Source: Vicinamibacterales bacterium
GTDB taxonomy: Bacteria; Acidobacteriota; Vicinamibacteria; Vicinamibacterales; JAMQPK01
DNA: 64,000 bases
Reading direction: 5' to 3'
NCBI GenBank assembly: GCA_963825295.1
Contig: CAWGSZ010000009.1
Coordinates: 1,718,329 to 1,782,328 of the forward strand
In this document: in pieces, positions 1 through 64,000 of the stretch
Position numbering within the stretch: the stretch's first letter is position 1
How the letters are laid out: each line of letters begins with the position of its first letter
Notes under the pieces: generated by a model
Told to the model about the DNA's origin: nothing
Databases searched by the model: none
Seen by the model: only the letters and a program-made list of their open reading frames with translations
Made by a program: the position numbers and the translations under genes

Positions 1-2214
1 TCCACCTCAGCCTGCGCCTTGTCCTTGTCCTTCGACGTGTTCAGCGGCTGCGTGCGCTTGCTGCCGTCGCGGTAGATCGAGATGGCCTTCGCACCAAGCC
101 TCCACGACTCGATGTACGCCTCCATGATCTCTTCGACCGTCGCTTCTTTCGGCACGTTCACCGTCTTCGAGATCGCGCCGGAAATGAAGGGCTGTGTCGC
201 GCCCATCATCTTGATGTGTCCGAGATAGTGAATCGACCGCTGGCCCTTGCGCGCCTTGAACGCGCAATCGAACACGGCGAGGTGCTCGTCTCTGAGCGCC
301 GGCGCGCCTTCGATCGTCTCGTTCTGATCGATGTACTCGACGATCGCCTTGATTTCCTGCTCGTTGTAGCCGAGCTTGGCGAGCGCCATCGGCACCGTCT
401 GGTTGACGATCTTCATCAACCCGCCGCCCACGAGCTTCTTGTATTTCACGAGCGCGATGTCGGGCTCGACGCCAGTCGTGTCGCAGTCCATCATGAAGCC
501 GATCGTGCCCGTCGGCGCCAGCACGGTCGCCTGGCCGTTGCGATAGCCGTACAGCTCGCCCAGGCGCACTGCCTCGTCCCACGCCTGCCGCGACGCGTTG
601 TACAGCTCGATCGGCACGTTCTTCACGTTGATGCCCTTCACCGCATCGCGATGCTTGCGCATGACGCGCAGGAACGGCTCCCTGTTGGTCTCGTAGCCGG
701 CAAATGGGCCGCCGTTGTCGCGCGCGATGCGCGCCGACTGCGCGTACGCCTCGCCCGTCATGATGGCGGTCAGCGCCGCGGCATAATCGCGTCCGCCGTC
801 GCTGTCGTAGGGCAGGCCGCGCGACATGAGCAGCGCGCCCAGGTTCGCATAGCCGAGGCCGAGCGGCCGGTAGGCGTGGCTGTTCTTCGCAATCGCCGTC
901 GTCGGATAGCTCGCGTTGTCCACGAGAATCTCCTGCGCCGTGATGAGCGTGCGGCACGCGGCCTTGTAGGCCACGAAATCGAACTCGCCGTCGGACCGCA
1001 CGAACTTCATGAGGTTGATCGACGCCAGGTTGCACGCCGAGTCGTCCAGGAACATGTATTCCGAGCAGGGATTGGACGCATTAATCCGGGCCGTGTTCGG
1101 GCACGGATGCCACTCGTTGACCGTCGTGTCGAACTGCATGCCGGGGTCGCCGCACACATACGTGCCTTCGGCGACCAGCTTCATCAGGTCGCGCGCCTTG
1201 TAGGTCTCCATCACCTCGCCGCTCGGTCACCGCTCTGGTCGACCAGTTCCCATCGTCGAGCACCGCGCGCATGAACTCGTCGGTCACCCGCACGCTGTTG
1301 TTCGAATTCTGGAAGAACACCGACGAGTACGCCGGGCCCGTGAACGAGCCGTCGTAGCCGGCGTCGATGAGCGCCCACGCCTTCTTCTCTTCTTCCACCT
1401 TGCAGTTGATGAACTCGACGATGTCGGGGTGATCGACGTTGAGGATCACCATCTTCGCGGCACGCCGCGTCTTCCCGCCCGACTTGATGACGCCCGCAAA
1501 CGCGTCGTACCCCTTCATGAACGATACCGGCCCCGACGCCGTGCCGCCGCCCGCCAGGACTTCCTTGGACGATCGAATCGCCGACAGGTTCGATCCCGTG
1601 CCCGATCCGAACTTGAAGAGCATGCCTTCGGTGCGGGCGAGCGTCAGGATCGAGTCCATCGTGTCCTGCACCGAGTTGATGAAACAGGCCGAGCATTGCG
1701 GGCTCTTTTCGAATCCGCAGTTGAACCACACCGGGCTGTTGAATGCGGCCTTCTGGTAGACGAGCAGGTGCTTCAGCTCCGCGCTGAAGGTCTCGAGATC
1801 GGCTTCGCTCGCGAAATAGCGGTCGAGGCGGCCCCATTCGGTAATCGTGTCCACGACACGGCCGATGAGCTGCTTCACGCTGTACTCGCGCTGCGCCGTC
1901 CCGATCTGCCCGCGGAAGTACTTCGAGACGACGATGTTGGTCGCCTGCTGCGACCAGAACGAAGGCATCTCGACGTCGCGCTGCTCGAACACCACTTCGC
2001 CGCGCTCGTTGCCGATGACGGCCGACCGCCGCTCCCAGGTGACCTCGTCGAACGGATCGACGTTGGGTAGCGTGAAGAAGCGCGGGAACTCCAGCCCCGG
2101 CGATTGAGCCGTACGAGGCTCGCCATTCGATGCCGTGTCCTGCGCCCGGCTGTCTGTCTCTTGCGCGGTAGGCTGCTCAGAGCCTGTGATGTCGTGAGCC
2201 TCGCCTCGTTCCAT
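1..2214 (-). CDS. nrdJ: Class II (B12-dependent) ribonucleotide reductase; runs off the left edge; frameshift near 1215
   Basis: Motifs FNSPVWFN, PQCSACFI, GVIKSGGKTRRAAKM. The other frame continues with NPCSEY and TVLAPTGTI. GGAGG upstream of ATG 2214. NrdR boxes upstream. Confidence 0.93.
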
Positions 2215-2412
2215 TCTCACCCTCCGATTTCCGGCGTTCCCGTTCCCGGACGCCAGACCCTGCCCAAAATTTGAAAAATGCGCGGCCAGAGCGAACCTTC
2301 GCCTTTGGGTTTGTATTCGCTTAATGATGCTGACCTGTGATGCCGACGCGACGTTCTTTGCGAGAAACCTTGGGGGAGGCCCCGCGCCTATCTGCTCGCG
2401 TTCAGGCGGTCA

Positions 2413-2441
2413 AATATGCGCTCGACTCTGTAGGATGTCAA
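2413..2441 (-). promoter_or_regulatory. sigma70-type promoter of nrdJ
   Basis: Minus strand reads TTGACA (2441-2436), 17-nt spacer, CATATT (2418-2413). Confidence 0.65.
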
Positions 2442-2450
2442 GCCTCAAAA

Positions 2451-2498
2451 CTACCATATATTGTGCGTCAGTTTTAGGTCGAACGCAATATATACACG
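2451..2498. promoter_or_regulatory. Tandem NrdR boxes
   Basis: ctaccatatattgtgc (2451-2466) and acgcaatatatacacg (2483-2498) resemble acaCwAtATaTwGtgt. They are 32 bp apart and upstream of an RNR gene. Confidence 0.85.
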
Positions 2499-2565
2499 CT
2501 CCGCCAAATCGGGCACCATAGCCGACTCCACTCGTTTTCTCGAGATTCCCAGTAAAATCAAAGGC

Positions 2566-3313
2566 CTGGACGCTGCCACGGACCAACCCCTGCCCGAGCC
2601 CACATCGAACGCGGTCGCCGCGGCTCGCGCGACGGCGCTCTTCGAGATTGCCCTGTGCTCCGGCATTCCCTCACAGTTCGCGATCGCGTACATGTTCGCG
2701 TTCGCGGGATTCACGCCGCTCACCAACGGCGAGCTCTCGTTCGGCTACATCGCGACGCTTCTGCTCTTCGACGCGACCGTGCTCATCGCCCTGATTTTCT
2801 GGCTGCTGAGCCGGCAGGGGGAGCGCCCGAGAGACGTGTTCATGGGACGGCTGCCGGTGGGCCCCGAGTTCAGGCTCGGCGTCGGCCTCACTGTCGTCGT
2901 CTTCGCCCTCGCCGTCGCGGTGCTGTCGGCCGCCCGGGTGCTTTTTCCCGCGCTTCACAACGTGAAAGAGAACCCGCTGCAGCAACTGATTCAGACGCCG
3001 ATGCAGGCGCTCATTCTCGCCATCGTCGCGACGATCAGCGGGGGCCTGCGCGAGGAGATCCAGCGCGCGTTCATCCTTCACCGTTTCGAGCAGTATCTCG
3101 GTGGCGGGCGTGCTCGGGTTGGTGCTCTACAGCCTGGTGTTCGGCTTCGGCCACAGCCTGCAGGGATGGGATGCCGTGCTGGCCACGACGATACTCGGCG
3201 CGTTCTGGGGCGCGGTCTATCTCATGCGGCGCAGCATCATCGCGCCGGTCGTGAGTCACTCGGGCTTCAACGCTGCCGAAATATTCGTGTTTCTCGCTAC
3301 TGCACGATCGTAA
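2566..3313 (+). CDS. CPBP/CAAX (Abi) intramembrane glutamic protease; start uncertain; frameshift near 3105
   Basis: Multi-TM protein with GLREEIQRAF. The second frame has FGFGHSLQG and VVSHSGFN. Confidence 0.8.
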
Positions 3314-3915
3314 CGTCGGCGCGGCGTCGCAGGTCGGCGATCCAGGCGCCGACGAGTGACTGACGCCGCTCGGCCACGAGTCTCGGCCTGGCCGCCTCAC
3401 CGCTTTGCCGGACCTCTTCGTCGGTCGGCTGGGAGGCCGCGGAGAACCGTTCGTCGAGATAGGACGCCAGCCGCAGGTCATCGGCCGCGTAGATTCTGAG
3501 CACGGCCTCGTCTACGCCTCTGGCCGCGAGCACGCCCGAGAACTCGGCCGCCGATCCGAATCGCGCGCGCATGCGCGCAATCCGCGCATCGATGGCCGCG
3601 GCCGTCGGTTCCGGCGGCACGACGCGGCGAACTTCGTTCAACATCAACAGGCGATCGACGAGCAGCGCTCAAGCCTCCCGTCAGGCGATCGCTCGCAGCC
3701 GGCGCCTCAATCAGGCCCAGATCGAGTGCGGCTTCCAGATCCGATAGCGTGACGATCTGGCCCGGCATGATGGCGAGCACCTTCTCGATAATCTCGGCCT
3801 TGGCACTGACGATGAAAGGGCTGAGGGCTGAGGGCTGAGGGCTGAGGAGCCACACGAATACGCTGATCGTGGCCCGCCACGCGTGACGCGAACGGCTCTT
3901 TGGCTTCACATCCAT
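3297..3915 (-). CDS. Exported SurA N-terminal-like protein; frameshift near 3660
   Basis: Signal peptide, then AEIIEKVLA..GQIVTLSDL; C-terminus WIADLRRRADVTI. Lies downstream of the Omp85 gene. Confidence 0.6.
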
Positions 3916-3942
3916 GCCATCTAGCCCTTAGCCCTATGCCCT
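3817..3942. repeat. Inverted heptamer arrays AGGGCTG x4 (3817-3847) and (T/A)(A/T)GCCCT x3 (3922-3942)
   Basis: Read directly. The arms flank ATG 3915. Confidence 0.85.
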
Positions 3943-3954
3943 GACGTGTATCTA

Positions 3955-6885
3955 TCAAAAGGCCTGCCCCAGCGAGATGTGGAGCGCGGTCAATGGCTCT
4001 CGGTCTCCGCTCGGCAACAGCCGGCGATCGAGCTTGAATCCCAGGTCCACGCGAATCGGGCCGACCGGCGAGCGATACCGCAGACCGAAGCCGACCGATC
4101 CCCGAAGTTCCGCGAGATCCATGTCATCCACATTCGCAAATACGTTGCCGCCATCGAGAAACGCCACCGCACCCAGCCCGCCGCGAACAGGGAATGCGGG
4201 CTTCGGCATTCAGCACGATAAGCCCGTGGCCGCCTTTCGGAAAGCCGTCCTGGTCGATGGTCTCGGGACGTGCCGAGCCGGTCGAGCGCGAAGCCGCGGA
4301 CCGTGTTTTCGCCGCCCGCATAGAACCGCTCGCTCGCCGGAATGTCTTCGACCGTGATTTCCTGTCCCTCGCGGTTGACGGTTGCTCGCAAAACCCGTCG
4401 CCAGCCCGACGCGGGCGCCGAAAGCAAGAACGGTCGAGCGTGCGCTCGGCAGCCGCCGGTAGCTGAATGCCTGCAGAAACGTCTTGAAGAAACCGACCTG
4501 CGATCCAAGCGCGCGCGCCGCCAGTTCGGCGTCCGCGCCGGTGAGCGTGCCGGAATCGGGTTCGACGGGATCTATCCGCGTGTCGCGAATCACCGACCCT
4601 GCCACGCTCGACAGGCGCACCTGCGGGAACAACCGGTCGATGATCGGCTGCGCGGCGAAGTTCGACTTGATGTTGACGAGCTTCGTGTGATCGAGACCGT
4701 AGTGGCCGATCACCAGGACCGCGGGCGTCACCCGCCGCGTGAAGATCGCGTTGGCGCCACGGCGGTTGAAGTCGAAGCTCGATCGCACGCCCTGCTCGAC
4801 GGCCGCGGTAAACGTGAAGTCGGCCGCGGTATTGAAGATGCTTCGCTCGCCGAAAGTCAGCCGCGCCAGATATTCGTTGAACCCGTATCCCCCGTCGTCG
4901 ACCGGAAATGGGGCCTGGCTTTCCAGGTCGCTGAGGCCGGTCTTGCGAAAGCTAACGCTCGTGAACAGGCCGATCGATCGGTCCTTGCCGAACAGGTTGC
5001 GCCGGTTCACCTGGAAGAACCCGCGCGGCGCGACTTGAAATTCCTCAATGGCGTCGCCGCCATCCAGCGATCGCACGAGTCGACGGCCACCTTCGATGCC
5101 GCCGCCGTACGAGATGGTCGTCACGGGCGCCTCGTCGACGGTGATGACGACATCCCGGAGGTTGGTTTCGCCTGGAAGCTGAAGGTAGGAAATATCAACG
5201 CGCCGGAAGAGACCGAGCGTGGTGAGCCGCCTCCGCGTCTCGTCTTCCTGCTCCTGCGAGAGCGGCTGCCCGCTCTTCAGCTGCACTTCGCGGAGAATCG
5301 TCTCGCGGCTGGTGCGCTGATTCCCGACGATGAGCACGTGGTCGATCAGGATCTGCGGGCCTTCGTGGATGTTGAAGTTCAGCTCGACTTTCGATCCGTC
5401 GCCAATGCCCTTTGGCGCCGGCTGCACGGTGACTTCCGGATAACCGCGATTGAGGTACAAGACGCCAATGGCATCGGCATCCGACGCAATCTGGGGCTCG
5501 AAGTACGGCTGCCCCGGAGACGCCGTCACGACCTTGCGAAGCATCTCCGCGGCGATGGCGGTATTGCCCTGGAACAGGACCGAATCGACCATCGAGCGCA
5601 CGCCTTCGGCGATGACGAACCGCACGCGCACGTACTCGCTGCCGGCCTTCGGCTCGCGCCGTTCGAGCTGCGACGTCACTTTCACGCCCGCGAACCCGCG
5701 CTGGCGGTAGTAGCCCTGAATTCGTGACGCATCGGCGCCGGCAATCGAGTCGCTGAACGCCAGTCCGGTCTTCATCACGAGAAGCGGCGCCAGCTCTGCC
5801 GACGTGATCGACGTGTTGCCCGTCACTTCGGCCTGCTCGACGATGCACTGGGGTCCGCGAGTCACGGTGAACGTCACGCGCAGTACCCCTTCTGCTTCAG
5901 CGCGCTGGTAGTCGGCCCGCGGGTTGCAGAACCCACGCTCGCGGAAGTGGCGCTCGATGCCGAACTTCGAGTCCTCGAGCAGATCTTCGTCGACCGAACG
6001 CTCCCGGGCGATCGGCACGAGCAGGTTCCGTTCGCTCGTGCTCAACGGATCTCCCTGGAAGTCGATCTCGACGCGCGGTCCCGGCTCCACGCTCAGGGTC
6101 AGGTCGACGGCGGTATCGTCGGCGAAGCGCGCGATCTGCGTCACACGGGCCTCGTAGTAGCCCTCCGCGCGCAGCTCGCCGGCATACCTGATGAGGCGCT
6201 CATCGAGCTCCACGCCGTCGTAGCCATCGCCGAGCCGCAGATCGAGCGCGCCCAGCAGTTGCGCCTGCGATCCACGTGGTGAGCCCTGCACGTCGATCTC
6301 CGCAATACGCGCCCGCGCACCGGGGCGGATGGCAATGACCATGGTCGCGTTCGATGGATCGCGCGTGGGACCGGCACTGATGGTGATCTCGGCCTTCGGA
6401 TAGCCCCGCTGGCGATACACCGTCTGAAGCGTGGACGTCACCTGGTTCGCCCGCGCAAGGGAAAGCGACGAGCCATGGCGTTCCAGGACGACACGGCGCA
6501 GTTCGGCTTCCGGGATGCCGAGCTGCCCCGAAAAAGCAATCCTGCGGAAGCGTTGTGCCGGAATGAGGTTGTAGGTCAGCACGACGCCCGTGTCGCGAAG
6601 CGACGCATCAACCTGCACGTCCTGGTACAGTCCCAGGCCGAACAGGTGCGCCATGCTTTCGCGGACCTCGCCCATGGCAAGCGGCGACCCGGCGTCGGTT
6701 TCGATAATCTCGACGAGCGCCGGATCTCGCACCTCGACGCCGTTGGTCTGCAACCGGATTTCGACGATGGTCTTACCGATGTAATCGGTGACGGCCGCCT
6801 CGGACCTGCGGCCGATGGCGAGCAACACGAGCAGCAGTACGCAGCGTCCGGCGTCAGCCGAACGCCCGCGGCGGAACACCCTCAA
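3955..6885 (-). CDS. BamA/TamA-family Omp85 outer-membrane protein with multiple POTRA domains; frameshifts at about 4200-4390
   Basis: POTRA repeats, ERFYAGGENTVRGF, and terminal GFGLRYRSPVGPIRVDLG..ISLGQAF. Confidence 0.88.
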
Positions 6886-9800
6886 AATTCTTTCCTTACA
6901 CGAATGTCCAGCGAATAGGTCTCGTCTTCGTTCCGGGTCAGGATCCAGGAGAGGCGATCGGTCTGATCGTATTCGAGGAGAACGATTTGATCGCTTGTCG
7001 AGCTGAGGCTGCGCGAAAACGTCAGGTACGCGCGGTTGGAGATGCGCTTGCCGATGGTCAGGCGCGCCGACGGATTGAACCGCGTCGACTGCTGTGTTGT
7101 ATCCGACAGAATCGGCGTGAGCTGGAACGTGTCGACACCGAACGTCGATTCGACGACTTGTCCGATCTGCCCCGAGATGGGATTCGTGATCATCCGCGCC
7201 ATTTGCGCCTGCACGAGCTGCTGTTCGGTACGGTCCGGACTCTGCAGCGCGCGCAGATCGGCATCCTGCCCTGTTGCGGTGCCGAGCAGCAACGACGCCA
7301 CTTCGATGGGCGCCAGCGGCGGATCCGACATGAACACGGGCCGCAGGCGCTGCATCGTGCCCGATGCGCTCAACGTGACGCGATAGGTCTGGCCTGGCAC
7401 GCGAACCTGAGTCTCGGCGGCGATGTCGAACATCGGCTCCATGCGCAACGGATTCGTGAAGTCGATCGTGCCGCGTGTCACGAGGTAGCGCCGCCCCTCG
7501 AAGATGAACTCGCCGCGCGAGATCTCCGCGCGTCCGAAGACGATGGGCTTCTCATAGGTGCCGCGGAACTGCAGGTCGGCGCTCGACACAATTGTGGCGT
7601 TGCTGTTCTCGATGCGCAGCGTCCCGGGCGCGATGACCCGCACGTCCAGACGCACGGGCGGAATGTTGCTCGTCGACGCCGCGCCCGCCACGACAAGGGT
7701 CCCGCCGCCCGATCCCCCGCCGAGGTCGAACAGGTTGCCGCCGGTGTCGAACCTCGTCGTCCAGAGCGCGCTCTGCACCATCACCGACCCGGCGAGCACC
7801 GGCGCCGTCACGCGTCCCGTCAGCGACAGATCCGCGTCGATTTCCGAGCGCACGCCTTCGGGATAACGCAGGCGCATGCTGCGGCCGCTTGCCGTCAGCG
7901 CGAGGTCGGCCGGCGCGTAGCCCTCGAGGCCGATGCGTCCGTCGAAGTTCACCTGGCCGTCGGCCACGCGCGCCGTCAGGCCGTCGAGCCGGATGTTCCG
8001 CGAGTCGAACAGGATGGTGCCGTTCACCTGCTCCAGCGAGTGCGGCAGCGAGAAATACCGCAGCCGCCCGTTCTCGATCGTCGCGCGGCCCAGGATGACC
8101 GGCGCATCGAGCGAGCCGCTGACCTGCGCGGTCAGCTCGGCGTTGCCCGAGCTGCGGATGTTCCGGTAGAACCCCTGCAGCAGGCCCAGATTCGCGCGGC
8201 CGCGCGCGAGCCCGGCCACGCGCCGCGCGTTCATGTCCATCGTGCCGGTGACATCCAGCTCGGTGCCGTCGCCGATGAAGCGCATGTCGTCGATCCGGGC
8301 GACGTTGTTGCTCATCAGCACGTGGATCGGCTTGGCGTTTCGCAGCGCGTAGTCGAACGCCCGTACCTGGAGCTGGTCGAACATCATGTCGACGACGAGC
8401 CTGTCGCGATTGGCCAGCTGTCCGACGATGCGCAGCGTGCCGCTGCCGACCGCCGTCGTGAACGGCGAGATGCGCGGCTCGACCGCGCGCGCATAAGGAT
8501 CGAGCGACGTGTCGGTGAAGCGCAGCGTAATGTCGGCGTCCTGCGCCTCGGTGAGGTCGATGCGTCCGGTCCCCGACACCGCGAGGCGCGGCGAGGCCGC
8601 CTCGAGCTCGACCGTCATCGAGTCGCCACGAATGTCGAGCCGTCCCGTCACCTCGCCGACACCCTCGTCAGCGACGAAGAGGTCGCGGATGCGCCCGCGG
8701 AACTGGTAGCGGGGCACGTCGAACGTGCCGGTGCCATCGGCATTGAACTCGAGGAATCCGGTCAGCTTCGCCTGTGGGTAGGCGGTCGCCTTGACGCTGT
8801 CCATCGGGATGCGCCGGCCGGTCGCGTTGAACGAGTAGGTGCCGTTCCACCCGACGAACGCCGCGCCTTCCGCCGTCCCGCCGCTCTTCTTCATCGCGAT
8901 GCTGTCGATACGCACGCCGTTGCCTTCGAATCGCAGGGCTCCCGATGCGGTCTCGAACGGCTCCCCATACGCGATGCCGTTGTCGATGGTGAGGCTGCCG
9001 AAGCCATACGGCCCCTGGTACGGGCCGTACAGGTGATACTCGCCCGAGATGATGCCTTCGACGTCGTAGTCGTCGATGTCGAACGCGTGCTTGAAATCGG
9101 TGGCGGTCCAGTTCGCCACGTGGATGCGGCCGTTGATCTCCTCGCCCTTGTCGCGCCTGGGGAATCCCAGCGAGAAGCGGCCGTTGACGACAATCTCGCC
9201 GCCGTCTTTCTGCATGTGACCGCCGGTGACGTCGACGTAGGAATTCTGGATGACGAGGCCGGCTTCGCCGCGCCCCCAGGTGACGTCGAACGCGTGCATA
9301 TCTTTCGCGACGAAATGCCCCTCGACGCGGGGCCGCCCGATCGCCTCGGTCATCACACCGGAAAACTCGGCTGAGCCCCCGACGGTAATGGGATTGGTGG
9401 GCGCACCGAACGCCGTCATCATGCCGGCCAGCACGCGATCGCTTTCCTGCAAGTCAGCGCTCGTGACATGGAACGGGATGTTGGAGTTGTCGCCCCATGC
9501 GGTCCGGCCGCTGAACGTGACGTCGGTCGCGGGAGTTGAGAAGCGGCCGTCGGAAAAGGCCACTCCCCTGCCGTCATATTGATACGTCACGTGGCCGGCA
9601 ACCGGCAGGTGACCGAGGCCGGGGTGAAAGCCGCCCGTATCGGGGCCGCTCGCAAAATCGCTTGCCCGCGTGCCGGCCAGCACGTCCACACCCGCTGGCG
9701 GCACGACCTCGAAACGGCCGTCTCCGGATCGCTCGCGAAACTGGCCGAGCGGCCATTCGAGCAGATTGCGTCCGCTCCATCGGCCGGCCAGGCGCAGCCC

Positions 9801-10955
9801 CGACATCTTCAGGAAGTCGCTGAACGCGGCCAGATCGATGTCTTCCCAGACGGCGTCGAACCGTGCATTGGACGGCTGACCCGGTTTCCCGGACGAGAGT
9901 ATCGAGTACTCCAGGTCCGCGACGCCGCCGTAGAAGTCGGTGGTGGTATCGGTGACCTCGAATCGATTGGGAAACCAGCCGAGCTTGCCTTTCAGATTGG
10001 GGAACTGATAGTCGAGCTCACCCATCTGAAGGCCCGCGACCTCGCTCTCGAAGCTGCCGGTCAGCGCACGCCCGCCTTTGAAGAGATGGAACACGCCGTC
10101 GAATCGTCCCTCGCCCGTGAGGGTGTAGTTCTCTTTCGCGAAGAAGAGCTCGCGCATGCGCTTGAAGTCGACCGTCGACTTCACCTGGTACTTCATCTCA
10201 GGCCATTTGGGAATATCGGCATCGCCCGTGATCATCGACTCTGCGCCGTCGCTCATCAGGAGCATCCGCTCGAAGTGGATGTTTCCGCCGTCGACGCTGA
10301 ACACGGCCTTCATCGAGATGTCCATCGGCACGTACTTCTGGATCCAGACCGTGCCGCCGTGGAATGTCGCCTCGCCGCGATAGCCGGCAAACTTCGTGAC
10401 CGTGATGTCGAGATTGCGCGCGATTGCGCCCCAGGGCGCGCCATGATCGTCGAACGTCACCGTGCCGTTCCGCGTCCGCACGTACTGCATCGTCGTGACG
10501 AACCGCTTCGGACCGCCCCCGCCGCCCATATTGAACTTGGGAAAGCTGTGGCGGCCGCCCGCCCACTGTTCGATGACCATGTGCCAGTCGGTCATCTCGA
10601 TCGAGTCGAGCAGCACTTCGCGGTGGAACATGGCGTCCCACGCCAGCGAGATGTCGATGCGCTTGGCGGTGATGAACGGGCGGTCTTCCGGTGACAGCCC
10701 GGCGATCGAGAAGTCTTCGAGCACGAACTTGCCGGTAAAAAGGCGGACGCCGAGCCGGCCGATGCGCATCGCCCGGCCGACGCGCTTCGACCCTTCGCGC
10801 TCGGCGAGGGCGCGCAGTCCTGGACCGAGATCGATGGTCAGCGTCGACACGATCGCCACCGCGAGCGTCACCGCCAGCGCGGCGACACCGAACCGCGTGA
10901 AGCGGAACGCCAAGTGCGATCTGATGCGCTCGAAGCGCTTGAACCTGAGCGGCAC
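6882..10955 (-). CDS. tamB: Translocation and assembly module TamB-family protein
   Basis: 1357 aa, N-terminal TM, beta-taco repeats, DUF490-like C-terminus (LTIGKRIS). Overlaps the Omp85 gene. Confidence 0.8.
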   Translation of the reverse strand: MPLRFKRFERIRSHLAFRFTRFGVAALAVTLAVAIVSTLTIDLGPGLRALAEREGSKRVGRAMRIGRLGVRLFTGKFVLEDFSIAGLSPEDRPFITAKRIDISLAWDAMFHREVLLDSIEMTDWHMVIEQWAGGRHSFPKFNMGGGGGPKRFVTTMQYVRTRNGTVTFDDHGAPWGAIARNLDITVTKFAGYRGEATFHGGTVWIQKYVPMDISMKAVFSVDGGNIHFERMLLMSDGAESMITGDADIPKWPEMKYQVKSTVDFKRMRELFFAKENYTLTGEGRFDGVFHLFKGGRALTGSFESEVAGLQMGELDYQFPNLKGKLGWFPNRFEVTDTTTDFYGGVADLEYSILSSGKPGQPSNARFDAVWEDIDLAAFSDFLKMSGLRLAGRWSGRNLLEWPLGQFRERSGDGRFEVVPPAGVDVLAGTRASDFASGPDTGGFHPGLGHLPVAGHVTYQYDGRGVAFSDGRFSTPATDVTFSGRTAWGDNSNIPFHVTSADLQESDRVLAGMMTAFGAPTNPITVGGSAEFSGVMTEAIGRPRVEGHFVAKDMHAFDVTWGRGEAGLVIQNSYVDVTGGHMQKDGGEIVVNGRFSLGFPRRDKGEEINGRIHVANWTATDFKHAFDIDDYDVEGIISGEYHLYGPYQGPYGFGSLTIDNGIAYGEPFETASGALRFEGNGVRIDSIAMKKSGGTAEGAAFVGWNGTYSFNATGRRIPMDSVKATAYPQAKLTGFLEFNADGTGTFDVPRYQFRGRIRDLFVADEGVGEVTGRLDIRGDSMTVELEAASPRLAVSGTGRIDLTEAQDADITLRFTDTSLDPYARAVEPRISPFTTAVGSGTLRIVGQLANRDRLVVDMMFDQLQVRAFDYALRNAKPIHVLMSNNVARIDDMRFIGDGTELDVTGTMDMNARRVAGLARGRANLGLLQGFYRNIRSSGNAELTAQVSGSLDAPVILGRATIENGRLRYFSLPHSLEQVNGTILFDSRNIRLDGLTARVADGQVNFDGRIGLEGYAPADLALTASGRSMRLRYPEGVRSEIDADLSLTGRVTAPVLAGSVMVQSALWTTRFDTGGNLFDLGGGSGGGTLVVAGAASTSNIPPVRLDVRVIAPGTLRIENSNATIVSSADLQFRGTYEKPIVFGRAEISRGEFIFEGRRYLVTRGTIDFTNPLRMEPMFDIAAETQVRVPGQTYRVTLSASGTMQRLRPVFMSDPPLAPIEVASLLLGTATGQDADLRALQSPDRTEQQLVQAQMARMITNPISGQIGQVVESTFGVDTFQLTPILSDTTQQSTRFNPSARLTIGKRISNRAYLTFSRSLSSTSDQIVLLEYDQTDRLSWILTRNEDETYSLDIRVRKEF

Positions 10956-10956
10956 T

Positions 10957-10977
10957 CCTAATCCCTAATCCCTAATC
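10957..10977 (+). repeat. CCTAATC x3 heptamer array
   Basis: Contains the BCCP gene stop and fills the spacer to tamB. Confidence 0.9.
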
Positions 10978-11514
10978 TTTCCCTATCACGATCAAAACTG
11001 CCCCACTCTCGACGACCGCCCCTGGCCTGGCCGCCACTTCCATGACGATGCCGTCTCCGGGCGCCCGGAGCTCGTTCTCCATTTTCATGGCTTCGACCAC
11101 GACCACTCCCTGCCGCGCGGTCACGCGATCACCCACCGCCACGAGGACACGCACGACGCGGCCCGGCATCGGCGCCTTGATAAAAACGGTTCCGGGATCC
11201 GTTTTCGAAGCGGGGTCGGGAGGGGTTTTCCCGGCCACGGGGTCGGAAAACCCCTCCCGACCCCGCCTGGGTGCGACCGCCGCCTCGTACACTCGCCCGC
11301 CGATTTCTACGCCGACCGCACCGTTCTCGCGGCGTTCGAGGCGGATCTCATGGACGAGGGCACTATCCAGCAACGACAAGGTATCGGCATCAACCCAGGA
11401 GGCGTCGATCAGCCGGCGCTTTCCTTTGACCGTCACGGCAAACTGCCCCGGCCGCTCCGCCGGTTCGATCCCGATCCTCCATGGGCGGCCGTCCACGCTG
11501 ACCTCCACGGTCAT
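10972..11514 (-). CDS. Biotin carboxyl carrier protein
   Basis: APMPGRVV and EAMKMENEL biotinylation motif. Confidence 0.93.
   Translation of the reverse strand: MTVEVSVDGRPWRIGIEPAERPGQFAVTVKGKRRLIDASWVDADTLSLLDSALVHEIRLERRENGAVGVEIGGRVYEAAVAPRRGREGFSDPVAGKTPPDPASKTDPGTVFIKAPMPGRVVRVLVAVGDRVTARQGVVVVEAMKMENELRAPGDGIVMEVAARPGAVVESGAVLIVIGKD
11210..11266. repeat. Perfect 22-bp palindrome inside the BCCP linker
   Basis: gcggggtcgggaggggttttcc-N13-ggaaaacccctcccgaccccgc. The same family occurs at 62578-62631. Confidence 0.9.
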
Positions 11515-13043
11515 CTGAGCGACTCGAGACGGCCACGTTCCGCCCAGAGAGAGTCACGCCCTGATAGTGGGGTCTGGCGGGCCATCACCTTTCCCGGCCC
11601 CCTTTTCTCGGCCCACAAGGCAGCTGCAATAGCGGCGACCTCCGCCAGATGATCAGCACCCGCCCCGTCCAGGCCGGTCCCGGCGAGCAGCCGATCGACA
11701 TACGTTGTATCGAACTCTGCGCGGGCAAATTCAGGCGATCTCACAAGATCGCGGCAGAATCCGATGGTCGTGCTGATGCCCCGCAGGTCGTACTCGTTCA
11801 ATGCGCGAACCATGCGCCGGATGGCTCCCGGCCGGTCGGAATCCCACGCAATGACCTTGGAAATCAGCGGGTCATACGCGGTCGGCACGGTCCAGCCCTC
11901 ATAGGCACCGCTGTCGTCGCGAATCCCCGGCCCCGATGGGGCGCGCAGATGCGTAATCAAGCCCGGTGACGGCAGGAATCCCGCTTCCGGGTTTTCCGCA
12001 TAGACGCGGACTTCGATCGCGTGGCCGTTTGCGCGGGTGAAGGCTCGACTGAAGTCGAGCCCTACCGGTGTCGTGTCGAGCCCTACCCGTGTCGCGTCGA
12101 GGCCTATTGCCGCTTCAAGCCGGGCTCCGCTGGCAATCTCGATTTGCGCCCGTACGAAATCGATGCCCGTCACCGCCTCGGTGATCGGGTGCTCGACCTG
12201 CAGCCGCGTGTTCATCTCGAGAAAGAAAAAGTTGCCGCCGGCGTCCACGAGAAACTCAATCGTGCCGGCGCTCGAGTACTTCGCGGCCTGGCCAATCGCC
12301 GCGGCCGCCGACATCAGCCGCTCGCGCAGCTCGGGCGTCACCGATGGCGATGGTGTTTCCTCAATCAGCTTCTGATGCCGCCGCTGAATCGAGCATTCGC
12401 GCTCGACGAAGGGCACGATCGTGCCGTGCCTGTCGCCCAGCAACTGCACCTCGATGTGCCGCGGCTTCTCGATCAACCGCTCGAAATACACGCGGTCGTC
12501 CCCAAAGGCCGACAACGCTTCCGATCGCGCCAGTTGAACCGCCCCTGCGAGATCGCCGGGCGCGCGCACGACGCGCATGCCCTTTCCCCCGCCGCCCGCG
12601 ACGGCTTTCACCAGGAGCGGATATCCGATCGCGTCGGGATCGCCGCCGCCGGCAACCACGGGCACGCCGGCCGCCACCGCAATCTCGCGCGCCGCGGTTT
12701 TGCTGCCCATCGCGCGCATCGCCGCGGGGTCAGGTCCGACAAACGTCAGCCCCGCTTGTGCGCAGGCTTCGGCGAACTCCGCGTTCTCGGCCAGAAACCC
12801 GTACCCCGGATGCACGGCGTCGACTCCGGCGCGGCGCGCCACATCGATCACGCGATCGATCCGGAGGTAGCTCTCCGAAGCCTGTGCGGGCCCGATGGCG
12901 TAGGCCTCGTCGGCAAGCCGTACGTGCAGCGCGTTGCGATCGCATTCGGAATAGACCGCAACCGTGCCGAGGCCCATGTCGCGGCACGTCCGGATCACTC
13001 GTACGGCGATCTCGCCGCGGTTGGCGATAAGCAGCTTGTTCAA
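11511..13043 (-). CDS. Biotin carboxylase subunit of an acyl-CoA carboxylase
   Basis: LIANRGEIA, HPGYGFLAEN, GGGGKGMR, EMNTRLQVEH. Confidence 0.95.
   Translation of the reverse strand: MNKLLIANRGEIAVRVIRTCRDMGLGTVAVYSECDRNALHVRLADEAYAIGPAQASESYLRIDRVIDVARRAGVDAVHPGYGFLAENAEFAEACAQAGLTFVGPDPAAMRAMGSKTAAREIAVAAGVPVVAGGGDPDAIGYPLLVKAVAGGGGKGMRVVRAPGDLAGAVQLARSEALSAFGDDRVYFERLIEKPRHIEVQLLGDRHGTIVPFVERECSIQRRHQKLIEETPSPSVTPELRERLMSAAAAIGQAAKYSSAGTIEFLVDAGGNFFFLEMNTRLQVEHPITEAVTGIDFVRAQIEIASGARLEAAIGLDATRVGLDTTPVGLDFSRAFTRANGHAIEVRVYAENPEAGFLPSPGLITHLRAPSGPGIRDDSGAYEGWTVPTAYDPLISKVIAWDSDRPGAIRRMVRALNEYDLRGISTTIGFCRDLVRSPEFARAEFDTTYVDRLLAGTGLDGAGADHLAEVAAIAAALWAEKRGPGKVMARQTPLSGRDSLWAERGRLESLR
12042..12107 (-). 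repeat. GTAG-type REP plus two 21-bp partial duplicates, in frame in biotin carboxylase
   Basis: Minus strand GTAGGGCTCGACTTCAGTCGAGCC. Encodes IGLDATRVGLDTTPVGLDFSRA. Confidence 0.8.
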
Positions 13044-13113
13044 GTGGTCAAAACGTGTGGCAGCGCGCTTGTAATTCTATCACCTGCGAGTACTTAGGCG
13101 GGCGGATCCCTGG

Positions 13114-13142
13114 CTAGTCCCCAGTCCCCAATCCCTAATCCC
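13114..13142 (+). repeat. (A/G)TCCC(C/T)A heptamer array
   Basis: ctagtccccagtccccaatccctaatccc, just after the carboxyltransferase stop. Confidence 0.9.
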
Positions 13143-13150
13143 GGCGGGCG

Positions 13151-14683
<1,533 letters not shown>

Positions 14684-14726
14684 GATTTGTCGCGCGACCC
14701 CATCGCCCCGCGCCGCTCGTGGCTCA

Positions 14727-15380
14727 TCACACTCGGGCGGCCTGCGACTTCTCCCAGTCTTTCAGGAAGTTCGCGAGCCCGATATCGGTCAGCGGGTGCT
14801 TGAAGAGCTGATCGATCACTTTCGCGGGGCACGTGCAGATGTCGGCTCCCATCTTCGCCGCCTCGACGATGTGAAGGGGGTGCCGCGTGCTGGCCACCAG
14901 CACTTCGGTCTGGAACGGGTAGTTCCGGTAGATCTCGACGATCTCCTGGATGAGATTCATGCCGGTCGTACCCACATCGTCCAGGCGTCCGACGAACGGG
15001 CTGACCATCGTCGCGCCCGCCTTCGCCGCCAGCAGCGCCTGCGCCGCCGAAAAGACCAGCGTGACGTTGACCTTGAGGCCCTCTTTCGTGAGCGTCTTGC
15101 ACGCGCGGACGCCATCGCGCGTGAACGGCACCTTCACGACGATGTGCTCGTCGATCGTGGCCAGGTCGCGCCCTTCGCGCAGCATGCCTTCCCACTCGGT
15201 CGAGAGCACCTCGGCGCTGACGGGGCCCTGCACGATCCGGCAGATCTCCTTCATCGTCTTGCGGTAGTCGCCGGTTTCCTTGGCCATCAGCGACGGATTG
15301 GTGGTGACGCCGTCGATGATGCCGATGGCCGCCAGTGTCTCGATTTCCTTGACGTTACCCGTATCCAGGAAAAGCTTCAT
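14727..15380 (-). CDS. fsa: Transaldolase / fructose-6-phosphate aldolase (TalC/Fsa)
   Basis: [40 protein letters not shown]. Confidence 0.9.
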
Positions 15381-15408
15381 AGGATTCCTCTCAGTCGTTC
15401 ACGTCCGC

Positions 15409-15432
15409 TTTGCCATCTGCCATTTGCCATTT
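15409..15432 (+). repeat. TGCCAT(C/T) x3 heptamer array
   Basis: Read directly, between the FAH gene stop and fsa. Confidence 0.8.
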
Positions 15433-15437
15433 CACCG

Positions 15438-16219
15438 TTACCCGGCCACCGGATTGGTCAGCTCCCCGATACCTTCAATTTTCACCGAAAACGTATCGCC
15501 GCCTTTCAGCGGTCCCACACCCGACGGCGTGCCGGTCGCGATCACGTCGCCCTCGAGGAGCGTCATCACGTTCGACACAAAGGCGACGATCTGCGCCACG
15601 CTGAAGATCAGCTGCCGGGTATTCGACGCCTGTTTCCGCTGCCCGTTCAGCCAACCCTCGACGTCGAGGGCCGACGGATCGAGCCCCATCGCGATGCACG
15701 GCCCGATGGGGGCGAAGGTGTCGAACCCCTTCGCGCGCGTGTACTGAACTTCCTTCCGCTGAAGCTCGCGCGCCGTGACGTCGATGAGGCACGTCAGCCC
15801 GAGCACGTGCTCCATTGCCTTATCGGCAGGTACTCGCGACGCCTGTTTCCCGATGACGACCCCGAGTTCGGCCTCGTAATGCACCTCGCCGACACCTGCC
15901 GGAATCCGTATCGGATCGCCGGGGCCAATCACGGCCGTCGACGGCTTCAGAAACATCAGCGGCTCGGCTGGCAGCGGCTTGTTCATCTCGGCCGCGTGAT
16001 CTTTGTAGTTCAGCCCGATGGCCACGATCTTCGACGGCGCCACAGGCGCCAGAATCCTCGCGGGCTTCACCGCCGCGCCGCGCCGGCCGCGGCGGCCGCG
16101 CGTTCTTTCAGGTCCGGCAGGCCGTCGCCGCCGTCAACGAGCCGATATCCGCCTCCTGTCTCCAACGCATACCGTGGCCGGCCCTCGTGCTCGATTCGGA
16201 ACAGTTTCGCCCCGCTCAC
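15438..16219 (-). CDS. Fumarylacetoacetate hydrolase family protein; frameshift near the N-terminus
   Basis: KIVAIGLNY, HYEAEL, KGFDTFAPIGP, GDVIATGTPSGVG. GTG start overlaps the upstream stop. Confidence 0.9.
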
Positions 16220-17973
16220 CTGATGGTTTCCTCAACCCGGTTCGACGGCGCGCTTCGGTTCGCGGGGGTCTGTTTGTCGACGGCGACCACTTCGTACACG
16301 TAGGTACGCCCACGCCGGACGGTCGTGTCGTTGAACGAGGTGTCGGTAATCGGCGACGGGGTCAGCGGGGAAAGTTTGTCACCAGGCGCTTCGCCGCGCA
16401 AGACCAGGTATCCCCCGAAATCGGCCTCGGTATTGGCGTCCCACAACAGGCTCACGCCGGCGCCACCGGAAATCGCCTGGACGTTCTTCGGCGCGGCGGG
16501 TGCAAACGCATCGCGGGGTGTCACACAAGCAGGCGCCGACGCCACGCCTTCGATCGCGACGCCGCCCGACAACTCGACACGCCTGATGACGTAGCATCGC
16601 TCGACGTCGAACTCGATGCGCGGATCGGCGAAGGCCGTGGCCGTGAGGAGCGTCTTGTTCAAGGGCAAAACCGGAGACCTGGGTGCGTTAGGTGCGGAGG
16701 CGGGGTGCGTTAGGTGCGTTGGGCTTGTCCGCCGTAGCGATCTGCGAAGCAGGCGCAGAGGCGGATGCGCGCTGGGCGTCGTACACGTTGTATCCGTAAC
16801 GAGGCGCGGGCCCGGCGGCGGCGGCTTTTGCCGCGGCGGCGATGGCGGCGGCAGCAGGCGATGGCTTCGCGCCCGCCGTCGCCGGCGGACCAGGCGGCGC
16901 GATATCTCGCGTATCCGCGGTTTCCAGGTCGGCGTACACCTCGTACGTCCCGGCGGTCTCCTGCAGGGCGACAGGCGGCACGGCTGGCGCCGGCGCCGGA
17001 GGCGCTGGCACCGGTGGCGCGACCGCCACAGGTGGTGCATCCGCGGCGGGCGCCGGCACTGGTGCGCTACTCGTCGCAGGACTCGGAGGAGCCGGTGAAG
17101 CGGGTGCAGGCGGCGCGCCGCCCGGCGCTGCTGCGGTCGTCGGCGCAGCCGCGGCCGCCGGCGCCGCCGCGTCTTCGGGTTGCCTCGGCCACGTCAGCGA
17201 AATCGCTGTTTCCGTGTACCCCACCGCAATCTCGTTGGGCGGCATCAGCGGCTCGACGAGCGGAACGCGCAAAGGGCCCGCGTATGGGCCGCGCCTTCCG
17301 CGGCTTCGGCTGACACCAACGGCCGTATAAAAACGGGTTGGCGCCAGCTCGAAATTCTCCGTGCCCGGCGTCTCGACCTTCTCCACCACCGGCGCGTTGG
17401 GAGCGGCGGGCGGTACTGCCCGCACAGGCGGCATCGGGCCGGTTTCCCTTTCCTTGTCGGTCAACGGTTCGCGCACGCTGATGAGCCAGCCCTGCTCGGT
17501 CATCTTCCGGCCGACCTGGCTGCCCTGGTCGCTCGATCCGGCCTCCGCGCCCGCATTCGCCGGCGGCGTGGCGTCTGCGGCATCAGGCGGGTCGGCTTTC
17601 GCCTCGCCGGCGGCTGGCTGCGTGTTCTCTTCCTTGAGTGTTTCGGGATCGGCAATGTCGACCGAAGCGACGAGCGTGCCGTACTTCTGAAAATCGGTCG
17701 TGGCCGGCAGCGGGCCGGTGTGGGCATACACCTCGACCCGGCGCAGATCGGCCGGACCCGACCCGTCGGTGTTCAGCGTCGGGACCGTGAACTGGACGAC
17801 CACTTCGTTCTCCACGCGCTTGACGGCAAATTCGGTGACCGCCCTCGGCAGATACACGATCGGCGCGAGCGGCGGCCCCTTGCGGCCGCATGCGGCGGAA
17901 CAGGCACCACAGAGAACGCAGAGGAAGAAACCGAACGTCCGGAGCAGCGGAAACGACAACCCGATTCGGCGAG

Positions 17974-17977
<4 letters not shown>
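16216..17977 (-). CDS. Lipoprotein with fibronectin type III domains and an Ala/Pro-rich linker; frame change near 16690
   Basis: Lipobox [15 protein letters not shown]3 motifs LLWD..GYLVLR and [12 protein letters not shown]. Confidence 0.75.
16681..16722 (+). repeat. 9-mer array GGTGCGTT(A/G)
   Basis: Encodes PNAPNAP; same family as 31727 and 33268. Confidence 0.8.
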
Positions 17978-19391
<1,414 letters not shown>

Positions 19392-19392
<1 letters not shown>

Positions 19393-19919
19393 CAGAGTTC
19401 TTCAATCGCGAGCGTGCTGTTGGTGTAGACGCAGATGGAGGCCGCCACGTTCATCGCGTGCTCGGCGATGGCGCGCGCGTCGAGATCGGTGTGCCGCATC
19501 AGCGCCTTGGCCGCGGCGAGCGCGTAGGGGCCGCCCGATCCGATGCCGATGACCCCTTCGTCCGGCTCGATCAAGTCGCCCGTCCCCGAGAGCAGGAACA
19601 TCGACGATCGGTCGAGCACGACGAGCATCGCCTCGAGCCGGCGCAGCGCGCGATCGGTGCGCCAGTCTTTCGCCAGCTCCACCGACGAGCGCTCGAGGTT
19701 GCCGCGGTACTGCTCGAGCTTGGCCTCGAAGCGCGAGAACAAGGCAAACGAGTCGGCGGCCGATCCCGCGAAGCCCGCGAGAATCTTGTCGTTGTACAAG
19801 CGCCGGACTTTCCTGGCGTGCTGTTTGACGATCGTATCGCCCAGCGTCACCTGACCGTCGCCGGCGAGCACGGCGCGATCCTTGTGGCGCACGGCGAGAA
19901 TGGTCGTGGCGTGGATCAC
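19392..19919 (-). CDS. hslV: Protease subunit HslV
   Basis: [31 protein letters not shown]. Confidence 0.97.
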
Positions 19920-19952
19920 TCAACCGCAGTCTATCGAGGCCTTACAAGAGGG

Positions 19953-21317
19953 TCAACCGCGTCGTGTGAGCCAGAGATAGAGCGGGATGCCGGACGCGAT
20001 GACGAGAAGGCCGAGCGCCGACGGACCAGGGCTGCGATAGAACGCATTCAGCACGATGGCCAGGCTGGCGAAGACGAAGATGGCCGGCGCAATGGGATAG
20101 CCAAGCGTCTTGTACGGCCGTGGCGCATGTGGCTCGCGCGCGCGCAACACGAACACGGCACTGACAGCGATGCCCGCGAAGAGCGTGATCGCAAACCCGA
20201 CGTAGTTCGAGAGCGTGTCGAGGCTGCCGGTCAGGATGAGCAGGCTCGTCCACGCCGCTTGTGCAACGATCGACACGTGAGGCGTCTTGAACTTCGGATG
20301 CACCTGCGCCGCGGCCGGAAAAAATACGCCGTCGCGCGCCATGGCGTAGTAAATGCGCGGCCCCGCAAACGTCCACGCATTGATGCCGGCCGACAAGCTG
20401 ATCAGCGTGACAACGGCCAGAATTTCGCCGGCGCGCGCGCCGAGGATGCGCTCGCCGATGAGATCGAACACGCTGCCCTTCACGGCCGCGAGATCGGTCA
20501 CGGGCATCGCATAGAGATACAGCGCATTGAGCAGGGCGTAGATAGCGATGACCGCGATCGTACCCATCAACAGCGCCAGCGGAACATTACGGCCAGGGTC
20601 CTTGATCTCCTCGGCCATGTAGGACGCCGCATTCCATCCAGAATAGGTGAACATCACCGGCACCAGCGCCAGCAACCAGTTGGTCGCCGACACCGATCCC
20701 GCCGCCTGCTGGAAATTGGCGCTCGAGCCCGAGCCGAGCGTAAAACCCAGCGCGATGAACACGACGAGCGTCGTGACTTTGAGAACGGCCAGCACGTTCA
20801 TCACGAAGCGGCCGGGTCCGACACCGCCCACGTGCACCCACGCAAACACCCAGACGAGCGCCATGGCCATCAGCGTGTGAGGCGAAAAGGTCAGCGGAAG
20901 ATACGGGAGCGGAATCACGAAGAAGGGCTCGGGATTGGCCACGCCGGGGATGAAGCGATTGAGCACGATCATGAAAAAGATCGCGCTCGCGGCCATCGCT
21001 CCGGAAAACCCGGTGACGAACGACGTCCAACCGGTCATGAAGCCGGCCAGCGGTCCGTACGCTTCGCGCAAGTACACGTATTCGCCGCCCGCACGCGGCC
21101 GCAATGCCGCGAGCTCAGCGTAGGCGACCGCGCCGCAGAATGCCAGAACGCCGCCCGCAACCCATGTGGATAGGAACCACACCGGATGCGGAAGCATCGA
21201 CGCTACGAGGGGCGGAAGGAAAAAGATGCCGCCGCCGATAACGTTGGCGATGATGATGGCGGCGCCGTCGAACGGCCCCAGCCGCCTCTCGAGAGATGTT
21301 TGTGTCGAAGGAGGCAC
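19953..21317 (-). CDS. APC-family amino acid permease
   Basis: About 12 TM; IGGGIF, YAELA..P.AGGEYVYL, FTYSGWN. Confidence 0.9.
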   Translation of the reverse strand: MPPSTQTSLERRLGPFDGAAIIIANVIGGGIFFLPPLVASMLPHPVWFLSTWVAGGVLAFCGAVAYAELAALRPRAGGEYVYLREAYGPLAGFMTGWTSFVTGFSGAMAASAIFFMIVLNRFIPGVANPEPFFVIPLPYLPLTFSPHTLMAMALVWVFAWVHVGGVGPGRFVMNVLAVLKVTTLVVFIALGFTLGSGSSANFQQAAGSVSATNWLLALVPVMFTYSGWNAASYMAEEIKDPGRNVPLALLMGTIAVIAIYALLNALYLYAMPVTDLAAVKGSVFDLIGERILGARAGEILAVVTLISLSAGINAWTFAGPRIYYAMARDGVFFPAAAQVHPKFKTPHVSIVAQAAWTSLLILTGSLDTLSNYVGFAITLFAGIAVSAVFVLRAREPHAPRPYKTLGYPIAPAIFVFASLAIVLNAFYRSPGPSALGLLVIASGIPLYLWLTRRG

Positions 21318-21323
21318 GCAGCG

Positions 21324-21821
21324 CTACTGAGTGAGCAACTCTCGCGCGATTTGCCACTCACCCAGCTTGGTCCACTGGGCGCCCCCGTGCTTGGCGAACA
21401 ACTGGACCTGAGCATCGACGAACTGGCTGTTTTTCAGCATCTGCACGCGCGGTTCGATGCCAGTGTATCCGAGGTTCGACCGAAGCACGATAGGTTTGGT
21501 GCTGGTGCCCGGCGCGATGCCGTCGTTGCCGATCACCTTCTGGTAGGCACCGCCCCACTCATCGGTCTCGCCCACACGGCGGATGACGGCGTTCAGCTGC
21601 ACGTTGGCCACCTGTTCGCCGCTGACGTTCTTGAGCGTGAGCGTGACGGTGGGGACCAGCTTGTTCTTCCCGTCCTCGATGCCCGCGTCAAACCAGCCCG
21701 TTTTCACATCGACCGGCTGGACGAGCTTGCTGATCGGCAGCCCCGATCCACTCCCGCAGGCAGCCAGGGACGACGCGACCAGGGCGACAAACAGGACCTT
21801 CGATATCCGGCGCATCTGCAT
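21324..21821 (-). CDS. Hypothetical lipoprotein
   Basis: Lipobox LAAC; high-GC coding pattern. Confidence 0.7.
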   Translation of the reverse strand: MQMRRISKVLFVALVASSLAACGSGSGLPISKLVQPVDVKTGWFDAGIEDGKNKLVPTVTLTLKNVSGEQVANVQLNAVIRRVGETDEWGGAYQKVIGNDGIAPGTSTKPIVLRSNLGYTGIEPRVQMLKNSQFVDAQVQLFAKHGGAQWTKLGEWQIARELLTQ

Positions 21822-21866
21822 ATCTTAATTCGACACCGAATTCCCGCTCCGGCTCCTCCAGGTCTC

Positions 21867-21892
21867 CTCAATCCCTAATCCCTCAATCCCTA
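21867..21892 (+). repeat. AATCCCT array overlapping a stop codon
   Basis: ctcaatccctaatccctcaatcccta. Confidence 0.8.
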
Positions 21893-22549
21893 GTAATGCC
21901 GCACATCCACCTTCGTGCGCACCTCGTCGCGCGACAGTTTGTGCTCGCGCAACGCCTGCAGATCGCTGCCCTTCATGCGCAGAATCACCGTCATCGGCGC
22001 CTCGATCACCCCGCCGTTGACGAACCGCCGATCGACGACGGTCTCGCGCGCCGCGACCGTGAGCCACTCGCCCGGCCCGATCCCGAGCGCGCCAGGATAG
22101 TCGAGCACGACGTTGAGCAGCGCGTCCGTGATCTCGCTCTGATAGATCTCGCGCGGCTGGACGCCGCTGCCCGGCTGCGCGGCGCGCAGCGCGGCGTTGG
22201 TGGGGTTCGTGCGCTCGAGCTCCTGCAGGCTCCACACCATGCTGCGGCGCATCGACGGAAATTCCACGTCGAACATCACGCCGTAGTCGTCGAGCCGGAA
22301 TCCGCGCGCCCTCGGCATCCCCGCCAGCATCACCATGTTGGCCGCGCTCGACTGCTGCAGCCGTTGATCGAGCATCTGCGTCCCGTATCGAACCGCGTTC
22401 TCGAGCGCCGCCTCGAACGCCGCGATCTGCTGACGCGCCTGCATCTGCGCCGCGGTCGGCGGCGCCGCTCTCTCTGTGTTCTGCGCGGCCGCCGAGACCG
22501 CGACCGTCCACACGGCGCCCGTCACGAGCGCCCGGCTGACCACGTTCAC
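21890..22549 (-). CDS. Exported hypothetical protein in the ECF operon
   Basis: Signal peptide ending AAA-Q. Overlaps the anti-sigma gene stop. Confidence 0.7.
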   Translation of the reverse strand: MNVVSRALVTGAVWTVAVSAAAQNTERAAPPTAAQMQARQQIAAFEAALENAVRYGTQMLDQRLQQSSAANMVMLAGMPRARGFRLDDYGVMFDVEFPSMRRSMVWSLQELERTNPTNAALRAAQPGSGVQPREIYQSEITDALLNVVLDYPGALGIGPGEWLTVAARETVVDRRFVNGGVIEAPMTVILRMKGSDLQALREHKLSRDEVRTKVDVRHY

Positions 22550-23280
22550 TTCGCGCCCCCTGTTCTCACGAGGTAATTCATCACGTCTTCCTGCTGCTGA
22601 CCGAAGTTCTGCTGAATGCGCAGCAAGTCGGCCTGATGCTGCGCGTCGACTTCGCTGTTCAGCTGCGACAGCCGCAGCGCCAGCTCGCGCTGCTGCCGCT
22701 GCTCGCTCTGATCGATCATCGAGCGCACGCGCTGCAGCAACTGCTCGGTCGAGGTATCCGTCGCCACTGGCGTCAGCCGGTTCTCGATCGGTCGCTCCGG
22801 ACCTGTATTGACGCTGGGGATGTTCTCTGCCGCAAGCTCAATCCACGTATCGCGCGCATTCGGACTCTGCGCGGTCGCGGCGTCGGGCTGGCCCAGCTGC
22901 ACGGTGAACACGCCAGCGTCGTAGCTCATGGTGAACTGCGACACCGCCATGCCGGCGGCAAACACGAGCACCGCCGCCGCCGCGCGGGCCCAGCCGCCAT
23001 ACGCCGGCGGCCAGAACGAGGACGCGCGCGGCGGTAGCGGGACGGCCTGCTTTTCCTGAACGATTCGAAACCCCAGCTCGGTGGCCGGCGGCGTCCAGTC
23101 GTGCAACATGCCGCGCACGTTCTGGAACTCGAGGACGGCAACCGAGCAGGACGCACATTCCTGCAGGTGCCGCGCCACGTCCAGTCGTTCGGCGGGATCA
23201 CCTTCCTCGTAGAGGTAAGCGAGAAGGGCTTCGTGATTGTCGGCAATGTGCTGTGTCATGGCGATCACTTCAACTTTCAC
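22546..23280 (-). CDS. Zinc-binding (zf-HC2) transmembrane anti-sigma factor
   Basis: HLQECASC, then a TM helix; directly downstream of the ECF sigma gene. Confidence 0.85.
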   Translation of the reverse strand: MKVEVIAMTQHIADNHEALLAYLYEEGDPAERLDVARHLQECASCSVAVLEFQNVRGMLHDWTPPATELGFRIVQEKQAVPLPPRASSFWPPAYGGWARAAAAVLVFAAGMAVSQFTMSYDAGVFTVQLGQPDAATAQSPNARDTWIELAAENIPSVNTGPERPIENRLTPVATDTSTEQLLQRVRSMIDQSEQRQQRELALRLSQLNSEVDAQHQADLLRIQQNFGQQQEDVMNYLVRTGGAK

Positions 23281-23878
23281 GCCGGGGAGCCAATTGCTGC
23301 CCGAGCTGTTTTCTCAACGTGGACAGGCCTTGATACACGCGCGTCTTCACCGTGCTCAAAGGGCACTTCATGAGGTCGGCAATTTCCTGGAAGGTGAGGC
23401 CGTGATATTCCTTCAGGATGATGGCTTGACGCTGTTCCGCCGGCAGAGACTCCATCGCCCTCGCCACCTCGCGGCTCAGCTCGCTTCGCGCCGCCAGATC
23501 TTCAACCGTTTCAACGGGACCACGCTCGGCCGCCAGCTGCTCGACATCGACGCCCTCGGGCACCGCGACGAGCGGCGTGCGCCGTTCCTTCCGCATCCAG
23601 TCGCGGCACAGATTGAGCGCGATCCGGTAGAGCCAGGACGAAAACTTGGCGTCGCCTTTGAAGCCGGACAACGCGCGGAATGCGCGGAGAAAGGTTTCCT
23701 GCGTGACATCGCGCGCGTCTTCCTCGCGACCGAGCGTCCGGTACGCCAGGGCGAAGATAGGCCGCTCCCATCGCTTCACCAGCTGATTGAAGCTGTCCAT
23801 ATCGCCGGTCTTGGATCGCGCGACCAGCTCCTCGTCGGTCCACGGCCTCATAGGAACTGTAGCTGTAAGCGCTGTCAT
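23270..23878 (-). CDS. ECF RNA polymerase sigma factor
   Basis: DARDVTQETF, FSSWLYRIALN, LTFQEIA..STVKTR. Confidence 0.93.
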   Translation of the reverse strand: MTALTATVPMRPWTDEELVARSKTGDMDSFNQLVKRWERPIFALAYRTLGREEDARDVTQETFLRAFRALSGFKGDAKFSSWLYRIALNLCRDWMRKERRTPLVAVPEGVDVEQLAAERGPVETVEDLAARSELSREVARAMESLPAEQRQAIILKEYHGLTFQEIADLMKCPLSTVKTRVYQGLSTLRKQLGQQLAPRRES

Positions 23879-24007
23879 GCTTTAGAGCCGACTTTGGTGT
23901 TCACTTGGGTTAGACGACACACCCCCCGATTCGGCCTGTAAAACCCTTGGAGACGCACCTTGGTTGGGGTGTGTCCATCATACCGCCAAGCCATTACACT
24001 ATCTGCC

Positions 24008-26008
24008 GTGTCACGCGAGGCCGGCCTGTTCCAGGCGCTGACGGCCACCGACCGGCTGGGCGACCTGCTTCCGGTGCTCCATCATCACGCTGTTTCGGCC
24101 GTCGACGGCCGAAACTCGATCCTGTTTCACTTCAACCGCGCCGGTGACGCCCTGCACGCCATGTCTGCGTCCGGGGTGGAACAGCTCCCGCCAGATCCGT
24201 GGCACGTCCGGCACCTCCCCCCCACACTGTTCCAGGACGGAACACCGCATCTGGTCCCCGATATCTCAAAGGTCATCTCGTGCGCTTCCGAACTCGGTAC
24301 CGGGCCTGCCGTACTGGTGCCCCTGACACACGTACAGAAACAGATCGGCGTACTGGTCGTCGCGTGCCAGTCCCCGCTGTCGGCGGACCAGCTCGATCGG
24401 GCCGCGTCGGTCGGCCATGCCTTCGCCGTCGCGCTCGAGCGGGCGAGGACGGCTGGCGAGTTCCATCTGCATCATCAATTGAGGGAACTGTTGCAGGTGT
24501 TTGTCCGCGATGCCTCGAGCACAACGCTGTCGGCGGGCCTCGAGGCGTTGTGCACGGGCGCCAACCGCGTGTTCGGCGCCGACCGCACCTCGGTGTGGCT
24601 GCACGACAGACGCGCGCGCATGGTCGTGCTGTCCGCCTCGTCCGACGTCGTGTACATGGCGCAGGAACGGCGAATCCCGACCTCAGATCCGCTCGCGCCC
24701 GCGGCGCGCGCCCTGCGCGGAGAGCGGGCCGAGCTGTTTCCGGGGGGCGGCGATGGCGCGGGCAGTTACACCGCGCTGGTGACGATTCCGCTGAAAGGCA
24801 AACGGCGCGCGCTCGGCACGCTGGTGCTCGAAGAGGTGCGCATCGAGCCCGGCGAGCAGATGGAGGTGGTCGAACGCGCCGACGAGCTGGGCCGCCGGCT
24901 GTCGAGCGCGATCGAAAACGTCCTGCTGCTCGATGCCGTGCTGCGCTCGCGGCGCGAGCTCGAGAACACCTTCAACTCGCTGACCGATTTCGTCGTGGTG
25001 GCCGACGAAGAAGGCCGGCTCGTCCACGTGAACCGGGCGTTTCTCGATCGCATCGGACGCCCGAAGCAGGAATTGATCGACCACCGGCTCGCGGACATCG
25101 TCGGCGCGAAAATCAACGAGCAGATCGCGCGCGCGAAGGATTCGGAGGGCCTCGTCGACGGCGAAGTCGATGACAGCGAGCTCCGGGGCATCTTCCATGT
25201 CACCGTGACGCCGCTCGTCGGGGAAGAACGAGAGCCGATGGGCATCGTGCTTGTGGCGCGCGATGTCACGCCGCAAGCGCAGCTCGAAGCCGAGCGCGCC
25301 GAATTGCGCAACCGCCTCGTGCAGTCGGAGAAGCTCGCCGCGCTCGGCCAGTTCGTGGCCGGCATCGCGCACGAGCTGAACAACCCGCTGCAGGGCGTGC
25401 TCGGCCACCTGGAACTGCTGCGCACGACCGGTGCGTTTCCGAAAGCGCTTCGCCGGGACATGCAGTTGATCTATCGAGAAGCCGACCGCGCGGCGAAGAT
25501 CGTGCGCAATCTGCTGGTGTTTGCGGGCTCGGGACGGCTGGTGCGGCGGCGAACCAGCGTCAACGCGGCGCTCTCGCGCGTGCTCGCGCTGCGCGCGCCG
25601 GCATGCCGCGCGGCGGGCATCGAGGTCGTGCGGCGCCACGAGGAGGGGTTGCCGCGGGTCAAAGCCGACCCGCTGCTGATTCAGCAGGCCCTGCTCAACA
25701 TCGTGCTCAACGCCGAGCAGGCCGTCGGTGGTGGCGGCCGTATCGAGTCGCACACGGCGCTTGTCGAGGAGGACGGCGAGCGGCAGGTCGTGGTGCGCAT
25801 CCGGGATACCGGTCCGGGCATTCCGCCGGAGGCCATGCCGCGGCTGTTCGAGCCGTTTTACACGACAAAAGAAGTCGGCCAGGGCACCGGCCTCGGACTG
25901 GCGATAACCTATGGCATCATTCAAGAGCACGGTGGACAGATCGCGGCATCGAATCATCCCGACGGCGGCGCCGTGTTCACGGTGCGCCTCCCAGTTGAAC
26001 GCGAGTAG
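24008..26008 (+). CDS. GAF-GAF-PAS sensor histidine kinase
   Basis: AGIAHELNNPL, NAEQA, DTGPGI, PFYTTK..GTGLGL. Confidence 0.9.
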   Translation: MSREAGLFQALTATDRLGDLLPVLHHHAVSAVDGRNSILFHFNRAGDALHAMSASGVEQLPPDPWHVRHLPPTLFQDGTPHLVPDISKVISCASELGTGPAVLVPLTHVQKQIGVLVVACQSPLSADQLDRAASVGHAFAVALERARTAGEFHLHHQLRELLQVFVRDASSTTLSAGLEALCTGANRVFGADRTSVWLHDRRARMVVLSASSDVVYMAQERRIPTSDPLAPAARALRGERAELFPGGGDGAGSYTALVTIPLKGKRRALGTLVLEEVRIEPGEQMEVVERADELGRRLSSAIENVLLLDAVLRSRRELENTFNSLTDFVVVADEEGRLVHVNRAFLDRIGRPKQELIDHRLADIVGAKINEQIARAKDSEGLVDGEVDDSELRGIFHVTVTPLVGEEREPMGIVLVARDVTPQAQLEAERAELRNRLVQSEKLAALGQFVAGIAHELNNPLQGVLGHLELLRTTGAFPKALRRDMQLIYREADRAAKIVRNLLVFAGSGRLVRRRTSVNAALSRVLALRAPACRAAGIEVVRRHEEGLPRVKADPLLIQQALLNIVLNAEQAVGGGGRIESHTALVEEDGERQVVVRIRDTGPGIPPEAMPRLFEPFYTTKEVGQGTGLGLAITYGIIQEHGGQIAASNHPDGGAVFTVRLPVERE

Positions 26009-26134
26009 CATGTTGGCCGCGCGCGAAGCGGTGAGATGGGACACCGATGAACGATCGCCGCGAGCGGCGCGGGGCGTAAGGGCCCCGCAAGCGAAGCGTC
26101 GAGGAGCGGGGCGGGGGGCCCGCGCGACCAACTA

Positions 26135-26737
26135 ATGGACGAGACGTTTTTAACGACCGAAGAGGTGCTCGAGTACCTCCAGGTCAATTTGCGGACGGTG
26201 TACCGGCTGATCAAGGCCGGCAAGATTCCGGCTGTGCGGGTCGGACGCCAATGGCGCTTCCGCAAGCGCGACATCGACGCCTGGCTCGACAGCCAGCGGC
26301 CCCGTGGCGGGTCGCGCGCGGCGGCGGCTACGGCCGAGACGCCCGCACCCGCTCCGCGCCAGGGTGCCGACCGCCCGCGCATTCTCGTCGTGGACGACGA
26401 GTCCAGCATCCGCGACCTGCTGTCGAAAACGCTGGCGCTCGCGGAGTACGACGTCGATACCGCCTCTGACGGGCGATCGGCGCTCGAGCGGCTGCGGCTG
26501 TATCCCTACGACCTGTTGATTGCCGACCTGAAGATGCCGGGCATCGACGGGCTGAGCGTCATTCGCGAAGCGAAACGTCTCAAGACCAGCCTCCCGGTGA
26601 TTATCATCACGGGCTATTCCACCGAGACCGCCGCCATCGAAGCGGTGAACCTCGGCGTGTCCGGCTACCTGACGAAACCGTTCCGCGTTCCGCAGGTGCT
26701 GGCTGCGGCTGCGAAAGCCATTGGGGAACCCGGCTAA
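26135..26737 (+). CDS. Response regulator with an N-terminal excisionase-type HTH and a C-terminal receiver domain
   Basis: LTTEEV..YL..TVYRLIKAGKIPAVRVGRQWRF, then ILVVDDE..DLKMPGIDG. Confidence 0.9.
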   Translation: MDETFLTTEEVLEYLQVNLRTVYRLIKAGKIPAVRVGRQWRFRKRDIDAWLDSQRPRGGSRAAAATAETPAPAPRQGADRPRILVVDDESSIRDLLSKTLALAEYDVDTASDGRSALERLRLYPYDLLIADLKMPGIDGLSVIREAKRLKTSLPVIIITGYSTETAAIEAVNLGVSGYLTKPFRVPQVLAAAAKAIGEPG

Positions 26738-26765
26738 TCCCTAATCCCCAATCCCTAATCCCTAG
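26734..26765 (+). repeat. C(T/C)AATCC x4 heptamer array starting on the stop codon
   Basis: ctaatccctaatccccaatccctaatccctag. Confidence 0.92.
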
Positions 26766-26775
26766 TTGTTAAGTA

Positions 26776-28741
26776 GTGTTACAGCTTTCCAACATCAGCA
26801 AATCATTCGGCGAGCGCGTGCTGTTCGAGGACATCACCTGGCAGATCGACGAGGGTGAGCGGGTCGGGTTGTGCGGTCCGAACGGCGCGGGCAAAACCAC
26901 GTTATTGAAGATGATGGCGGGTCTCGACGAGCCCGACACGGGCGGCATCGTCAAGCCATCGGCGTTGACAGTGGGCTACCTGCCGCAGGACGGCTTGTCG
27001 CACACAGGCCGGACGATTCTCGACGAAGCGAGCTCGGCATTCGCGGGACTGCTCGAGGTGAAGCGCGAGATGCACGCCATCGAGGAGCGTCTCGGCGACG
27101 CGACGGTCGCCGCGGACGAGCACGACGCGATGCTCGATCGCTACAGCGCGCTCCAGGATCGATTTCGCATCGGCGAGGGCTACAACATCGACCTGAAGGT
27201 CGCCACGGTTCTACGCGGTCTCGGCTTCACCGACGACACGTTCGAGCACCCGACCGATTCGCTGTCGGGCGGGTGGCAGATGCGGCTCGCGCTCGCCAAG
27301 CTGCTTCTGGGCCGGCCGACGCTGCTCCTGCTCGACGAGCCGACCAACCATCTCGATCTCGAAGCGCGGAACTGGCTCGAGGAGTACCTCTCGGCGTATC
27401 CCCACGCCGTGATTCTCGTCTCGCACGATCGGTTCTTCCTCGACGCCGTGGTCACCCGCATCAGCGACTTGAACCTTCGCAAGCTGACCGACTACCCCGG
27501 CACCTACACGCACTACATCGCCGAACGCGACGCACGCATGGACGCGCTTCGCAAGGCCAAGCACGAGCAGGACGAAGAGATCGCGCGCGTGAAGATGTTC
27601 ATCGATCGCTTCCGCTACCAGGCGACCAAGGCCGCGCAGGTGCAGAGCCGCATCAAGATGCTCGAGAAAGTGGTGCCCATCGAGGCGCCGCCCGAGCGCA
27701 AGCGCATTCATTTCACGTTCCCGGTCTGCGCGAAAAGCGGGCGCTCGGTCGTCGAGCTGCACGACGTGCGCAAGGCGTACGGCGGGAACGTGATTTTTTC
27801 GAAGCTCAACCTGCTCATCGAGCGCGGCGACCGCATCGCGCTCGTCGGACCGAACGGCGCCGGCAAGAGCACGATGATGCGGATGCTCTCGGGCGTCGAG
27901 GAGCCCGACCAGGGCACGCGCCGCGACGGTCACCAGGTCGTCATGCAGTATTTCGCGCAGGACGAAGCGGTTCGGCTGGAGCCGAAATTGACCGTGTACG
28001 AAACCCTCGTGTCGGGTTCGCCGATGAACATGGTGCCGGCCATCCGCAACATTCTCGGGGGCTTCCTGTTCTCGGGCGACGACATCTACAAGAAGGCGGG
28101 CGTGCTGTCGGGCGGCGAGCGCACGCGGCTGGCCGTCGCACGCATGCTGCTGCGGCCGTCGAACACGCTGCTCCTGGACGAGCCGACCAACCATCTCGAT
28201 CTCGACTCGAAGGACATCCTCCTCGAAGCGCTGAACGACTACGGCGGCACGCTCGTGTTCGTCTCCCACGATCGCTACTTCGTCGAGAAGCTGGCAACCA
28301 AGATCATCGAGATTGGACACGGAGAGGCGATCGTGTTCCCTGGCACCTACCTGGAGGTACTTGTGGAGTAAAGAGCACAGGGAGGGTTCGTCGGGTTCGA
28401 AACGTTCAACATCCCCGGTAGGGCGCGACTTCAGTCGCGCTAAAGAGGCACCCAGCGGAGCCGCCGGCCACGACGCGCGCAAGCGTGCCGCGTCGGAGCA
28501 GAAGAAGCGCGATCAGACGGCGAAAAGGCGGCAGGGGGATATTGCCACTCTCGAGGCGCGCATCGCCGACTGCGAGCAGGCCATGAGAGACATCGAGGCC
28601 GCCATGTCGGCCCCTGGGTTCTACGACAACCGCGACCAGTCCCAGCCGGTCATCGATCGCCACCAGGCGCTCATGTGGAAGCTCGGCGACCTGATGCATC
28701 AGTGGGAAGAGCTGCAGAGATCGAGAAGATCTAGAATCTGA
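26776..28741 (+). CDS. ABC-F family ATPase; frameshift near 28360
   Basis: Two ABC domains (GPNGAGKT/S, LSGG, LLLDEPTNHLD) and no TM. C-terminal coiled coil in the second frame. Confidence 0.92.
28418..28440 (+). repeat. GTAG-type REP inside the ABC-F C-terminal linker
   Basis: GTAGGGCGCGACTTCAGTCGCGC. Confidence 0.8.
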
Positions 28742-28818
28742 AAGCTAGAATCTGGGGCTGTCAGATTTCGGACTACAGACACGCCAGATTCCAGATTCTC
28801 GTTTCTAGATTCTAGTTT
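28731..28818. repeat. Gene-less inverted heptamer hairpin (CTAGAAT ... ATTCTAG)
   Basis: Left arm ctagaatctgaaagctagaatctgg; right arm ccagattccagattctcgtttctagattctag. Confidence 0.8.
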
Positions 28819-28929
28819 CCGGTTACAGTACCGCCCCCCAGATGACGATAATGTAATTGACGGGTCGCAAAGTTGCACGCGAAGCCTTACATTTCAAGGG
28901 TTTAGACGCATTTTTGGCGGTGCGCGCCC

Positions 28930-28944
28930 GGGCACGGCGTTTGC
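28930..28944 (+). promoter_or_regulatory. sigma54 -24/-12 promoter
   Basis: GGGCACGGCGTTTGC (GG-N10-GC) upstream of the kinase/NtrC-family operon, with AT-rich sequence further upstream. Confidence 0.75.
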
Positions 28945-28967
28945 CCCTCCCGTGCCTTGATCAACCC

Positions 28968-30224
28968 ATGGAGAACCCGCAGTTCGCCAAACTGCCGTCC
29001 GCGATTGAGCCCCTGATGCCACCAACGAGCCGCCGGCGGCCTCGCCAGCGGACTGCCTCAACCGGGCAAGGGCGCCAGCGCCGCGAGTCCGACCGGTTTT
29101 TCCGTCGGCTCGTCGCCGGCATGCGCAACGGCGTGCTGGCGATCACGCGCGATGGGAAGGTCGCGGAGATCAACGCCGAAGCGCTGCGGATCTTCCAGCT
29201 CAAGCGGTCGCAGAGCGCGGTCGGGCGCCACTTTTCGGTCGTGCTGGCCAAACACCCCGACATCGTGCGGGTGCTGCACAGCGCGTTCGAGCTGAGCCAC
29301 CTGCCCAATCGCGCCGAACTGCGCCTGAAGACGACGGGCAAGGTGATCGGGTACACGCTTTCGCACGTGCGAGACGAGCGCGGACGCTCGACCGGCGTCG
29401 CGCTGTTTTTCAAGGACCTGACCAAGGTCGAGCAGCTCGAGGAACGCGAACGGCTGCGCGACCGCCTCGTGGCGCTCGGCGAAATGGCGGCCGCCATCGC
29501 GCACGAAGTGAAGAACCCGTTGGCGGGCATCGAGGTCATGGCCGGTCTCCTCAAGCGCCAGGCGGCGGTGGTCGAGTCGCCCGACGCGCAGTCGTTGTTG
29601 AACGACATCATCAGCGAAGCGAAGATGGCCAACCAGATCGTGCACGAAGCGCTCGAGTTCGTCCGGCCCATCCGGCTGCAGGTCGAACACACCGCGCTCG
29701 CCGACGTGATCCAGGCCTCGATCACGCTGGCCGAAACCAAGATTCCGCGCCGCCACATCAGGCTCGTGATCAACATCGACAGCGGGCTGCCGCCGATCCA
29801 GGGCGACCATCATCAGCTGTGTCAGTTGTTCACCAACCTGCTGATCAACGCGTTCGAGGCGCTCGAAGGCCGGGGCACCGTTGAAGTCACCGCGCACGAA
29901 GGCGTGCTGGAGGAAGACGGACACATGCCGCTCGGCGACGCGCTCGCCACACGATCGGTCATCGTCGAAGTCACCGACGACGGTCCCGGCGTGCCACGCG
30001 AGCTGCGCGATCGGATTTTCAACGCGTTTTTCACGACGAAGCCTCAGGGATCGGGGCTCGGGCTGGCGATCGTCCGCAAGGTCGTCGACGCGCACGACGG
30101 GCGCATCGACATCCAGAGCGGGCCGCACGGCACGTGCTTCCGGGTGACACTCCCGGTGTCGGGAGCCAACGACTGGTTCGTGCCAAGGCCTGCGGTGCCG
30201 GCGCGGACTTCCACGGACGACTAG
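28968..30224 (+). CDS. PAS-domain sensor histidine kinase (NtrB/PilS-like)
   Basis: [34 protein letters not shown]. Confidence 0.9.
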
Positions 30225-30231
30225 GAGAAGT

Positions 30232-31638
30232 ATGGGTCGCATTCTCATAGCTGATGATCACGATGCCCTCCGGCGCGGGCTCGCCCGGGCGCTGACGGCT
30301 GCCAATCACGAAGTCGAAGAAGCTCCCAACGGCAACCAGGCCATCGAGCGGCTTCACGACGGGCATTTCGACGTCGTACTGAGCGATCTGAAGATGGGCG
30401 GCAGCGACGGGCTCGACGTGCTCCGCACGACCAAGACGCTCCATCCCTCGACCGCCGTCATCCTGATGACCGCCTTCGGATCGGTGCACACGGCGGTGGA
30501 AGCGATGAAGAGCGGCGCCTTCGACTACGTGCAGAAGCCCTTCGAGATCGAAGAAATGGAAGTGAAGATCGAGAAGGCGCTCGAGATGCGGCGCATGCGC
30601 CACGAGCTCGACTACCTGCGGCATACCCAGAACGACATCTACGATTTCGACCGCATCGTCGGCCAGAGCGATCCCCTCAAGCGCGTGCTCGGCGTCGTGA
30701 AGAAGGTGGCCAAGAGCAACACGACCGTGCTGATTCGCGGCGAGACGGGAACCGGCAAGGAGCTCATCGCCGGCGCCATCCATCACAACTCGCTGCGTGC
30801 GTCGCGGAACTTCGTCAAGGTGAACTGCGCGGCACTTCCCGAGACGCTGCTCGAATCGGAGTTGTTCGGACACGAGAAGGGGGCATTCACGGGCGCCGAT
30901 CGCCAGCGCATCGGCCGCTTCGAGCAGGCCGACGGCGGCAGCCTCTTCCTCGACGAAGTCGGCGACATGAGCGCCGCGATTCAGGCGAAGATCCTGCGTG
31001 TCTTGCAGGAGCACGAGTTCGAACGCCTCGGCGGCACGCGCACGCAGAAGGTGGACGTGCGGCTCGTCGCGGCGACCAACCGCGATCTATCCGTGATGGT
31101 GGCGTCCGGAGCGTTCCGCGAAGACCTGTACTACCGGCTGAACGTCGTCTCGGTGGAGATGCCGCCGCTGCGCGAGCGCAAGGAAGACATCATCCCGCTC
31201 GCGATGTTCTTCGTGAAGAAGTTCGCCGGCGAGCTGAAGAAGAAGATCGACGGAATCGACCCGGAAGCGCAGAAGATGCTGCTGCGCTACAACTGGCCCG
31301 GCAACATCCGCGAGCTCGAGAACTCGGTGGAGCGGGCGATTCTGATGACCGAAGGGCAGTTCATCACGTCGGAGGATCTGCGCCTGGGCGAAGCGGCGAC
31401 CGCCGGTGTGACCAGCACGCGCGAGGCTTCGGCGCTCGTGAAGATTCCGCCGTCGGGCGTGCCGCTCGAGGAAATCGAGCGGAGCGCGCTGATGGAAGCC
31501 TTGAAGATGTCGAACTGGGTGCAGAAGGACGCCGCGGAGCTGCTCGGCATCAGCCCGCGCGTGATGAACTACAAGATCAAGACGCTCGGCATCGAGTTCC
31601 CGCGGGGACGGCGGCCGATGGTCGCCGCGGCGAGTTAG
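30232..31638 (+). CDS. sigma54-dependent response regulator (NtrC family)
   Basis: Receiver domain, [23 protein letters not shown]-terminal Fis HTH. Confidence 0.95.
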
Positions 31639-31686
31639 TCGTAAGGCGCAAGTCGAAAGTCGTCAGGCGAAAGTCAGTCACAAGTC
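31637..31686 (+). repeat. AG(T/G)CGNA heptamer array beginning in the stop codon
   Basis: agtcgta aggcgca agtcgaa agtcgtc aggcgaa agtc... Confidence 0.8.
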
Positions 31687-31688
31687 CC

Positions 31689-31726
31689 GGGCGACGGTTG
31701 AACATAGCCGTCGCCCTTCTTTTTTT
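31689..31726 (+). terminator. Rho-independent terminator
   Basis: gggcgacgg-loop-ccgtcgccc followed by a T-tract. Confidence 0.8.
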
Positions 31727-31787
31727 CGCACCCAACGCACCTTTCGCACCCCTCGCACCCAACGCACAACGCACCCAACGCACCTAA
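31727..31787 (+). repeat. 9-mer array CGCACCNNN, about 7 units
   Basis: cgcacccaa cgcaccttt cgcacccct cgcacccaa ... Confidence 0.88.
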
Positions 31788-32555
31788 CTATTGCCCTGCC
31801 TTGAGAATCTCCAGAAACACTCGTTCCGTCTCCTGAGACGGATCGGCGCCGAGCTCGTCGCGGAACAACTCGCGGCATTTGCCGAACACGCGCAATGCTT
31901 CGCCGCGATTGCCCATCCGTGCGTGTGTCTGCATCAGATGCCGGTATCCGGTTTCCTGGAACGGCTCGAGCTCGATAATCTCCGTCGCGTATTGAACGGC
32001 CAATCCCGGTTCCCCATTCGCGGCACTGATCTTCGAGAGAATATGCAGGCCGCGGACTAACAGAGACCGAAGCTTCCCGCGGCGAGCTTCAATCCACACG
32101 GCTTCGTCGCCAGCGAGGAACGGCCGCCGCGCAATGATGACAAGGCCAACCGCATGGCCCCACGCGCGCCGCAAGTCGCCGGTACGAAATGCGCCATCGG
32201 CTTCGTCCATGGCGTTCGCCGCGTACTCCAGATCGATCCAGATGTCGCGGGGAAGACGCAGCTGCACCGTCCCCGAGAGCACTTCAACGGCAGCGTTCGT
32301 CGTAAGACCAGCCCGCTTGAATACCGCGCGAAGCTTGCTGAGATTGGCGTTGAGGGACACTTCGAGCTCGCGAGGTGGTGTGTCAGGCCAGACGACTGCG
32401 ATCAATTCGTCCTTGCTGACAGGCCGTTGACGCTCCGAAATCAGGAACGCGAATGCCAGACGCCCCTGCCGCCCCGCAAGATCGCGCTCCTCGACGAGCA
32501 CGCTGCCATGCTCCAGCGATATCCGCCCGGTCAGGTAGATGCGCGCGGTCGCCAA
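31788..32555 (-). CDS. SARP-type regulator (winged HTH + BTAD)
   Basis: VSKDELIAVVWP..LSKLR, LEPFQETGYRHLM, ELGADPS. Confidence 0.85.
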   Translation of the reverse strand: MATARIYLTGRISLEHGSVLVEERDLAGRQGRLAFAFLISERQRPVSKDELIAVVWPDTPPRELEVSLNANLSKLRAVFKRAGLTTNAAVEVLSGTVQLRLPRDIWIDLEYAANAMDEADGAFRTGDLRRAWGHAVGLVIIARRPFLAGDEAVWIEARRGKLRSLLVRGLHILSKISAANGEPGLAVQYATEIIELEPFQETGYRHLMQTHARMGNRGEALRVFGKCRELFRDELGADPSQETERVFLEILKAGQ

Positions 32556-32581
32556 GGTTTTACCAACCTCCCCGCAAGGTT
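32553..32581 (+). promoter_or_regulatory. 11-bp-periodic direct repeats (candidate SARP operator)
   Basis: CAAGGTT (32553), CAACCTC (32564), CAAGGTT (32575). Confidence 0.55.
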
Positions 32582-32625
32582 TCGGAAATAGAGTGCGCCT
32601 ATATTACGCGTTGAAAGGAGCAGCC

Positions 32626-32775
32626 ATGCAGAAAGTCATCAATTGCTCGTGCGGCTACATCGTGAGGGCGGAGAACGACGACAAGCTCGTGACGAAGGCG
32701 CAGGAACACGCCAAGCAGGTGCACCAGATGGATCTGACCCGCGAGCAGGCGCTCGCGATGGCCAGACCGGAGTGA
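32626..32775 (+). CDS. DUF1059-like small metal-binding protein (49 aa)
   Basis: CSCG...HAKQVH; AAGGAG ribosome-binding site. Confidence 0.8.
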   Translation: MQKVINCSCGYIVRAENDDKLVTKAQEHAKQVHQMDLTREQALAMARPE

Positions 32776-32790
32776 ATGGACAATCCTCAC

Positions 32791-32950
32791 AGTCGCTGGT
32801 CGCAAGTCGACGGTCGGTCGTCGCAAGTCAGTCGCTGGTCGACAGTCGTAGATGGGCGATGGGCAATGGTCATGGGTCGATAGGCGCTAGTCTGTCGACG
32901 GCCATCGACCGACCATTGGCCATTGGACCCTTGACCATGGCCCATCGACC
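32791..32950. repeat. Composite: (A/G)GTCGNN array (32791-32850) plus an inverted ATGG/CCAT-core hairpin (32851-32950)
   Basis: gatgggcgatgggcaatggtcatgggtcga ... tcgaccgaccattggccattggacccttgaccatggcccatc. Confidence 0.8.
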
Positions 32951-32961
32951 GCGCGAAGCGG

Positions 32962-33909
32962 CTATGCCCGCGGGTGAGACTTCCTGTAGACGTCGATCAA
33001 CTGCTGCGCGTTGACGTGCGTGTAGCGCTGGGTCGTGCTGAGACGGGCATGGCCCAGCAGTTCCTGGATGGCGCGCAGGTCGGCACCGTTGGCGAGCAGG
33101 TGCGTCGCGAACGAGTGCCGCAGGGCGTGAGGACTGATGCCGAATTTCGCGCCGCACTCGGCGACGTAGCGGCGGACCAGGCGATCGACGCTTCGCGCCG
33201 ACAGGCGCTCGCCGCGGTAGTTCAGAAACAAGGGCGCCTGCGCGGCCGCTCGCCTTCCGGGCTTTGCTTTCGCACCCGTCGCACCTTTCGCACCCGTCGC
33301 ACCCAACGCACCCGTTCGATCCTTCAGGTACGCACGAATGGCTTCCACAGTCGTATTGTTGAAGGGTACCAGCCGCTCTTTCCTCCCCTTCCCCAGCACG
33401 CGCACCATTCGCGCCGAGAGGTTCACGTCTTCCATGTCGAGTCCGACCAGCTCGCTGAGGCGAAGACCGGATGCGTAGAACAGCTCGAGGATGGCGCGGT
33501 CGCGCCGTCCGAGGGGCATCGACGAATCCGGCATCTCGAGCAGCCGGCTCATTTCTCCGACGGTCAGGTGGGCGGGAATCGTCTCTGGGATCTTCGGCGA
33601 CGCGACGAGCGTCGCCGGATCGTCCTCGATGAGGTCTTCACGCCGCAGGAACTTCACGAACGTCCGAATCGCCGACAGCTTTCGCGCCGACGACGAGGCC
33701 GAGATGCGCTGTTTGTGCAGCTCGCCGAGGAACGCCCGAATGGCGAACGCGTCGACGTCTGACGGCGTCAGCGCGTCCACGCGCGTCTGCCTGATGCGCG
33801 CGGTGTGGCCGAGGAAGGTCGCCACGTCGTTTTCGTACGCCGCGAGCGTGTGCGCCGACACGTCGCGGCGACGCAGGTGTTGAAGGAAGTCTTTGAGCGT
33901 GTCCTTCAT
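32962..33909 (-). CDS. xerC: Tyrosine recombinase XerC
   Basis: RDRAILELFYASGLRLSEL, HALRHSFATHLL, LLGHARLSTTQRY; topA-trmFO-xerC synteny. Confidence 0.92.
   Translation of the reverse strand: MKDTLKDFLQHLRRRDVSAHTLAAYENDVATFLGHTARIRQTRVDALTPSDVDAFAIRAFLGELHKQRISASSSARKLSAIRTFVKFLRREDLIEDDPATLVASPKIPETIPAHLTVGEMSRLLEMPDSSMPLGRRDRAILELFYASGLRLSELVGLDMEDVNLSARMVRVLGKGRKERLVPFNNTTVEAIRAYLKDRTGALGATGAKGATGAKAKPGRRAAAQAPLFLNYRGERLSARSVDRLVRRYVAECGAKFGISPHALRHSFATHLLANGADLRAIQELLGHARLSTTQRYTHVNAQQLIDVYRKSHPRA
33268..33315 (+). repeat. 9-mer array in frame inside xerC
   Basis: Encodes TGALGATGAKGATGAK between AYLKDR and PLFLN. Confidence 0.88.
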
Positions 33910-35385
33910 GCGTTTCTGGCAGGCGCGGCCGAACTGAAGTTCGGCACTACCGAGGACGTCTTCCACGCGTCGAGGTCGGCCAGGGCGCGTTCCGAGATCG
34001 CAAGTTTCCGCTTCTGCTTGTCGCGAATGTGCGCGGCCGGCGGCTCCATGATACCGAAGGTGATGTTGGTCGGCTGATAGTCGTGCGGGTTCGCGTGAGA
34101 CACGTAGAAGGCGAGCGCGCCGATGGCCGTCGTGCGTGGGGGCACCCGCAGAACGTCACCACGCGTCAGCGCCGCCGCGTTCGAGCCGGCGAGGAGACCC
34201 GAAGCGGCCGATTCGACGTAGCCCTCAACGCCGGAAATCTGCCCGGCAAAAAACAGGAAGGGGTTCGTTCGCGTCTGCCACGTCTCGTGCAGGACGGTCG
34301 GCCCGTTGATGTAGGTGTTGCGGTGCACCATCCCGAACCGCACGAACTCGGCGTGCTCGAGACCGGGAATCATGCGCAGCACCCTCGCCTGCTCTCCCCA
34401 CTTCAGCTGCGTCTGAAAGCCGACCAGGCTGTAGTGGTCGCCGGCCAGATTGTCCTGGCGCAGCTGCACGGCGGCGTACGGCTGCCGCCCGGTGCGGGGG
34501 TCGGTGAGCCCGACGGGCTTCATCGGACCGAAGCGCAGCGTATCTTCGCCGCGATGCGCCATCACTTCGATGGGCAGGCAGCCTTCGAAGAATTTCTCCT
34601 TGTCGAAATCGTGCACGGTCGCCGATTCAGCCGTCGTGAGCGCTGCATAAAACGCGCGGTACTCCGTCCGCATTCATCGGGCAGTTCAGATAATCGCCCT
34701 GGCCGTCATCGGTGCCGCACATTTTTTGACTGTCGACTGGCGACTGTTGACTAGCGACTGTCGACTCTTCTGAGCTAATCCCTAATCCCCGATCCCCAAT
34801 CCCTGGATTGGCCCCTGGATTGCGCCGAACGCTCCGGTCCCAGCGTGAGGCACGAAATACCTTCTCCATGTCGATCGTCTCGGCAAGGACGATCGGGCTG
34901 ATCGCGTCGTAGAAATACAGATGCTCGCTGCCGATCAGGCTCACGATGGCCGCCGACAACGCCGGCGACGTCAGCGGACCTGTCGCGATGATGACCGGCG
35001 ATTCCAGCGTCGCGGCGGGAATCGACGTCATCTCCTCCCGCGAAAGGGTAATGAGCGGATGTTCGTGGACCGCCTGCGTCACCGACCGCGCGAAGAGATC
35101 GCGATCGACGGCCAGCGCGGCTCCCGCCGGCACGCGCGCGAGCTCGGCGGCGTGCATGACGAGCGAGTCGAGCCGGCGCATCTCCTCTTTCAGGAGCCCG
35201 ACGGCATTGTCCAGCTTGTCTCCCCGGAACGAGTTGCTGCAGACGAGCTCGGCGAGCCGGTCGGTTTTGTGGACGTCGGTGGGCCGGACGGGCCGCATCT
35301 CGTGAATGGTGACGGGAACGCCGCGCGAGGCCGCCTGCCACGCCGCCTCACAACCGGCCAGGCCGCCGCCAATTACATGAACCAT
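33906..35385 (-). CDS. trmFO: tRNA (uracil-54) methyltransferase TrmFO; frameshift near 34675
   Basis: [52 protein letters not shown]. Confidence 0.95.
33928..33950 (-). repeat. GTAG-type REP in the trmFO 3' end
   Basis: Minus strand GTAGTGCCGAACTTCAGTTCGGC. Confidence 0.8.
34727..34822 (+). repeat. Two stacked heptamer arrays (CGACTGT-type and AATCCC(T/C)-type), in frame inside trmFO
   Basis: Encodes [32 protein letters not shown] between SRWD and GDYLNCP. Confidence 0.88.
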
Positions 35386-35390
35386 GTCAG

Positions 35391-35470
35391 GGCAGATGGC
35401 AGATGGCGGATGGCAAGCGGCACGTGGTAGTGACTGGGCCTAATCCCAAATCCCTAATCCCCAATCCCTA
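35391..35470 (+). repeat. ATGGCAG-type array (35391-35428) plus an AATCCCN array (35439-35470) filling the topA-trmFO spacer
   Basis: Read directly. The second array contains the topA TAG. Confidence 0.88.
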
Positions 35471-37899
35471 GGCAGGTACCGCCTCTTCGAGCGGCGCGTC
35501 CTTCGCGAACGAGCAATCGTCCTTGCTGCAGACGAGCTGGCGCCCCGCCTTCTTCGTGATCTTCTCGAGCAGGAACGGCGTGCCGCAATCGGGACACGCT
35601 TCGGGAATCGGCTTCTTCCAGAGCGTGAAGTCGCAGTCGGGGTAGTTGGCGCACCCGTAGAAGACCTTGCCGCGTCGCGACTTTCGCTCGACGATGTCGC
35701 CCGCGTCCTTCGGACAGGGAACGCCCGTGGCCTTCATCTTGACGTACTTGCAGTTGGGATAGTTCGTACACGCGGTGAACTCGCCGAAGCGCCCCTGCTT
35801 GATGACGAGGTTCGACTGGCACTTCGGGCACTTCTCGTCCAGAATCTGGTCGGGCTTGGCGGCCTTCATCGCGCCGCCGGCCGAAATAATCTTCCTCGTC
35901 GTTTTGCATTCGGGATAGCCGGTGCACGCGAGGAACTGGCCGAACCGGCCGCGCTTGACGACCATCGGCTTGCCGCAGTTCTCGCATGTCTCGTCCTGCG
36001 TTTCGTCGACGTCCGCGTTGGGCTCGCTCTTCTCGAGCTCGCGCGTGTTGGTACAGTCGGGATAGCCGCTGCAGGCGACGAACGGTCCGAACTTGCCGAC
36101 CTTGATGACCATGCCCTTGCCGCAGCGATCGCAGATTTCCTCGGTCTTGATGCCTTCCTTGAGGTTCTGCATTTCCTTGCCGGCTTTGGCGAGGTCTTTC
36201 TTGAACTTCTTGTAAAAGCTGGTGAGGGTGCCCTTGTAGTCGGCTTTCCCCTGCTCGATGCGATCGAGATCTTCCTCGAGGCTGCGCGTGTACTCGACGT
36301 CGAGAATGTCGTCGAAGCTCTTGATGAGCAGGTCGGTGATGATCAGGCCGAGCGCCGTCGGCTTGAACTTGCCTTCCACCTTGTTGGCGTACTCGCGGTC
36401 CTGCAGCACGCCGATGATCGACGCGTAGGTGCTGGGCCGGCCGATGCCGTTCTCTTCGAGCTCTTTCACGAGCGTCGCCTCGGTAAATCGCGGCGGCGGC
36501 TGCGTGAACTTCTGCTCGGGACGCAGCGTCCTCAGCTCGAGCTTGTCGCCTTCGGCGAGCGGAGGCAGCACACCCGACGCGCTCTCGTCGTCGTCTTTGT
36601 CCTTCTCCGTTTCGGGCTTGTCCTCGGCCGACGTCGGCATCCCGTAGGCCGCCTGCCAGCCCGGGAACTTCGGCACCGTACCCTTGACACGGAACACGTA
36701 CTCGCCGGCCGCGATGTCGACGATCGTTTCGTCGAAGGTCGCCGGCGGCATCTGCGACGCCACGAAACGGTTCCAGATGAGGCGGTAAATCGAGGTACTG
36801 CTCCGACGTCAGGAACGGCCTGACTTTTTCCGGGTCGTACTCCATCGACGTCGGCCGGATGGCTTCGTGCGCGTCCTGGGCATCGGCCTTGGCCTTGAAC
36901 GCGTTGGGTTTTTCGGGCACGTATTCGGCCCCGAAGGCCTCGCCGATGTGCGCCCGCACGGCGGTCAACGCATCGTCGGACACCCGGGTCGAATCGGTAC
37001 GCATATAAGTAATGAGGCCGACCGGGCCCTCGACCCCCAGGCCCGGAAGCTCGATGCCCTCGTAAAGCTGCTGGGCAATCTGCATCGTGCGCTTCACGGG
37101 GTACCGCGCAGTCTGCTGGAGCTTGCTGGTAATGAATGGAGGCGCGGCGTTGCGCTTGCGCTCTTTGGTGGCCACCGAGGAGACGACCCACGACGCGCCT
37201 TCGAGATCGCGCAGCACGTCCTTCGACCGCGCTTCGTCGCCGATCTTGATGTTTTCGTCGCGGTGCTTGACCAGCTTGGCCTCGAACTCGGGCGGAACGG
37301 GACCGGCGAGCGAGGCAAACAGGTGCCAGTACTCCTCCGGCCACGAATCTCGAGATCTCCTGCTCGCGATCGCAGATGAGCTTCAGCGCCACGGACTGGA
37401 CGCGCCCCGCGCTCAGACCGCGGCGCACCTTGTCCCAGAGGATGGGGCTGATCTTGTAGCCCACGAGGCGATCGAGCACGCGGCGCGCCTGCTGCGCGTC
37501 GACCATCTTCATGTCGATCTGGCCCGGATGGTTCATCGCTTCCTGCACCGCCTTCTTCGTGATCTCGTTGAACATGAGGCGGTGGATCTTCTTCTTCTTC
37601 GTGCCGAGCTCTTCGGCGAGATGCCAGCCAATGGCTTCGCCTTCGCGGTCGGGGTCGGTGGCGATGTAGATGTCGGTGGCGTCCTTCGCCGCGCTCTTCA
37701 GCTCGGCGATCACTTTCTTCCGGGCGGCGATCGGTTCGTACACCGGCGCGAAGCCTTCGTCGACGTCGACGCCGAGCTTGCTCTTCGGCAGATCGCGAAC
37801 GTGTCCCATCGACGCAAGCACCTTGTACTCGCGCCCGAGATACTTGTTGATTGTCTTAGCCTTCGCCGGTGATTCGACGACGACGAGATTTTTTGCCAT
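35468..37899 (-). CDS. topA: DNA topoisomerase I; frameshifts near 36790 and 37340
   Basis: [46 protein letters not shown]-terminal zinc ribbons. Confidence 0.96.
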
Positions 37900-37916
37900 G
37901 GGACCTTTCGAATACC

Positions 37917-38810
37917 TTAGCACGGCCGCCGAAATCGTACGAATCGGCCGCCCTCCACGCGACCGATCGCACCCGCGAGCTCCAGCTCGAGCAGCCGCGG
38001 CAGCAGCTTCACACGATCGACGCCCGAGCGTTCTGCGATCTCGTCGAGATCGCAGGCGTCGCCCTCCTCCATCGAACGGAGAACCGGATCGTGAGACGCA
38101 AGATTAGGCGTGGGGGGTTCTTTTCCACGACTAATCCCCAATCCCAAATCCCCAATCCCTGGAGAGATCTCTTCCAAGATATCGTCCACACACTCGACGA
38201 GCTTTGCACCATCGCGCAGCAGGGCGTGCGCCCCGCAGTTCCGCCCGCCGAGCACATTGCCCGGAACTGCAAGCACGGCGCGCCCCTGCTCGAGCGCGAA
38301 GTCGGCGGTGATGAGCGAACCGCTGCCCTCTGCCGCCTCCACGACCACCACCGCCAGCGAGAGCCCGCTGATGATCCGATTCCGCTGCGGAAAGTTTGAT
38401 TTCAAAGGAGGTGTGCCCGGATCGAACTCGCTGACGAGCGCCCCGCAGGTGACGATGCGCGCGGCGAGCGCGCGATGTTCGGGCGGGTAGATGACGTCGA
38501 CGCCGCAACCGAACACCGCAACGGTCGCGCCCCCACCGTCGAGCGCGCCACGGTGCGCGGCGGAATCGACGCCGCGCGCCATGCCGCTGACGACGATCAC
38601 CCCGCGGCGTGCGAGATCGGCACCAAGCCTGTACGCCACTTCGAGGGCGTACGGCGACGCGCGGCGCGAGCCGACGATGGCCACCGACGGCACGCGGAGG
38701 ACGTCGACACCCCCTCTGACCCAGAGCGACGATGGCGGATCGTGAATGGCGGCCAGGGCGGTGGGATAACGGAGATCGCCTGTAGATATTGCACAAATCT
38801 TGGCGCTCAC
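37917..38810 (-). CDS. dprA: DNA-processing protein DprA
   Basis: [39 protein letters not shown]. Confidence 0.95.
38131..38160 (+). repeat. AATCCCN array in frame in the dprA linker
   Basis: Encodes [10 protein letters not shown]. Confidence 0.88.
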
Positions 38811-38899
38811 GACTGCTCCTTGGCGCAGCGCGAGCCGGTACCTGACCTAAAGTAATACTAAGCCCGGCCGGGCTTCCCTGCTATAGTGGAAGTGTCCTT

Positions 38900-39253
38900 A
38901 TGCTAGGGCGTTTCCTCACCATCTTTGGGCTCTTGATCTCGCTCGGCGGCGTGGCCTACGCGGACGCGCGGGCCGACGCCAAGGCACAGGTGGAATTCGG
39001 GATCTCGGTGGCGCAGCGCGGGTTGTGGAAGGAAGCCATTTATCGGTGGGAGCGCGCGACGCAGATCGATCCCACCTATGCGGCGGGGTTCAACAATCTC
39101 GCGGTCGCCTACGAGCACGAAGGCATGCTCGACAAGGCCGCCGAGGCGTACGAGCGCGCGCTGAAGCTGGAGCCGAACAACGCGCTGGTGCGGCAGAATT
39201 TCGAGCTGTTCAAGGAAATCCATGACCGGACGAATCAGTCTCAAACTCCTTAG
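38900..39253 (+). CDS. Exported TPR protein
   Basis: Signal peptide; TPR motif NNLAVAYE..A.EAYERALKLEPNN. Confidence 0.85.
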   Translation: MLGRFLTIFGLLISLGGVAYADARADAKAQVEFGISVAQRGLWKEAIYRWERATQIDPTYAAGFNNLAVAYEHEGMLDKAAEAYERALKLEPNNALVRQNFELFKEIHDRTNQSQTP

Positions 39254-40002
39254 CTGCGTCCTGGCGGCTGGCGTCGCCGGTTGCGCCAGCTTTTACGAGA
39301 TTCCGATCGAGACCCCGATCGCGGCCAAGCTCGACGTGTCGGCCTTCCAGCGCGTCTTCATTGCCGGGTTCATCTCGGGCGGCACCGAAGACGTCGACGG
39401 CAACCTCGAGACCGTCCGCCTGTTGCGCAGCCAGCTTCGCATGAAGTCGGGCCTGCGCGTCATCGACGCCGATGTGCTGCCGCTCATGGAAGTCGCCGCG
39501 GGACGCGGACCCGAGGGCCAGGCTGCCGGACCGAGCGCGGAGCCCGCGCAGTCGACAGAGCCGGTGGCGATCAAGAACGAAAAAGATCTGCAGCCCTACG
39601 AGCACATCTTCGCCGACGCCGACTACTGGAAGCGGATTGGCGAGGAATATCAGAATCCGCTCATCGTCACCGGCACCGTGCTGTTCATCCCGCATTCGCA
39701 GTCGGGCATGGTGCAGCGCGAGCGCGAAACGTTCGACCGCCTGGGCCGCCGCTACATCGAGCCGGTGCGCGAGTACATGGAGCGTAAGGGCTTCATCCTG
39801 CAGGAGAAGTTCATCTTCATCGACGGCCGTTCGGGCGCCCAGATCTATTCCGAGGCGCTGCGCGAAGAGCGGCTCTACAACCAGAACGACAACACGCCCG
39901 CGCTTTCGTCCTACTTCGAGCTGATGGACGAAATCCTGCCGCGCTTCCTGAGCACGCTCAGCACGCAAAGGGTCAGGGGCTCAAGAGTACCTGATCAAGT
40001 AG
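39222..40002 (+). CDS. Hypothetical lipoprotein (3' end uncertain)
   Basis: Lipobox VAGC. The ORF runs into the repeat after a probable frameshift near 39990. Confidence 0.65.
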
Positions 40003-40060
40003 GTTCCAGGGTTCCGGTTCCCGTTCCGGTTCAGGTTCCCGCGGTTCCGGGGTTCTGTTC
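40002..40060 (+). repeat. GGTTCC-core short tandem array
   Basis: ggttccagggttccggttcccgttccggttcaggttcc... Confidence 0.75.
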
Positions 40061-40147
40061 AAGATGCGCCGTAAACCGTTCATAATGCACGATTAGCGGC
40101 TGTGATATAATCTTGTGTTCCGATAGCGAATCAAGGGAGGACTGTTC

Positions 40148-40462
40148 GTGTACGCCATCATCCAAGCCGGGGGTCGTCAAGTGAAGGTCGTGCCAGGCGC
40201 CACCGTCGAGCTCGACGGGAAAGCCGCCGAAGCTGGCAAGCAGGTGACCTTCGATCAGGTGCTGTTTCTGGCGAAGGACGGCGGTGAGGTGACCGCCGGG
40301 GCCCCGTTTGTGAGCGGCGCGAAAGTACTGGGCGTCGTCGATGGGGAATCGCGCGGGCCGAAGGTGCGCGTCTTCAAGAAGAAGCGCCGCAAAGGCTTCC
40401 GCAAGCAGGCCGGACACCGCGCGTTCTACACGCGCGTGCGGATTACCGACATCGTCGGCTGA
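40148..40462 (+). CDS. rplU: 50S ribosomal protein L21
   Basis: [24 protein letters not shown]. Confidence 0.96.
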
Positions 40463-40466
40463 AGCA

Positions 40467-40494
40467 CACTTTTTACTTTCTACTTTCTACTTTC
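40467..40494 (+). repeat. TACTTTC heptamer array
   Basis: cactttttactttctactttctactttc. Confidence 0.88.
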
Positions 40495-40505
40495 GAGTTA
40501 CACCC

Positions 40506-40763
40506 ATGGCTCATAAAAAAGGACAGGGCAGCTCCCGCAACGGCCGCGACAGCAATTCGCAGCGGCTGGGCGTCAAGCGCCACGACGGCAACATCGTGAC
40601 CGGCGGATCGATTCTCGTGCGCCAGCGCGGACGCCGTTTCCAGCCCGGCCTCAACGTCGGGCTCGGCAAAGACGACACGCTCTTCGCGAAGGTCGCCGGT
40701 CGCGTGCGTTTCGAAGACCACGGCGCCCGTGGCCGCCGCATCAGCGTGCTGCCCCTTGAGTGA
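40506..40763 (+). CDS. rpmA: 50S ribosomal protein L27
   Basis: [21 protein letters not shown]. Confidence 0.97.
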
Positions 40764-40768
40764 CACTG

Positions 40769-40890
40769 GAAAGGTGAAAGTAAAAAGGTGAAAGTAAAAA
40801 GTTGAAGGTAGAAAGTCTTCACTTCTTACTTTTGACTTTTCACTTTTCACTTTTGACTTTTCACTTTTTACTTTTCACTTTCACTTTCAC
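40769..40890. repeat. Gene-less inverted heptamer hairpin (GAAAGT(A/G) arm 40769-40816; (C/T)ACTTTT arm 40820-40890)
   Basis: AT-rich arrays read directly between rpmA and obgE. Confidence 0.9.
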
Positions 40891-40899
40891 GCCCCTCCC

Positions 40900-41979
40900 A
40901 TGTTCGTCGACGAAGTCGACATCCTCGTAGAGGCCGGCGCGGGCGGCGCCGGCGCCATGAGCTTCCGGCGCGAGAAGTTCGTTCCTCGCGGCGGACCGGA
41001 CGGCGGCGACGGCGGCAAGGGCGGATCGGTGTATGCCCTCGCCAGCCCCCATCTCAACACCCTCGTCTCCTATCGCTTCAATCGCGAGTTTCACGCAAAA
41101 CGCGGCGGTCACGGCGAAGGGTCGAATCGAACCGGCCGCGACGCCGACGATCTCGAGCTGGCAGTGCCGGTCGGCACGCTGATCTACGCAAAGCCGGCGG
41201 AGCCCGGCGACGAAACGGTACTCATCGGCGATCTCGTCAATGCCGGCCAGCGGGTGCTCCTCGCGCAGGGTGGCATCGGCGGACGCGGGAACGCGCGGTT
41301 TGCCAGTTCGACCAACCGCGCCCCTCGCCGATTCGAGGAAGGTACGCCCGGGGAAACGAGGCAGCTGCAGCTTCATCTGAAGCTCCTCGCCGACGTGGGA
41401 CTCGTGGGATTCCCCAACGCGGGGAAATCGACGCTGATCTCGCGCATTTCGGCGGCGCGGCCCAAGATTGCCGACTACCCGTTCACGACGCTCATTCCGA
41501 ATCTCGGCGTGGTGTCGCTCGGAGACAACCGCAGCTTCGTCGTCGCGGACGTCCCCGGGCTCATCGAAGGTGCGCACGAAGGCCGCGGGCTCGGCGATCG
41601 CTTTCTGAAGCACCTCGATCGCACGAGGGTGCTTATTCACCTCGTCGACGTGTCCGGCGCGTCTGGCCGCGATCCGATCGAGGATTTCGAGACAATACGG
41701 CGTGAACTGTCGCTCTTCAACGACAAGCTCGCCTCGAAGCCCCAGATCGTCGCGGCCACGAAGATGGACTCGGTCACCGACCCGTCTTCGGTCGATGCGC
41801 TGGGCGCGTACGTGGCGGCGCGCGATCTGCCCTTTCATCGGATTTCAGCGGTCACCGGCGAGGGACTGACTACGCTGCTGGAAACCGCATGGAAATATCT
41901 GACAGTCGCCGAGGGCGAGCCTGCACAGGCCGAGCCCGAGGTGGTTGCTCGGCGTGCGGGAGCACGCCGAGAAGACTAG
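40900..41979 (+). CDS. obgE: GTPase ObgE
   Basis: [40 protein letters not shown]. Confidence 0.97.
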
Positions 41980-41982
41980 ACG

Positions 41983-42627
41983 ATGCCGGCCACGTCACCG
42001 CGAATAGGTATTCTCGGCGGGACATTCGATCCGATCCATCTGGGCCACCTCGAGGCCGCCTCGGCCGCCAGGCGCGAGCTGTCGCTCGATCGGATTCTGA
42101 TCCTGCCCGCGCGCACGCCGCCCCATCGCAGCATCGAGCCGCGCGCGTCCGTGTTTCACCGGTTCGCGATGGCGGCACTCGCCGCGGCCGAACGCGATAT
42201 GATCGTGTCGGATCTGGAGCTCCAGCGCGAGGGACCGTCCTTTACGGCGCTCACGCTCGAGGCACTCCACCGCGATGGATATGCGCCGTCACATTTGTAT
42301 TTCATTACGGGCAGCGATGCGTTCGCCGAAGTGAATACCTGGTACGACTATCCACGCATCCTCGGTCTCGCGAACTTCGTGGTCGTGTCGCGTCCGGGCG
42401 CTCCACGCCCGGCCGACCTAATCCCTAATCCCCAATCCCCAGTCCCTGATCCGATACGGCCGACCGTCTTATCGGTGGAGGCCGATACGCCGAACGTGTC
42501 ATCCACCGAGATTCGACGCCGTGTCGGCGCCGGCGAGCCGATTGAAAGTCTCGTGCCGTCGAGCGTGGCCGGCCACATCCGCCGGAATCGCTTGTACGTG
42601 CCGGCACCAGTCGCGGCGGTGTTGTGA
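41983..42627 (+). CDS. nadD: Nicotinate-nucleotide adenylyltransferase
   Basis: GGTFDPIHLGH, FITGSDAF, VSSTEIR. Confidence 0.95.
   Translation: MPATSPRIGILGGTFDPIHLGHLEAASAARRELSLDRILILPARTPPHRSIEPRASVFHRFAMAALAAAERDMIVSDLELQREGPSFTALTLEALHRDGYAPSHLYFITGSDAFAEVNTWYDYPRILGLANFVVVSRPGAPRPADLIPNPQSPVPDPIRPTVLSVEADTPNVSSTEIRRRVGAGEPIESLVPSSVAGHIRRNRLYVPAPVAAVL
42417..42452 (+). repeat. AATCCCN array in frame in nadD
   Basis: Encodes LIPNPQSPVPDP. Confidence 0.88.
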
Positions 42628-43031
42628 CCCCAGCTCGCAAACGTTCATCGAAAAAATTCCCCGCCCAGGTACAGCGGGCCATCGAGGCCGCACAGGATCG
42701 CAAGGCCGTCGACGTCGTGGTACTCGACCTCCGTCCGGCCAACGGGTTCACGGACTACTTCGTGATCATGACCGGCGCCAACACCCGGCAGATTCAGGCC
42801 ATCTCGGACGCCATCCAGGATGCGCTCGGCTCGACCGGCGTGAAGCCGGCGCATGTGGAGGGCGGCGATCGCGCCGGGTGGATCCTGCTCGACTACTTCG
42901 ATTTCATCGTGCATATCTTCAGCCCCGACTCGCGCGCGTTTTACGCATTGGAGCGACTGTGGGGATCTGCCGAACGCATCGACGTGGCTGAACCGAAACC
43001 TCAACGACAGGGACTTGGGATTAGGGATTAG
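42624..43031 (+). CDS. rsfS: Ribosome silencing factor
   Basis: DRKAVDVVVLD, DYFVIMTG, WILLDYFDFIVHIF..R.FYALERLW. Confidence 0.95.
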   Translation: MTPARKRSSKKFPAQVQRAIEAAQDRKAVDVVVLDLRPANGFTDYFVIMTGANTRQIQAISDAIQDALGSTGVKPAHVEGGDRAGWILLDYFDFIVHIFSPDSRAFYALERLWGSAERIDVAEPKPQRQGLGIRD

Positions 43032-43032
43032 G
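43010..43032 (+). repeat. GGGATTA array (left arm of cassette 1); supplies the rsfS C-terminus and stop
   Basis: gggacttgggattagggattagg. Confidence 0.9.
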
Positions 43033-43104
43033 CTGCCGCAGATTTTGAGACAAACATGACGCCAAAGTGCGGCATTTTTTGCTCATGTCCCCCAAACCTC
43101 CACA

Positions 43105-43139
43105 CAAATCCCTGATTCAGTAGTGGGCATGCGCCTTGC
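43105..43139 (+). promoter_or_regulatory. IHF site plus sigma54 -24/-12 motif
   Basis: Reverse complement of 43105-43117 is AATCAGGGATTTG, matching WATCARNNNNTTR. GGGCATGCGCCTTGC at 43125-43139. Confidence 0.7.
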
Positions 43140-43152
43140 CTTCAAAGGCCGC

Positions 43153-43539
43153 ATGACACATATCAATTCGTTCAAAGATCTTGTCGTCTGGCAAGCGAGC
43201 ATGGACCTGGTGGATGTTTGCTTCGACATCGTTGAGGCGATCCAACATCCCTATCGATTCGTTCTTGCTGACCAACTCCTGCCTTCTGGAATTTCGATTC
43301 CTTCCAACATTGCCGAAGGCAGTCGCCGACCAACGAAGGCATACCTCAACCATCTGTCGATTTCGCTCGGCTCGCATGCTGAGGTGGAAACACTGTTCGA
43401 GGTCATCCATCGACGAAGGCTTGTGCCGGAACCGTTGTTGGCAAGGGGCGTGGGAGTCGCGGACCCCGTCGGAAAAATGCTGCACGGCCTTGCTGAATCG
43501 CTGGAATTGCGTCTTGCAAATGAGCGCACGGAGGCGTGA
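43153..43539 (+). CDS. Four-helix-bundle protein (23S rRNA IVP / Avd-like)
   Basis: SFKDLVVWQ, L.DQL..SGISIPSNIAEG, LSISLGSHAEVET. Confidence 0.9.
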   Translation: MTHINSFKDLVVWQASMDLVDVCFDIVEAIQHPYRFVLADQLLPSGISIPSNIAEGSRRPTKAYLNHLSISLGSHAEVETLFEVIHRRRLVPEPLLARGVGVADPVGKMLHGLAESLELRLANERTEA

Positions 43540-44385
43540 CACGCCTGACTGTTCTAATCCCTAATCCCCACTCCCTAATCACTGACGCCACCAGGGTCAC
43601 GGGAAACAGTCTGGTAGCGGCGTTGCTGGCGCCAGCCTGCGCCGTGTGTGACACGGTCCTCGACGAACCCTTGTCCGGCTGCGTGTGCCGAACCTGCTGG
43701 GCAGCTATCAGGCCGATCACTCCGCCGGTGTGCGACGCGTGCGGCGACCCGCTCGCGCGCCGGGCCCAGTCACCACTCACCAGTCTCCGAACACCTGATG
43801 ACACCGAATCCCTAATCCCTAGCCCCCATCCCCAGTCCCTCTGCGCGTTGTGTGGGAGGCATCGCTCCACCATCACTCGCGCACGGGCCGTCGGCGAGTA
43901 CCGAGGGCGCGCTCAGAGACATCATCCACGCGCTGAAGTACGGTGGTCGCCGGTCGCTGGCACGTCCCCTTGCCGCCCTGATGCGCGATCGAGGGGCCGA
44001 ACTTCTCACCGGGGCCGATTGTGTGGTGCCGGTCCCGCTTCACTGGAGGCGGGAATACTCACGCGGCTTCAATCAGGCCCGGGAGCTGTGCCGGCATCTT
44101 GGCTTGCCGGTGGTCGAGGCCTTGCTTCGCGCACGGCACACACGAGCGCAGGTCGAGCTGGTCGCCGATCGCCGCCGGGCAAACGTCGCAGGCGCGTTCC
44201 GCCTGCGTCGCGGTCTGCTGTCCAGGCCGCGCATCTCGGAAACGAAGGTGTTGCTCATCGACGATGTGAGCACGACCGGCGCGACGTTGGAATCCTGTGC
44301 CCGGGTGCTGAAGGAGTCGGGGGCCGCCGAGGTCTTAGCGCTCACGACCGCACGCGTCGTCACGCGCGGCCGCGCCGCCGGGTAG
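43536..44385 (+). CDS. comF: ComF family protein; frameshift near 43900
   Basis: Double zinc ribbon (CAVC, CRTC, CDAC, CALC), VPVPLH..RGFNQ, LLIDDVSTTGATL. Confidence 0.9.
43554..43580 (+). repeat. TAATCCC array (right arm of cassette 1)
   Basis: ctaatccctaatccccactccctaatc, inverted relative to 43010-43032. Confidence 0.9.
43807..43840 (+). repeat. Degenerate AATCCCT array in frame in the comF zinc ribbon
   Basis: Encodes SLIPSPHPQSL between CDAC and CALC. Confidence 0.85.
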
Positions 44386-44446
44386 GCCATTTGCTGCGTA
44401 TGTATTATCTGGCGAAGGCTGCGACGAGACTGAGCGTACGCAGTCC

Positions 44447-45046
44447 CTATTGATCGGGCGTCGACAACCGGGCCGAAACGGCCGCAAACACCTGTTCGGC
44501 GATGGCGTCCCTGGTCTGTTCGCCGTCGATCAGCACCCAGCCGGGCTGGCGGGCCTGCCGCTGATAGCTTTCTCGAACGCGGCCGAGCAGCACCAGGTCG
44601 CGCTCGTATCGATCCCGGTCGTGGGCCTTCCGCCTGGCGGCGGTCTCGGGTGCGATGTCCACGTAAACCGTGAGGCTGGCCGGCGGCAGGAAGCGCTGGA
44701 TGTCTTCCAGCCACGCCGCGTCGAGCCCTTGCGCCTCGCCATACGCGATGCTCGACGCCCGATAGCGATCGCACAGGAGAATCAGCCCGCCGGCCATCCA
44801 TTCGAGGATCGCCTCACGCCGCTCGTGGCGGTTGGCCACAAACAGGAGCTGCATGACGTCGGGTCCGTACTCGCGCTCTCCCTGCAGCGCGCGCGCGATC
44901 TCTTCGCCGATCGACGTCCCGTAATCGGGAAACGAAAGCAGCCGCACCTTGCGGCCGGCCTCGCGCAACCGCTCGCGCAATTGCTGGGCCTGCGTCTCTT
45001 TGCCGCTCTGATCGAGCCCTTCGAACGCAATCAATATGCCGGACAT
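44447..45046 (-). CDS. tmk: Thymidylate kinase
   Basis: IAFEGLDQSGK, LLFVANR, CDRY..SSIAYG. Confidence 0.93.
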   Translation of the reverse strand: MSGILIAFEGLDQSGKETQAQQLRERLREAGRKVRLLSFPDYGTSIGEEIARALQGEREYGPDVMQLLFVANRHERREAILEWMAGGLILLCDRYRASSIAYGEAQGLDAAWLEDIQRFLPPASLTVYVDIAPETAARRKAHDRDRYERDLVLLGRVRESYQRQARQPGWVLIDGEQTRDAIAEQVFAAVSARLSTPDQ

Positions 45047-45056
45047 AGGGTGGGTG

Positions 45057-45112
45057 GAATCTGAATCTAAAATCTAAAATCTAGAAACTAAAATCTGAAA
45101 ACTGGAATCTAG
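45057..45112 (+). repeat. AATCT(A/G)(A/G) heptamer array, about 8 units, containing the lysA stop
   Basis: gaatctgaatctaaaatctaaaatctagaaactaaaatctgaaaactggaatctag. Confidence 0.88.
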
Positions 45113-46353
45113 TTCGTCTCGAGAGAAAGCTGATCGTCAATCGTCTGGCGGCGGCGAATCAGCCTGACCTGGCCGGCGTCCACCAGCACTTCCGGCGGCA
45201 GCGACCGCCGGTTGTAGTTGTTCGACATGGCCGATCCGTAGGCGCCCGCGTCGAAAATCGCCAGGGCATCGCCGACCTCCAGCGCGGGCAGACGGCGATC
45301 GTGGCCGAGCGCGTCGGTCGTCTCGCACACCGGGCCCACGACGTCGTAGCAGATCTCGCGCGCCTGGCGGGGCGTCACCGGCTCGATTCGGTGGAACGAG
45401 CCGTACAGCGCCGGGCGCATCAGCTCGGTCATCCCGGCATCGAGCACGGCGAAGTGACGGCCGCCTGCGGCGGGCTTGATGTCCACCACGCGCCCGACGA
45501 GCACGGCCGACGCGCCAACGATGTATCGTCCCGGCTCGAGCGCGACCGGAAAGCCCGAGGGCGCCACGATGGCAAGGACCGCGGCCGCGTACTCGGCCGC
45601 CGACGGCACACGCGAGCCGTCGTAGGAGATGCCGAGGCCGCCTCCGACATCGATGTGCTCGAGCTGAATCCCCGAGTCGCGCAGCTCCCGCGCCAGCCGC
45701 ACGACCTCGCCTGCCCCGCGCTGAATCGGGTCGGTGCTGATAATCTGCGAGCCCAGATGCACGTGAATCGCGACCGGCTGGAGTCCGGGTTGTGCCGACA
45801 TCCGGCGGTACAGGCCGGCCGCCTGCTCGAGGGGCACACCGAACTTGTTGATGTGGAGGCCCGTGGAAATGTGAGGGTGGGTGCCGGCGTCGATGTCGGG
45901 ATTCACGCGCACGGCTACCCGTGCACGCACGCCTCGCGCCTGGGCCGCGCGATCGATCCGCTCGAGCTCGCCGGCCGATTCCGCGTTGATCGCCTTCAGC
46001 CCGAGCTGGACGGCCCGCTCGATCTCGTCCGGCGACTTGCCGACGCCGCTGAAGACGATGTCGGACGGGGAAAAGCCGGCGCGCAGCGCGAGGTCGACCT
46101 CGCCGATCGAGTTCGCGTCGACACCGCTGCCGATTCCGCACAGCAGGCGCGCGATCGCAAACGATGAGTTCGCCTTCAGCGCGTAATGAATGCGATGCGG
46201 ATGAGACCCGAACGCGGCGTCCAGATCGCGGTACGCGGTGCGGATCGACCCGGCGCTGTAGACGTAGAGGGGCGTACCGTGATCGCGCACGATCTGGTCG
46301 AGCGGCACGCCATCACAGACGAGCACCCCGGCGTCGCGAAAAAAGCCTGACAC
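45109..46353 (-). CDS. lysA: Diaminopimelate decarboxylase
   Basis: GTPLYVYS, YALKAN, HVHLGSQ, DVGGGLG, EPGR, GPVCETTD, GAYG. Confidence 0.95.
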   Translation of the reverse strand: MSGFFRDAGVLVCDGVPLDQIVRDHGTPLYVYSAGSIRTAYRDLDAAFGSHPHRIHYALKANSSFAIARLLCGIGSGVDANSIGEVDLALRAGFSPSDIVFSGVGKSPDEIERAVQLGLKAINAESAGELERIDRAAQARGVRARVAVRVNPDIDAGTHPHISTGLHINKFGVPLEQAAGLYRRMSAQPGLQPVAIHVHLGSQIISTDPIQRGAGEVVRLARELRDSGIQLEHIDVGGGLGISYDGSRVPSAAEYAAAVLAIVAPSGFPVALEPGRYIVGASAVLVGRVVDIKPAAGGRHFAVLDAGMTELMRPALYGSFHRIEPVTPRQAREICYDVVGPVCETTDALGHDRRLPALEVGDALAIFDAGAYGSAMSNNYNRRSLPPEVLVDAGQVRLIRRRQTIDDQLSLETN

Positions 46354-46374
46354 GTGGGAATCTTACACTAGGCT

Positions 46375-46953
46375 ATGATTCAGTCGCCGGTGTCCATCGA
46401 AGCGACCATCCAGCGCGCGGGCGACGGCGACCAGGCCGCGTGGGAAACGATCGTCCGCACCTACTGGCGAAAGGTCTTCAACGTCGCGTACCGCTTCGTT
46501 GGCACCTACGAAGAAGCGGAAGATCTGACGCAGGAGATTTTCCTCAAGGTCTTTCGCTCGCTCAGCACGTTCGACCAGCGGGCGAATTTCCAGACCTGGC
46601 TCATCAGCGTGAGCCGGAACTACTGCATCGATCGTTACCGCAGTGGCCGGCGCGATCGCGAGATCTTCGCGCGCGAGGTGAATGCGGCGGACGTCCAGGC
46701 CGAAGCGCCCGGACCCAGCCCGCACGCGCGGGTCGAACTGCAGGATCGCGTCGCCCTGCTGCGCGAGGCGCTGAGGGGCCTGTCGCCCCCGCTTCGCACG
46801 GCGGTGCTGTTGCGCGACATCCACGAGCTGTCGTACCAGGAAATCGCCAGCCAGCTCGGCGTGGCGGAAGGCACGGTGAAGTCGCGGATCAACCGCGGAC
46901 GGGCGGAGCTGGCAAAACAGATCGAAGCCCTTCGAAAGGAAAAAGGGGTCTGA
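46375..46953 (+). CDS. ECF RNA polymerase sigma factor
   Basis: AEDLTQEIF, FQTWL, LSYQEIA..GTVKSRINRGR. Confidence 0.93.
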   Translation: MIQSPVSIEATIQRAGDGDQAAWETIVRTYWRKVFNVAYRFVGTYEEAEDLTQEIFLKVFRSLSTFDQRANFQTWLISVSRNYCIDRYRSGRRDREIFAREVNAADVQAEAPGPSPHARVELQDRVALLREALRGLSPPLRTAVLLRDIHELSYQEIASQLGVAEGTVKSRINRGRAELAKQIEALRKEKGV

Positions 46954-46958
46954 CCCCT
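46944..46958. repeat. Short palindrome AGGGGTC-T-GACCCCT containing the ECF stop codon
   Basis: Read directly. Shares the GGGGTC end with the 11210/62578 palindromes. Confidence 0.6.
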
Positions 46959-46971
46959 GACAGGAGCGCGC

Positions 46972-47307
46972 ATGAGCGTCACGAGCGAACAATCCGGCGA
47001 TGTGGTCGTGGTCAATGCCGCACCGGCGCGGCTCATCCATCCGTCGTTGTCGGAGTTCTCAAAGGCGGTGACCGGCGAAATCGCCAAAGGGTCGCGCAAG
47101 ATCGTCATCAACTTCGGAGGCGTCGAGTACCTCGACAGCGCCGCCATCGGCTGCCTCATGGACCTGTATCGCCAGGCGACCACCGCCGGCGCCACGCTGA
47201 AGCTGGCGGCGCTGCAGCGCCGGGTCGAGACGATGCTCACCCTGACCGGCGTGAACCAGTTCATGGAAATACACAGCGACGCCGCCACGGCCGTCAAGAG
47301 CTTCTGA
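46972..47307 (+). CDS. STAS-domain anti-anti-sigma factor
   Basis: IVINFGGVEYLDSAAIG. Confidence 0.9.
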   Translation: MSVTSEQSGDVVVVNAAPARLIHPSLSEFSKAVTGEIAKGSRKIVINFGGVEYLDSAAIGCLMDLYRQATTAGATLKLAALQRRVETMLTLTGVNQFMEIHSDAATAVKSF

Positions 47308-47317
47308 GAGACCGATC

Positions 47318-47584
47318 ATGCGCACCATAAAGACGACGACGGGCGCGAGCATCAACCTCGACGGCGATCTTCTGGCCATCCTCGAGACCCTGTACCGCGA
47401 GCTGACGGTGAAGCGGAACTTCGAGCGATCGTTCGAGGATATGATCCAGGAGATCAGGCAGCTCATCGACCAGATGACCGACGAGGAACGCCGCACCTAT
47501 CTCACCGAAAGCCTGTTCCTGAACTCGGTGAAATACGAAAACGACCGGGCCGAGGCACTTATGAGAAAATTGACCAAGAAGTAG
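47318..47584 (+). CDS. Hypothetical helical protein (88 aa)
   Basis: Tight operon spacing and normal codon pattern. Confidence 0.7.
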   Translation: MRTIKTTTGASINLDGDLLAILETLYRELTVKRNFERSFEDMIQEIRQLIDQMTDEERRTYLTESLFLNSVKYENDRAEALMRKLTKK

Positions 47585-47586
47585 CC

Positions 47587-48948
47587 TTGTCTCTCAACTA
47601 CCTTTCAACGAGATTCCAATGCACGTGGCCGTGGAGCACGCTCGTCATGCTCTGCGACGGCCGCATCGTCTGTGGCTGCGCCGATCCGTACGGCAAACGC
47701 GTCCTGGGCGACGCAAAGGTCGCCAGCATCGGCGAAATCTGGAACGACACCCGTATCAGCACGCTGCGCGCCGACCTCAACGCCGGCGGCTCGACCTTCT
47801 GCGGTGACTGCCCGCTGAAGTTGCCGCTCCGTGCCGAAGCGCCGAAGGAACGGTCGCTCGACGCCGGACGGCTGCCCAGCCGGCTGTACATCGAATGCAC
47901 GGCCGCCTGCAACATCTCGTGCACCGAAGCGTGCTGCGCGCCGGAAACCGGCATCACGAAGACCCGCAAGGCGGGGATGCTCGACTTCGATCTGTTCCGG
48001 AATGTCGTGGACGAGGCGGGGCCGGGACTGGTGCGCATCGATTTCTTCAATTACGGCGAGGCCTTCCTGCACAAGCGCGCCATCGAGATGTGCGAGTACA
48101 TCAAGGGACGATTTCCGCACATCTATCTGTACACCAGCACGAACGGCCTGATGTTCACCGAAGAATCGGCGCGCCGGCTCGCCCACTCGGGCATCGACGA
48201 AGTCACCTTCTCGATCGACGGCGCTTCGCAGGAGACCTACGTCCAGTACCGCCAGCGCGGAAAGTTCGATCTCGCCATCCGCAATCTGCGGATCATGGCG
48301 GAGGAGAAGCGGAAATCGAGACGGGACGTTCCGCACCTGAACTGGCGCTACATCCTCTTCAAGTGGAACGACAGCGACGCCGAGATGAATCACGCGCGTC
48401 AGCTGGCGGCCGAGATCGGCGTCGACCGCCTGTCGTGGGAAATCACCGACCATCCCGAAAGCTCGTTCTCGCGCCGCTTCGTGCCCGGCACGCCCGACTT
48501 CGAGACCATCAAGAACGAAATCTGGGACATGACCGGTCTGGGCAATGCCATTCCCGGGGCCACGCCCAGGGCGAAGATCGAGATCCGGAAACGCTTCTTC
48601 CCGACGCGCCCCCTGAAAACGCGCGCCGAGAAAAAGCTGAAGATCAAGACGCGGGTGCAGAACGTCTGCGACCGGCCGTTCCCCGCCAAAGCCTCGTACG
48701 GCCGTCGTCTGGTCCGGCTCGGCGCACAACTGTGCGACGAGGCGGGCACGCTCATCGAGCGCGACTACGCCCGCGCGTGGCTGCCAGAAACGCTCAAGCC
48801 CGGTGCGACGCTCGATGTGCCCATCGAGATCGTGGCGCCCAAGACGCCCGGAAACTACCTGCTGAAGTTCGATCTGGTCAGCGAAGGCATCGACTGGTTC
48901 GAAAACAACGGGTCGCCCACGACGCTGAAGCCCCTCGTCGTCAAGTAG
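47587..48948 (+). CDS. Radical SAM protein with an N-terminal SPASM/twitch-like domain and a C-terminal Ig-like domain
   Basis: CTWPW..DGRIVCGC..CGDC; ECTAACNISCTEACC; NYGEAFLH, TSTNG, FSIDGASQETY; APKTPGNYLLKFDLVSEGIDWF. Confidence 0.85.
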   Translation: MSLNYLSTRFQCTWPWSTLVMLCDGRIVCGCADPYGKRVLGDAKVASIGEIWNDTRISTLRADLNAGGSTFCGDCPLKLPLRAEAPKERSLDAGRLPSRLYIECTAACNISCTEACCAPETGITKTRKAGMLDFDLFRNVVDEAGPGLVRIDFFNYGEAFLHKRAIEMCEYIKGRFPHIYLYTSTNGLMFTEESARRLAHSGIDEVTFSIDGASQETYVQYRQRGKFDLAIRNLRIMAEEKRKSRRDVPHLNWRYILFKWNDSDAEMNHARQLAAEIGVDRLSWEITDHPESSFSRRFVPGTPDFETIKNEIWDMTGLGNAIPGATPRAKIEIRKRFFPTRPLKTRAEKKLKIKTRVQNVCDRPFPAKASYGRRLVRLGAQLCDEAGTLIERDYARAWLPETLKPGATLDVPIEIVAPKTPGNYLLKFDLVSEGIDWFENNGSPTTLKPLVVK

Positions 48949-50045
48949 CCGTCTTCATCGCGGTCGCGCGTGGAAACGTTCGCGCCCAGGCCGCGATCTC
49001 GGACGGAGGCCAGCAGTTGATGATGCGATCGGCGGGTATGTCGGCCAGCCGCGCATGCGCGATCGCGTAGTCGGCCATCCAGAGCTGATTGGCGGCGTGC
49101 GCGTCGCTGTCGAGCGCGAACAGGCATCCGGCTTTCTTCGCCGCCGCCGCCATCCGGTAGTCGACGTCCTGGCGCGACACGTCGCCGTCGATCTCGATGG
49201 CCACTCCCGTTTCCGCCGCACGCCTGAACACGGCCGGCCAGTCGGCGACGATGCCCGCGCGCGAATTGAAGATGCGCCCCCGAGGGTGCCCCAGGATATG
49301 CACGCCGGGGATCGCCACCGCCGTGAGCATCCGCTCGGTCTGATCGACGCGCTTGCGCAGGTTCGAGTGCGGCGAGGCCACGACGAGATCGAACTCGGCC
49401 AGTTCCGATGGATGCATATCGAGCGATCCGTCCTGCAGCAGGTTCGCCTCGACGCCCTTGAAGATTCTGAACTCGCCGCCGAATTTGCTGTTCAGTGCGT
49501 CGATCTCGGCATGCTGGGCGCGCATGCCGTCCATGGTCATGCCTCCGGCGATCGACAGACCGTACCAGTGATCGGTCACGCACATGCAGCAATAGCCACG
49601 CGCCAGGCAGCCGTTCGCCAGCGTCTCGATCGTGTCGGCGCCGTCGCTGCCCTGCGAGTGCATCTGAAAGTCGCCGAGGGTACTGCCCCCGTCGAACCGC
49701 GCCGTTCCCCGACTCGCCCAGGACGCGACCTACCATCGCCGCGCTCAGGAAATTTCTTCGAAGCGCGCGCCGTGCTTCGACCTCGTTCTGCTTTCCGCTC
49801 TCCCTCACGATCCGGGCAACCGTACCCGACTCGCCCGTGTCGAGGTATTCGCGCACCACGCGCAGTGAGGCGGGTCCAACCCCTGGAATCAGCAGAATTT
49901 CCCGGTCACTGAGCTCCGACAGGAAGTCGGGGTGACGGCGGATCGAGCGTGAGGCGTTCTTGTAGCCCCAGAACCTGGCCGACGGGCGGTAGACCTCCGA
50001 CAAGTCGAGCAGCAGCGCGGCGATGTCCAGGTTCGTGTCGGTCAT
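48941..50045 (-). CDS. PHP-domain protein with a PolX-like N-terminal HhH domain; frameshift near 49680
   Basis: TNLDIA..YKNASRSI..IPGVG; GDFQMHS..SDG, VTDH, ILGHPRGR, DSDAH. Confidence 0.8.
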
Positions 50046-50611
50046 CGTCGCAGCCGGATACGCCGGGACGAGGGGGTGTCGGCGTGAAGAAGCCTGCGCA
50101 TCCTGGCGAGGGCCTGCCGCCGTTCCGTGTCTTCTTCCGATGCGCAGCAATCGGACGGCACGACGACACGATAGTCGCGCATGTGCGCGTCGGCAGCGGT
50201 AAAGAACACGCAGTTGTCGGCCGCGAAGCCCGCGATAACGACCGTGCGCACATCGCCGGCCAGCAGGAGCGTATCGAGCGGTGTTTCGTGAAATCCGGAG
50301 AGGTGGGGCTTCAACACGAAGAAATCGCGCGGCGTCGGCGCAAGAAGCCTCGCGATCGGCGCGCCGGCCCGTCCCGCCTGGCTGCAATCGGCGACGATCG
50401 CCTTGAAATCAGACCGCCAGCGGCCCCAGTTGTCGTTCACGTAGATGACGGGCACGCCTGCAGCGTGAGCACGATCGCGCAATCGCGCGATGTTGGCCGC
50501 GGGACGGAGTGAGCGGCGCGCCAGCACGCCGCCCGCCGGGAAATCGAACAGATTGATGACGTCGACGAGCAGCACGGCCGTCCTGGCGGACGGAAAGACG
50601 GATCTCGCCAT
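50042..50611 (-). CDS. Isochorismatase-family cysteine hydrolase
   Basis: TAVLLVDVIN, VLKPHLSGF, AGFAADNCVFFTAADA. Confidence 0.9.
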   Translation of the reverse strand: MARSVFPSARTAVLLVDVINLFDFPAGGVLARRSLRPAANIARLRDRAHAAGVPVIYVNDNWGRWRSDFKAIVADCSQAGRAGAPIARLLAPTPRDFFVLKPHLSGFHETPLDTLLLAGDVRTVVIAGFAADNCVFFTAADAHMRDYRVVVPSDCCASEEDTERRQALARMRRLLHADTPSSRRIRLRR

Positions 50612-50639
50612 GCCCCCGTCAGGAGCAAACGAAATGCCG

Positions 50640-52298
50640 TCAGTCGAGCCCGAGCGTTATGAGCAGATCGCCGGCCGGAATCGAGACATATTGCTTGCCG
50701 TCTGCCAGATAGCTGATCGCGGAACCATACACCGCGCCGTTGCTGGTAAACGTCCACAGCCGCTCGCCGGTCGTCGCGTCCAGCGCGAAGATGACCCCTT
50801 CCATCGTGCCGCCGAACACCACGTTGCCGGCCGTGCTCATCAGGCCGCCCCAGGGTGGCGTCACGACGCGATGCTCCCACTTGATGTTGCCGGTGGCGGG
50901 GTCGATCGCAATCGCCTTGCCCCAGCTTTCCTCGGGGGCGAAGCGCGGGCCGCGGCCGCGATTGAACAGCTGCTGCGGCGACGGTCCCGGACCGCCGGGC
51001 TCGGTCGTGGGATGTGGGACTTCGTTCTTGGTATAGACGCGCCGTTCTTCGCGGGCGAACACGTAGAGAAGCTTCGTCAGCGGGCTGTAGCTGTGTGCCA
51101 TCCAGTTCGAGCCGCCGTCGATGCCCGGCCACACCTGGTCGTTGCCTTCCGGCGTCGGCTCCATGCCGGGCCTGACGATGGGCCGGCCGTTCTTCTCGAA
51201 GTCGAACCCGTCGTTCCACGTCTGCTTCACGAACGCCTTCGCCGACAGGAATTTTCCGTTGGTGCGATCGATCAGGTAGAAGAACCCGTTGCGGTTCGGC
51301 CACGCGAGCACTTTGCGCGGCTGTCCCAGAAACGTCGTATCGACCAGGACCGGATTCTGCGTCGCGTCCCAGTCGTGCGTGTCGTGCGGCGTGAACTGGT
51401 AGTACCACTTCAGCTTGCCTGTATCAGGATCGAGCGCGAGCACCGAGCACGAATACAGGTTGTCGCCGGCGCGCATATCGTCGAAGTAGTCCGGCCACGG
51501 ATTGCTCGTGCCCCAGAAGAGCGTGTTCGTGTCGGGATCGTACGAACCCGTGTTCCACGTCGAGGCGCCGCCGGTCTTCCACGAATCGCCATTCCAGGTA
51601 CCGAAGTTCGGCTCGCCGGGCTGGGGGATCGTATTGAAGCGCCAGAGACGCTGTCCCGTCTTCGGATCGTAGGCATCGAGGAAGCCGCTGACCCCGCGCT
51701 CGCCGCCGGCCATGCCGACAATCACCTTGTCCTTGACGATGAGCGGCGCGCCGGGAGCGGCATAGCCACCCGCAGCGGTGTGATCGAACATCTGCGTCTT
51801 CCAGAGCTCGCGTCCGGATTTGGCATCAACCGCGATGACGTGCATGTCGAGCGTGTTCATGAACAACGTCGAGCCGAGCATCGCGAGGCCGCGATTCACC
51901 CGTCCGCAGCAGTTGAACGTGCGCTCGGGGTTGCGATGCTCGTACATCCAGAGCTGCCGGCCGGTGACGGCGTCGAGCGCGTAGATGGCGTTCTCGGGTC
52001 GAGTCAGGTACATGATCCCGTCGACGACCAGCGGCGTCGTCTCGAACTTCTCGATGTGGCGGCCCTGAAACAACCATTTGACCCGCAGGTTCTTGACGTT
52101 CTGCGACGTGATCTGGTTCAGGCGGCTGTAGCGCCATCCGCTGTAGCTGCCGGAATACATGAGCCAGTTGCCGGGCTCCTGGTCGGCCTTCAACAGGCGG
52201 TCGGATGTCACCGGCGCGCTCTGGCCGCTCAACGTCCAGGATGCGGCGGTGACGAGAATCGCCGCGATTGTCCACGTTCCGGCTCGCTTCGAGATCAT
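50640..52298 (-). CDS. PQQ-dependent dehydrogenase (alcohol dehydrogenase type)
   Basis: Signal peptide, NWLMYSG, NCCGRVNRG, GMAGGE, YQFTPHDTHDWD, NRNGFFY. Confidence 0.9.
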   Translation of the reverse strand: MISKRAGTWTIAAILVTAASWTLSGQSAPVTSDRLLKADQEPGNWLMYSGSYSGWRYSRLNQITSQNVKNLRVKWLFQGRHIEKFETTPLVVDGIMYLTRPENAIYALDAVTGRQLWMYEHRNPERTFNCCGRVNRGLAMLGSTLFMNTLDMHVIAVDAKSGRELWKTQMFDHTAAGGYAAPGAPLIVKDKVIVGMAGGERGVSGFLDAYDPKTGQRLWRFNTIPQPGEPNFGTWNGDSWKTGGASTWNTGSYDPDTNTLFWGTSNPWPDYFDDMRAGDNLYSCSVLALDPDTGKLKWYYQFTPHDTHDWDATQNPVLVDTTFLGQPRKVLAWPNRNGFFYLIDRTNGKFLSAKAFVKQTWNDGFDFEKNGRPIVRPGMEPTPEGNDQVWPGIDGGSNWMAHSYSPLTKLLYVFAREERRVYTKNEVPHPTTEPGGPGPSPQQLFNRGRGPRFAPEESWGKAIAIDPATGNIKWEHRVVTPPWGGLMSTAGNVVFGGTMEGVIFALDATTGERLWTFTSNGAVYGSAISYLADGKQYVSIPAGDLLITLGLD

Positions 52299-53116
52299 CG
52301 CTCCCCCTTCAACGAGTTCAAGTACGCGACCATGTCTTCCAGATCCTTGCGATCCATCGTCGCGTATGACGGCATCAGCGACGGCTTGTCGAAGCGGATT
52401 TCCCTGACGTTTTCCATGAGAAACGACCGCAGGTTGTCGCGCGTGTCGCGCAACTGGATGGACAGGTCGTCTCGGTTCAGCCGGACGCCGGTGACCGTCT
52501 GCCCCGACTTCAACACGACCTGTACTCCGCGATACGCAATCGGGACGTCCGTCTCGGGTGCCACCAGCGATTCGGCCAGAAATTTCAGACCGCGGCGGCG
52601 TCCGATTTCGGTGAGGTCCGGTCCGAGGCTGCCCCCCTCGCGTCCGATGCGATGACACGTCACACATCCGCGCTTCTCGTAGACGATCCGGCCGGCGGAC
52701 GAATCGCCCGGCGCCTTCTCGAGCAATCCCTGCGATCCAAGCCGTTTGACGAAGCCCACCATCTGCCACACTTCATCGTCGGTGACGCGCACGGGGGCCA
52801 TTTCGCTTCCCGGAATACCGTTGCGAATCGATGCGTAGAGCTCGGGGTCTCGTCCACCCCGCCGGTAGACGCCCGCCGTGAGATCGGCGCCGCGCCCCCC
52901 TTCGCCGAACGAACCGTGGCAGTACGAACAATGCTTCTGAAAGAGCACTTCGCCCGCACGGATATCGGCCTCCGACGAAAACGGATTGACCTCGGGGATA
53001 GACGCCTGTGGAGGTTGCGGTTCCCGGCCCGCCATCGCGGGATTCTGCGGGACCTGCGCGCGCACGACGGAGGTCAGCAGTACGACGCAGCAACAGAGCC
53101 AAAGTATCCGGTGCAT
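52295..53116 (-). CDS. Di-heme cytochrome c
   Basis: CSYCH and CVTCH, GPDLT, SLMP. Overlaps the PQQ gene start. Confidence 0.88.
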   Translation of the reverse strand: MHRILWLCCCVVLLTSVVRAQVPQNPAMAGREPQPPQASIPEVNPFSSEADIRAGEVLFQKHCSYCHGSFGEGGRGADLTAGVYRRGGRDPELYASIRNGIPGSEMAPVRVTDDEVWQMVGFVKRLGSQGLLEKAPGDSSAGRIVYEKRGCVTCHRIGREGGSLGPDLTEIGRRRGLKFLAESLVAPETDVPIAYRGVQVVLKSGQTVTGVRLNRDDLSIQLRDTRDNLRSFLMENVREIRFDKPSLMPSYATMDRKDLEDMVAYLNSLKGER

Positions 53117-53135
53117 GCGGGGAGTATCGCTCATT

Positions 53136-53693
53136 TTAGACCTCGTAAAGAGCCACATCCTCGATTTCAGTGATCTCGACGGTGTCCCCCTTGATGGCCC
53201 CGATGCGAAACCGGTAAAGCCCCCTTGGAGTTTCGCCGGAGATTCGCGCACCGTCTTCGGCCGCGTCGAACACGCTGAGGTGGCAGCCGCATTCGAACAG
53301 GGGATGCGTGGCGGTTCCGCGCACCATCCGGCCGAGCTGGGCCTGGTCGGTCACCAGATCGACCTGACATTGCTCGTGAGGACAGGTGACGCAAAGTGCG
53401 CTCAGCTCTTCGAGCGACACCGGCGCATCAACCGCCCCCGTGGCATTGCCACGACGGAACAGCACTCCGCTGATGAGGACCCTTCGCGGCTGCGCCCTTG
53501 GGGTCGCCGCCGCCATCGCTTCGGCGACGAACGTCACGGGGCGCCAGGGTGTCACGACGGCCTGGGTGGGAATGCTGACCGGCCGCGTCAGCGTGGCGTA
53601 TTTGATCGGAGCGCCTGCAACCTGGGCCCGCGCTCTCCGGCCAAAACCGGCAAGCGCGAGCCAGGTGGCAATGAAGAACCTCCGCGTGTTCAT
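53136..53693 (-). CDS. Tat-exported Rieske [2Fe-2S] protein
   Basis: TRRFF; CPHEQC and FECGCHLSVFD. Confidence 0.85.
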   Translation of the reverse strand: MNTRRFFIATWLALAGFGRRARAQVAGAPIKYATLTRPVSIPTQAVVTPWRPVTFVAEAMAAATPRAQPRRVLISGVLFRRGNATGAVDAPVSLEELSALCVTCPHEQCQVDLVTDQAQLGRMVRGTATHPLFECGCHLSVFDAAEDGARISGETPRGLYRFRIGAIKGDTVEITEIEDVALYEV

Positions 53694-53694
53694 G

Positions 53695-54792
53695 TCACCG
53701 GGATGTTCTCAACGGCGAGGTCGGCGCGGCAACGGTAAGCATGCGAGTGGGATGCGATCCTTTCGGGAACTGAATGCGCCCCTTCTCTTTCTTCGCATCC
53801 ACGTCGAACGCGATGAGCTCGTCGCTGCTGGGACAGTTGACGTACACCGTTTTCGTGTCCTTCGACGTCATGATCCAGTACGGCTGGCGACCCACCGCAA
53901 AGCGCGCGATCTGCTTCGGTGTGTCGCCGGTCACATCGAATACGAACGTCAGGTTGTGGACCACGTCGTTGCTCCACACTTCCCGGCCGTTGTTCGCCAC
54001 AGCGATGCCGTGCGATCGGCTCCTCACCGCCTGCTCGTCGGCCGTCAGCGTATAGGTCGCCTTCGAGATGACCTTGCGCGCCGCCGTATCGATGACCAGG
54101 AAGCCCATGAGATCGTCGACGTTCATGTAGAGCCGCCGGCCATCGGCGCTGATCGTGCCCGGCCGCGGTCCCGATCCGACGGGAATCGTACCAACCGCCT
54201 TGTGCGTGCGCGCGTCGACGACCGTCACCTCTTTGGGCTGGGTTCTGGGCAGGCCGAGCGACTCGCGCGCGAAATGTCCAGGACCGCCGGCAATCGGCAG
54301 GAGATACACGAACCGCCCGTCGGGCGCCATCACCGTGTTGTGCCCGATGCCGAGCGTGTGGATGTATTCGATGATGGCTTCCTTCTGCGTGTCGAACACC
54401 TGCCAGTAGCCGGCATAGGAAGGCTGATACAGGAACCGTCCGTCGGGTGTGACCGCGCCGTTCTGCGGCTCGACGCCGAAGCCGACGTCGAAGGTCTTGA
54501 CCACCTCGTCACGAACCGTGTCGATCAGCGTGACGGTGCCTCCGATCTCGGCGGCGACATACAGCTTGTCCTGCGAGGCAGGCGAGGCCTGGCCGTGCGG
54601 ATGGTTGCCGACCTTGAGCGTCTTGATGTGCTTGAACGTCTTCAAGTCGACGACGGCCACGGTATCGGTGGTTTCAAGCGAGATGTACAGCTTCTCTTGT
54701 GTCGCGCCGGACGGCGGCGAGGGCGTCTGGGCTGTCGAAGAAAACGTGGCCAACCAGATAAGGCCGAGGGCGAGCGGGACATGTCGTCGCAT
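53695..54792 (-). CDS. Exported YncE/YVTN beta-propeller protein
   Basis: Signal peptide; repeats VG..P.G, TPDGRFLY. Confidence 0.85.
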   Translation of the reverse strand: MRRHVPLALGLIWLATFSSTAQTPSPPSGATQEKLYISLETTDTVAVVDLKTFKHIKTLKVGNHPHGQASPASQDKLYVAAEIGGTVTLIDTVRDEVVKTFDVGFGVEPQNGAVTPDGRFLYQPSYAGYWQVFDTQKEAIIEYIHTLGIGHNTVMAPDGRFVYLLPIAGGPGHFARESLGLPRTQPKEVTVVDARTHKAVGTIPVGSGPRPGTISADGRRLYMNVDDLMGFLVIDTAARKVISKATYTLTADEQAVRSRSHGIAVANNGREVWSNDVVHNLTFVFDVTGDTPKQIARFAVGRQPYWIMTSKDTKTVYVNCPSSDELIAFDVDAKKEKGRIQFPKGSHPTRMLTVAAPTSPLRTSR

Positions 54793-54914
54793 GCGTCCTC
54801 CTTCTTGAAGAATCGAGCTTAAAGAATCGAGCCGGGCTTGGGCGCCATAACAATGACATGTGAGACCTGGTTTTGCCAGTTAAGACTGCGCCTTCCGGCC
54901 TATAATCCGCTGTC

Positions 54915-56255
54915 ATGACGCACGACGAAATCGGCGAACGCACCCGCCGGCGAATCATCCGGCGGCTCATGCCGTTCCTGTTCGTCCTGTACGTGTTCAA
55001 CTACATGAACCGGGTCAACGTCGGGTATGCCGCGCTGCAGATGACCGGCGACCTCGGGTTCTCGAACACGGTCTTCGGATTCGGCGCGGGCATCTTCTTC
55101 ATCGGCTATTTCCTTCTGCAGATTCCCTCGACGCTGCTGACAGAGCTCTGGAGCGCCCGCGCCTTCATCACGCTCAGCCTGGTCGTGTGGGGCGCGCTCG
55201 CGGCGCTGTGCGGATTGATCGACACCGCATCCGAGTTCTACTGGGTCCGCTTCTTTCTGGGCATCGCACAGGCCGGGTTCTTTCCGGGTGTCCTCGTCTA
55301 CCTGACGCACTGGTTCCGCTATGAAGATCGCGCCAAGGCGGTGGCGATGTTCATGACGGCCATCCCGGCGTCGAACATGGTGGGCGCCGCGATTGCCGCG
55401 CCGCTGATGCGACTCGACTGGCTTGGCTGGAACGGCTGGCGATGGCTTCTCATTCTCGAAGGACTGCCGACGGTCGCCTTTGGCGCGATCGCGTACTTCT
55501 ATCTGACCGACCGGCCCGCCGACGCGCGCTGGCTCGCAGCCGACGAGCGGGAGTGGATCGACGGCGAGCTCAGGCGCGAACAGGAGCGGAAAGCCAGGGC
55601 GAAGAAGCTGAGCACGCTCGAAGCGCTCCGGCATCCTCAGGTGATCATCCTGGCCCTCTGCTGTTTCTGCTACATCACCAACAGCGTGGGGCTCAGCTCG
55701 TGGCTGCCCAAAATCGTGCAGCGGATTTCCGGTCTCAGCACCACGCAGGTCATTCTGATTTCCGGCATTCCGTGGATGGCGGCCATCCCGATGATGCTCG
55801 TCACAGCGTGGCATTCCGACAAGACCCGCGAGCGGCGCTGGCACGCGGCCATTCCCCTCTTCCTCGTCGGGCTGGCTCTCTCGCTCAGCATCGCCGCCGG
55901 CAATCATCTCGTGTTGGCCATCGCCGCGTTCTCGTTGGCCACGATGGCGCTCTATTCGTTCCCCTCTCCGTTCTGGGCGCTGCCGACCATCTTTCTGAGC
56001 GGCCCCGCCGCGGCCGCCAGCATCGCGCTGATCAATGCGACCGGCAATCTCGGGGGATTCGCCGGACCGTACCTGATCGGGTATCTCGCCGATCGCACGG
56101 GTGGCTATACCGCCGGCCTTCTGTATCTGGTGTTCTGTGGTCTCACCGGGAGCGCCCTGATCCTGTCGCTGAGGGTCGCACGACGCGATGCGGACTGGAC
56201 GAGGAAAGCTGAGGACGCGCACGGGATCGCCGTCGCGCCGAGCGCTGGACGCTGA
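54915..56255 (+). CDS. MFS transporter (ACS/tartrate-phthalate type)
   Basis: RRLMPFL..NRVNVG, GAGIFFIGY, GFFPG..YLTHWF, GWRWL..EGLP. Confidence 0.92.
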   Translation: MTHDEIGERTRRRIIRRLMPFLFVLYVFNYMNRVNVGYAALQMTGDLGFSNTVFGFGAGIFFIGYFLLQIPSTLLTELWSARAFITLSLVVWGALAALCGLIDTASEFYWVRFFLGIAQAGFFPGVLVYLTHWFRYEDRAKAVAMFMTAIPASNMVGAAIAAPLMRLDWLGWNGWRWLLILEGLPTVAFGAIAYFYLTDRPADARWLAADEREWIDGELRREQERKARAKKLSTLEALRHPQVIILALCCFCYITNSVGLSSWLPKIVQRISGLSTTQVILISGIPWMAAIPMMLVTAWHSDKTRERRWHAAIPLFLVGLALSLSIAAGNHLVLAIAAFSLATMALYSFPSPFWALPTIFLSGPAAAASIALINATGNLGGFAGPYLIGYLADRTGGYTAGLLYLVFCGLTGSALILSLRVARRDADWTRKAEDAHGIAVAPSAGR

Positions 56256-56256
56256 T

Positions 56257-56289
56257 TCGTCCATCGTCGATCGTCCATCGTCGATCGTC
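56257..56289 (+). repeat. TCGTC(C/G)A array, about 5 units (downstream arm of cassette 2)
   Basis: tcgtccatcgtcgatcgtccatcgtcgatcgtc. Confidence 0.92.
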
Positions 56290-56302
56290 TGGCGGCATTG
56301 TT

Positions 56303-56683
56303 TTAGTGACGATCTTTCCAGTCGGTGCGCTGTAGATAGTTGATCCAGTTCGTTAACATTCGCCCGATGTGATCGTAGCTGTCGACGTAGCGCGAGTATT
56401 CCGTCCTGGAGATGAGTGATTTCTGGTAGGCGTCTTCGAGATGCCCGATCGTTTCTTGCACAGAGCCTCTGGCTCGACCGAGGTAGACGGCCAGATGTCT
56501 ATCGGTCAGTTGTCCGTAACCTTCGGCCACAAGCGGCGCAACGCGGCTTGTTGAGCGGGACAACTGATCTTTCAGAGTGAAATTTCTGCCAAACACAGGG
56601 CGCTCCAACAGCTCGGAAACTTCACCAGCCATCTTCAGCGCCTTCTTGTAGACCTTGATTTCAGAAAGGCTTCTCGCTCGCAT
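56303..56683 (-). CDS. Four-helix-bundle protein (23S rRNA IVP / Avd-like)
   Basis: LSEIKVYKKA, FTLKDQLSRS...VAEGYG, YLGRARGS.QE, ML..WINYL. Confidence 0.88.
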   Translation of the reverse strand: MRARSLSEIKVYKKALKMAGEVSELLERPVFGRNFTLKDQLSRSTSRVAPLVAEGYGQLTDRHLAVYLGRARGSVQETIGHLEDAYQKSLISRTEYSRYVDSYDHIGRMLTNWINYLQRTDWKDRH

Positions 56684-56696
56684 GCGAGACAGCAAG

Positions 56697-56711
56697 GCAC
56701 AATCCGCGCCA
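56697..56711 (-). promoter_or_regulatory. sigma54 -24/-12 motif
   Basis: Minus strand TGGCGCGGATTGTGC (GG-N10-GC), 13 nt before ATG 56683. Confidence 0.6.
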
Positions 56712-56724
56712 CCACCTCACACCC

Positions 56725-56768
56725 GGACGATGGACGATCGACGATCGACGATCGACGATCGACGATGG
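56725..56768 (+). repeat. T(G/C)GACGA x6 array (upstream arm of cassette 2)
   Basis: Units are exact reverse complements of those at 56257-56289. Confidence 0.92.
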
Positions 56769-57704
56769 TCACTTCATGGCGACGTACGGATTGCGCCCGA
56801 CGATCTGGAAGCGGCGCGTGGCGTCTTTGACGATGCCAATCGCCATCAGCTCGAGCGGCGCGGTGCCGGTCGCCTCGAACGATCTGGTCTGGTTGAAATT
56901 CAACGGCACGGCATCGTGCGCCTTGATCGGCGCACTTTCCGATCCGACCTTCACCGTGCCCTCCCCCGAGAGCACGTAATAGAAGCCGCCAATTTCGGCG
57001 TCGGTCGCCGGGCCAATCGACGCGCCGGGAGGGATCAGCAGGTGATCGACATATCCCCACGGCCCCTGGAACACCGGCACGTCGAGCGCACGGCGAGCCT
57101 GCACCGCCCCGTTGCCGCCGTGCAGGGCGTTGAACGGACGCAGCAGCGCGCGATCGAGCCGCAGGGTCATGAAATTCGTATTCGGTTCGACTGGCGCGCC
57201 CGCGCGCGAATCGCCGAGATCGAACGCGTCATACCAGCCCTTGATGCCCGCGACGTTGATGTTCATCCATTCAACGGTCTCGTTCGTGTGGTTGTAAATC
57301 GCGTGTGAGTGCCCCATCCGTACGGGCGCACCCGCGGGCCCCTTCAACACCGACGTGTGGCCGTCGATCGTGAACTGTGCCTCGCCGTTGAGGATGATGA
57401 ACATCTCCTCGCAGTTGTTGTGGAAATGCGCGCCAATGCCGGCCTTGGGCGGGATGTTGCCCCGGTGCAGAAACCACAGGTTGGTATCGGTGTGCTCGTT
57501 CTCGAACATCGACCCGATGAACATCGGGCCGGCTCCCGCGTGCACGGAAGGCGCCTTGCGGTTCTTCGCGGGATCGTAGTGCGAGATCCGCTGCGCGAGC
57601 GGTTGCGTGTGCGGCGGCGCGGCGGGAGGCGCGCCTCGTTGAGCGAGGGCGACACCACAAAAGAGAGAGAGGACAATCGCGCTTGCAACCGAGAGCGTCT
57701 TCAT
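56769..57704 (-). CDS. Exported bicupin protein
   Basis: Signal peptide; GAHFHNNCEEMFIILNG..HSHAIYN; second degenerate cupin domain. Confidence 0.85.
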   Translation of the reverse strand: MKTLSVASAIVLSLFCGVALAQRGAPPAAPPHTQPLAQRISHYDPAKNRKAPSVHAGAGPMFIGSMFENEHTDTNLWFLHRGNIPPKAGIGAHFHNNCEEMFIILNGEAQFTIDGHTSVLKGPAGAPVRMGHSHAIYNHTNETVEWMNINVAGIKGWYDAFDLGDSRAGAPVEPNTNFMTLRLDRALLRPFNALHGGNGAVQARRALDVPVFQGPWGYVDHLLIPPGASIGPATDAEIGGFYYVLSGEGTVKVGSESAPIKAHDAVPLNFNQTRSFEATGTAPLELMAIGIVKDATRRFQIVGRNPYVAMK

Positions 57705-57721
57705 CGCGAGCTCCTTCGACG

Positions 57722-57907
57722 GCAGGGCTGAAGCCCTGCGCTACCGCTATGACTATCCGACACGGACAGGGCTAAAGCCCTGTGCCACCGAGGTAACAGT
57801 GCCGAAGCCCTGTGCCACCGACAAACAGGGCTAAAGCCTGTACCACAGGGGCCGCATGCGACCGATGCCGCACTTGTAGTTGCGGTGGCACAGGCCTTCA
57901 GGCCTGT
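57722..57907. repeat. Cluster of five REP-like palindromes (BIME-like)
   Basis: Four copies of (G/A)CAGGGCT(G/A)AAGCCCTG(C/T)GC(T/C)AC, some degenerate, and one inverted GTGGCACAGGCCTTCAGGCCTGT. Confidence 0.88.
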
Positions 57908-57911
57908 CCGA

Positions 57912-59679
57912 CTACTTCACCAACCCGAAGGCAATGATGTTCGACCCCGACGAAATCGCCACGTGCTGCTGCCCGTCGAACTCGTAGGTCATCGGCGACG
58001 CGCGCCAGACGCTGTTCGTGCCGAAGTGCCACAATGGCTTTCCCGACGCCGCATCAGCGGCCACGAATCGATCCTGATCGTCGCAGAAGAACAAGAGGCC
58101 GCTCGCCGTCACGAGCGTCCCGCCACGCGCCGCGCCCGGACCCGGTTGCGGCAGCTCCCACGCGACCTTCCCGGTCTTGACGTCGATGGCGCGAAGAATC
58201 TTCTGGTTCGGCGCATCCTGCACTGGACGCGTTGAACCACCCCAGTAGGACTTCCCCGCCACCCATTCGCTGACGGCCTTGACGAAGACGTTGCAGTTCT
58301 CGAGCGTCTGAACGTAATAGAGCCCGGTCTGCGGGCTGTACGACGTCGAGTACCAATTCGCGGCGCCATGAGCCGATGGACAGATGCGCGTGCCTTCGGG
58401 TGTCGGCACCTGGCCAGGCACGAGGACCGGACGTCCTTCGGCATTGATCTCGCTCGCCCACGTCAGGTTTTTCACAAATGGCTTTGCCAGCAGGAATTTT
58501 CCATCCACCCGATCGAGGACATAGAAGAAACCATTCCGGCTCGCCTGCACCATGAGCTTGCGCGGCCGCCCCTCCCACGTCGTATCGACGAGCACTGTGG
58601 GCTGCTGCGCATCCCAGTCCCAGACGTTGTGTGGAGTGAACTGGAAGTGCCATTTCAGCCGGCCCGTGGCGGCTTCCAGCGCAACGACAGAGCTCGCGTA
58701 GAGATTGTCGCCTAGCCGATCGTCGCCGTTGTAGTCGGGACTCGGATTGCCAGTCGTCCAGTACACGAGCTGAAGTTCAGGGTCGTAGACGCCGGTCATC
58801 CAGGTGACCCCACCGGGATGCTCGATGCCACTGCCCTGCCATGTCTCCGATCCCGGCTCGCCCGGCTTCGGCACCGTCCAGAACCGCCACGCCTCGCTGC
58901 CCGTCGCCTGACTGTAGGCGGCAAGAAATCCACGCACGCCCTGCTCTCCCCCTGCCGTACCGGCAATCACCAGGTCACCGACAATCAGCGGGGCCGCAGT
59001 CGCGTTGTAGTTCAGCCGCCAGTCGGCCATCTCGGTATCCCAGAGGAGATCGCCGCAGAATCGATCGAGCGCGATCAGGTGTGCGTGGTCGGTCACCATG
59101 AACAGGCGATCGCCGGCCACGGCCACTCCGCGGTTGATGCCGCCGGCGGCGTTCCCGACCAGCCCTTTGGTGCGGGGACGTTGAAATCGCCAGATCTCGC
59201 GGCCGTTGCCCGCATCGAGCGCATAACATTCGTTCGCGCTCGTCACATACATGATGCCGCCCACGACCACCGGCGTGGTTTGCAGCCGGACGCGACGTCG
59301 GAATCGTGTAGATCCACTTCGGCGCCAGGCTGGTGATGTTCGACGTGTTCAGCTGGGTCAGCGAGGTGTACCGATTCCCGCTCGGGCTGCCGTCGTAGCT
59401 GGGCCACTCGACGGTGGACGTCACGACTCGATATCGCGCGCCAGATTTTCTCAGCAGCAGCACTTTGCCTTCTGCGGTGCGCAACTGGACGTCATCCGCG
59501 GCATCGTGGTTCAGCGCCGTACCGGTCATCGTCCGGCCGTCGGTCAGCTCGTAGGTGGCCAGCCGCCCGCGTGGAGCGGGCGCCGGCCCCTGCTGTCCCA
59601 GGACGAGCGAACCCTGAACCAGGAACCAGAACCCCAGAACCACAGAACCCGGAACCTTGAACCGCTTCATCCCGACCAC
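57912..59679 (-). CDS. PQQ-dependent dehydrogenase; frameshift near 59290
   Basis: WPSYDG..GNRY, GTAGGEQGVRGFL, FQFTPHNVWDWD, SRNGFFYVLDR. Confidence 0.88.
59609..59663 (+). repeat. GAACC-core 7/8-mer array in frame, forming the signal peptide
   Basis: Encodes RFKVPGSVVLGFWFLVQGS. Confidence 0.82.
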
Positions 59680-60129
59680 CTACTGCGCCAGCCGCGTGGC
59701 GTGCCACGACACCATCTGCCACGACCCGTTTCGCCGCACCTGCGTCGTGGAGTACACGATTCTGATCTTCGCCGGGGCGCCCTTGTTGACCACGCTCATG
59801 CCGGCCGTGCCGTTCACGATCGCCGCGTCGCCGAACACGCGCACCGTCGGCTCAACCGCATCGATGGTCACGTACTTGAAGTCGCCCGTCTTGAGATCGG
59901 CGATGAACGCCGCCTTGTCGACGACGCGGCCGTCGCCGTGCGTGTAGATCAGTTCAGGAGCGAGGAGCCTGTCGAGCGCGGCCGTGTCGCCCTTCAGCAT
60001 CGCCGCAAAGCGATCGCGCTCGGCCTTGCGCACATCCTGTTCTGCGCTTTGCGCGAGGGCCGGCGTCCAGACACCCGCGACCACCGACGACAGCAGCACG
60101 ATACCAGCAAGAAACCTGCGGCGATTCAT
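59680..60129 (-). CDS. NTF2-like (DUF4440) exported protein
   Basis: NRRRF signal; GD.AALDRLLA...YTH.DG, WQMVSWH. Confidence 0.85.
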   Translation of the reverse strand: MNRRRFLAGIVLLSSVVAGVWTPALAQSAEQDVRKAERDRFAAMLKGDTAALDRLLAPELIYTHGDGRVVDKAAFIADLKTGDFKYVTIDAVEPTVRVFGDAAIVNGTAGMSVVNKGAPAKIRIVYSTTQVRRNGSWQMVSWHATRLAQ

Positions 60130-60156
60130 GACGCACCTGCAATGGATGAAATGTGC

Positions 60157-60198
60157 AAAAAAAAGGCGCTCGCAGGCCCTCTTCAGCCCGCGAGCGCC
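60157..60198 (-). terminator. Rho-independent terminator
   Basis: Minus strand ggcgctcgcgggc..gcctgcgagcgcc followed by a T-tract. Confidence 0.8.
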
Positions 60199-60219
60199 AT
60201 GGGTAAACCCGCGACCTCG

Positions 60220-61597
60220 CTATTCGGCGACCTGCACCACGGCCTGACGGCGGCCGGCAGCGAACGGTACGAGCCGGGTTTGTTTTCGCGTCGATCACGA
60301 CGCCGACAAACGTCACGTGCATCTCGTCCCAGCTCTGGGCGCCGTACTTGACGTCCACCTTCGGATCCGGGTTGAACTTGTTCGCGGCCGAATTGTCGTA
60401 GTGCGCGACGGTCTTGAACTTCGTGCCCTTCGGCAGCTCCAGCGGCTCGGCCAGCTCGTAGCCGATCTGCCAGTCGAACCGGTAGTTCGGCACGCGAAGG
60501 ACGGTCTTCTCTTCGCCCGACGGATACACGACCGTCAGCACGTAGTCCTTCGCCCGATAGTGCATGTGCGGCTGAATCCAGACCAGTTTCGCGGCCTCGT
60601 TGACGACCGTTTCGCCACGCACTTCAACGTTCGCTGCGCCCGCCGGTATCACGAAGTCGCGCTCGCTGATCGCCGTGGTCGTGAGGTGGCGCTGCGACGG
60701 CGGACGGTCCGCCAGGACGATGCCGACCGACGACCGATCGGTTTCCGGCTTGCCGTTCGCGGTGTAGTGCACTTCGAACACGATGTCCGACCCGGCCGCG
60801 ATGAACTTGGCCGCGTTGCCGGTCGTGAACTCCTGTCCCGCGACACCAGGGTTGTACTTCGCGAGAATGTCCTGCACGGGCCTGTAGCCGGTCGCCGAAA
60901 GCGGCGGTGCCTGCGGGGCCACGCCGTCAAACCCTCCTGCTCCGCGCGGCGGGCTGTACAGCACGCCCTCGGGCGCGTCCTTCATCCACGGCGAGTTCGG
61001 CGGCCGGATCCACGCCTTCATGTGATGAACCACGCTCGGGTTTCCCGGGAGCACTTCGGCGGATTTGACCCACATATCCTTCTCGAAGTGCGCGTAGACC
61101 AGCACGTTGGATTGATCGAGGATGCCGGTCGCCGGAATCTCGATGTCCTTGGGCATCGACACGATGATGTCCGGTTTGCCGATCGTCCATCCGTCGTTGA
61201 AGACGACGGGCGCCGGGCGATCTTTGGCATCACCTTCGAGCGAGCCCTTCTCGGCCCACTCGGTGAACGCGGTGATATCCGCCGCGTTGAGGAACCTCGC
61301 GTTCTCGAAGTGTCCCACCGTCGGGTCCGCGAACCATGGCGGCATCGTCCGGTTGGCGACGGCCTTGGCAATCGCTCTCGCGTACGGACGTGTCTCCGTG
61401 AAGCTCATGAACGACATCGGCGCGATGGCGCCGGGCCGGTGACACTCCTGACAATTCCTCTGGAGAATCGGAAGGATGTCCTTGTTGAATGTCGGGACAG
61501 CGGCCGGCGCCGCCGAGACCGACGTCGTCGTCGGTGGCACGGTCGCTGCCAGCGCCATCAGGAGCACGAACAGGGCCGGGATGATCAATCGCCGCAT
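60220..61597 (-). CDS. Cytochrome c fused to a copper type II (PHM-like) monooxygenase domain; frameshift near 60270
   Basis: CQECH..MPPW; VVHH; PHMHYR; Y.FDWQ; DEM. Confidence 0.75.
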
Positions 61598-61686
61598 AGG
61601 AGCTCCTCGTGAAAAGGTTTACAGGTCCCTCGATTATAGACCGGCGGTTTCATCACGCGAAATGAATACCACATTGTGAAATCGCG

Positions 61687-62559
61687 TTACGATCGCCGTC
61701 CTTTTAGCCGTCCGGACGCCGGCCGCGCCACCGGTTCCCGCTTGGCATCGGTCGAATTCTGGTAGCCCAGGTCTTCCGACAGGCCGCGCGCTGCCGCCAT
61801 GACCAGCCGTGCCACCTCCGGCACCCGGTTTTTCTTCAGCCTGAACACCGGGGCGGCCGTGCTGATGGATGCCACGACGTGACCGCGATGGTCGAACACC
61901 GGGGCGCCGACGCATCGCAGCCCCTCCTCGAACTCTTCGTCGTCCACCGCGTAGCCCGCTTCGCGCACGCGCATCAGCTCCATCCTGAACGCCGACGGTT
62001 TCACGAGCGTGCGGCTCGTGTGGCGCACGAACGGCAGCCTGGCAATCAGCTCGTTGCACGCGTCCTCGGAGAGAAACGCGACCACGGCTTTGCCCGCCGC
62101 CGTGCAGTGAATCTTCGTCCGCTGGCCGGACCGCGTCAGCGACTGCAGGCTCCAGCGCCCCTCGACGTGCGCGATCGACAGCATTTCAGTGCCGCTCAAA
62201 ATCGTCACGTGCGCCCCTTCGCCGGTCTGGTTGGCGAGCTCGCGCAGGAAGGCCTGCGCGTGATCGCTGAGCCGCAGCCTGGCGATGGCCGACTCGCCGA
62301 GCTCGATCAGGCGCGTGCCGAGCCGGTATGTGCCGTCAGGGCCCCGCTTGATCAGGCGATAGTGCTCGAGCACGACGAGCAGACGATGGACCGTGCTTTT
62401 GTGCAGCCTGAGATGTCGCGCGATTTCCGCCGCCGCGAGGTCGGTCTCGGAATCGGCCACCGTCTGGAGCACCGCAATCGTGCGGTCCAGCACCTGTACA
62501 CGGTAGCGGGAGATCGGAACGTCAGTCCGTACGGAGCGGTGTGTCGCGGCTTGTTTCAC
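61687..62559 (-). CDS. IclR family transcriptional regulator
   Basis: LHKSTVHRLL, HCTAAGKA, GYAVDDEE..GLRCVGAPV. Confidence 0.93.
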   Translation of the reverse strand: MKQAATHRSVRTDVPISRYRVQVLDRTIAVLQTVADSETDLAAAEIARHLRLHKSTVHRLLVVLEHYRLIKRGPDGTYRLGTRLIELGESAIARLRLSDHAQAFLRELANQTGEGAHVTILSGTEMLSIAHVEGRWSLQSLTRSGQRTKIHCTAAGKAVVAFLSEDACNELIARLPFVRHTSRTLVKPSAFRMELMRVREAGYAVDDEEFEEGLRCVGAPVFDHRGHVVASISTAAPVFRLKKNRVPEVARLVMAAARGLSEDLGYQNSTDAKREPVARPASGRLKGRRS

Positions 62560-62577
62560 GTGTAGATGATATCAAGA

Positions 62578-62631
62578 AGGGGTCGGGAGGGGGTTTTCGC
62601 TCGATTCGAGCGAAAACCCCTCCCGACCCCT
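62578..62631. repeat. Long palindrome, same family as 11210-11266
   Basis: aggggtcgggagggggttttcgctcga-t-tcgagcgaaaacccctcccgacccct. Confidence 0.9.
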
Positions 62632-62639
62632 GGTAGCTG

Positions 62640-64000
62640 CTAGAAGAGGAACTTCAACCCGAACTGGAGCGATCTCGCCGCATTCGACGTCGCCGTGATG
62701 CGCCCGGCGGTCGCCGTATCGATCGCCGTGGCGGGCAGGTCGAAATAGACCGAGTTGAGGAGGTTGAACGCCTCCGCGCGGAATTCGAGCGTCTTGGAAC
62801 CTCCTACGCCAAACCGCTTGAAGATCGAGAAATCCACGTTCCACTGCTCGTCGCCGCGGAGCACGCCACGTTCGGTGTTGCCGTAAGCTGAAGTCCGCCG
62901 GCACCACAAAGGCCGTCGGATCGAACCACTGGAGTGAACGTCGGATCGTCCTGCTCACCCGATCTGATCTGGTTCGGACGCTGGCCACCCGACGCCGATG
63001 TTCGCCACATCGCGCGACACCGTGGGCGTGAACGGAAGACCGCTGCGGAAATTGATGATGCTCTGCGCCTGCCAACCGCCGAGGAGTCCGTTGGCAAGAG
63101 TTCCGGCATCGCTCATGTAACGTTTGCCTCTGCCGAACGGCAGCTCCGCGCCGAAGCTCGCCGCGAAGAGGTGCGTCGCGTCGAAAGCGGCCGGGCCGGT
63201 GTCGTACGTGAAGTTGCCGCCGATACCGGGAGCCGGAACTGGGTGGTCTCCGTCGACGAGTAGGTATACGACACGAGGTACCACACGCCGCCCGACGTCC
63301 GCTTCTGCAGCTTGCTCTGAAGCGCGTGATACTCGGTGTCACGCGCCTGGCTGTGGATGTTCATGTTGCCGAAGCGCGGATACGGCCGGCGCGCCTGCAT
63401 CGCTTCTGACCCGCGGCCGGAAGGTTGATCGGCTCCGCCTCCTGCTGGTTCAAGCCCCTCGTCCCGACGTAGTTCACTTCAAGGCTCATGCGGCTGGCGA
63501 TTTCGCGCTGCACGCCGAAATTCCATCGCTGGTCTGTGCCGAAATCGGCGTCGAGCGTCAGCGGGTTCCAGCCGACGCTGCCCACGCCGAGCGCCGAAGG
63601 GCACGCCAAGGAAGAAGTTTTCCATCGTCCGGTTGGGCACCACGTTGGTCGTCGCGTTGACGGTTTCGCTCATGCTGAACGGCAGGAAGTGGAAGTTCAG
63701 CCGGCCGCTCGTGCCCTCTGCTTCGTAGAACATGCCGTAGCCGCCGCGAAGGACGGTCCGGTCGCCCAGGCGGTAAGCGAATCCCACGCGCGGCGCCCAC
63801 TGCCCGTTGTCGTTCTTGGTCAACTGGATCGGCAGGCCGGCCTCGCTGCTGGTCTGGATCAGATCGCCGAACAACTGATAACCGACATCCGCGAGTGCCT
63901 GCGCGGCGAGGTCGATCTGGTCCGGTCTCGCTCGAGACGATGATGGATTTGGCCTGGGTTGGATCGAAGATGGCGCCCTGGTTGCGATAAGGCGTCAGCC
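62640..64000 (-). CDS. TonB-dependent receptor (Oar-like), C-terminal part; several frameshifts; runs off the right edge
   Basis: WAPRVGFAY..TVLRGGYGMFY, FRAEAFNLLN, RSLQFGLKFLF ending in Phe. Confidence 0.88.

Follow-up and report, generated by a model that had tools for sequence, protein, structure and literature searches.

The window analysed here, a 64-kb stretch of the genome of a soil bacterium of the Vicinamibacterales (6.14 Mb in 15 contigs, 92% complete), is punctuated by tandem arrays of short units, and 28 of its 85 TRF rows have a period of 7 (Table 1). This bears out the observation of an earlier note that period-7 arrays of several unrelated unit families run through the window, and every family named there was located by TRF. 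AATCCCY occupies 11 sites (10957, 13118, 21870, 26734, 34775, 35442, 38133, 42417, 43009 on the reverse strand, 43554 and 43807), ACTTTYY is found at 40468 and 40818, and TCGWCGA at 56257 and 56726. As its sequence indicates, AATCCCC is a rotation of CCCCAAT, and CCCCA(A/G)T is the STRR1 heptamer of heterocystous cyanobacteria.

Table 1. Tandem arrays, inverted pairs and four-helix-bundle genes of the window
Feature	Position	Strand	Evidence
AGGGCTG x4.4, perfect	3817..3847	+	TRF
CCTAATC x3, fills spacer of two co-directional genes	10957..10977	+	TRF
TCCCCAA/AATCCCT x3.6, 8 nt 3' of carboxyltransferase stop (13151-14683, -)	13118..13142	+	TRF
TTTGCCA x3.4, solo, 5 nt from stop codon	15409..15432	+	TRF
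AATCCCT-type, solo, overlaps stop codon	21866..21892	+	TRF (AATCCCY site 21870)
CTAATCC x4.4, solo, overlaps stop of gene 26135-26737	26734..26764	+	TRF
Inverted pair, CTAGAAT-type, 28-nt loop, divergent gap	28729..28815	+	TRF, repeat search; array at 28784
AGTCGAA x5.6, from stop codon of sigma-54 activator gene	31637..31675	+	TRF
Period-9 array CGCACCCAA x7.1, abuts convergent gene's stop	31727..31788	+	TRF
GTCGNNN array upstream of GATGGGC/CCATTGG pair	32799-32841		
Inverted pair GATGGGC / CCATTGG, 33-nt loop, convergent gap	32851..32950	+	TRF, repeat search
GACTGTC x5.6, then CTAATCC x4.3	34728..34804	+	TRF
GGCAGAT x3.6 and AATCCCA x3.9, sharing an 82-nt spacer	35391..35468	+	TRF
AATCCCC x3.9, STRR1 rotation	38133..38159	+	TRF
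ACTTTCT x3.9, rplU-rpmA spacer	40468..40494	+	TRF, repeat search
Hairpin, (AAAGKNA)n then inverted (TNMCTTT)n, between rpmA and obg	40769..40887	+	49-nt arms, 76% complementary
CCTAATC x5.1, in frame within nadD-like ORF (41983-42627)	42417..42452	+	TRF
Cassette A 5' arm, AGGGATT x3.4, G-rich on gene's sense strand	43009..43032	+	TRF
Four-helix-bundle protein gene A, 138 aa	43123..43539	+	PF05635 E 3.7e-20; TIGR02436 E 2.5e-20
Cassette A 3' arm, CTAATCC x3.9, C-rich	43554..43580	+	TRF, repeat search
Degenerate AATCCCT array, 3' of cassette A	43807..43840	+	TRF, sequence view
AATCTAA x6.9, overlaps stop of decarboxylase gene (45109-46353, -)	45064..45111	+	TRF
Cassette B arm, TCGTCCA/TCGTCGA x4.7	56257..56289	+	TRF, repeat search
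Four-helix-bundle protein gene B, 130 aa	56303..56695	-	PF05635 E 8e-17; TIGR02436
Cassette B other arm, GACGATC x5.9	56726..56766	+	TRF, repeat search
GAACC core, spacers 1-3 nt, apparent period 6-8	59616..59656	+	TRF

Two pairs of arrays enclose genes for four-helix-bundle (4HB) proteins of PF05635/TIGR02436, the family also called 'S23p' or 23S-rRNA-IVS protein, to which DGR Avd is related. In cassette A, the 5' arm overlaps the 3' end of rsfS (42624-43031), and the arms pair over 23 nt with 91% complementarity (43009-43031 with 43554-43576, repeat search); orthologues of gene A occupy the same site in genus relatives at 72-86% amino acid identity. The arms of cassette B, one of which (56257) begins 1 nt past the stop of gene 54915-56255, are 89% complementary over 36 nt, in several registers 7 nt apart, and pair in the RNA fold of 56240-56790 on the minus strand (z = -5.2). 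Ordinary genes are bracketed as well: because the arrays at 40468-40494 and 40776-40802 are complementary, rpmA (40506-40763) lies within a bracket, and L14, S8, L35 and methyltransferase genes are also flanked on both sides by same-unit arrays. The rplU-rpmA spacer is empty (8 nt) in the relative G021; the hairpin between rpmA and obg keeps its position, its unit family varies among species of the genus, and its site is empty in two.

Solo arrays make up 57% of the period-7 arrays in the genome and the majority of those in the window. For the AGGGCTG array at 3817, the sole inverted copy, near 3920-3950, is degenerate and weak (inverted score 27), and the repeat search gave no pair. A GC-rich hairpin plus T-run separates the AGTCGAA array (31637) from the period-9 array (31727). 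The in-frame array at 42417 encodes ..IPNPQSPVPDP.., and genus relatives hold an array at the matching place in the nadD-like ORF; at orthologues of the 13118 site in other genera there are other units and periods, or none.

The genome-wide excess of period 7 that the earlier note expected is pronounced. With cut-offs of a score of at least 40 and at least 3 copies, 623 period-7 arrays were found, against 2 in a third-order Markov control; the corresponding counts were 185 and 0 for period 8 and 229 and 6 for period 9, and periods 5, 10 and 11 were without excess among perfectly periodic runs. Orthologous sites in independently assembled relatives also hold arrays. The idea of one system with a 7-nt register stands in part: the families do behave as one system, but the register is not uniquely 7; arrays of periods 8-10 are built alike and go with a different gene family, PDDEXK_3.

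The arrays are intergenic and depleted between divergent genes, with a median distance of 15 nt to a stop codon, and the G-rich strand of the AATCCCY family is in the mRNA 46 times versus 17. An inverted partner was found within 800 nt of 322 of the 756 period-7 arrays and a direct one within that distance of 45, compared with 8 for a random-placement control. Same-unit pairs within 100 nt are inverted-only in 139 cases and direct-only in 10; at gaps above 100 nt the two orientations are about equally frequent. As many as 83 different canonical heptamers occur in the genome, including TAACTGA in the form of the AACTGAN family, and most are without G-runs. That units vary at fixed positions, as claimed earlier, holds for all 16 of the largest families, where mismatches cluster at one or two of the seven positions (chi-square p from 3e-5 to 1e-49); position 7 of AATCCC[T], for instance, takes 107 of 206 mismatches, and a 5-nt core of the units is conserved. 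Sense-strand stop codons are more frequent in the units than in shuffled units (right arms 30/59, 22% expected).

A cassette is a PF05635/TIGR02436 gene flanked on either side by tandem arrays of the same short unit, in most cases a heptamer, in inverted orientation. Inverted same-unit arrays lie on both sides of 7 of the 11 PF05635 genes in this genome, and for an eighth the partner is weak; as background, the 3670 called genes of at most 1200 nt gave 15 inverted brackets and 15 direct ones. Flank complementarity exceeded all 30 shuffles at 27 of 30 Acidobacteriota 4HB loci (direct similarity, 3/30) and did so again at 65 of the 77 loci drawn from many phyla (direct, 14), where arrays stood on both sides of 51 genes, on one side of 18 and on neither side of 8. 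Six of six annotated 4HB genes from cyanobacterial plasmids are bracketed by inverted arrays. The bracket architecture is general across phyla, and the period differs with the gene family enclosed: in the multi-phylum set period 7 accounts for 113 of 136 arrays next to 4HB genes, versus 0 of 41 flanking PDDEXK_3 genes, which have periods 8, 9 or 10, plus one of period 6, and share a conserved CAC(A/G)GAG core. Together with Uma2, three unrelated gene families are found inside inverted arrays. The 4HB cassettes are also polar, the 5' arm having G>C in 53 and the 3' arm C>G in 52 of 60 loci.

The 4HB paralogues of this genome are only 15-22% identical, and neither a target-site duplication nor a recent copy was seen; for the protein itself, no mechanism of mobility is known, nor any target duplication or catalytic domain. 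The units flanking the 11 paralogues include 3 close pairs (random-draw mean 2.4), no more distinct than random, and protein similarity predicts unit similarity for near-orthologues only, so there is no evidence for a recognition code from protein to unit. No 4HB gene in this assembly is flanked by the large AATCT-type, ACTGA-type or GAACC families. A test for selection on sense-RNA stems was negative (92 stems, 139 G.U-type versus 167 A.C-type mismatches), so complementarity may be maintained at the level of DNA.

Across 32 Acidobacteriota genomes, themselves related, the density of period-7 arrays, measured in 11-40 kb samples away from known 4HB genes, rises with PF05635 gene count (Spearman 0.72; rho 0.70 for family means, n = 22), a correlation that the earlier note had proposed as a check. 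The sampled DNA of 12 of the 13 genomes without a PF05635 match, similar in GC content and size, held no period-7 array. There are exceptions: G093 and G145, with 11 and 6 4HB genes, had zero dispersed period-7 arrays in 40 kb. The link is physical beyond this correlation, as 4HB genes are themselves bracketed by inverted, mostly period-7 arrays. Furthermore, 40-64% of dispersed arrays match units from the 4HB flanks of their own genome, compared with 0-36% for units of other genomes.

We think it rather probable that the period-7 arrays are terminal arms, ORF-less derivatives and solo remnants of widespread small 4HB cassettes. Loss of the ORF by internal deletion leaves array pairs: the rsfS-linked cassette has its ORF mostly or partly deleted and its arms retained in four relatives (G024, G021, G015 and G009). 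Within the genus, orthologous positions can also be empty or carry swapped unit families. For solo arrays, we infer descent from cassettes from these few examples of decay and not for each array in turn. Set against some 750 period-7 arrays, there are just 11 4HB genes in the genome, an imbalance that speaks against a cassette origin.

It could be argued instead that the arrays are ordinary long simple sequence repeats, products of polymerase slippage that intrinsically prefers 7-nt units, an origin put forward for many large, GC-rich genomes. They would then have no relation to any gene, and 4HB and other small selfish genes would merely insert or survive in hairpins of such repeats. An excess of heptamer repeats in many bacterial genomes has been published, as has slippage as its cause (Mrazek 2007, as summarised in PMC4692102), the lengths of perfect runs fall off roughly geometrically, and the enclosure of three unrelated gene families would suit a shared habitat. 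Ordinary slippage of copy number is indeed evident from the 14- and 21-nt higher-order periods (TRF, window) and from the range of 3.4 to 10.3 copies at orthologous arrays. However, slippage alone predicts neither variation at just one or two unit positions nor the strong preference for inverted partners. The period also follows the enclosed family, and period-7 arrays were missing from the samples of 12 of the 13 genomes without 4HB genes. In three genomes almost without dispersed arrays, 15 of 17 4HB loci are still bracketed, which indicates that the arrays are part of the cassette rather than a habitat that was there before it, and the arrays flanking a 4HB gene are usually the sole arrays in its 3.3-kb locus. 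We therefore regard this account as unlikely, though it is the best of the competitors.

Less likely still is that the arrays are cis-acting host elements independent of cassettes, with the GGG families forming G-quadruplexes or i-motifs. The placement of AATCCCY matches that of the GGGNATC-type repeats of Xanthomonas and Nostoc, which likewise avoid divergent gaps, sit close to stop codons and put their G-rich strand in the mRNA (PMC4692102). For TAACTGA, a role as a translational signal was suggested in Beggiatoaceae (PMC4679880), and the proximity to stop codons, the stop codons in right-arm units and the conserved core agree with such a role. Nevertheless, the many heptamers mostly lack G-runs, no common class was seen among genes downstream of arrays, and unit families are replaced or sites empty between close species, with other units and periods in other genera; the 4HB bracket and the genome-level correlation would be left unexplained. 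The earlier note had raised templated synthesis as a possibility, here taken to include reiterative synthesis in a 7-nt register, whether by a reverse transcriptase or by an enzyme akin to telomerase or primase. 4HB proteins are homologous to DGR Avd, the partner of a reverse transcriptase (PMC10053308), and the core-plus-variable-position pattern and the variable GAACC spacers could reflect stuttering synthesis. This proposal is unsupported and very improbable: no RVT_1 reverse transcriptase was found in the 92%-complete genome, nor any candidate template, a single genome holds 83 unit families, and the higher-order repeats fit duplication of existing DNA. The earlier reading of the arrays as a whole is partly supported.

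If the arrays do derive from 4HB cassettes, they would have proliferated, or outlasted cassette decay, into about a third of this genome's intergenic spacers, where they would be tolerated only if they adjoin a stop codon and keep clear of divergent promoters. Most likely, the two arms would pair into a long duplex tolerant of register shifts, in the transcript by analogy with the Coxiella 23S IVS stem; excision of the stem would let the element reside within operons, and slippage would lengthen and shorten the arms. A gene for RNase III is present in the genome.

Genes flanked by inverted copies of a dispersed intergenic repeat are known from REP/REPIN with their RAYT transposase and from MITEs with their parent transposons. 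The likeness extends to dispersal of the family in intergenic 3' regions and to ORF-less internal-deletion derivatives. Unlike these, the protein enclosed here is a helical bundle of 120-140 aa with no known catalytic domain, and the arms are tandem arrays, with a unit that varies by cassette, and not single palindromes or unique TIRs. The S23p-ORF 23S rRNA IVS of Coxiella and Leptospira, as described in PMC4990558, likewise has a PF05635 protein in a loop between complementary ends that form a long stem; in Coxiella this stem is 28 bp and contains the heptamer GACAGAT in tandem, 2-3 times depending on the strain, and RNase III cuts the element in vitro. In contrast, both here and at more than 100 other loci the element is situated between protein-coding genes and not in rRNA, its arms are whole arrays of 3-40 units, its unit families also occur at hundreds of gene-less sites, and excision is only proposed.

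The closest repeats are the heptameric STRR, GGGNATC and TAACTGA families (PMC4692102 and PMC4679880), intergenic tandem heptamers that are scarce between divergent genes and found near stop or start codons, preferentially about 4 units long and with a single variable position in the unit. AATCCCC here equals STRR1, whose motif is given as GGGGA(C/T)T (PMC4692102), and AACTGAT equals TAACTGA by rotation. The inverted pairs, and many unit families coexisting in one acidobacterial genome, set the present arrays apart, as does their tie to 4HB genes, whereas no link to a gene family is reported in the available text of those two sources. The link of period-7 arrays to 4HB genes is our main new result, and the cassette arrangement is a possible explanation of the long-known excess of heptamer repeats in bacteria.

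The period-7 arrays of this genome are best read as the arms and remnants of cassettes of the intervening-sequence (IVS) type, in which a gene for a four-helix-bundle (4HB) protein lies between two inverted tandem arrays sharing one unit. The arrays themselves are real and far above chance. TRF returned 85 rows for the window, which spans G000:C9:1718329-1782328, 28 of them of period 7, and recovered every unit family that the earlier note had named there, including the 11 AATCCCY sites. Throughout the host assembly (6.14 Mb in 15 contigs, 64% GC, assigned to Vicinamibacterales of the Acidobacteriota by a conserved carboxyltransferase, in which the best relative has 93% amino acid identity), 623 period-7 arrays reached a score of at least 40 with at least 3 copies, compared with 2 in a third-order Markov control sequence, so that the genome-wide excess anticipated by that note is present. 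The same comparison gave 185 versus 0 arrays for period 8 and 229 versus 6 for period 9; periods 14, 17, 18 and 21 are likewise elevated, and period 6 shows a smaller excess, much of which falls within coding sequence. Because perfect periodic runs of periods 5, 10 and 11 are not in excess genome-wide, the phenomenon is specific to periods 7–9, with a smaller contribution at 6.

The 623 arrays represent 83 canonical units, most commonly AATCCCT (88), AGATGGC (50) and AAAGTAG (35), and the period-7 units average 43% GC versus 64% for the genome. Variation at fixed unit positions, likewise noted earlier, was found in 16 out of the 16 largest families, where mismatches cluster at one or two of the seven positions and leave a 5-nt core with a variable tail. 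Perfect-run lengths decay roughly geometrically across the genome without a copy-number peak, and the copy number of arrays is broadly distributed across 3.5–5.5; cassette arms have a mode at 4.0–4.5 copies (31 out of 122 and 14 out of 36). The period-8 and period-9 families of the genome have a common core, AACC N1-2 ACG, and merge into 17-nt higher-order repeats, of which there are 53 period-17 arrays. Of the families, only those that contain GGG (AATCCCY and AGGGCTG) are candidates for G-quadruplex formation.

Among 1484 non-redundant arrays of periods 6–9, same-unit partners within 100 nt formed 139 inverted-only versus 10 direct-only pairs, the inverted ones with a median loop of 23 nt, and a second mode of the gap between same-unit partners, at 400–750 nt, encloses a small gene. 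With a more sensitive alignment, 322 out of 756 period-7 arrays had an inverted partner within 800 nt, against 45 with a direct partner and 8 in a random-place control; 57% of the genome's period-7 arrays are solo, that is, have no inverted partner. Several of the window pairs listed below can be aligned in alternative registers offset by 7 nt, and the remaining window arrays are mostly solo. A proposed inverted partner of the AGGGCTG array at 3817 had a weak score of 27, and was rejected as the inverted-repeat search found no pair there.

Inverted array pairs (positions of the two partners) and 4HB genes in the window
Feature	Window position	Strand	Basis
Inverted pair	28729/28815		Inverted-repeat search
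Inverted pair	32854/32950		Inverted-repeat search
Inverted pair	40769/40887		Inverted-repeat search
Inverted pair	40468/40802		Inverted-repeat search
Inverted pair, cassette A	43005/43587		Inverted-repeat search
Inverted pair, cassette B	56257/56768		Inverted-repeat search
4HB gene, cassette A	43123-43539	+	PF05635
4HB gene, cassette B	56303-56695	-	PF05635

Eleven genes in this genome match the PF05635 profile (23S_rRNA_IVP; also TIGR02436, 'four helix bundle protein'). Seven of them have inverted same-unit arrays on both sides and an eighth has a weak partner, compared with a baseline of 15 inverted versus 15 direct same-unit brackets among 3670 called genes of at most 1200 nt. The flanking unit varies among the 4HB genes, with periods of 7, 8 or 9, and in a predicted RNA fold of cassette B the arms pair around the ORF (z = -5.2). 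Brackets were also found at three out of seven PDDEXK_3 genes (PF13366; also TIGR04256, GxxExxY), all of period 8, and at one out of four Uma2 genes. One PDDEXK_3 copy of the host assembly (G000:C7:317827-318120) contains two in-frame TGA codons, yet has kept its inverted period-8 arms, and is probably a pseudogene.

The bracket extends across phyla. PF05635 was matched in 89 out of 151 Acidobacteriota genomes, a tally that includes three unpublished genomes (G085, G062 and G181) from which no locus was drawn. Arrays occurred on both sides in 24 out of 30 loci taken from 30 of the genomes (GC 29–70%), and at 27 of these loci aligning the upstream flank with the reverse-complemented downstream flank gave a better match than any of 30 shuffles, versus 3 loci for direct alignment. 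Furthermore, the window 4HB protein, used as a query against named genomes, yielded 80 loci in Bacteroidota, Planctomycetota, Verrucomicrobiota, Clostridia, Patescibacteria, Gemmatimonadota, Proteobacteria and others. After omission of three loci whose flank was too short, 77 remained, with arrays on both sides in 51, on one side in 18 and on neither in 8; inverted flank complementarity beat all shuffles in 65 out of the 77, versus 14 for direct complementarity, and 113 out of the 136 flanking arrays had period 7. Cassettes also have a polarity: read on the sense strand, G outnumbers C in the 5' arm at 53 out of 60 loci, and C outnumbers G in the 3' arm at 52 of them. On cyanobacterial plasmids (Calothrix, three Nostoc, Anabaena sp. 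90 and Geminocystis), all six genes annotated as 'four helix bundle' or 'S23 ribosomal protein' are bracketed. The one on plasmid pANA02 of Anabaena sp. 90 (L349) lies between cas6 and cas4, with GGTGACA and CTGTCAC arms, which fits a remark in part of an earlier article that 23S_rRNA_IVP genes occur within cas loci (PMC3936711).

It might be argued that small genes of any kind just come to rest in hairpins that were already there. Two results argue against this. PDDEXK_3 genes, matched in 56 out of 151 Acidobacteriota genomes (including unpublished genome G085), differ from 4HB genes in the period of their arrays. At 30 Acidobacteriota loci (L237–L266), they are flanked by about three copies of a unit whose period is 8 in 12 arrays, 9 in 20, 10 in 8 and 6 in 1, with the common core CAC(A/G)GAG, and by no period-7 array; in 26 out of the 30, the inverted match between the flanks is better than in every shuffle. 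Moreover, in three array-poor genomes, with 0–1 period-7 arrays per 40 kb sampled, 15 out of 17 4HB loci nevertheless have complementary flanks, and the flanking arrays are usually the sole arrays of the locus (5 out of 22 matches, L368–L371 and L373, were omitted as fragments or as below the cut-off). The PDDEXK_3 arms, at these loci and at G000:C11:125689-126232, C14:291582-292209 and C7:317574-318288 of the host assembly, are inverted, with 8–10-nt units, and keep the CAC(A/G)GAG core over genomes of 30–70% GC; GxxExxY/PDDEXK_3 genes with their arms seem to make up another type of cassette, one whose ends are conserved in sequence.

The link between arrays and 4HB genes is also seen at the level of whole genomes. 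From each of 32 Acidobacteriota genomes, selected on the basis of their 4HB count and of long contigs being available, we sampled 11–40 kb of DNA at a distance from the listed 4HB matches. Period-7 array density followed the number of PF05635 matches, as the earlier note had expected, with a Spearman correlation of 0.72 in these small samples of related, non-independent genomes (n = 32) and a rho of 0.70 over 22 family means. Twelve out of 13 genomes without a PF05635 match had zero period-7 arrays in the sampled DNA, and 9 out of 11 genomes with at least five matches had arrays, at up to 47.5 per 100 kb. In four genomes, 40–64% of dispersed arrays lay within one mismatch of a 4HB-flanking unit of their own genome, versus 0–36% for the 4HB-flanking units of another genome.

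Comparison with relatives of the genus indicates how cassettes may turn into bare arrays. The rsfS-linked cassette A, with arms of the GGGATT type, is present at most of 19 relatives' loci, where the 4HB protein is 72–86% identical and the arms have 3.4–10.3 copies. In the relatives G024 and G021, however, only about the first 20 codons of the ORF are left between the arms; G015 has lost nearly all of it, and G009 has an internal deletion. Since the arms are retained where the ORF is deleted, array pairs without an ORF arise from cassettes by deletion. A hairpin of rplU-rpmA-obg differs in its unit by species, with AAAGTNA here, an AGAATCT type in G015, G017 and G006 and other units elsewhere; in G021 the spacers are empty (8 and 5 nt), and G001 has no hairpin. 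Both arms switch unit together, and rpmA is well conserved despite the change, G015 DNA being 92–95% identical over adjacent genes.

The arrays follow a distinct placement relative to genes, as judged from gene models of our own crude codon-bias caller, which assigns about 83% of the genome to coding sequence, has unreliable start codons and makes some arrays appear artefactually to lie in ORFs. Fully intergenic positions account for 371 out of the 623 period-7 arrays. Divergent gaps hold only 61 out of 650 non-genic arrays, though 836 out of 3731 gaps are divergent, and convergent gaps are enriched (184 out of the 650). In co-directional gaps, arrays lie a median of 15 nt from the upstream stop codon, with 407 closer to the stop versus 279 closer to the next start, and numerous arrays start at or overlap the stop codon. 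AATCCCT is mostly antisense to transcription (46 versus 17 sense), which places its G-rich strand in the mRNA, and AAAGTAG is mostly sense (19 versus 3). Head-to-tail 7-nt copies far above chance, intergenic and near-stop placement, depletion from divergent gaps and a G-rich strand in mRNA are all shared with the STRR/GGGNATC class, and the placement agrees with that described in parts of a report on the GGGNATC repeats of Xanthomonas and Nostoc (PMC4692102).

The orientation of AATCCCY flips along contig C9 and tracks the sign of the local GC skew, with the C-rich unit on the C-rich strand in 64 cases versus 28. We do not adopt replication strand as the explanation, since orientation also follows gene direction (46 versus 17), with which this trend is confounded. 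Within a nadD-like ORF (window 41983-42627), CCTAATC is repeated 5.1 times in frame at 42417-42452, encoding ..IPNPQSPVPDP.., and relatives of the genus have an array of 3.6–5.1 copies at the equivalent position. Between two post-stop arrays of convergent genes, a GC-rich hairpin and the T-run after it (31690-31725) resemble a terminator, so that both arrays would be in 3' UTRs.

How might the arms work? The closest documented case is the 23S IVS of Coxiella burnetii, which, according to the relevant parts of PMC4990558, carries an S23p ORF in the loop of a 28-bp terminal stem, has two or three tandem GACAGAT heptamers depending on the strain, and is cut by RNase III at the first repeat in vitro. 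By analogy with this case, and because an RNase III gene is present in this genome, the arms probably form a register-tolerant duplex by which the element would be excised from host transcripts, and slippage would alter arm length. As in S23p-type IVS, a PF05635/TIGR02436 ORF lies inside the element and complementary termini make a long stem around it; however, both window copies sit between protein-coding genes rather than in a 23S rRNA helix. Several results count against this duplex-excision view or limit it. Mismatches in 92 stems gave no signal of selection on a sense-RNA stem (139 of G.U type versus 167 of A.C type), the units of the 11 paralogues are no more distinct than chance, and the link between protein and unit extends to near-orthologues only. 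In addition, there are the 57% of arrays that are solo, three large unit families without a cognate 4HB gene in this assembly, and the age of the 11 4HB paralogues, which are mutually 15–22% identical, so that no recent mobility is seen.

Other known systems resemble the cassettes in part. Inverted copies of a genome-dispersed repeat on either side of a gene recall REP/RAYT or MITE systems, but these enclose a transposase (Y1 or DDE), and here the enclosed genes match PF05635, PF13366 and PF05685 only. In a system of this kind, each repeat family might be expected to go with one protein lineage; the paralogue units here are no more distinct than random (3 close unit pairs, where random draws average 2.4), which lends no support to the idea of one 4HB paralogue per unit family. 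A protein-to-unit code was rejected too (Spearman rho 0.06 over 1431 pairs), near-orthologues alone having units in common. From the sequence alignment, L115 was excluded, as it has no Pfam match. Diversity-generating retroelements, whose Avd protein is related to 4HB proteins, have an adjoining reverse transcriptase, and this genome has no RVT_1 match; templated synthesis, which the earlier note had suggested, is therefore unsupported. Its broader proposal of one system behind all the families is substantially borne out as regards the 4HB genes, but its strict 7-nt register finds no support.

Some elements of this picture are in print, as parts of PMC4692102 treat the heptamer SSR excess, a slippage hypothesis and the GGGNATC and STRR repeats, and parts of PMC4679880 and PMC4990558 treat TAACTGA repeats and IVS elements with S23p, respectively. 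Our literature search, which covered few subscription journals, returned no paper on the bracket, the rule linking period to gene family or the genome-level association; the sole related report found was that of heptamers in the Coxiella IVS, in the portion of PMC4990558 concerned with it. The 4HB cassettes appear to unite IVS elements and heptamer SSRs.

Two other features were noted in the window. An intergenic stretch at 57705-57911 contains some five short palindromes of the type CAGGGCTGAAGCCCTG, which look REP-like and are distinct in kind from the tandem arrays. Adjacent short ORFs on the minus strand, at 62955-63284 and 63479-63874, both match the outer-membrane beta-barrel PF25183, at profile positions 653-733 and 421-503, respectively, which points to a receptor gene that has been split or broken.

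Heptamer repeats in bacteria, such as the cyanobacterial STRR, GGGNATC in Xanthomonas and Nostoc, TAACTGA in Beggiatoaceae and the general heptamer SSR excess, were recognised decades ago, and to our knowledge they still have neither an established origin nor a function; nor do we know of a role for the S23p 4HB proteins of rRNA IVS. Because the bracket occurs in many phyla, the period tracks the gene family and genomes without the gene are mostly without arrays, tying the two together turns two open questions into one that is testable, namely, the action of the protein on its arms. The bracket also offers a simple annotation rule for cassettes and their ORF-less remnants. It is conceivable, if on balance rather doubtful, that 4HB proteins are trans-acting partners of heptamer arrays throughout bacteria, binding the G-rich strand of their own arms and driving the formation, maintenance or spread of arrays, and that GxxExxY/PDDEXK_3 nucleases do likewise for 8–10-nt CACRGAG arrays, in a repeat-plus-protein system analogous to REP/RAYT. 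If true, such trans action of 4HB proteins would explain the cyanobacterial STRR, the GGGAATC repeats of Xanthomonas and the excess of heptamer SSRs.

What the first reader, a model, noticed from the sequence alone, without database searches (positions are those of the whole stretch)
43010..56768. Candidate new element: four-helix-bundle (Avd-like) gene + sigma54 promoter enclosed by inverted heptamer arrays, found twice with different heptamers
Seen: cassette 1 (43010-43580) is (GGGATTA)n - promoter - gene - (TAATCCC)n. Cassette 2 (56257-56768) is (TCGTCSA)n - gene on the minus strand - (TSGACGA)n. The two proteins are divergent and the heptamers unrelated, yet the architecture is the same. 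Both genes look AT-richer than their neighbours and sit between unrelated genes. Known: this family includes ORFs inside RNase III-excised 23S rRNA intervening sequences and is structurally related to Avd, the RNA-binding RT partner of diversity-generating retroelements. Inference: a mobile or self-excising cassette whose arms pair in read-through mRNA and loop the gene out. It may be the source of the orphan arrays across the window. No RT or transposase lies next to either copy.
Basis: partly seen in the sequence, partly recalled or inferred. Interest (0 to 1): 0.9.

Follow-up and report, generated by a model that had tools for sequence, protein, structure and literature searches.

The report
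Four-helix-bundle gene inside heptad foldback
Two small genes of the "23S rRNA intervening-sequence protein" family each sit in the loop of a long inverted repeat built from tandem 7-base units, and this turns out to be the usual setting of the family across many bacterial phyla, linking two long-unexplained features of bacterial genomes.

Summary
Both window genes are PF05635/TIGR02436 four-helix-bundle (4HB) genes flanked by inverted tandem heptads, each with a sigma54-type promoter 13 nt before the ATG. All 11 family members in this Vicinamibacterales genome look the same by eye, each with a different unit. A strict automatic test is positive for 8/11 here, 24/28 in relatives of the order, 49/76 in about 15 other phyla and 9/16 in five further genomes, against 2/242 shifted controls. 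Five of five finished plasmids that I fetched (Nostoc, Anabaena, Treponema, Bernardetia) also show it.

Arms and gene are inherited together. Protein identity tracks unit similarity, yet the two arms always match each other.

At the two window loci the cassette is orthologous across the genus. Changes seen there are decay by internal deletion, inversion between its arms (G033, G012), and replacement in the nearest relatives by an ordinary terminator hairpin. No near-identical copies or transposase were found, so recent transposition is not supported.

Arm mismatches show no G:U bias, so RNA pairing is unproven.

Best reading: an IVS-like foldback cassette outside rRNA. The boldest reading not excluded is that 4HB proteins are the cognate binders of genome-wide heptad arrays.

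The parts
43009..43032 (+). Cassette 1 upstream arm: about 3.4 tandem heptads, AGGGATT/GGGATTA type
   Evidence: TRF. Pairs with 43554-43580 with an inverted-repeat score of 36. RNA duplex dG is -34.6 kcal/mol.
43033..43125 (+). Leader between the arm and the promoter. It holds a GGCA-N6-TGC motif (43067-43082) and a degenerate inner array in the orientation of the downstream arm (about 43088-43116).
   Evidence: Read. The same layout (outer arm, two GCAnTTTCTGC motifs, inner TAATCCC array, promoter) appears in the orthologs. Function not tested.
43126..43139 (+). Sigma54-type promoter element GGCATGCGCCTTGC, 13 nt before the ATG (implies a leaderless or near-leaderless mRNA)
   Evidence: GGC-N7-KTGC lies 10-17 nt before the in-frame start in 7/11 own copies, against 2/55 shifted controls. 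Conserved in the orthologs. rpoN is present.
43153..43539 (+). Four-helix-bundle gene, 128 aa plus stop (PF05635/TIGR02436)
43554..43580 (+). Cassette 1 downstream arm: about 3.9 heptads, CTAATCC type, starting 15 nt after the stop
56257..56289 (-). Cassette 2 arm on the 3' side of the gene: 4.7 heptads TCGTCCA/TCGTCGA, starting right after the MFS stop codon
56303..56683 (-). Four-helix-bundle gene, 126 aa plus stop (PF05635/TIGR02436)
   Evidence: Orthologs in G033 (78% aa) and G012 (70% aa) lie in the opposite orientation between the same arms.
56697..56710 (-). Sigma54-type promoter element GGCGCGGATTGTGC, 13 nt before the ATG
   Evidence: Equivalent elements sit in the same position in the G033 and G012 orthologs, read.
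56726..56766 (-). Cassette 2 arm on the 5' side of the gene: 5.9 heptads GACGATC (+ strand), ending at the cupin stop codon
   Evidence: score 56; duplex dG -60.3 kcal/mol.

Best explanation
Each locus is a foldback cassette. A PF05635 four-helix-bundle gene carries its own sigma54-type promoter and probably gives a leaderless mRNA. It sits in the loop of a long imperfect inverted repeat whose arms are tandem heptads.

This is the normal genomic setting of the gene family in many phyla. It is also the layout of the ORF-bearing 23S rRNA intervening sequences that gave the family its name.

Shown:
- Arms and gene are inherited as one unit, mostly vertically.
- The unit sequence drifts with the protein, while the two arms stay inverted copies of each other.
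- The arms allow the interior to invert.
- The interior is often lost, which leaves gene-less arms.
- The cassette occupies the same intergenic slot that in the nearest relatives holds an ordinary terminator hairpin.

Inferred: the arms work as a hairpin. In transcripts that read through from neighbouring genes, the arms pair and are cut or terminate, as RNase III cuts the IVS stem. This insulates the loop gene and its neighbours from each other. Slippage of tandem units is the cheap way to keep a long, register-tolerant stem.

It is not a currently active transposon.
For: Architecture is family-wide.
- By eye, 11/11 own copies show it.
- The strict test gives 8/11 own, 24/28 in the order, 49/76 across phyla and 9/16 in five further genomes, against 2/242 shifted controls and 1/1000 random spans.
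- 5/5 fetched finished plasmids and 7/8 viral-contig loci show it.

Geometry fits an RNA unit. The downstream arm starts a median of 5-22 nt after the stop. In other phyla the upstream arm ends a median of 26 nt before the start.

Co-inheritance. Protein identity against unit distance gives Spearman -0.43, permutation p 0.001. Orthologs at rsfS-comF all carry GGGATTA-type arms.

Same slot as a terminator. At the MFS-cupin site, G004 and G009 have a 62-bp GC hairpin followed by a T-run, and G006 has an empty ATGGCAG-type heptad hairpin.

Inversion. The cassette interior is flipped in G033 and G012.

Pairing is feasible. MFE folds pair 30-33 bp between the ends, with z -3.2 and -4.7. RNase III is present in the genome.

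IVS precedent. In Coxiella, RNase III cuts the stem formed by the terminal inverted repeats, and tandem heptamers GACAGAT of variable number precede the S23p ORF (PMC4990558, passages read).
Against: - Arm mismatches show no wobble signature: 77 G:U-type against 74 A.C-type, in either strand sense. Selection on an RNA stem should favour G:U.
- In this genus the promoter lies inside the arms, so the cassette's own transcript carries only the 3' arm.
- With a 400-500 nt loop the pair cannot act as an intrinsic terminator.
- No RNA ends or cleavage could be seen. Only short metagenome contigs were available.
- An insulation role does not explain why this gene family in particular sits in such loops.
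Confidence: 0.45

Rival explanations
1. The heptad arrays are protein-binding sites on double-stranded DNA, and the protein that binds them is the encoded 4HB protein. Each paralog recognises its own heptad family. It autoregulates through its flanking arms and also binds the tens to hundreds of orphan arrays of that family across the genome. This would work like the omega repressor/ParB on contiguous heptads.
For: - The roughly 1000 arrays of G000 fall into about 10 major unit families. The cassette arms map onto them: GGGATTA 147, AAAGTAA 102, ATGGCAG 101, TCGTCGA 64, GATCTAG-like 58, GGGCTGA 33.
- Paralogs are very divergent (13-28% identity), as expected if their specificities differ.
- Unit similarity tracks protein identity.
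- Copy number of GGTAGCY arrays is 51-186 in the 6 genus genomes whose paralog has such arms. It is 0-29 in the 7 genomes without that paralog.
- The unbiased mismatch spectrum fits DNA-level constraint.
- Contiguous heptads as protein-binding arrays have a precedent in pSM19035 omega/parS (PMC9499535 and PMC2441792, listing and abstracts only).
- The authors of the Geobacter genome paper proposed unidentified global regulators for paired tandem 7-9 nt repeats (PMC2700814, passages read).
Against: - No member of PF05635 is shown to bind DNA in anything I read.
- G004 carries the paralog with GGTAGGT arms but has only 7 such arrays genome-wide.
- Arrays of the GGGATTA family persist in genomes that lost the cognate gene.
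- Mapping onto abundant families is also what random draws from the genome's array pool would give. I did not test this statistically.
- The genus genomes are related, so the co-variation may be inheritance rather than function.
- Binding alone does not require the two arms to be inverted.
Confidence: 0.3
2. The cassette is an active mobile element. The arms act as terminal inverted repeats, and the 4HB protein serves mobility, for example by recruiting a host reverse transcriptase or recombinase, as was once proposed for IVSs.
For: - Presence is patchy: rsfS-comF lacks the cassette and any arrays in G016, and MFS-cupin lacks it in the nearest relatives.
- Interior GC is lower.
- In other phyla the cassettes sit in type I R-M operons, beside AbiEii and RhuM, and between cas2 and cas1.
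- IVSs are reported to be horizontally transferred (PMC4990558).
- Similar units of the GARTKMW type flank related proteins in hosts from different phyla.
Against: - No near-identical copies occur within G000.
- Arms differ between paralogs, so no single enzyme could recognise them all.
- No transposase or RT is among the immediate neighbours.
- 4HB orthologs at both loci diverge about as the flanking genes do: 73-79% against RsfS 71-96%, and 78% and 70% against MFS 86% and 79%.
- Losses are internal deletions that leave the promoter and arms behind.
- The multi-copy case in Nostoc flagelliforme is segmental duplication that includes the flanks.
Confidence: 0.1
3. The link is incidental. Heptad arrays pile up in any slack, AT-richer intergenic DNA of repeat-rich genomes, and small accessory genes are simply often bracketed by them.
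For: G000 has 1215 period-7 arrays and 136 inverted pairs, 101 of them with gaps under 100 bp. Inverted arrays also bracket unrelated genes: 2 methyltransferases, a PBP-type transpeptidase, Uma2, topoisomerase IB, a metallophosphoesterase, an ankyrin protein and an aldo-keto reductase. They also bracket rsfS itself.
Against: - About 6 of about 17 gene-sized inverted pairs (gap 230-900 bp) found by the strict k-mer scan enclose 4HB genes, though I found only 12 such genes in a 6.1-Mb genome.
- The association holds in genomes of GC 32-66% from about 15 phyla, where shifted controls in the same loci give 1/135.
- The arms abut the start and stop codons.
Confidence: 0.05

Closest known systems
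ORF-bearing 23S rRNA intervening sequences (Leptospira, Coxiella and others)
   Same: Same protein family (PF05635) in the loop. Terminal inverted repeats form a stem. In Coxiella, tandem heptamers of variable copy number lie just upstream of the ORF, RNase III cuts the stem, and the GC content is lower than the host's (PMC4990558, passages read).
   Different: The cassettes here are not in rRNA. They lie between protein-coding genes. The arms themselves are tandem heptad arrays. In this genus the cassette carries its own sigma54-type promoter. There are 11-12 divergent copies per genome.
Genome-wide heptameric simple repeats
   Same: Intergenic tandem 7-nt arrays in hundreds of copies, some in convergent inverted pairs. 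Examples are the GGGNATC repeats of Xanthomonas and Nostoc, with 70-75 inverted pairs in Xanthomonas (PMC4692102, abstract and passages), and the TAACTGA repeats of Beggiatoaceae (PMC4679880). Cyanobacterial STRR repeats I recall only; I did not read about them here. The GGGATTA family in this genome is of the same G-tract type.
   Different: The parts of those papers that I read do not connect the repeats with any gene family. Here many unit families coexist in one genome, and the inverted pairs that are a gene's length apart preferentially enclose 4HB genes.
Avd, the accessory protein of diversity-generating retroelements
   Same: Four-helix-bundle fold: Foldseek TM 0.73-0.84 to 4DWL and 8UB7.
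   Different: Sequence identity is about 8% and the Foldseek E-value only 0.04-0.07. No RT is among the immediate neighbours, and I did not look for template or variable repeats. Closer structural relatives are Xcc0516 (2GSC) and BT_0352 (2RLD), both of unknown function.
Paired tandem-repeat 'global regulator sites' of Geobacter metallireducens
   Same: Pairs of 3-5 tandem 7-9 nt repeats on opposite strands, in several sequence classes per genome, proposed to bind unknown proteins (PMC2700814).
   Different: In a 4.0-Mb genome of that order (G072) the class-1 pairs lie only about 50-110 bp apart, too close to hold a 4HB gene. The paper's table of adjacent genes is a supplement, which I could not see.
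Omega/ParB-parS heptad arrays of pSM19035; eukaryotic Foldback transposons; REP-type intergenic hairpins
   Same: Contiguous heptads bound cooperatively by a small protein (listing and abstracts only). Long inverted arms made of tandem sub-repeats around a loop that may carry a gene (Foldback elements, recalled). Intergenic hairpins at gene ends (REP elements, recalled).
   Different: Omega is a ribbon-helix-helix protein and is not flanked by inverted arms. Foldback elements are multi-copy with shared arms. REP elements carry no gene. None of these involves PF05635.

Membership tests
PF05635 / TIGR02436 (23S rRNA IVS protein, four helix bundle protein) | Profile score above the curated cut-off | tested here: met
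   72.9 and 62.0 bits against a cut-off of 33.8. 73 and 62.1 bits against a cut-off of 24.
PF05635 / TIGR02436 | Four-helix-bundle fold like Xcc0516 and BT_0352 | tested here: met
   AF2 gives four helices at pLDDT 93.6. Foldseek: 2GSC at TM 0.79-0.88 and 2RLD at TM 0.74-0.87. phmmer: 2GSC at E 6.6e-11.
PF05635 / TIGR02436 | Conserved motif GxxRxxxSxxxNxxE, as given in PMC3936711 | tested here: inconclusive
   Cassette 1 reads SGISIPSNIAEG. The SxxxNxxE part is present, but the Arg position is Ile. E55 and G56 are invariant in alignment A3.
PF05635 / TIGR02436 | Homopentameric ring | not tested
   No complex job was sent. A pass would mostly reflect likeness to 2GSC.
23S rRNA intervening sequence element | Inserted in a helix of the 23S rRNA gene | tested here: not met
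   The flanks are RsfS and ComF, and MFS and cupin.
23S rRNA intervening sequence element | Terminal inverted repeats able to form a stem around the ORF | tested here: met
   Inverted-repeat scores of 36 and 56. 30-33 bp pair in the MFE fold, with duplex dG of -34.6 and -60.3 kcal/mol.
23S rRNA intervening sequence element | Excision of the stem by RNase III | not testable with these tools
   An RNase III gene is present. No usable RNA reads were available.
DGR accessory protein Avd | Adjacent reverse transcriptase with template and variable repeats | tested here: not met
   The immediate neighbours are not RTs. A wider search for an RT or for TR/VR repeats was not done.
Transposon / MITE / foldback mobile element | Several near-identical copies with shared termini in one genome | tested here: not met
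   The 11 copies share 13-28% protein identity with the cassette-1 protein, and each has different arms.
Transposon / MITE / foldback mobile element | Occupied and empty alleles with defined ends or target-site duplication | tested here: inconclusive
   Empty alleles exist (G016 at rsfS-comF; G004, G009 and G015 at MFS-cupin). In them the whole intergenic region differs, or the deletions are internal. No duplication was seen.
Sigma54-dependent promoter | GG-N10-GC elements close to TGGCAC-N5-TTGC at a fixed distance from the start, with rpoN in the genome | tested here: met
   GGC-N7-KTGC lies 12-15 nt before the start in 7/11 own copies, against 2/55 controls. Three more copies deviate at one position (read). 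rpoN is present.
Sigma54-dependent promoter | Upstream activator site and a cognate enhancer-binding protein | tested here: inconclusive
   A recurrent GGCA-N6-TGC motif lies 60-110 nt upstream in most paralogs (read). No activator was identified.
Heptameric simple-sequence repeats | Tandem 7-nt units, mainly intergenic, in many copies genome-wide | tested here: met
   TRF finds 1088 period-7 rows, merging into 1215 arrays and 265 consensus units in about 10 major families. Intergenic placement was not measured genome-wide.

The most novel reading that the evidence does not exclude
PF05635 four-helix-bundle proteins are the long-missing partners of bacterial heptameric repeats. Each paralog would recognise, and perhaps help to spread or homogenise, one family of tandem heptads. 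Its own gene would be the master copy, held between two inverted arrays of that family. The cyanobacterial, Xanthomonas-type and acidobacterial heptamer repeats, the orphan hairpins, and the ORF-bearing 23S rRNA intervening sequences would then all be facets of one protein-repeat system.
Probability: 0.25. Interest if true: 0.92.

Novelty: new variant of a known kind. Interest (0 to 1): 0.8.

Why it matters
The PF05635 family has structures solved in 2006-2007 and thousands of members, but no known function outside DGR Avd. Heptameric tandem repeats have been noted in cyanobacteria, Xanthomonas, Beggiatoaceae and Geobacter, also without a function. The origin of ORF-bearing 23S rRNA intervening sequences is open too.

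A single rule ties the three together: the gene sits in the loop of an inverted heptad foldback, across phyla. That rule gives concrete experiments in cultured, harmless carriers such as Nostoc punctiforme:
- Does the protein bind its arms?
- Are the arms cut in RNA?
- Do the arms flip or delete the gene?

It also matters for annotation. The arms supply start and stop codons to neighbouring genes, break short-read assemblies, and can frameshift genes, as in comF here.

In seven full-text searches of the open literature I found no paper stating this association. Only an incidental note of heptamers in the Coxiella IVS turned up. Subscription journals, family database comments and paper supplements were not visible to me.

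Tried and rejected
1. Read evidence. The best runs hold at most 0.39 of the sampled words. All are short Logan contigs of complex metagenomes, and they break at the arrays. Nothing can be said about expression, RNA ends, excision or inversion.

2. PADLOC. 0 of 4 proteins match a defence model.

3. G:U against A.C mismatch test for an RNA stem. It gave 77 against 74, so no support for RNA-level selection. I count this against the best explanation.

4. Purine-rich upstream arm (71 of 90). I first read this as polarity relative to the gene. It is a property of the inverted repeat itself, which is symmetric under strand flip, so it says nothing about gene orientation.

5. 'One paralog per array family'. 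The mapping is suggestive, but it is also what abundance-weighted random draws would give. I ran no statistical test. G004 is a counter-example.

6. Geobacter paired sites. The pairs in G072 are about 50-110 bp apart, so they do not enclose 4HB genes. The family of G043 held only 4 genomes.

7. Nostoc flagelliforme multi-copy hits. The copies share their flanks (94-100% over 1.1-1.35 kb), which means segmental duplication, not cassette transposition. No record held both flanks without the cassette.

8. The full 10-paralog alignment was too divergent for the search for related loci. The cross-phylum scan therefore used only the 'ADFIAK' subtype (A2). The classical 'IAEG' subtype outside the order was covered only by the five-genome search.

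10. Paper supplements were not opened. Table S4 of PMC2700814, which lists genes next to the repeat sites, may bear on the Geobacter comparison.

Full report
**What is in the window**

Cassette 1 runs from 43009 to 43580 and has these parts:
- about 3.4 tandem heptads of the GGGATTA type (43009-43032)
- a 93-nt leader
- a sigma54-type element GGCATGCGCCTTGC (43126-43139)
- 13 nt, then a 128-codon gene (43153-43539)
- 14 nt, then about 3.9 heptads of the complementary type CTAATCC (43554-43580)

Cassette 2 runs from 56257 to 56766 and has the same plan on the minus strand:
- heptads GACGATC (56726-56766)
- element GGCGCGGATTGTGC (56697-56710)
- 13 nt, then a 126-codon gene (56683-56303)
- heptads TCGTCCA/TCGTCGA (56257-56289)

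Both proteins are clear members of PF05635 and TIGR02436, but share only 22% identity. An AlphaFold model of the first, built on 16 sequences, has pLDDT 93.6 and four helices. It superposes best on Xcc0516 (2GSC) and BT_0352 (2RLD), and then on DGR Avd with a high TM-score but a weak E-value.

The neighbours are RsfS and ComF, and an MFS transporter and a cupin protein. The interiors have GC 0.54 in a genome of GC 0.64. The genome is a 6.1-Mb, 15-contig assembly. Its nearest named relatives are MAGs labelled Vicinamibacterales.

**Is it more than chance?**

I scored the best local inverted repeat between the 450 nt upstream and the 350 nt downstream of a span. For 1000 random spans of this genome the median score is 20 and the 99th percentile is 29. 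Only 1 of 1000 reaches 29 with periodic arms. The two cassettes score 36 and 56.

The genome has 11 PF05635 matches plus one truncated copy found later. Reading their flanks, all 11 lie between inverted tandem arrays, each with a different unit:
- GGGATTA, GCTATCA, TCGTCGA, GGGCTRA, ATGGCAR, CAATTGN, AAAGTAA, CAATGRS and GATCTAG
- a 9-mer, GGTGCGTTG
- an 8-9-mer, GGTTCGTG

I then applied a strict automatic criterion: score of at least 29, both arms of period 6-9, and set purity thresholds. It passes 8 of 11. The three misses are a 5'-truncated gene and two copies with impure arrays.

**Beyond this genome**

PF05635 is found in 18 of 18 sampled genomes of the genus, with 3-19 matches each, and in 7 of 12 genomes from other families of the order. 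Results of the strict test:

| Set | Positive | Notes |
|---|---|---|
| Own genome | 8 of 11 | see above |
| Loci from the order | 24 of 28 evaluable | 1 skipped at a contig end; misses L001, L018, L022, L029 |
| Public species genomes, 'ADFIAK' subtype (80 loci, about 15 phyla) | 49 of 76 evaluable | 4 skipped for short flanks |
| All PF05635 copies of five genomes (Anaerolineales, Verrucomicrobiales, Planctomycetota, Rheinheimera, Flectobacillus) | 9 of 16 evaluable | several arms have period 6 or 8 |
| Same test shifted by 750 nt within the same loci | 2 of 242 | control |

Of the 27 negatives in the 76-locus set, by my reading:
- 13 show period-7 arms on both sides that fall below a threshold
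- 3 have inverted arms of compound period
- 11 show nothing

To exclude MAG artefacts I fetched 5 of the 31 plasmid records with hits. All five are flanked:
- Nostoc punctiforme pNPUN02 (CAATTCG x5 and TTGCGAA x5, flush with the stop codon)
- N. flagelliforme
- Anabaena cylindrica PCC 7122 (between cas2 and cas1)
- Treponema saccharophilum
- Bernardetia

Seven of 8 viral-contig loci are flanked as well. Two pairs of those loci are duplicates.

**Geometry**

The downstream arm begins a median of 5-22 nt after the stop codon in all sets. The upstream arm ends a median of 26 nt before the start in the cross-phylum set, and 133 nt before it in this genome, where the promoter and leader lie in between.

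In many loci of other phyla the heptads (ATGAGTG, ATGAATT and the like) overlap the start and stop codons. In four loci the downstream arm supplies the ATG of a type I restriction HsdR gene.

**Promoter**

A GGC-N7-KTGC element lies 12-15 nt before the in-frame start in 7 of 11 copies here, against 2 of 55 shifted controls. In the order it is found in 8 of 28 against 2 of 140 controls. It is not enriched in other phyla: 4 of 77 against 4 of 361, and 0 of 16. Three more copies in this genome deviate at one position.

The element and its spacing are kept in the orthologs, and rpoN is present. The fixed short spacing implies leaderless or near-leaderless mRNAs. This is an inference.

**History of the two loci**

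*The rsfS-comF locus*, in 24 other genomes of the genus:
- 10 carry a full-length ortholog (73-79% aa identity; RsfS is 71-96%), always with GGGATTA-type arms.
- 3 carry truncated genes.
- In G035, G033, G011, G012 and G015 the gene is deleted, but the promoter, the first codons or the arms remain.
- G016 has rsfS and comF about 100 bp apart with no arrays.
- In G010 the segment holding the 4HB gene and comF is inverted between arrays.
- Part of the output was cut, so G005 was seen only in part.

*The MFS-cupin locus*:
- Only G033 and G012 carry the ortholog (78% and 70% aa identity). In both, the interior is in the opposite orientation between the same TCGTCSA arms.
- The nearest relatives by flank identity (94-99%) have a 62-bp GC-rich hairpin with a T-run (G004, G009), a 15-bp remnant (G015), or 290 bp of other sequence (G017).
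- G006 has an empty hairpin of ATGGCAG-type heptads.

So the cassettes are old residents of their sites, are lost often, and can flip. The slot they fill is elsewhere a terminator slot.

**Arms and gene evolve together**

Over 80 cassettes, protein identity and heptad distance correlate (Spearman -0.43, permutation p 0.001). At 70% identity or more, 61% of pairs have units within one change. Below 35% identity, at most 1% do. Within every cassette the two arms remain inverted copies of each other.

That needs either selection for complementarity or homogenisation between the arms. Mismatches between arms are 77 G:U-type and 74 A.C-type. So the usual signature of a selected RNA helix is absent. 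This favours a DNA-level process or independent constraint on each arm, though slippage among registers weakens the test.

Read-through RNAs would fold with the arms paired: 30-33 bp, duplex dG -34.6 and -60.3 kcal/mol, z -3.2 and -4.7.

**The genomic background**

TRF finds 1215 merged period-7 arrays. There are 136 inverted pairs within 2.5 kb, 101 of them with gaps under 100 bp. The 1003 arrays of at least 21 nt fall into about 10 major unit families, and the cassette arms belong to these families.

Inverted arrays also bracket a few unrelated genes, mostly with the commonest units. About 6 of about 17 gene-sized pairs (gap 230-900 bp) in the strict k-mer scan enclose 4HB genes.

Across the genus, GGTAGCY arrays number 51-186 in the six genomes whose paralog has such arms, and 0-29 in the seven without that paralog. 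But G004, whose paralog has GGTAGGT arms, has only 7 such arrays. The genomes are also related to each other, so the co-variation may reflect inheritance.

**Literature**

- The Coxiella IVS paper reports a 28-bp terminal stem cut by RNase III, and three to four tandem heptamers GACAGAT of strain-variable number before the S23p ORF (PMC4990558, passages).
- Heptamer repeats, with 70-75 convergent pairs, are described in Xanthomonas and Nostoc (PMC4692102, abstract and passages).
- TAACTGA repeats are described in Beggiatoaceae (PMC4679880, passages).
- Paired tandem 7-9 nt repeats are described in Geobacter metallireducens (PMC2700814, passages).
- 23S_rRNA_IVP genes have been noted in cas loci near nucleases (PMC3936711, passage).

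None of the passages I read links the repeats to this gene family. Searches found no paper that does.

**Verdict**

The 'mobile, self-excising' interpretation is only partly supported.

The safest statement is architectural: PF05635 genes live in the loops of inverted heptad foldbacks, of which ORF-bearing 23S IVSs are a special case. How the arms act is open. Candidates are an RNA hairpin for processing or insulation, a DNA operator for the encoded protein, or both. I rank the RNA/insulation reading first (0.45), the cognate-binder reading second (0.3), active mobility third (0.1) and coincidence last (0.05).

Noticed in passing
window 43536-44453, array at about 43800-43840: comF is split. 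The double zinc ribbon is in the frame of 43536, but the phosphoribosyltransferase domain is in the +1 frame (43852-44382). A TAATCCC-type heptad array lies exactly between the two. This may be a frameshift, or a length-variable switch caused by an in-gene array.
   Followed up: partly
window 42417-42452 and 43009-43032: rsfS itself lies between inverted arrays (CCTAATC ... GGGATTA). The upstream arm of cassette 1 therefore does double duty as the right arm of a second, gene-holding pair of opposite polarity.
   Followed up: no
window 40770-40887; also 32851-32942, 34726-34804, 35391-35470 and 45058-45111: Gene-less heptad hairpins and arrays of other families (AAAGTRA/TTCACTT, GATGGGC/CCATTGG, GACTGTC, GGCAGAT, AATCTAA). 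They belong to the roughly 1000 arrays of the genome.
   Followed up: partly
window 43067-43082; the same region in L062-L069 and in the orthologs L032-L050: A recurrent motif, GGCA-N6-TGC with a T-rich spacer, often occurs twice or as a dyad, 60-110 nt upstream of the sigma54-type element, in either orientation. It may be an activator site.
   Followed up: no
L064 (G000:C7:143074-143388): The reading frame of this 4HB copy has no stop before the downstream array. It runs through the array for a 354-codon open frame, which translates the heptads as PHE/PTN repeats.
   Followed up: no
L081, L083, L093, L095, L082, L086: In other phyla the cassette sits inside type I restriction-modification operons: directly upstream of HsdR in four loci, and after HsdS or HsdM. 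It also sits beside AbiEii and RhuM genes. The downstream arm encodes the ATG and first codons of HsdR.
   Followed up: partly
L180 (Anabaena cylindrica PCC 7122 plasmid pANACY.01): A 4HB cassette with AAAAGTA-type arms lies between cas2 and cas1, on the opposite strand.
   Followed up: no
L044 (G010), L043 (G005): At the rsfS-comF locus the segment holding the 4HB gene and comF (G010), or comF alone (G005), is inverted relative to rsfS and bounded by GGGATTA-type arrays. The arrays appear to drive local inversions.
   Followed up: partly
L070 (G000:C9:418139-418573): A twelfth, truncated 4HB copy lies between GAATCTA/AAATCTA-type inverted arrays. The Pfam genome search missed it.
   Followed up: no
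G072 and other genomes of the order of G043: Divergent pairs of GTTGCTYN repeats lie about 50-110 bp apart, with up to 60 matches per genome, in many genomes of that order. This is a separate short paired-repeat element.
   Followed up: partly
L182 (Treponema saccharophilum pTS1); orthologs of cassette 1: The upstream side is often itself a hairpin: an outer array followed by an inner array of the downstream arm's orientation, placed just before the gene or promoter.
   Followed up: no

Follow-up and report, generated by a model that had tools for sequence, protein, structure and literature searches.

A conserved sigma-54-like element at a fixed distance from the start codons of PF05635 four-helix-bundle genes in Vicinamibacterales

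Two small genes of one protein family in the genome of a soil acidobacterium of the order Vicinamibacterales (assembly of 6.14 Mb, 64% G+C) are each preceded by the pattern GG-N10-GC, which ends 13 nt before the ATG. The pattern is reminiscent of the sigma-54 -24/-12 promoter, whose consensus in Proteobacteria is YTGGCACGrNNNTTGCW. The locus therefore raises the question of whether these elements are sigma-54 promoters and, if they are, what kind of message could begin so close to a start codon. We address it here for the 64,000-nt stretch of DNA that contains both genes (the window), for the remainder of the genome and for related genomes.

Gene layout and start codons

Copy 1 is flanked by rsfS and by a comF-like gene that encodes a double zinc ribbon, and a cupin gene lies upstream of copy 2. 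The features of the two copies are as follows:

43125–43139, + strand: -24/-12-type element of copy 1, GGGCATGCGCCTTGC; no variation at GG, A, GC and TTGC among 11 aligned orthologous regions from the genus
43140–43152, + strand: 13-nt spacer of copy 1, unconserved in the orthologue alignment except for the GC before the ATG
43153–43539, + strand: copy 1 four-helix-bundle gene (PF05635, 128 aa), with its start placed at 43153 and not at 43123, where a longer ORF call begins
56697–56711, - strand: -24/-12-type element of copy 2, TGGCGCGGATTGTGC; GG-N10-GC is found at 12–14 nt in 27/27 genus relatives
56684–56696, - strand: 13-nt spacer of copy 2; its subfamily has G at -2 in 20/27 loci and C at -1 in 24/27
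56303–56683, - strand: copy 2 four-helix-bundle gene (PF05635, 126 aa), start at 56683

Both genes matched PF05635, the "23S rRNA intervening sequence protein" or four-helix-bundle family, with Pfam scores of 72.9 bits for copy 1 and 62 bits for copy 2 (gathering cut-off 33.8). The matches covered positions 1–105 and 2–105, respectively, of the 106 positions in the profile. The closest public relatives of copy 1 were found in MAGs labelled Vicinamibacterales, at 79% identity. The original prediction for this DNA had described both genes as four-helix-bundle genes with GG-N10-GC exactly 13 nt before the ATG, and both points were confirmed, the first by profile matches above the cut-off and the second by inspection at 43153 (+) and 56683 (-). 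Its statement that neither gene has a clear Shine-Dalgarno (SD) sequence also held, as the spacer of copy 1 has just AAGG and that of copy 2 has nothing comparable. The tetramers GGAG, GAGG and AGGA were all absent from both 13-nt spacers, and both genes start with ATG.

The prediction had also preferred the short starts at 43153 and 56683 to the longer ORF calls, and these starts agree with the N-termini of the family. In one copy-1 orthologue, an 8-nt insertion in the spacer puts the upstream in-frame ATG/GTG of the longer ORF calls out of frame. Because of the family N-termini and this frame-breaking insertion, the assignment of 43153 and 56683 as the probable true starts is supported.

Conservation of the element and its spacing

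Candidate sites were scored by the number of matches to the 11 specified positions of the consensus TGGCAC-N5-TTGCW. Both elements scored 8/11, which is ordinary. The window contained 59 GG-N10-GC sites with a score of at least 8, or about one per kb. In the whole genome there were 108,378 GG-N10-GC sites on both strands (12.3 million positions, or about 0.009 per position), and 6,408 of these scored at least 8. The motif score alone is no better than chance for either site. It is the constant distance from the start codon, repeated in paralogues and orthologues, that exceeds chance.

The genome had 11 matches to PF05635, eight of them above the cut-off, including one 5'-truncated fragment. 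The start of each paralogue was set at the in-frame ATG/GTG closest to a point about six residues ahead of profile position 1, and on this basis GG-N10-GC was found at 13–14 nt in five of the seven full-length genes above the cut-off. The remaining two carried GG-N10-GT (13 nt) and GG-N10-GA (15 nt), and one of the three weak matches had the motif at 15 nt. The recurrence of GG-N10-GC near the 13-nt spacing in 5/7 full-length genes of the same genome is the outcome that had been anticipated for a motif search upstream of the paralogues. We also pooled 36 family loci for which a start was available, 10 from this genome and 26 from 20 related genomes (one more locus had no start). Here the strict motif was present at 12, 13, 14 and 15 nt in 3, 9, 3 and 1 loci, respectively, giving 16/36, and a relaxed form was present at 12–15 nt in 24/36. 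Every other spacing from 0 to 59 nt was represented by 0–2 loci each, with an average of about 0.2–0.3. In six loci of the best-scoring subfamily, AG replaced the near-invariant GG.

A search of 25 genus genomes for the copy-2 subfamily gave 29 loci, 27 of which had a start codon homologous to residue 1 (ATG in 24 and GTG in 3). GG-N10-GC was present in 27/27 of these, at 12 (6 loci), 13 (19) or 14 nt (2), although the 27 loci are kin and the count overstates the number of independent events. The other two of the 29 loci, which were read by eye, had the motif at 15–16 nt. Several genus genomes carried three to four loci of this subfamily at separate places. The subfamily consensus was yGGCAyGc..tgTGCC, with variation in the spacer and flanks. 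In the 19 loci with a spacing of 13 nt, GGC and TGC were invariant, the A after GGC was present in 17 and the G two bases further on in 15. The spacer itself was free except for the G at -2 and the C at -1. The invariance of the motif against its diverged flanks still argues for selection on it, even among related loci.

The DNA between rsfS and copy 1 gave a similar picture when it was aligned for 11 species, with GG.A.GC...TTGC and the ATG region as the only invariant positions. Together, these comparisons supported the interpretation of the motif as a conserved, family-linked -24/-12-type element that is fixed at 12–14 nt from the start codon.

The element was rarely found at more distant members of the family. 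The 79 evaluable family loci from many phyla included five with the strict motif at 12–16 nt, of which two were from Vicinamibacterales, one was from another acidobacterium and two were G-rich low-complexity matches. A relaxed match was found in one further acidobacterial locus of this set. Because the motif is nearly absent outside Vicinamibacterales and two other Acidobacteriota loci, the putative promoter is best described as a feature of the lineage and not a hallmark of the PF05635 family, with which it does not travel.

The arrangement is not peculiar to these genes, however. The genome contained 51 sites matching GGCAY-N5-TTGCW. An ATG was found 12–15 nt downstream of 17 of these sites and a GTG downstream of five, and the ATG was at exactly 13 nt in nine of the 51. 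For comparison, the same 51 sites had three ATGs at 22–25 nt and one at 32–35 nt. Sites that scored at least 10 and were followed by an ATG opening an ORF of at least 90 aa numbered 6, 6 and 4 at 13, 14 and 15 nt, and about 0.6 elsewhere. For a set of 1,894 ORFs whose starts are tightly bounded, there were 60 motif matches within 45 nt, and 18 of these were at 12–15 nt. Roughly one third to two fifths of the genome's best sigma-54-like sites thus abut a start codon, and the two PF05635 copies are one case of this genome-wide class.

Pfam domains were identified in 13 of the 20 top class members that were scanned. The class included two molybdopterin oxidoreductases, a pilin-like protein with an N-terminal methylation motif, an enhancer-binding protein, two subtilases, BamA, a class A PBP, an M48 peptidase and an isochorismatase, whose gene is inside the window at 50611 (-). 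The starts of several members are fixed because their Pfam domains begin 6–11 residues from the proposed start. Based on these identities, the top class members represent a plausible sigma-54 regulon.

Counts from other genomes require more caution. GGCAY-N5-TTGCW followed by an ATG at 13–16 nt occurred 16 times in this genome (G000) and 88 times in 40 other genomes of the order. The same pattern with the ATG at 23–26 nt was counted by hand 84 times in the order. Many of these sites have an SD, so they are not a neutral control and instead form a second functional class. In the order of a Thiobacillus MAG (41 genomes), there were 130 pattern matches with no peak at 13 nt, many of which look like coding sequence. 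The backward control for these cross-lineage counts ignores codon structure, and the comparison takes in two matches from an unpublished genome (G091) on which no claim is built.

Repeats and hairpins around the two genes

The original prediction had equipped copy 1 with a consensus IHF site at 43105–43117 and with candidate enhancer repeats (gccgca...tgcggc) further upstream. Neither proposal was upheld. The supposed IHF site has one mismatch (AATCAGGGATTTG, - strand) and occurs at a frequency expected by chance, as the window has 10 matches to the IHF consensus WATCAANNNNTTR with at most one mismatch versus 8.85 expected. By eye, its ATCA part was kept in just 4 of 11 copy-1 orthologue regions. 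The site overlies the final unit of an array of degenerate AATCCC heptamers. The genome has three genes of the HU/IHF family. The arms of the enhancer repeats pair with each other in a hairpin that is followed by a T run, directly after the rsfS stop:

43032–43081, + strand: hairpin and T6 run (the former enhancer repeats), with the arms paired in the minimum-energy fold

Based on this fold, the hairpin looks like an intrinsic terminator. It was not unusually stable (z = -1.18), and it was not listed by a simple terminator scan of the + strand. By eye, different GC-rich hairpins follow rsfS at this position in relatives.

Both genes are also bordered by short tandem repeats:

43012–43032, + strand: GGGATTA-type tandem heptamers upstream of copy 1, with longer arrays at the same place in genus relatives
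43090–43117, + strand: degenerate AATCCC-type units, which include the supposed IHF site
43555–43583, + strand: TAATCCC-type heptamer array just after the copy 1 stop
56724–56765, - strand: GATCGTC heptamer array, immediately upstream of the -24/-12-type element of copy 2
56257–56284, - strand: GACGATC-type array after the copy 2 stop, the reverse complement of the upstream array

Tandem heptamers were observed to bracket PF05635 genes across phyla, with a heptamer that differs from locus to locus. At least three tandem heptamers within about 165 nt were found at 41 of 80 multi-phylum loci (28 upstream, 31 downstream and 18 on both sides), and arrays were present in 1/78 and 4/75 control windows located 630–800 nt away. 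Repeats with periods of 5, 6, 8 and 9 were found at just 6, 4, 4 and 1 of the 80 loci, respectively. In 9–10 of the 18 loci with arrays on both flanks, the two arrays were inverted copies. In the genome under study, there were 349 period-7 arrays of at least four copies, compared to 31–62 for other periods. The arrays are considered a general intergenic feature in which these genes are embedded because just 10 of the 349 are within 300 nt of a PF05635 gene.

A PF05635 match was located between rsfS and comF in 14 of the 24 genus genomes with the rsfS locus, twelve with at least 100 bits, one weakened and one a fragment. The original prediction implied that the promoter should not be found upstream of comF in relatives that lack the cassette. 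Taken literally, this failed in three of the ten genus genomes with no PF05635 match. By eye, however, two of these (G029 and G027) retain the promoter-like motif together with the first codons of the gene, and the third (G011) retains the motif and the stop region of the gene. In all three, the sequence then passes directly into a heptamer array and on to comF. Because the first codons or the stop of the gene are still present, these copies are relics of a lost ORF, which was deleted beside the arrays, and do not represent an ancestral promoter of comF.

A candidate sigma-54 promoter and its message

The original prediction required a host enhancer-binding protein, and this genome has the sigma-54 machinery. 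One rpoN gene with a complete DNA-binding domain was identified (219 bits), and the sigma-54 interaction domain PF00158 had 43 matches, about 30 of them full-length, corresponding to about 30 enhancer-binding-protein genes. The invariant positions of the motif (GGC, 8 nt, TGC) are exactly the sigma-54 signature. A promoter scan found no sigma-70-like promoter around copy 1, and no Rfam family matched the region of either copy at E values up to 1. A reading of TTGC as a -35 or extended -10 element was ruled out, as the spacer that follows has no -10 hexamer. A search for a shared upstream activator site gave a best 8-mer common to 7/8 of the genome's own paralogues, where shuffled sequences gave 6–8. 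A requirement for an activator would follow from the known behaviour of sigma-54.

Based on these findings, we think it probable that the element, which is real and conserved, is a sigma-54 promoter yielding a near-leaderless message. Each PF05635 copy would then be preceded by a working RpoN promoter with its GC 13 nt before the ATG. This promoter would be part of the cassette, with the upstream heptamer array on one side of it and the gene on the other. Sigma-54 would bind the element, and expression would remain off until an ATP-dependent enhancer-binding protein remodels the closed complex.

The -24/-12 naming of these promoters places the transcription start about 12 nt after the C of the GC. 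For copy 1, the predicted start would be the G at 43151, the 12th nucleotide after that C, which would give a leader of 2 nt, and for copy 2 it would be the G at 56685. More generally, transcription may begin at the start codon or 1–3 nt before it. The conserved G at -2 is the likeliest position and would give 5'-GCAUG. In the copy-2 subfamily, G is at -2 in 20/27 loci versus 25% genome-wide, and C is at -1 in 24/27 versus 39%. We infer a leader of 0–3 nt at both genes because a spacing of 13 nt leaves no space for an SD, and such an mRNA would be translated as a leaderless or near-leaderless message.

Two further groups of sites agree with a start about 12 nt after the GC. Genes of a sister subfamily (MQDF...) have the motif about 43 nt upstream and a clear GGAG in the leader, and many sites in the order with an ATG 23–26 nt after the motif have an SD just downstream of the predicted start. 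It appears, from these arrangements, that the organism uses an SD where there is room for one. An SD-like 4-mer was found in 443 of 1,894 genes of the genome, and a published table gives SD use in Vicinamibacteria as 41% (PMC10783764).

Rhizosphere RNA libraries contained short assembled contigs without differences from the window (e.g., 42744–42894 and 43573–43750), so the organism or a near strain was present. The shares were small in these RNA runs (6–9% of sampled words), cover over copy 1 was thin, and assembled contigs cannot show 5' ends. Loose ends at 56257 (X1) and 56760 (X4) fall on the heptamer arrays to either side of copy 2, and are most simply explained as assembly breaks at repeats.

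Other explanations of the element were considered. Sigma-54 holoenzyme might bind it, with the closed complex serving as a brake or sensor and not as the promoter. The mRNA would then come from read-through of the upstream gene (rsfS or the cupin gene) and might be excised at a stem in which the flanking inverted heptamer arrays pair. The array and its reverse complement around copy 2 would be suited to this, as would the inversion at 9–10 of the 18 two-flank loci from many phyla, and the family is named after ORFs in 23S rRNA intervening sequences that are cut out by RNase III (PMC4990558). This explanation is nonetheless unlikely in our view, as the strict distance of 12–14 nt and the genome-wide peak at 13 nt are predicted by coupling of promoter and start codon and are unneeded for a roadblock. 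In addition, a terminator-like hairpin lies between rsfS and copy 1, and the sister genes with the motif 43 nt upstream have an SD in between.

We give slightly less credence, and regard it as quite improbable, to the idea that the element is read by something other than sigma-54, whether a different sigma or transcription factor, as a recombination site of the cassette, or as an RNA signal for translation without an SD. The presence of AG for GG in six loci and of GTGCC, not TTGCW, as the -12 part in the copy-2 subfamily could be read in this way, and the assignment to sigma-54 is itself made from sequence. However, the match of the invariant GGC, 8 nt and TGC to the sigma-54 signature is exact, the motif abuts pilin-like, molybdopterin oxidoreductase and activator genes, which are classes commonly under sigma-54 control, and neither Rfam matches nor sigma-70-like hexamers were found. 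Finally, while GG-N10-GC is common at 64% G+C (about 0.009 sites per position, and 59 equal or better sites in the window), a coincidental equal spacing of the two copies is virtually inconceivable and is refuted by the 27/27 and 16–24/36 loci at the same spacing, versus about 0.2–0.3 per other spacing, and by positions that are invariant across relatives within diverged intergenic DNA.

If the element is a sigma-54 promoter, as we consider probable, its arrangement is a variant of known things and not a new kind. It shares with canonical sigma-54 promoters of Proteobacteria the 10-nt separation of GG from GC and the conserved GGCAyG and TGC, and the genome encodes rpoN and many activators. 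Textbook sigma-54 promoters have leaders that are tens of nucleotides long and contain an SD. In contrast, the GC here is 12–14 nt before the start codon, which leaves essentially no 5' UTR, the -12 part is often GTGC instead of TTGC, and the 8-mer search among the paralogues found no upstream activator site.

The likeness to leaderless mRNAs consists of a start codon at or next to the predicted 5' end, the lack of an SD and an ATG or GTG start. The known leaderless genes are described with sigma-70-type -10 boxes. Leaderless mRNAs are common in Actinobacteria and Deinococcus and occur also in Leptospira and Sinorhizobium (PMC3616915, PMC5243855). No description of a systematic sigma-54-driven leaderless class was found in the available portions of PMC12316311, PMC3616915 and PMC5243855.

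Two other known systems resemble the surroundings of the genes. The 23S rRNA intervening sequence with its S23p ORF (PMC4990558) likewise has a small PF05635 ORF bracketed by inverted repeats. Unlike that sequence, the genes studied here are located between protein-coding genes and have tandem heptamer arrays and a promoter-like element of their own. G-rich heptamers are known as GGGAATC in Xanthomonas and GGGGAYT in Nostoc, where their function is called unknown (PMC4692102). Like the arrays described here, they are intergenic, tandem, variable in length and often in convergent inverted pairs, and the searched passages of that article contain no mention of PF05635, S23 or four-helix genes or of intervening sequences.

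We tentatively raise a broader reading that we consider doubtful as a whole. PF05635 genes may be carried as cargo by a widespread cassette that has inverted tandem heptamer arrays at its ends and would be the equivalent, between genes, of the 23S rRNA intervening sequence. The arrays would travel and decay with the gene. The protein may act on the arrays or their stem, for example in maintenance, spread or RNA processing. The cassette in Vicinamibacterales would then have gained its own activator-gated sigma-54 promoter, which makes a near-leaderless message, and would belong to a sigma-54 leaderless regulon found across the lineage.

Sigma-54 promoters stand for tightly gated transcription and leaderless mRNAs are a separate topic, and the two would come together in a genome that has a third or more of its best sigma-54 sites at start codons. 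If the assignment is true, a promoter of about 30 bp and an ORF, with no ribosome-binding site, would form a compact, self-contained expression unit, the annotated start codons of PF05635 family genes would be corrected, and a set of activator-dependent genes would be predicted in a poorly studied soil phylum. A by-product of the analysis may matter more. Heptamer repeats have been puzzling in cyanobacteria and Xanthomonas, and four-helix-bundle proteins of this kind are very common and of unknown function. With heptamers bracketing PF05635 genes in many phyla, a link between the repeats and the proteins would be directly testable.

Heptamer arrays at the PF05635 loci and across the genome

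Tandem heptamer arrays were found to bracket the PF05635 four-helix-bundle genes of many phyla, often as inverted pairs, with a heptamer that differed from locus to locus (L042-L121). These arrays were present at 41 of the 80 PF05635 loci compared with 5 control windows, and the enrichment was specific to a period of 7. No link between PF05635 genes and heptamer arrays was found in the searched passages of papers on heptamer repeats. The arrays around copy 1 (between rsfS and the comF-like gene) and copy 2 (downstream of the cupin gene), followed by examples of further period-7 arrays in the window, are as follows:

43012-43032, heptamer array at copy 1
43555-43583, heptamer array at copy 1
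56257-56284, heptamer array at copy 2
56724-56765, heptamer array at copy 2
40826-40881, further period-7 array
42416-42443, further period-7 array
38131-38158, further period-7 array

In G000, the genome to which the window belongs, the genome-wide count of tandem arrays with four or more copies was 349 for period 7, versus 31-62 for periods 5, 6, 8 and 9. The period-7 arrays fell into a few recurring heptamer families, many of them formed close inverted pairs without an intervening gene, and only 10 of the 349 had a PF05635 gene within 300 nt.

Contigs of two RNA runs (X1 and X4) matched the copy 2 cassette and then diverged from the window at 56257 and 56760, which are exactly the inner edges of the two heptamer arrays of that copy. 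The divergence is likely to reflect assembly breaks at the repeats; it is possible that these contigs represent the same cassette present in another context.

Lost, truncated and extended family genes

Inspection by eye of the region downstream of rsfS in three relatives of the same genus, G029, G027 and G011 (loci L125, L127 and L128), showed that the four-helix ORF had been lost, while the promoter-like motif and either the first codons or the stop of the ORF were retained and ran directly into a heptamer array. At the corresponding position in G012 (L126), inverted arrays were the sole remnant, also as judged by eye. Together, these sequence comparisons suggest that the ORF was lost from the genus relatives by deletion at the arrays.

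Within G000, the family member L002 (C2:684815-685042) lacked its 5' end, with the profile match beginning at position 22, and the break adjoined a CTATCAG heptamer array; its orthologue in G004 (L030) was complete. In another family member, L006 (C7:143062), the open frame continued through a low-complexity, PTN-rich tail to a length of 354 aa; this extension may be explained by loss of the stop codon, by a frameshift or by misassembly.

Sigma-54-like sites, motif variants and spacing classes

In the window, an isochorismatase-family gene with a Pfam domain beginning at residue 11 had a third sigma-54-like site 13 nt before its ATG. This site and two enhancer-binding-protein genes, the second of which is convergent to the paralogue at C2:717718, are listed below:

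50624-50639 (-), sigma-54-like site CGGCATTTCGTTTGCT; ATG of the isochorismatase-family gene at 50611 (-)
about 30655-31155 (+), enhancer-binding-protein gene, ~12 kb from copy 1
G000:C2:716332-716832, second enhancer-binding-protein gene

In six loci of the best-scoring subfamily (L013-L016, L019 and L020) the -24 element was AGCAC or AGCAT rather than GGCAC, with N5-TTGC unchanged. The spacer measured 17 nt in L020 and 13 nt in each of the other five, and GG was retained in three sister loci. The MQDF sister subfamily (L031-L034) had a -24/-12-like motif ~43 nt before the ATG and a leader with a clear GGAG, and its upstream region is a putative leadered version of the promoter type of copies 1 and 2. 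Across genomes of the order, GGAGG lay a few nt past the predicted start at many GGCAY-N5-TTGCW sites that were followed by an ATG at 23-26 nt, a combination that points to a second class of sigma-54 promoters, which would have minimal leaders of ~11-14 nt.
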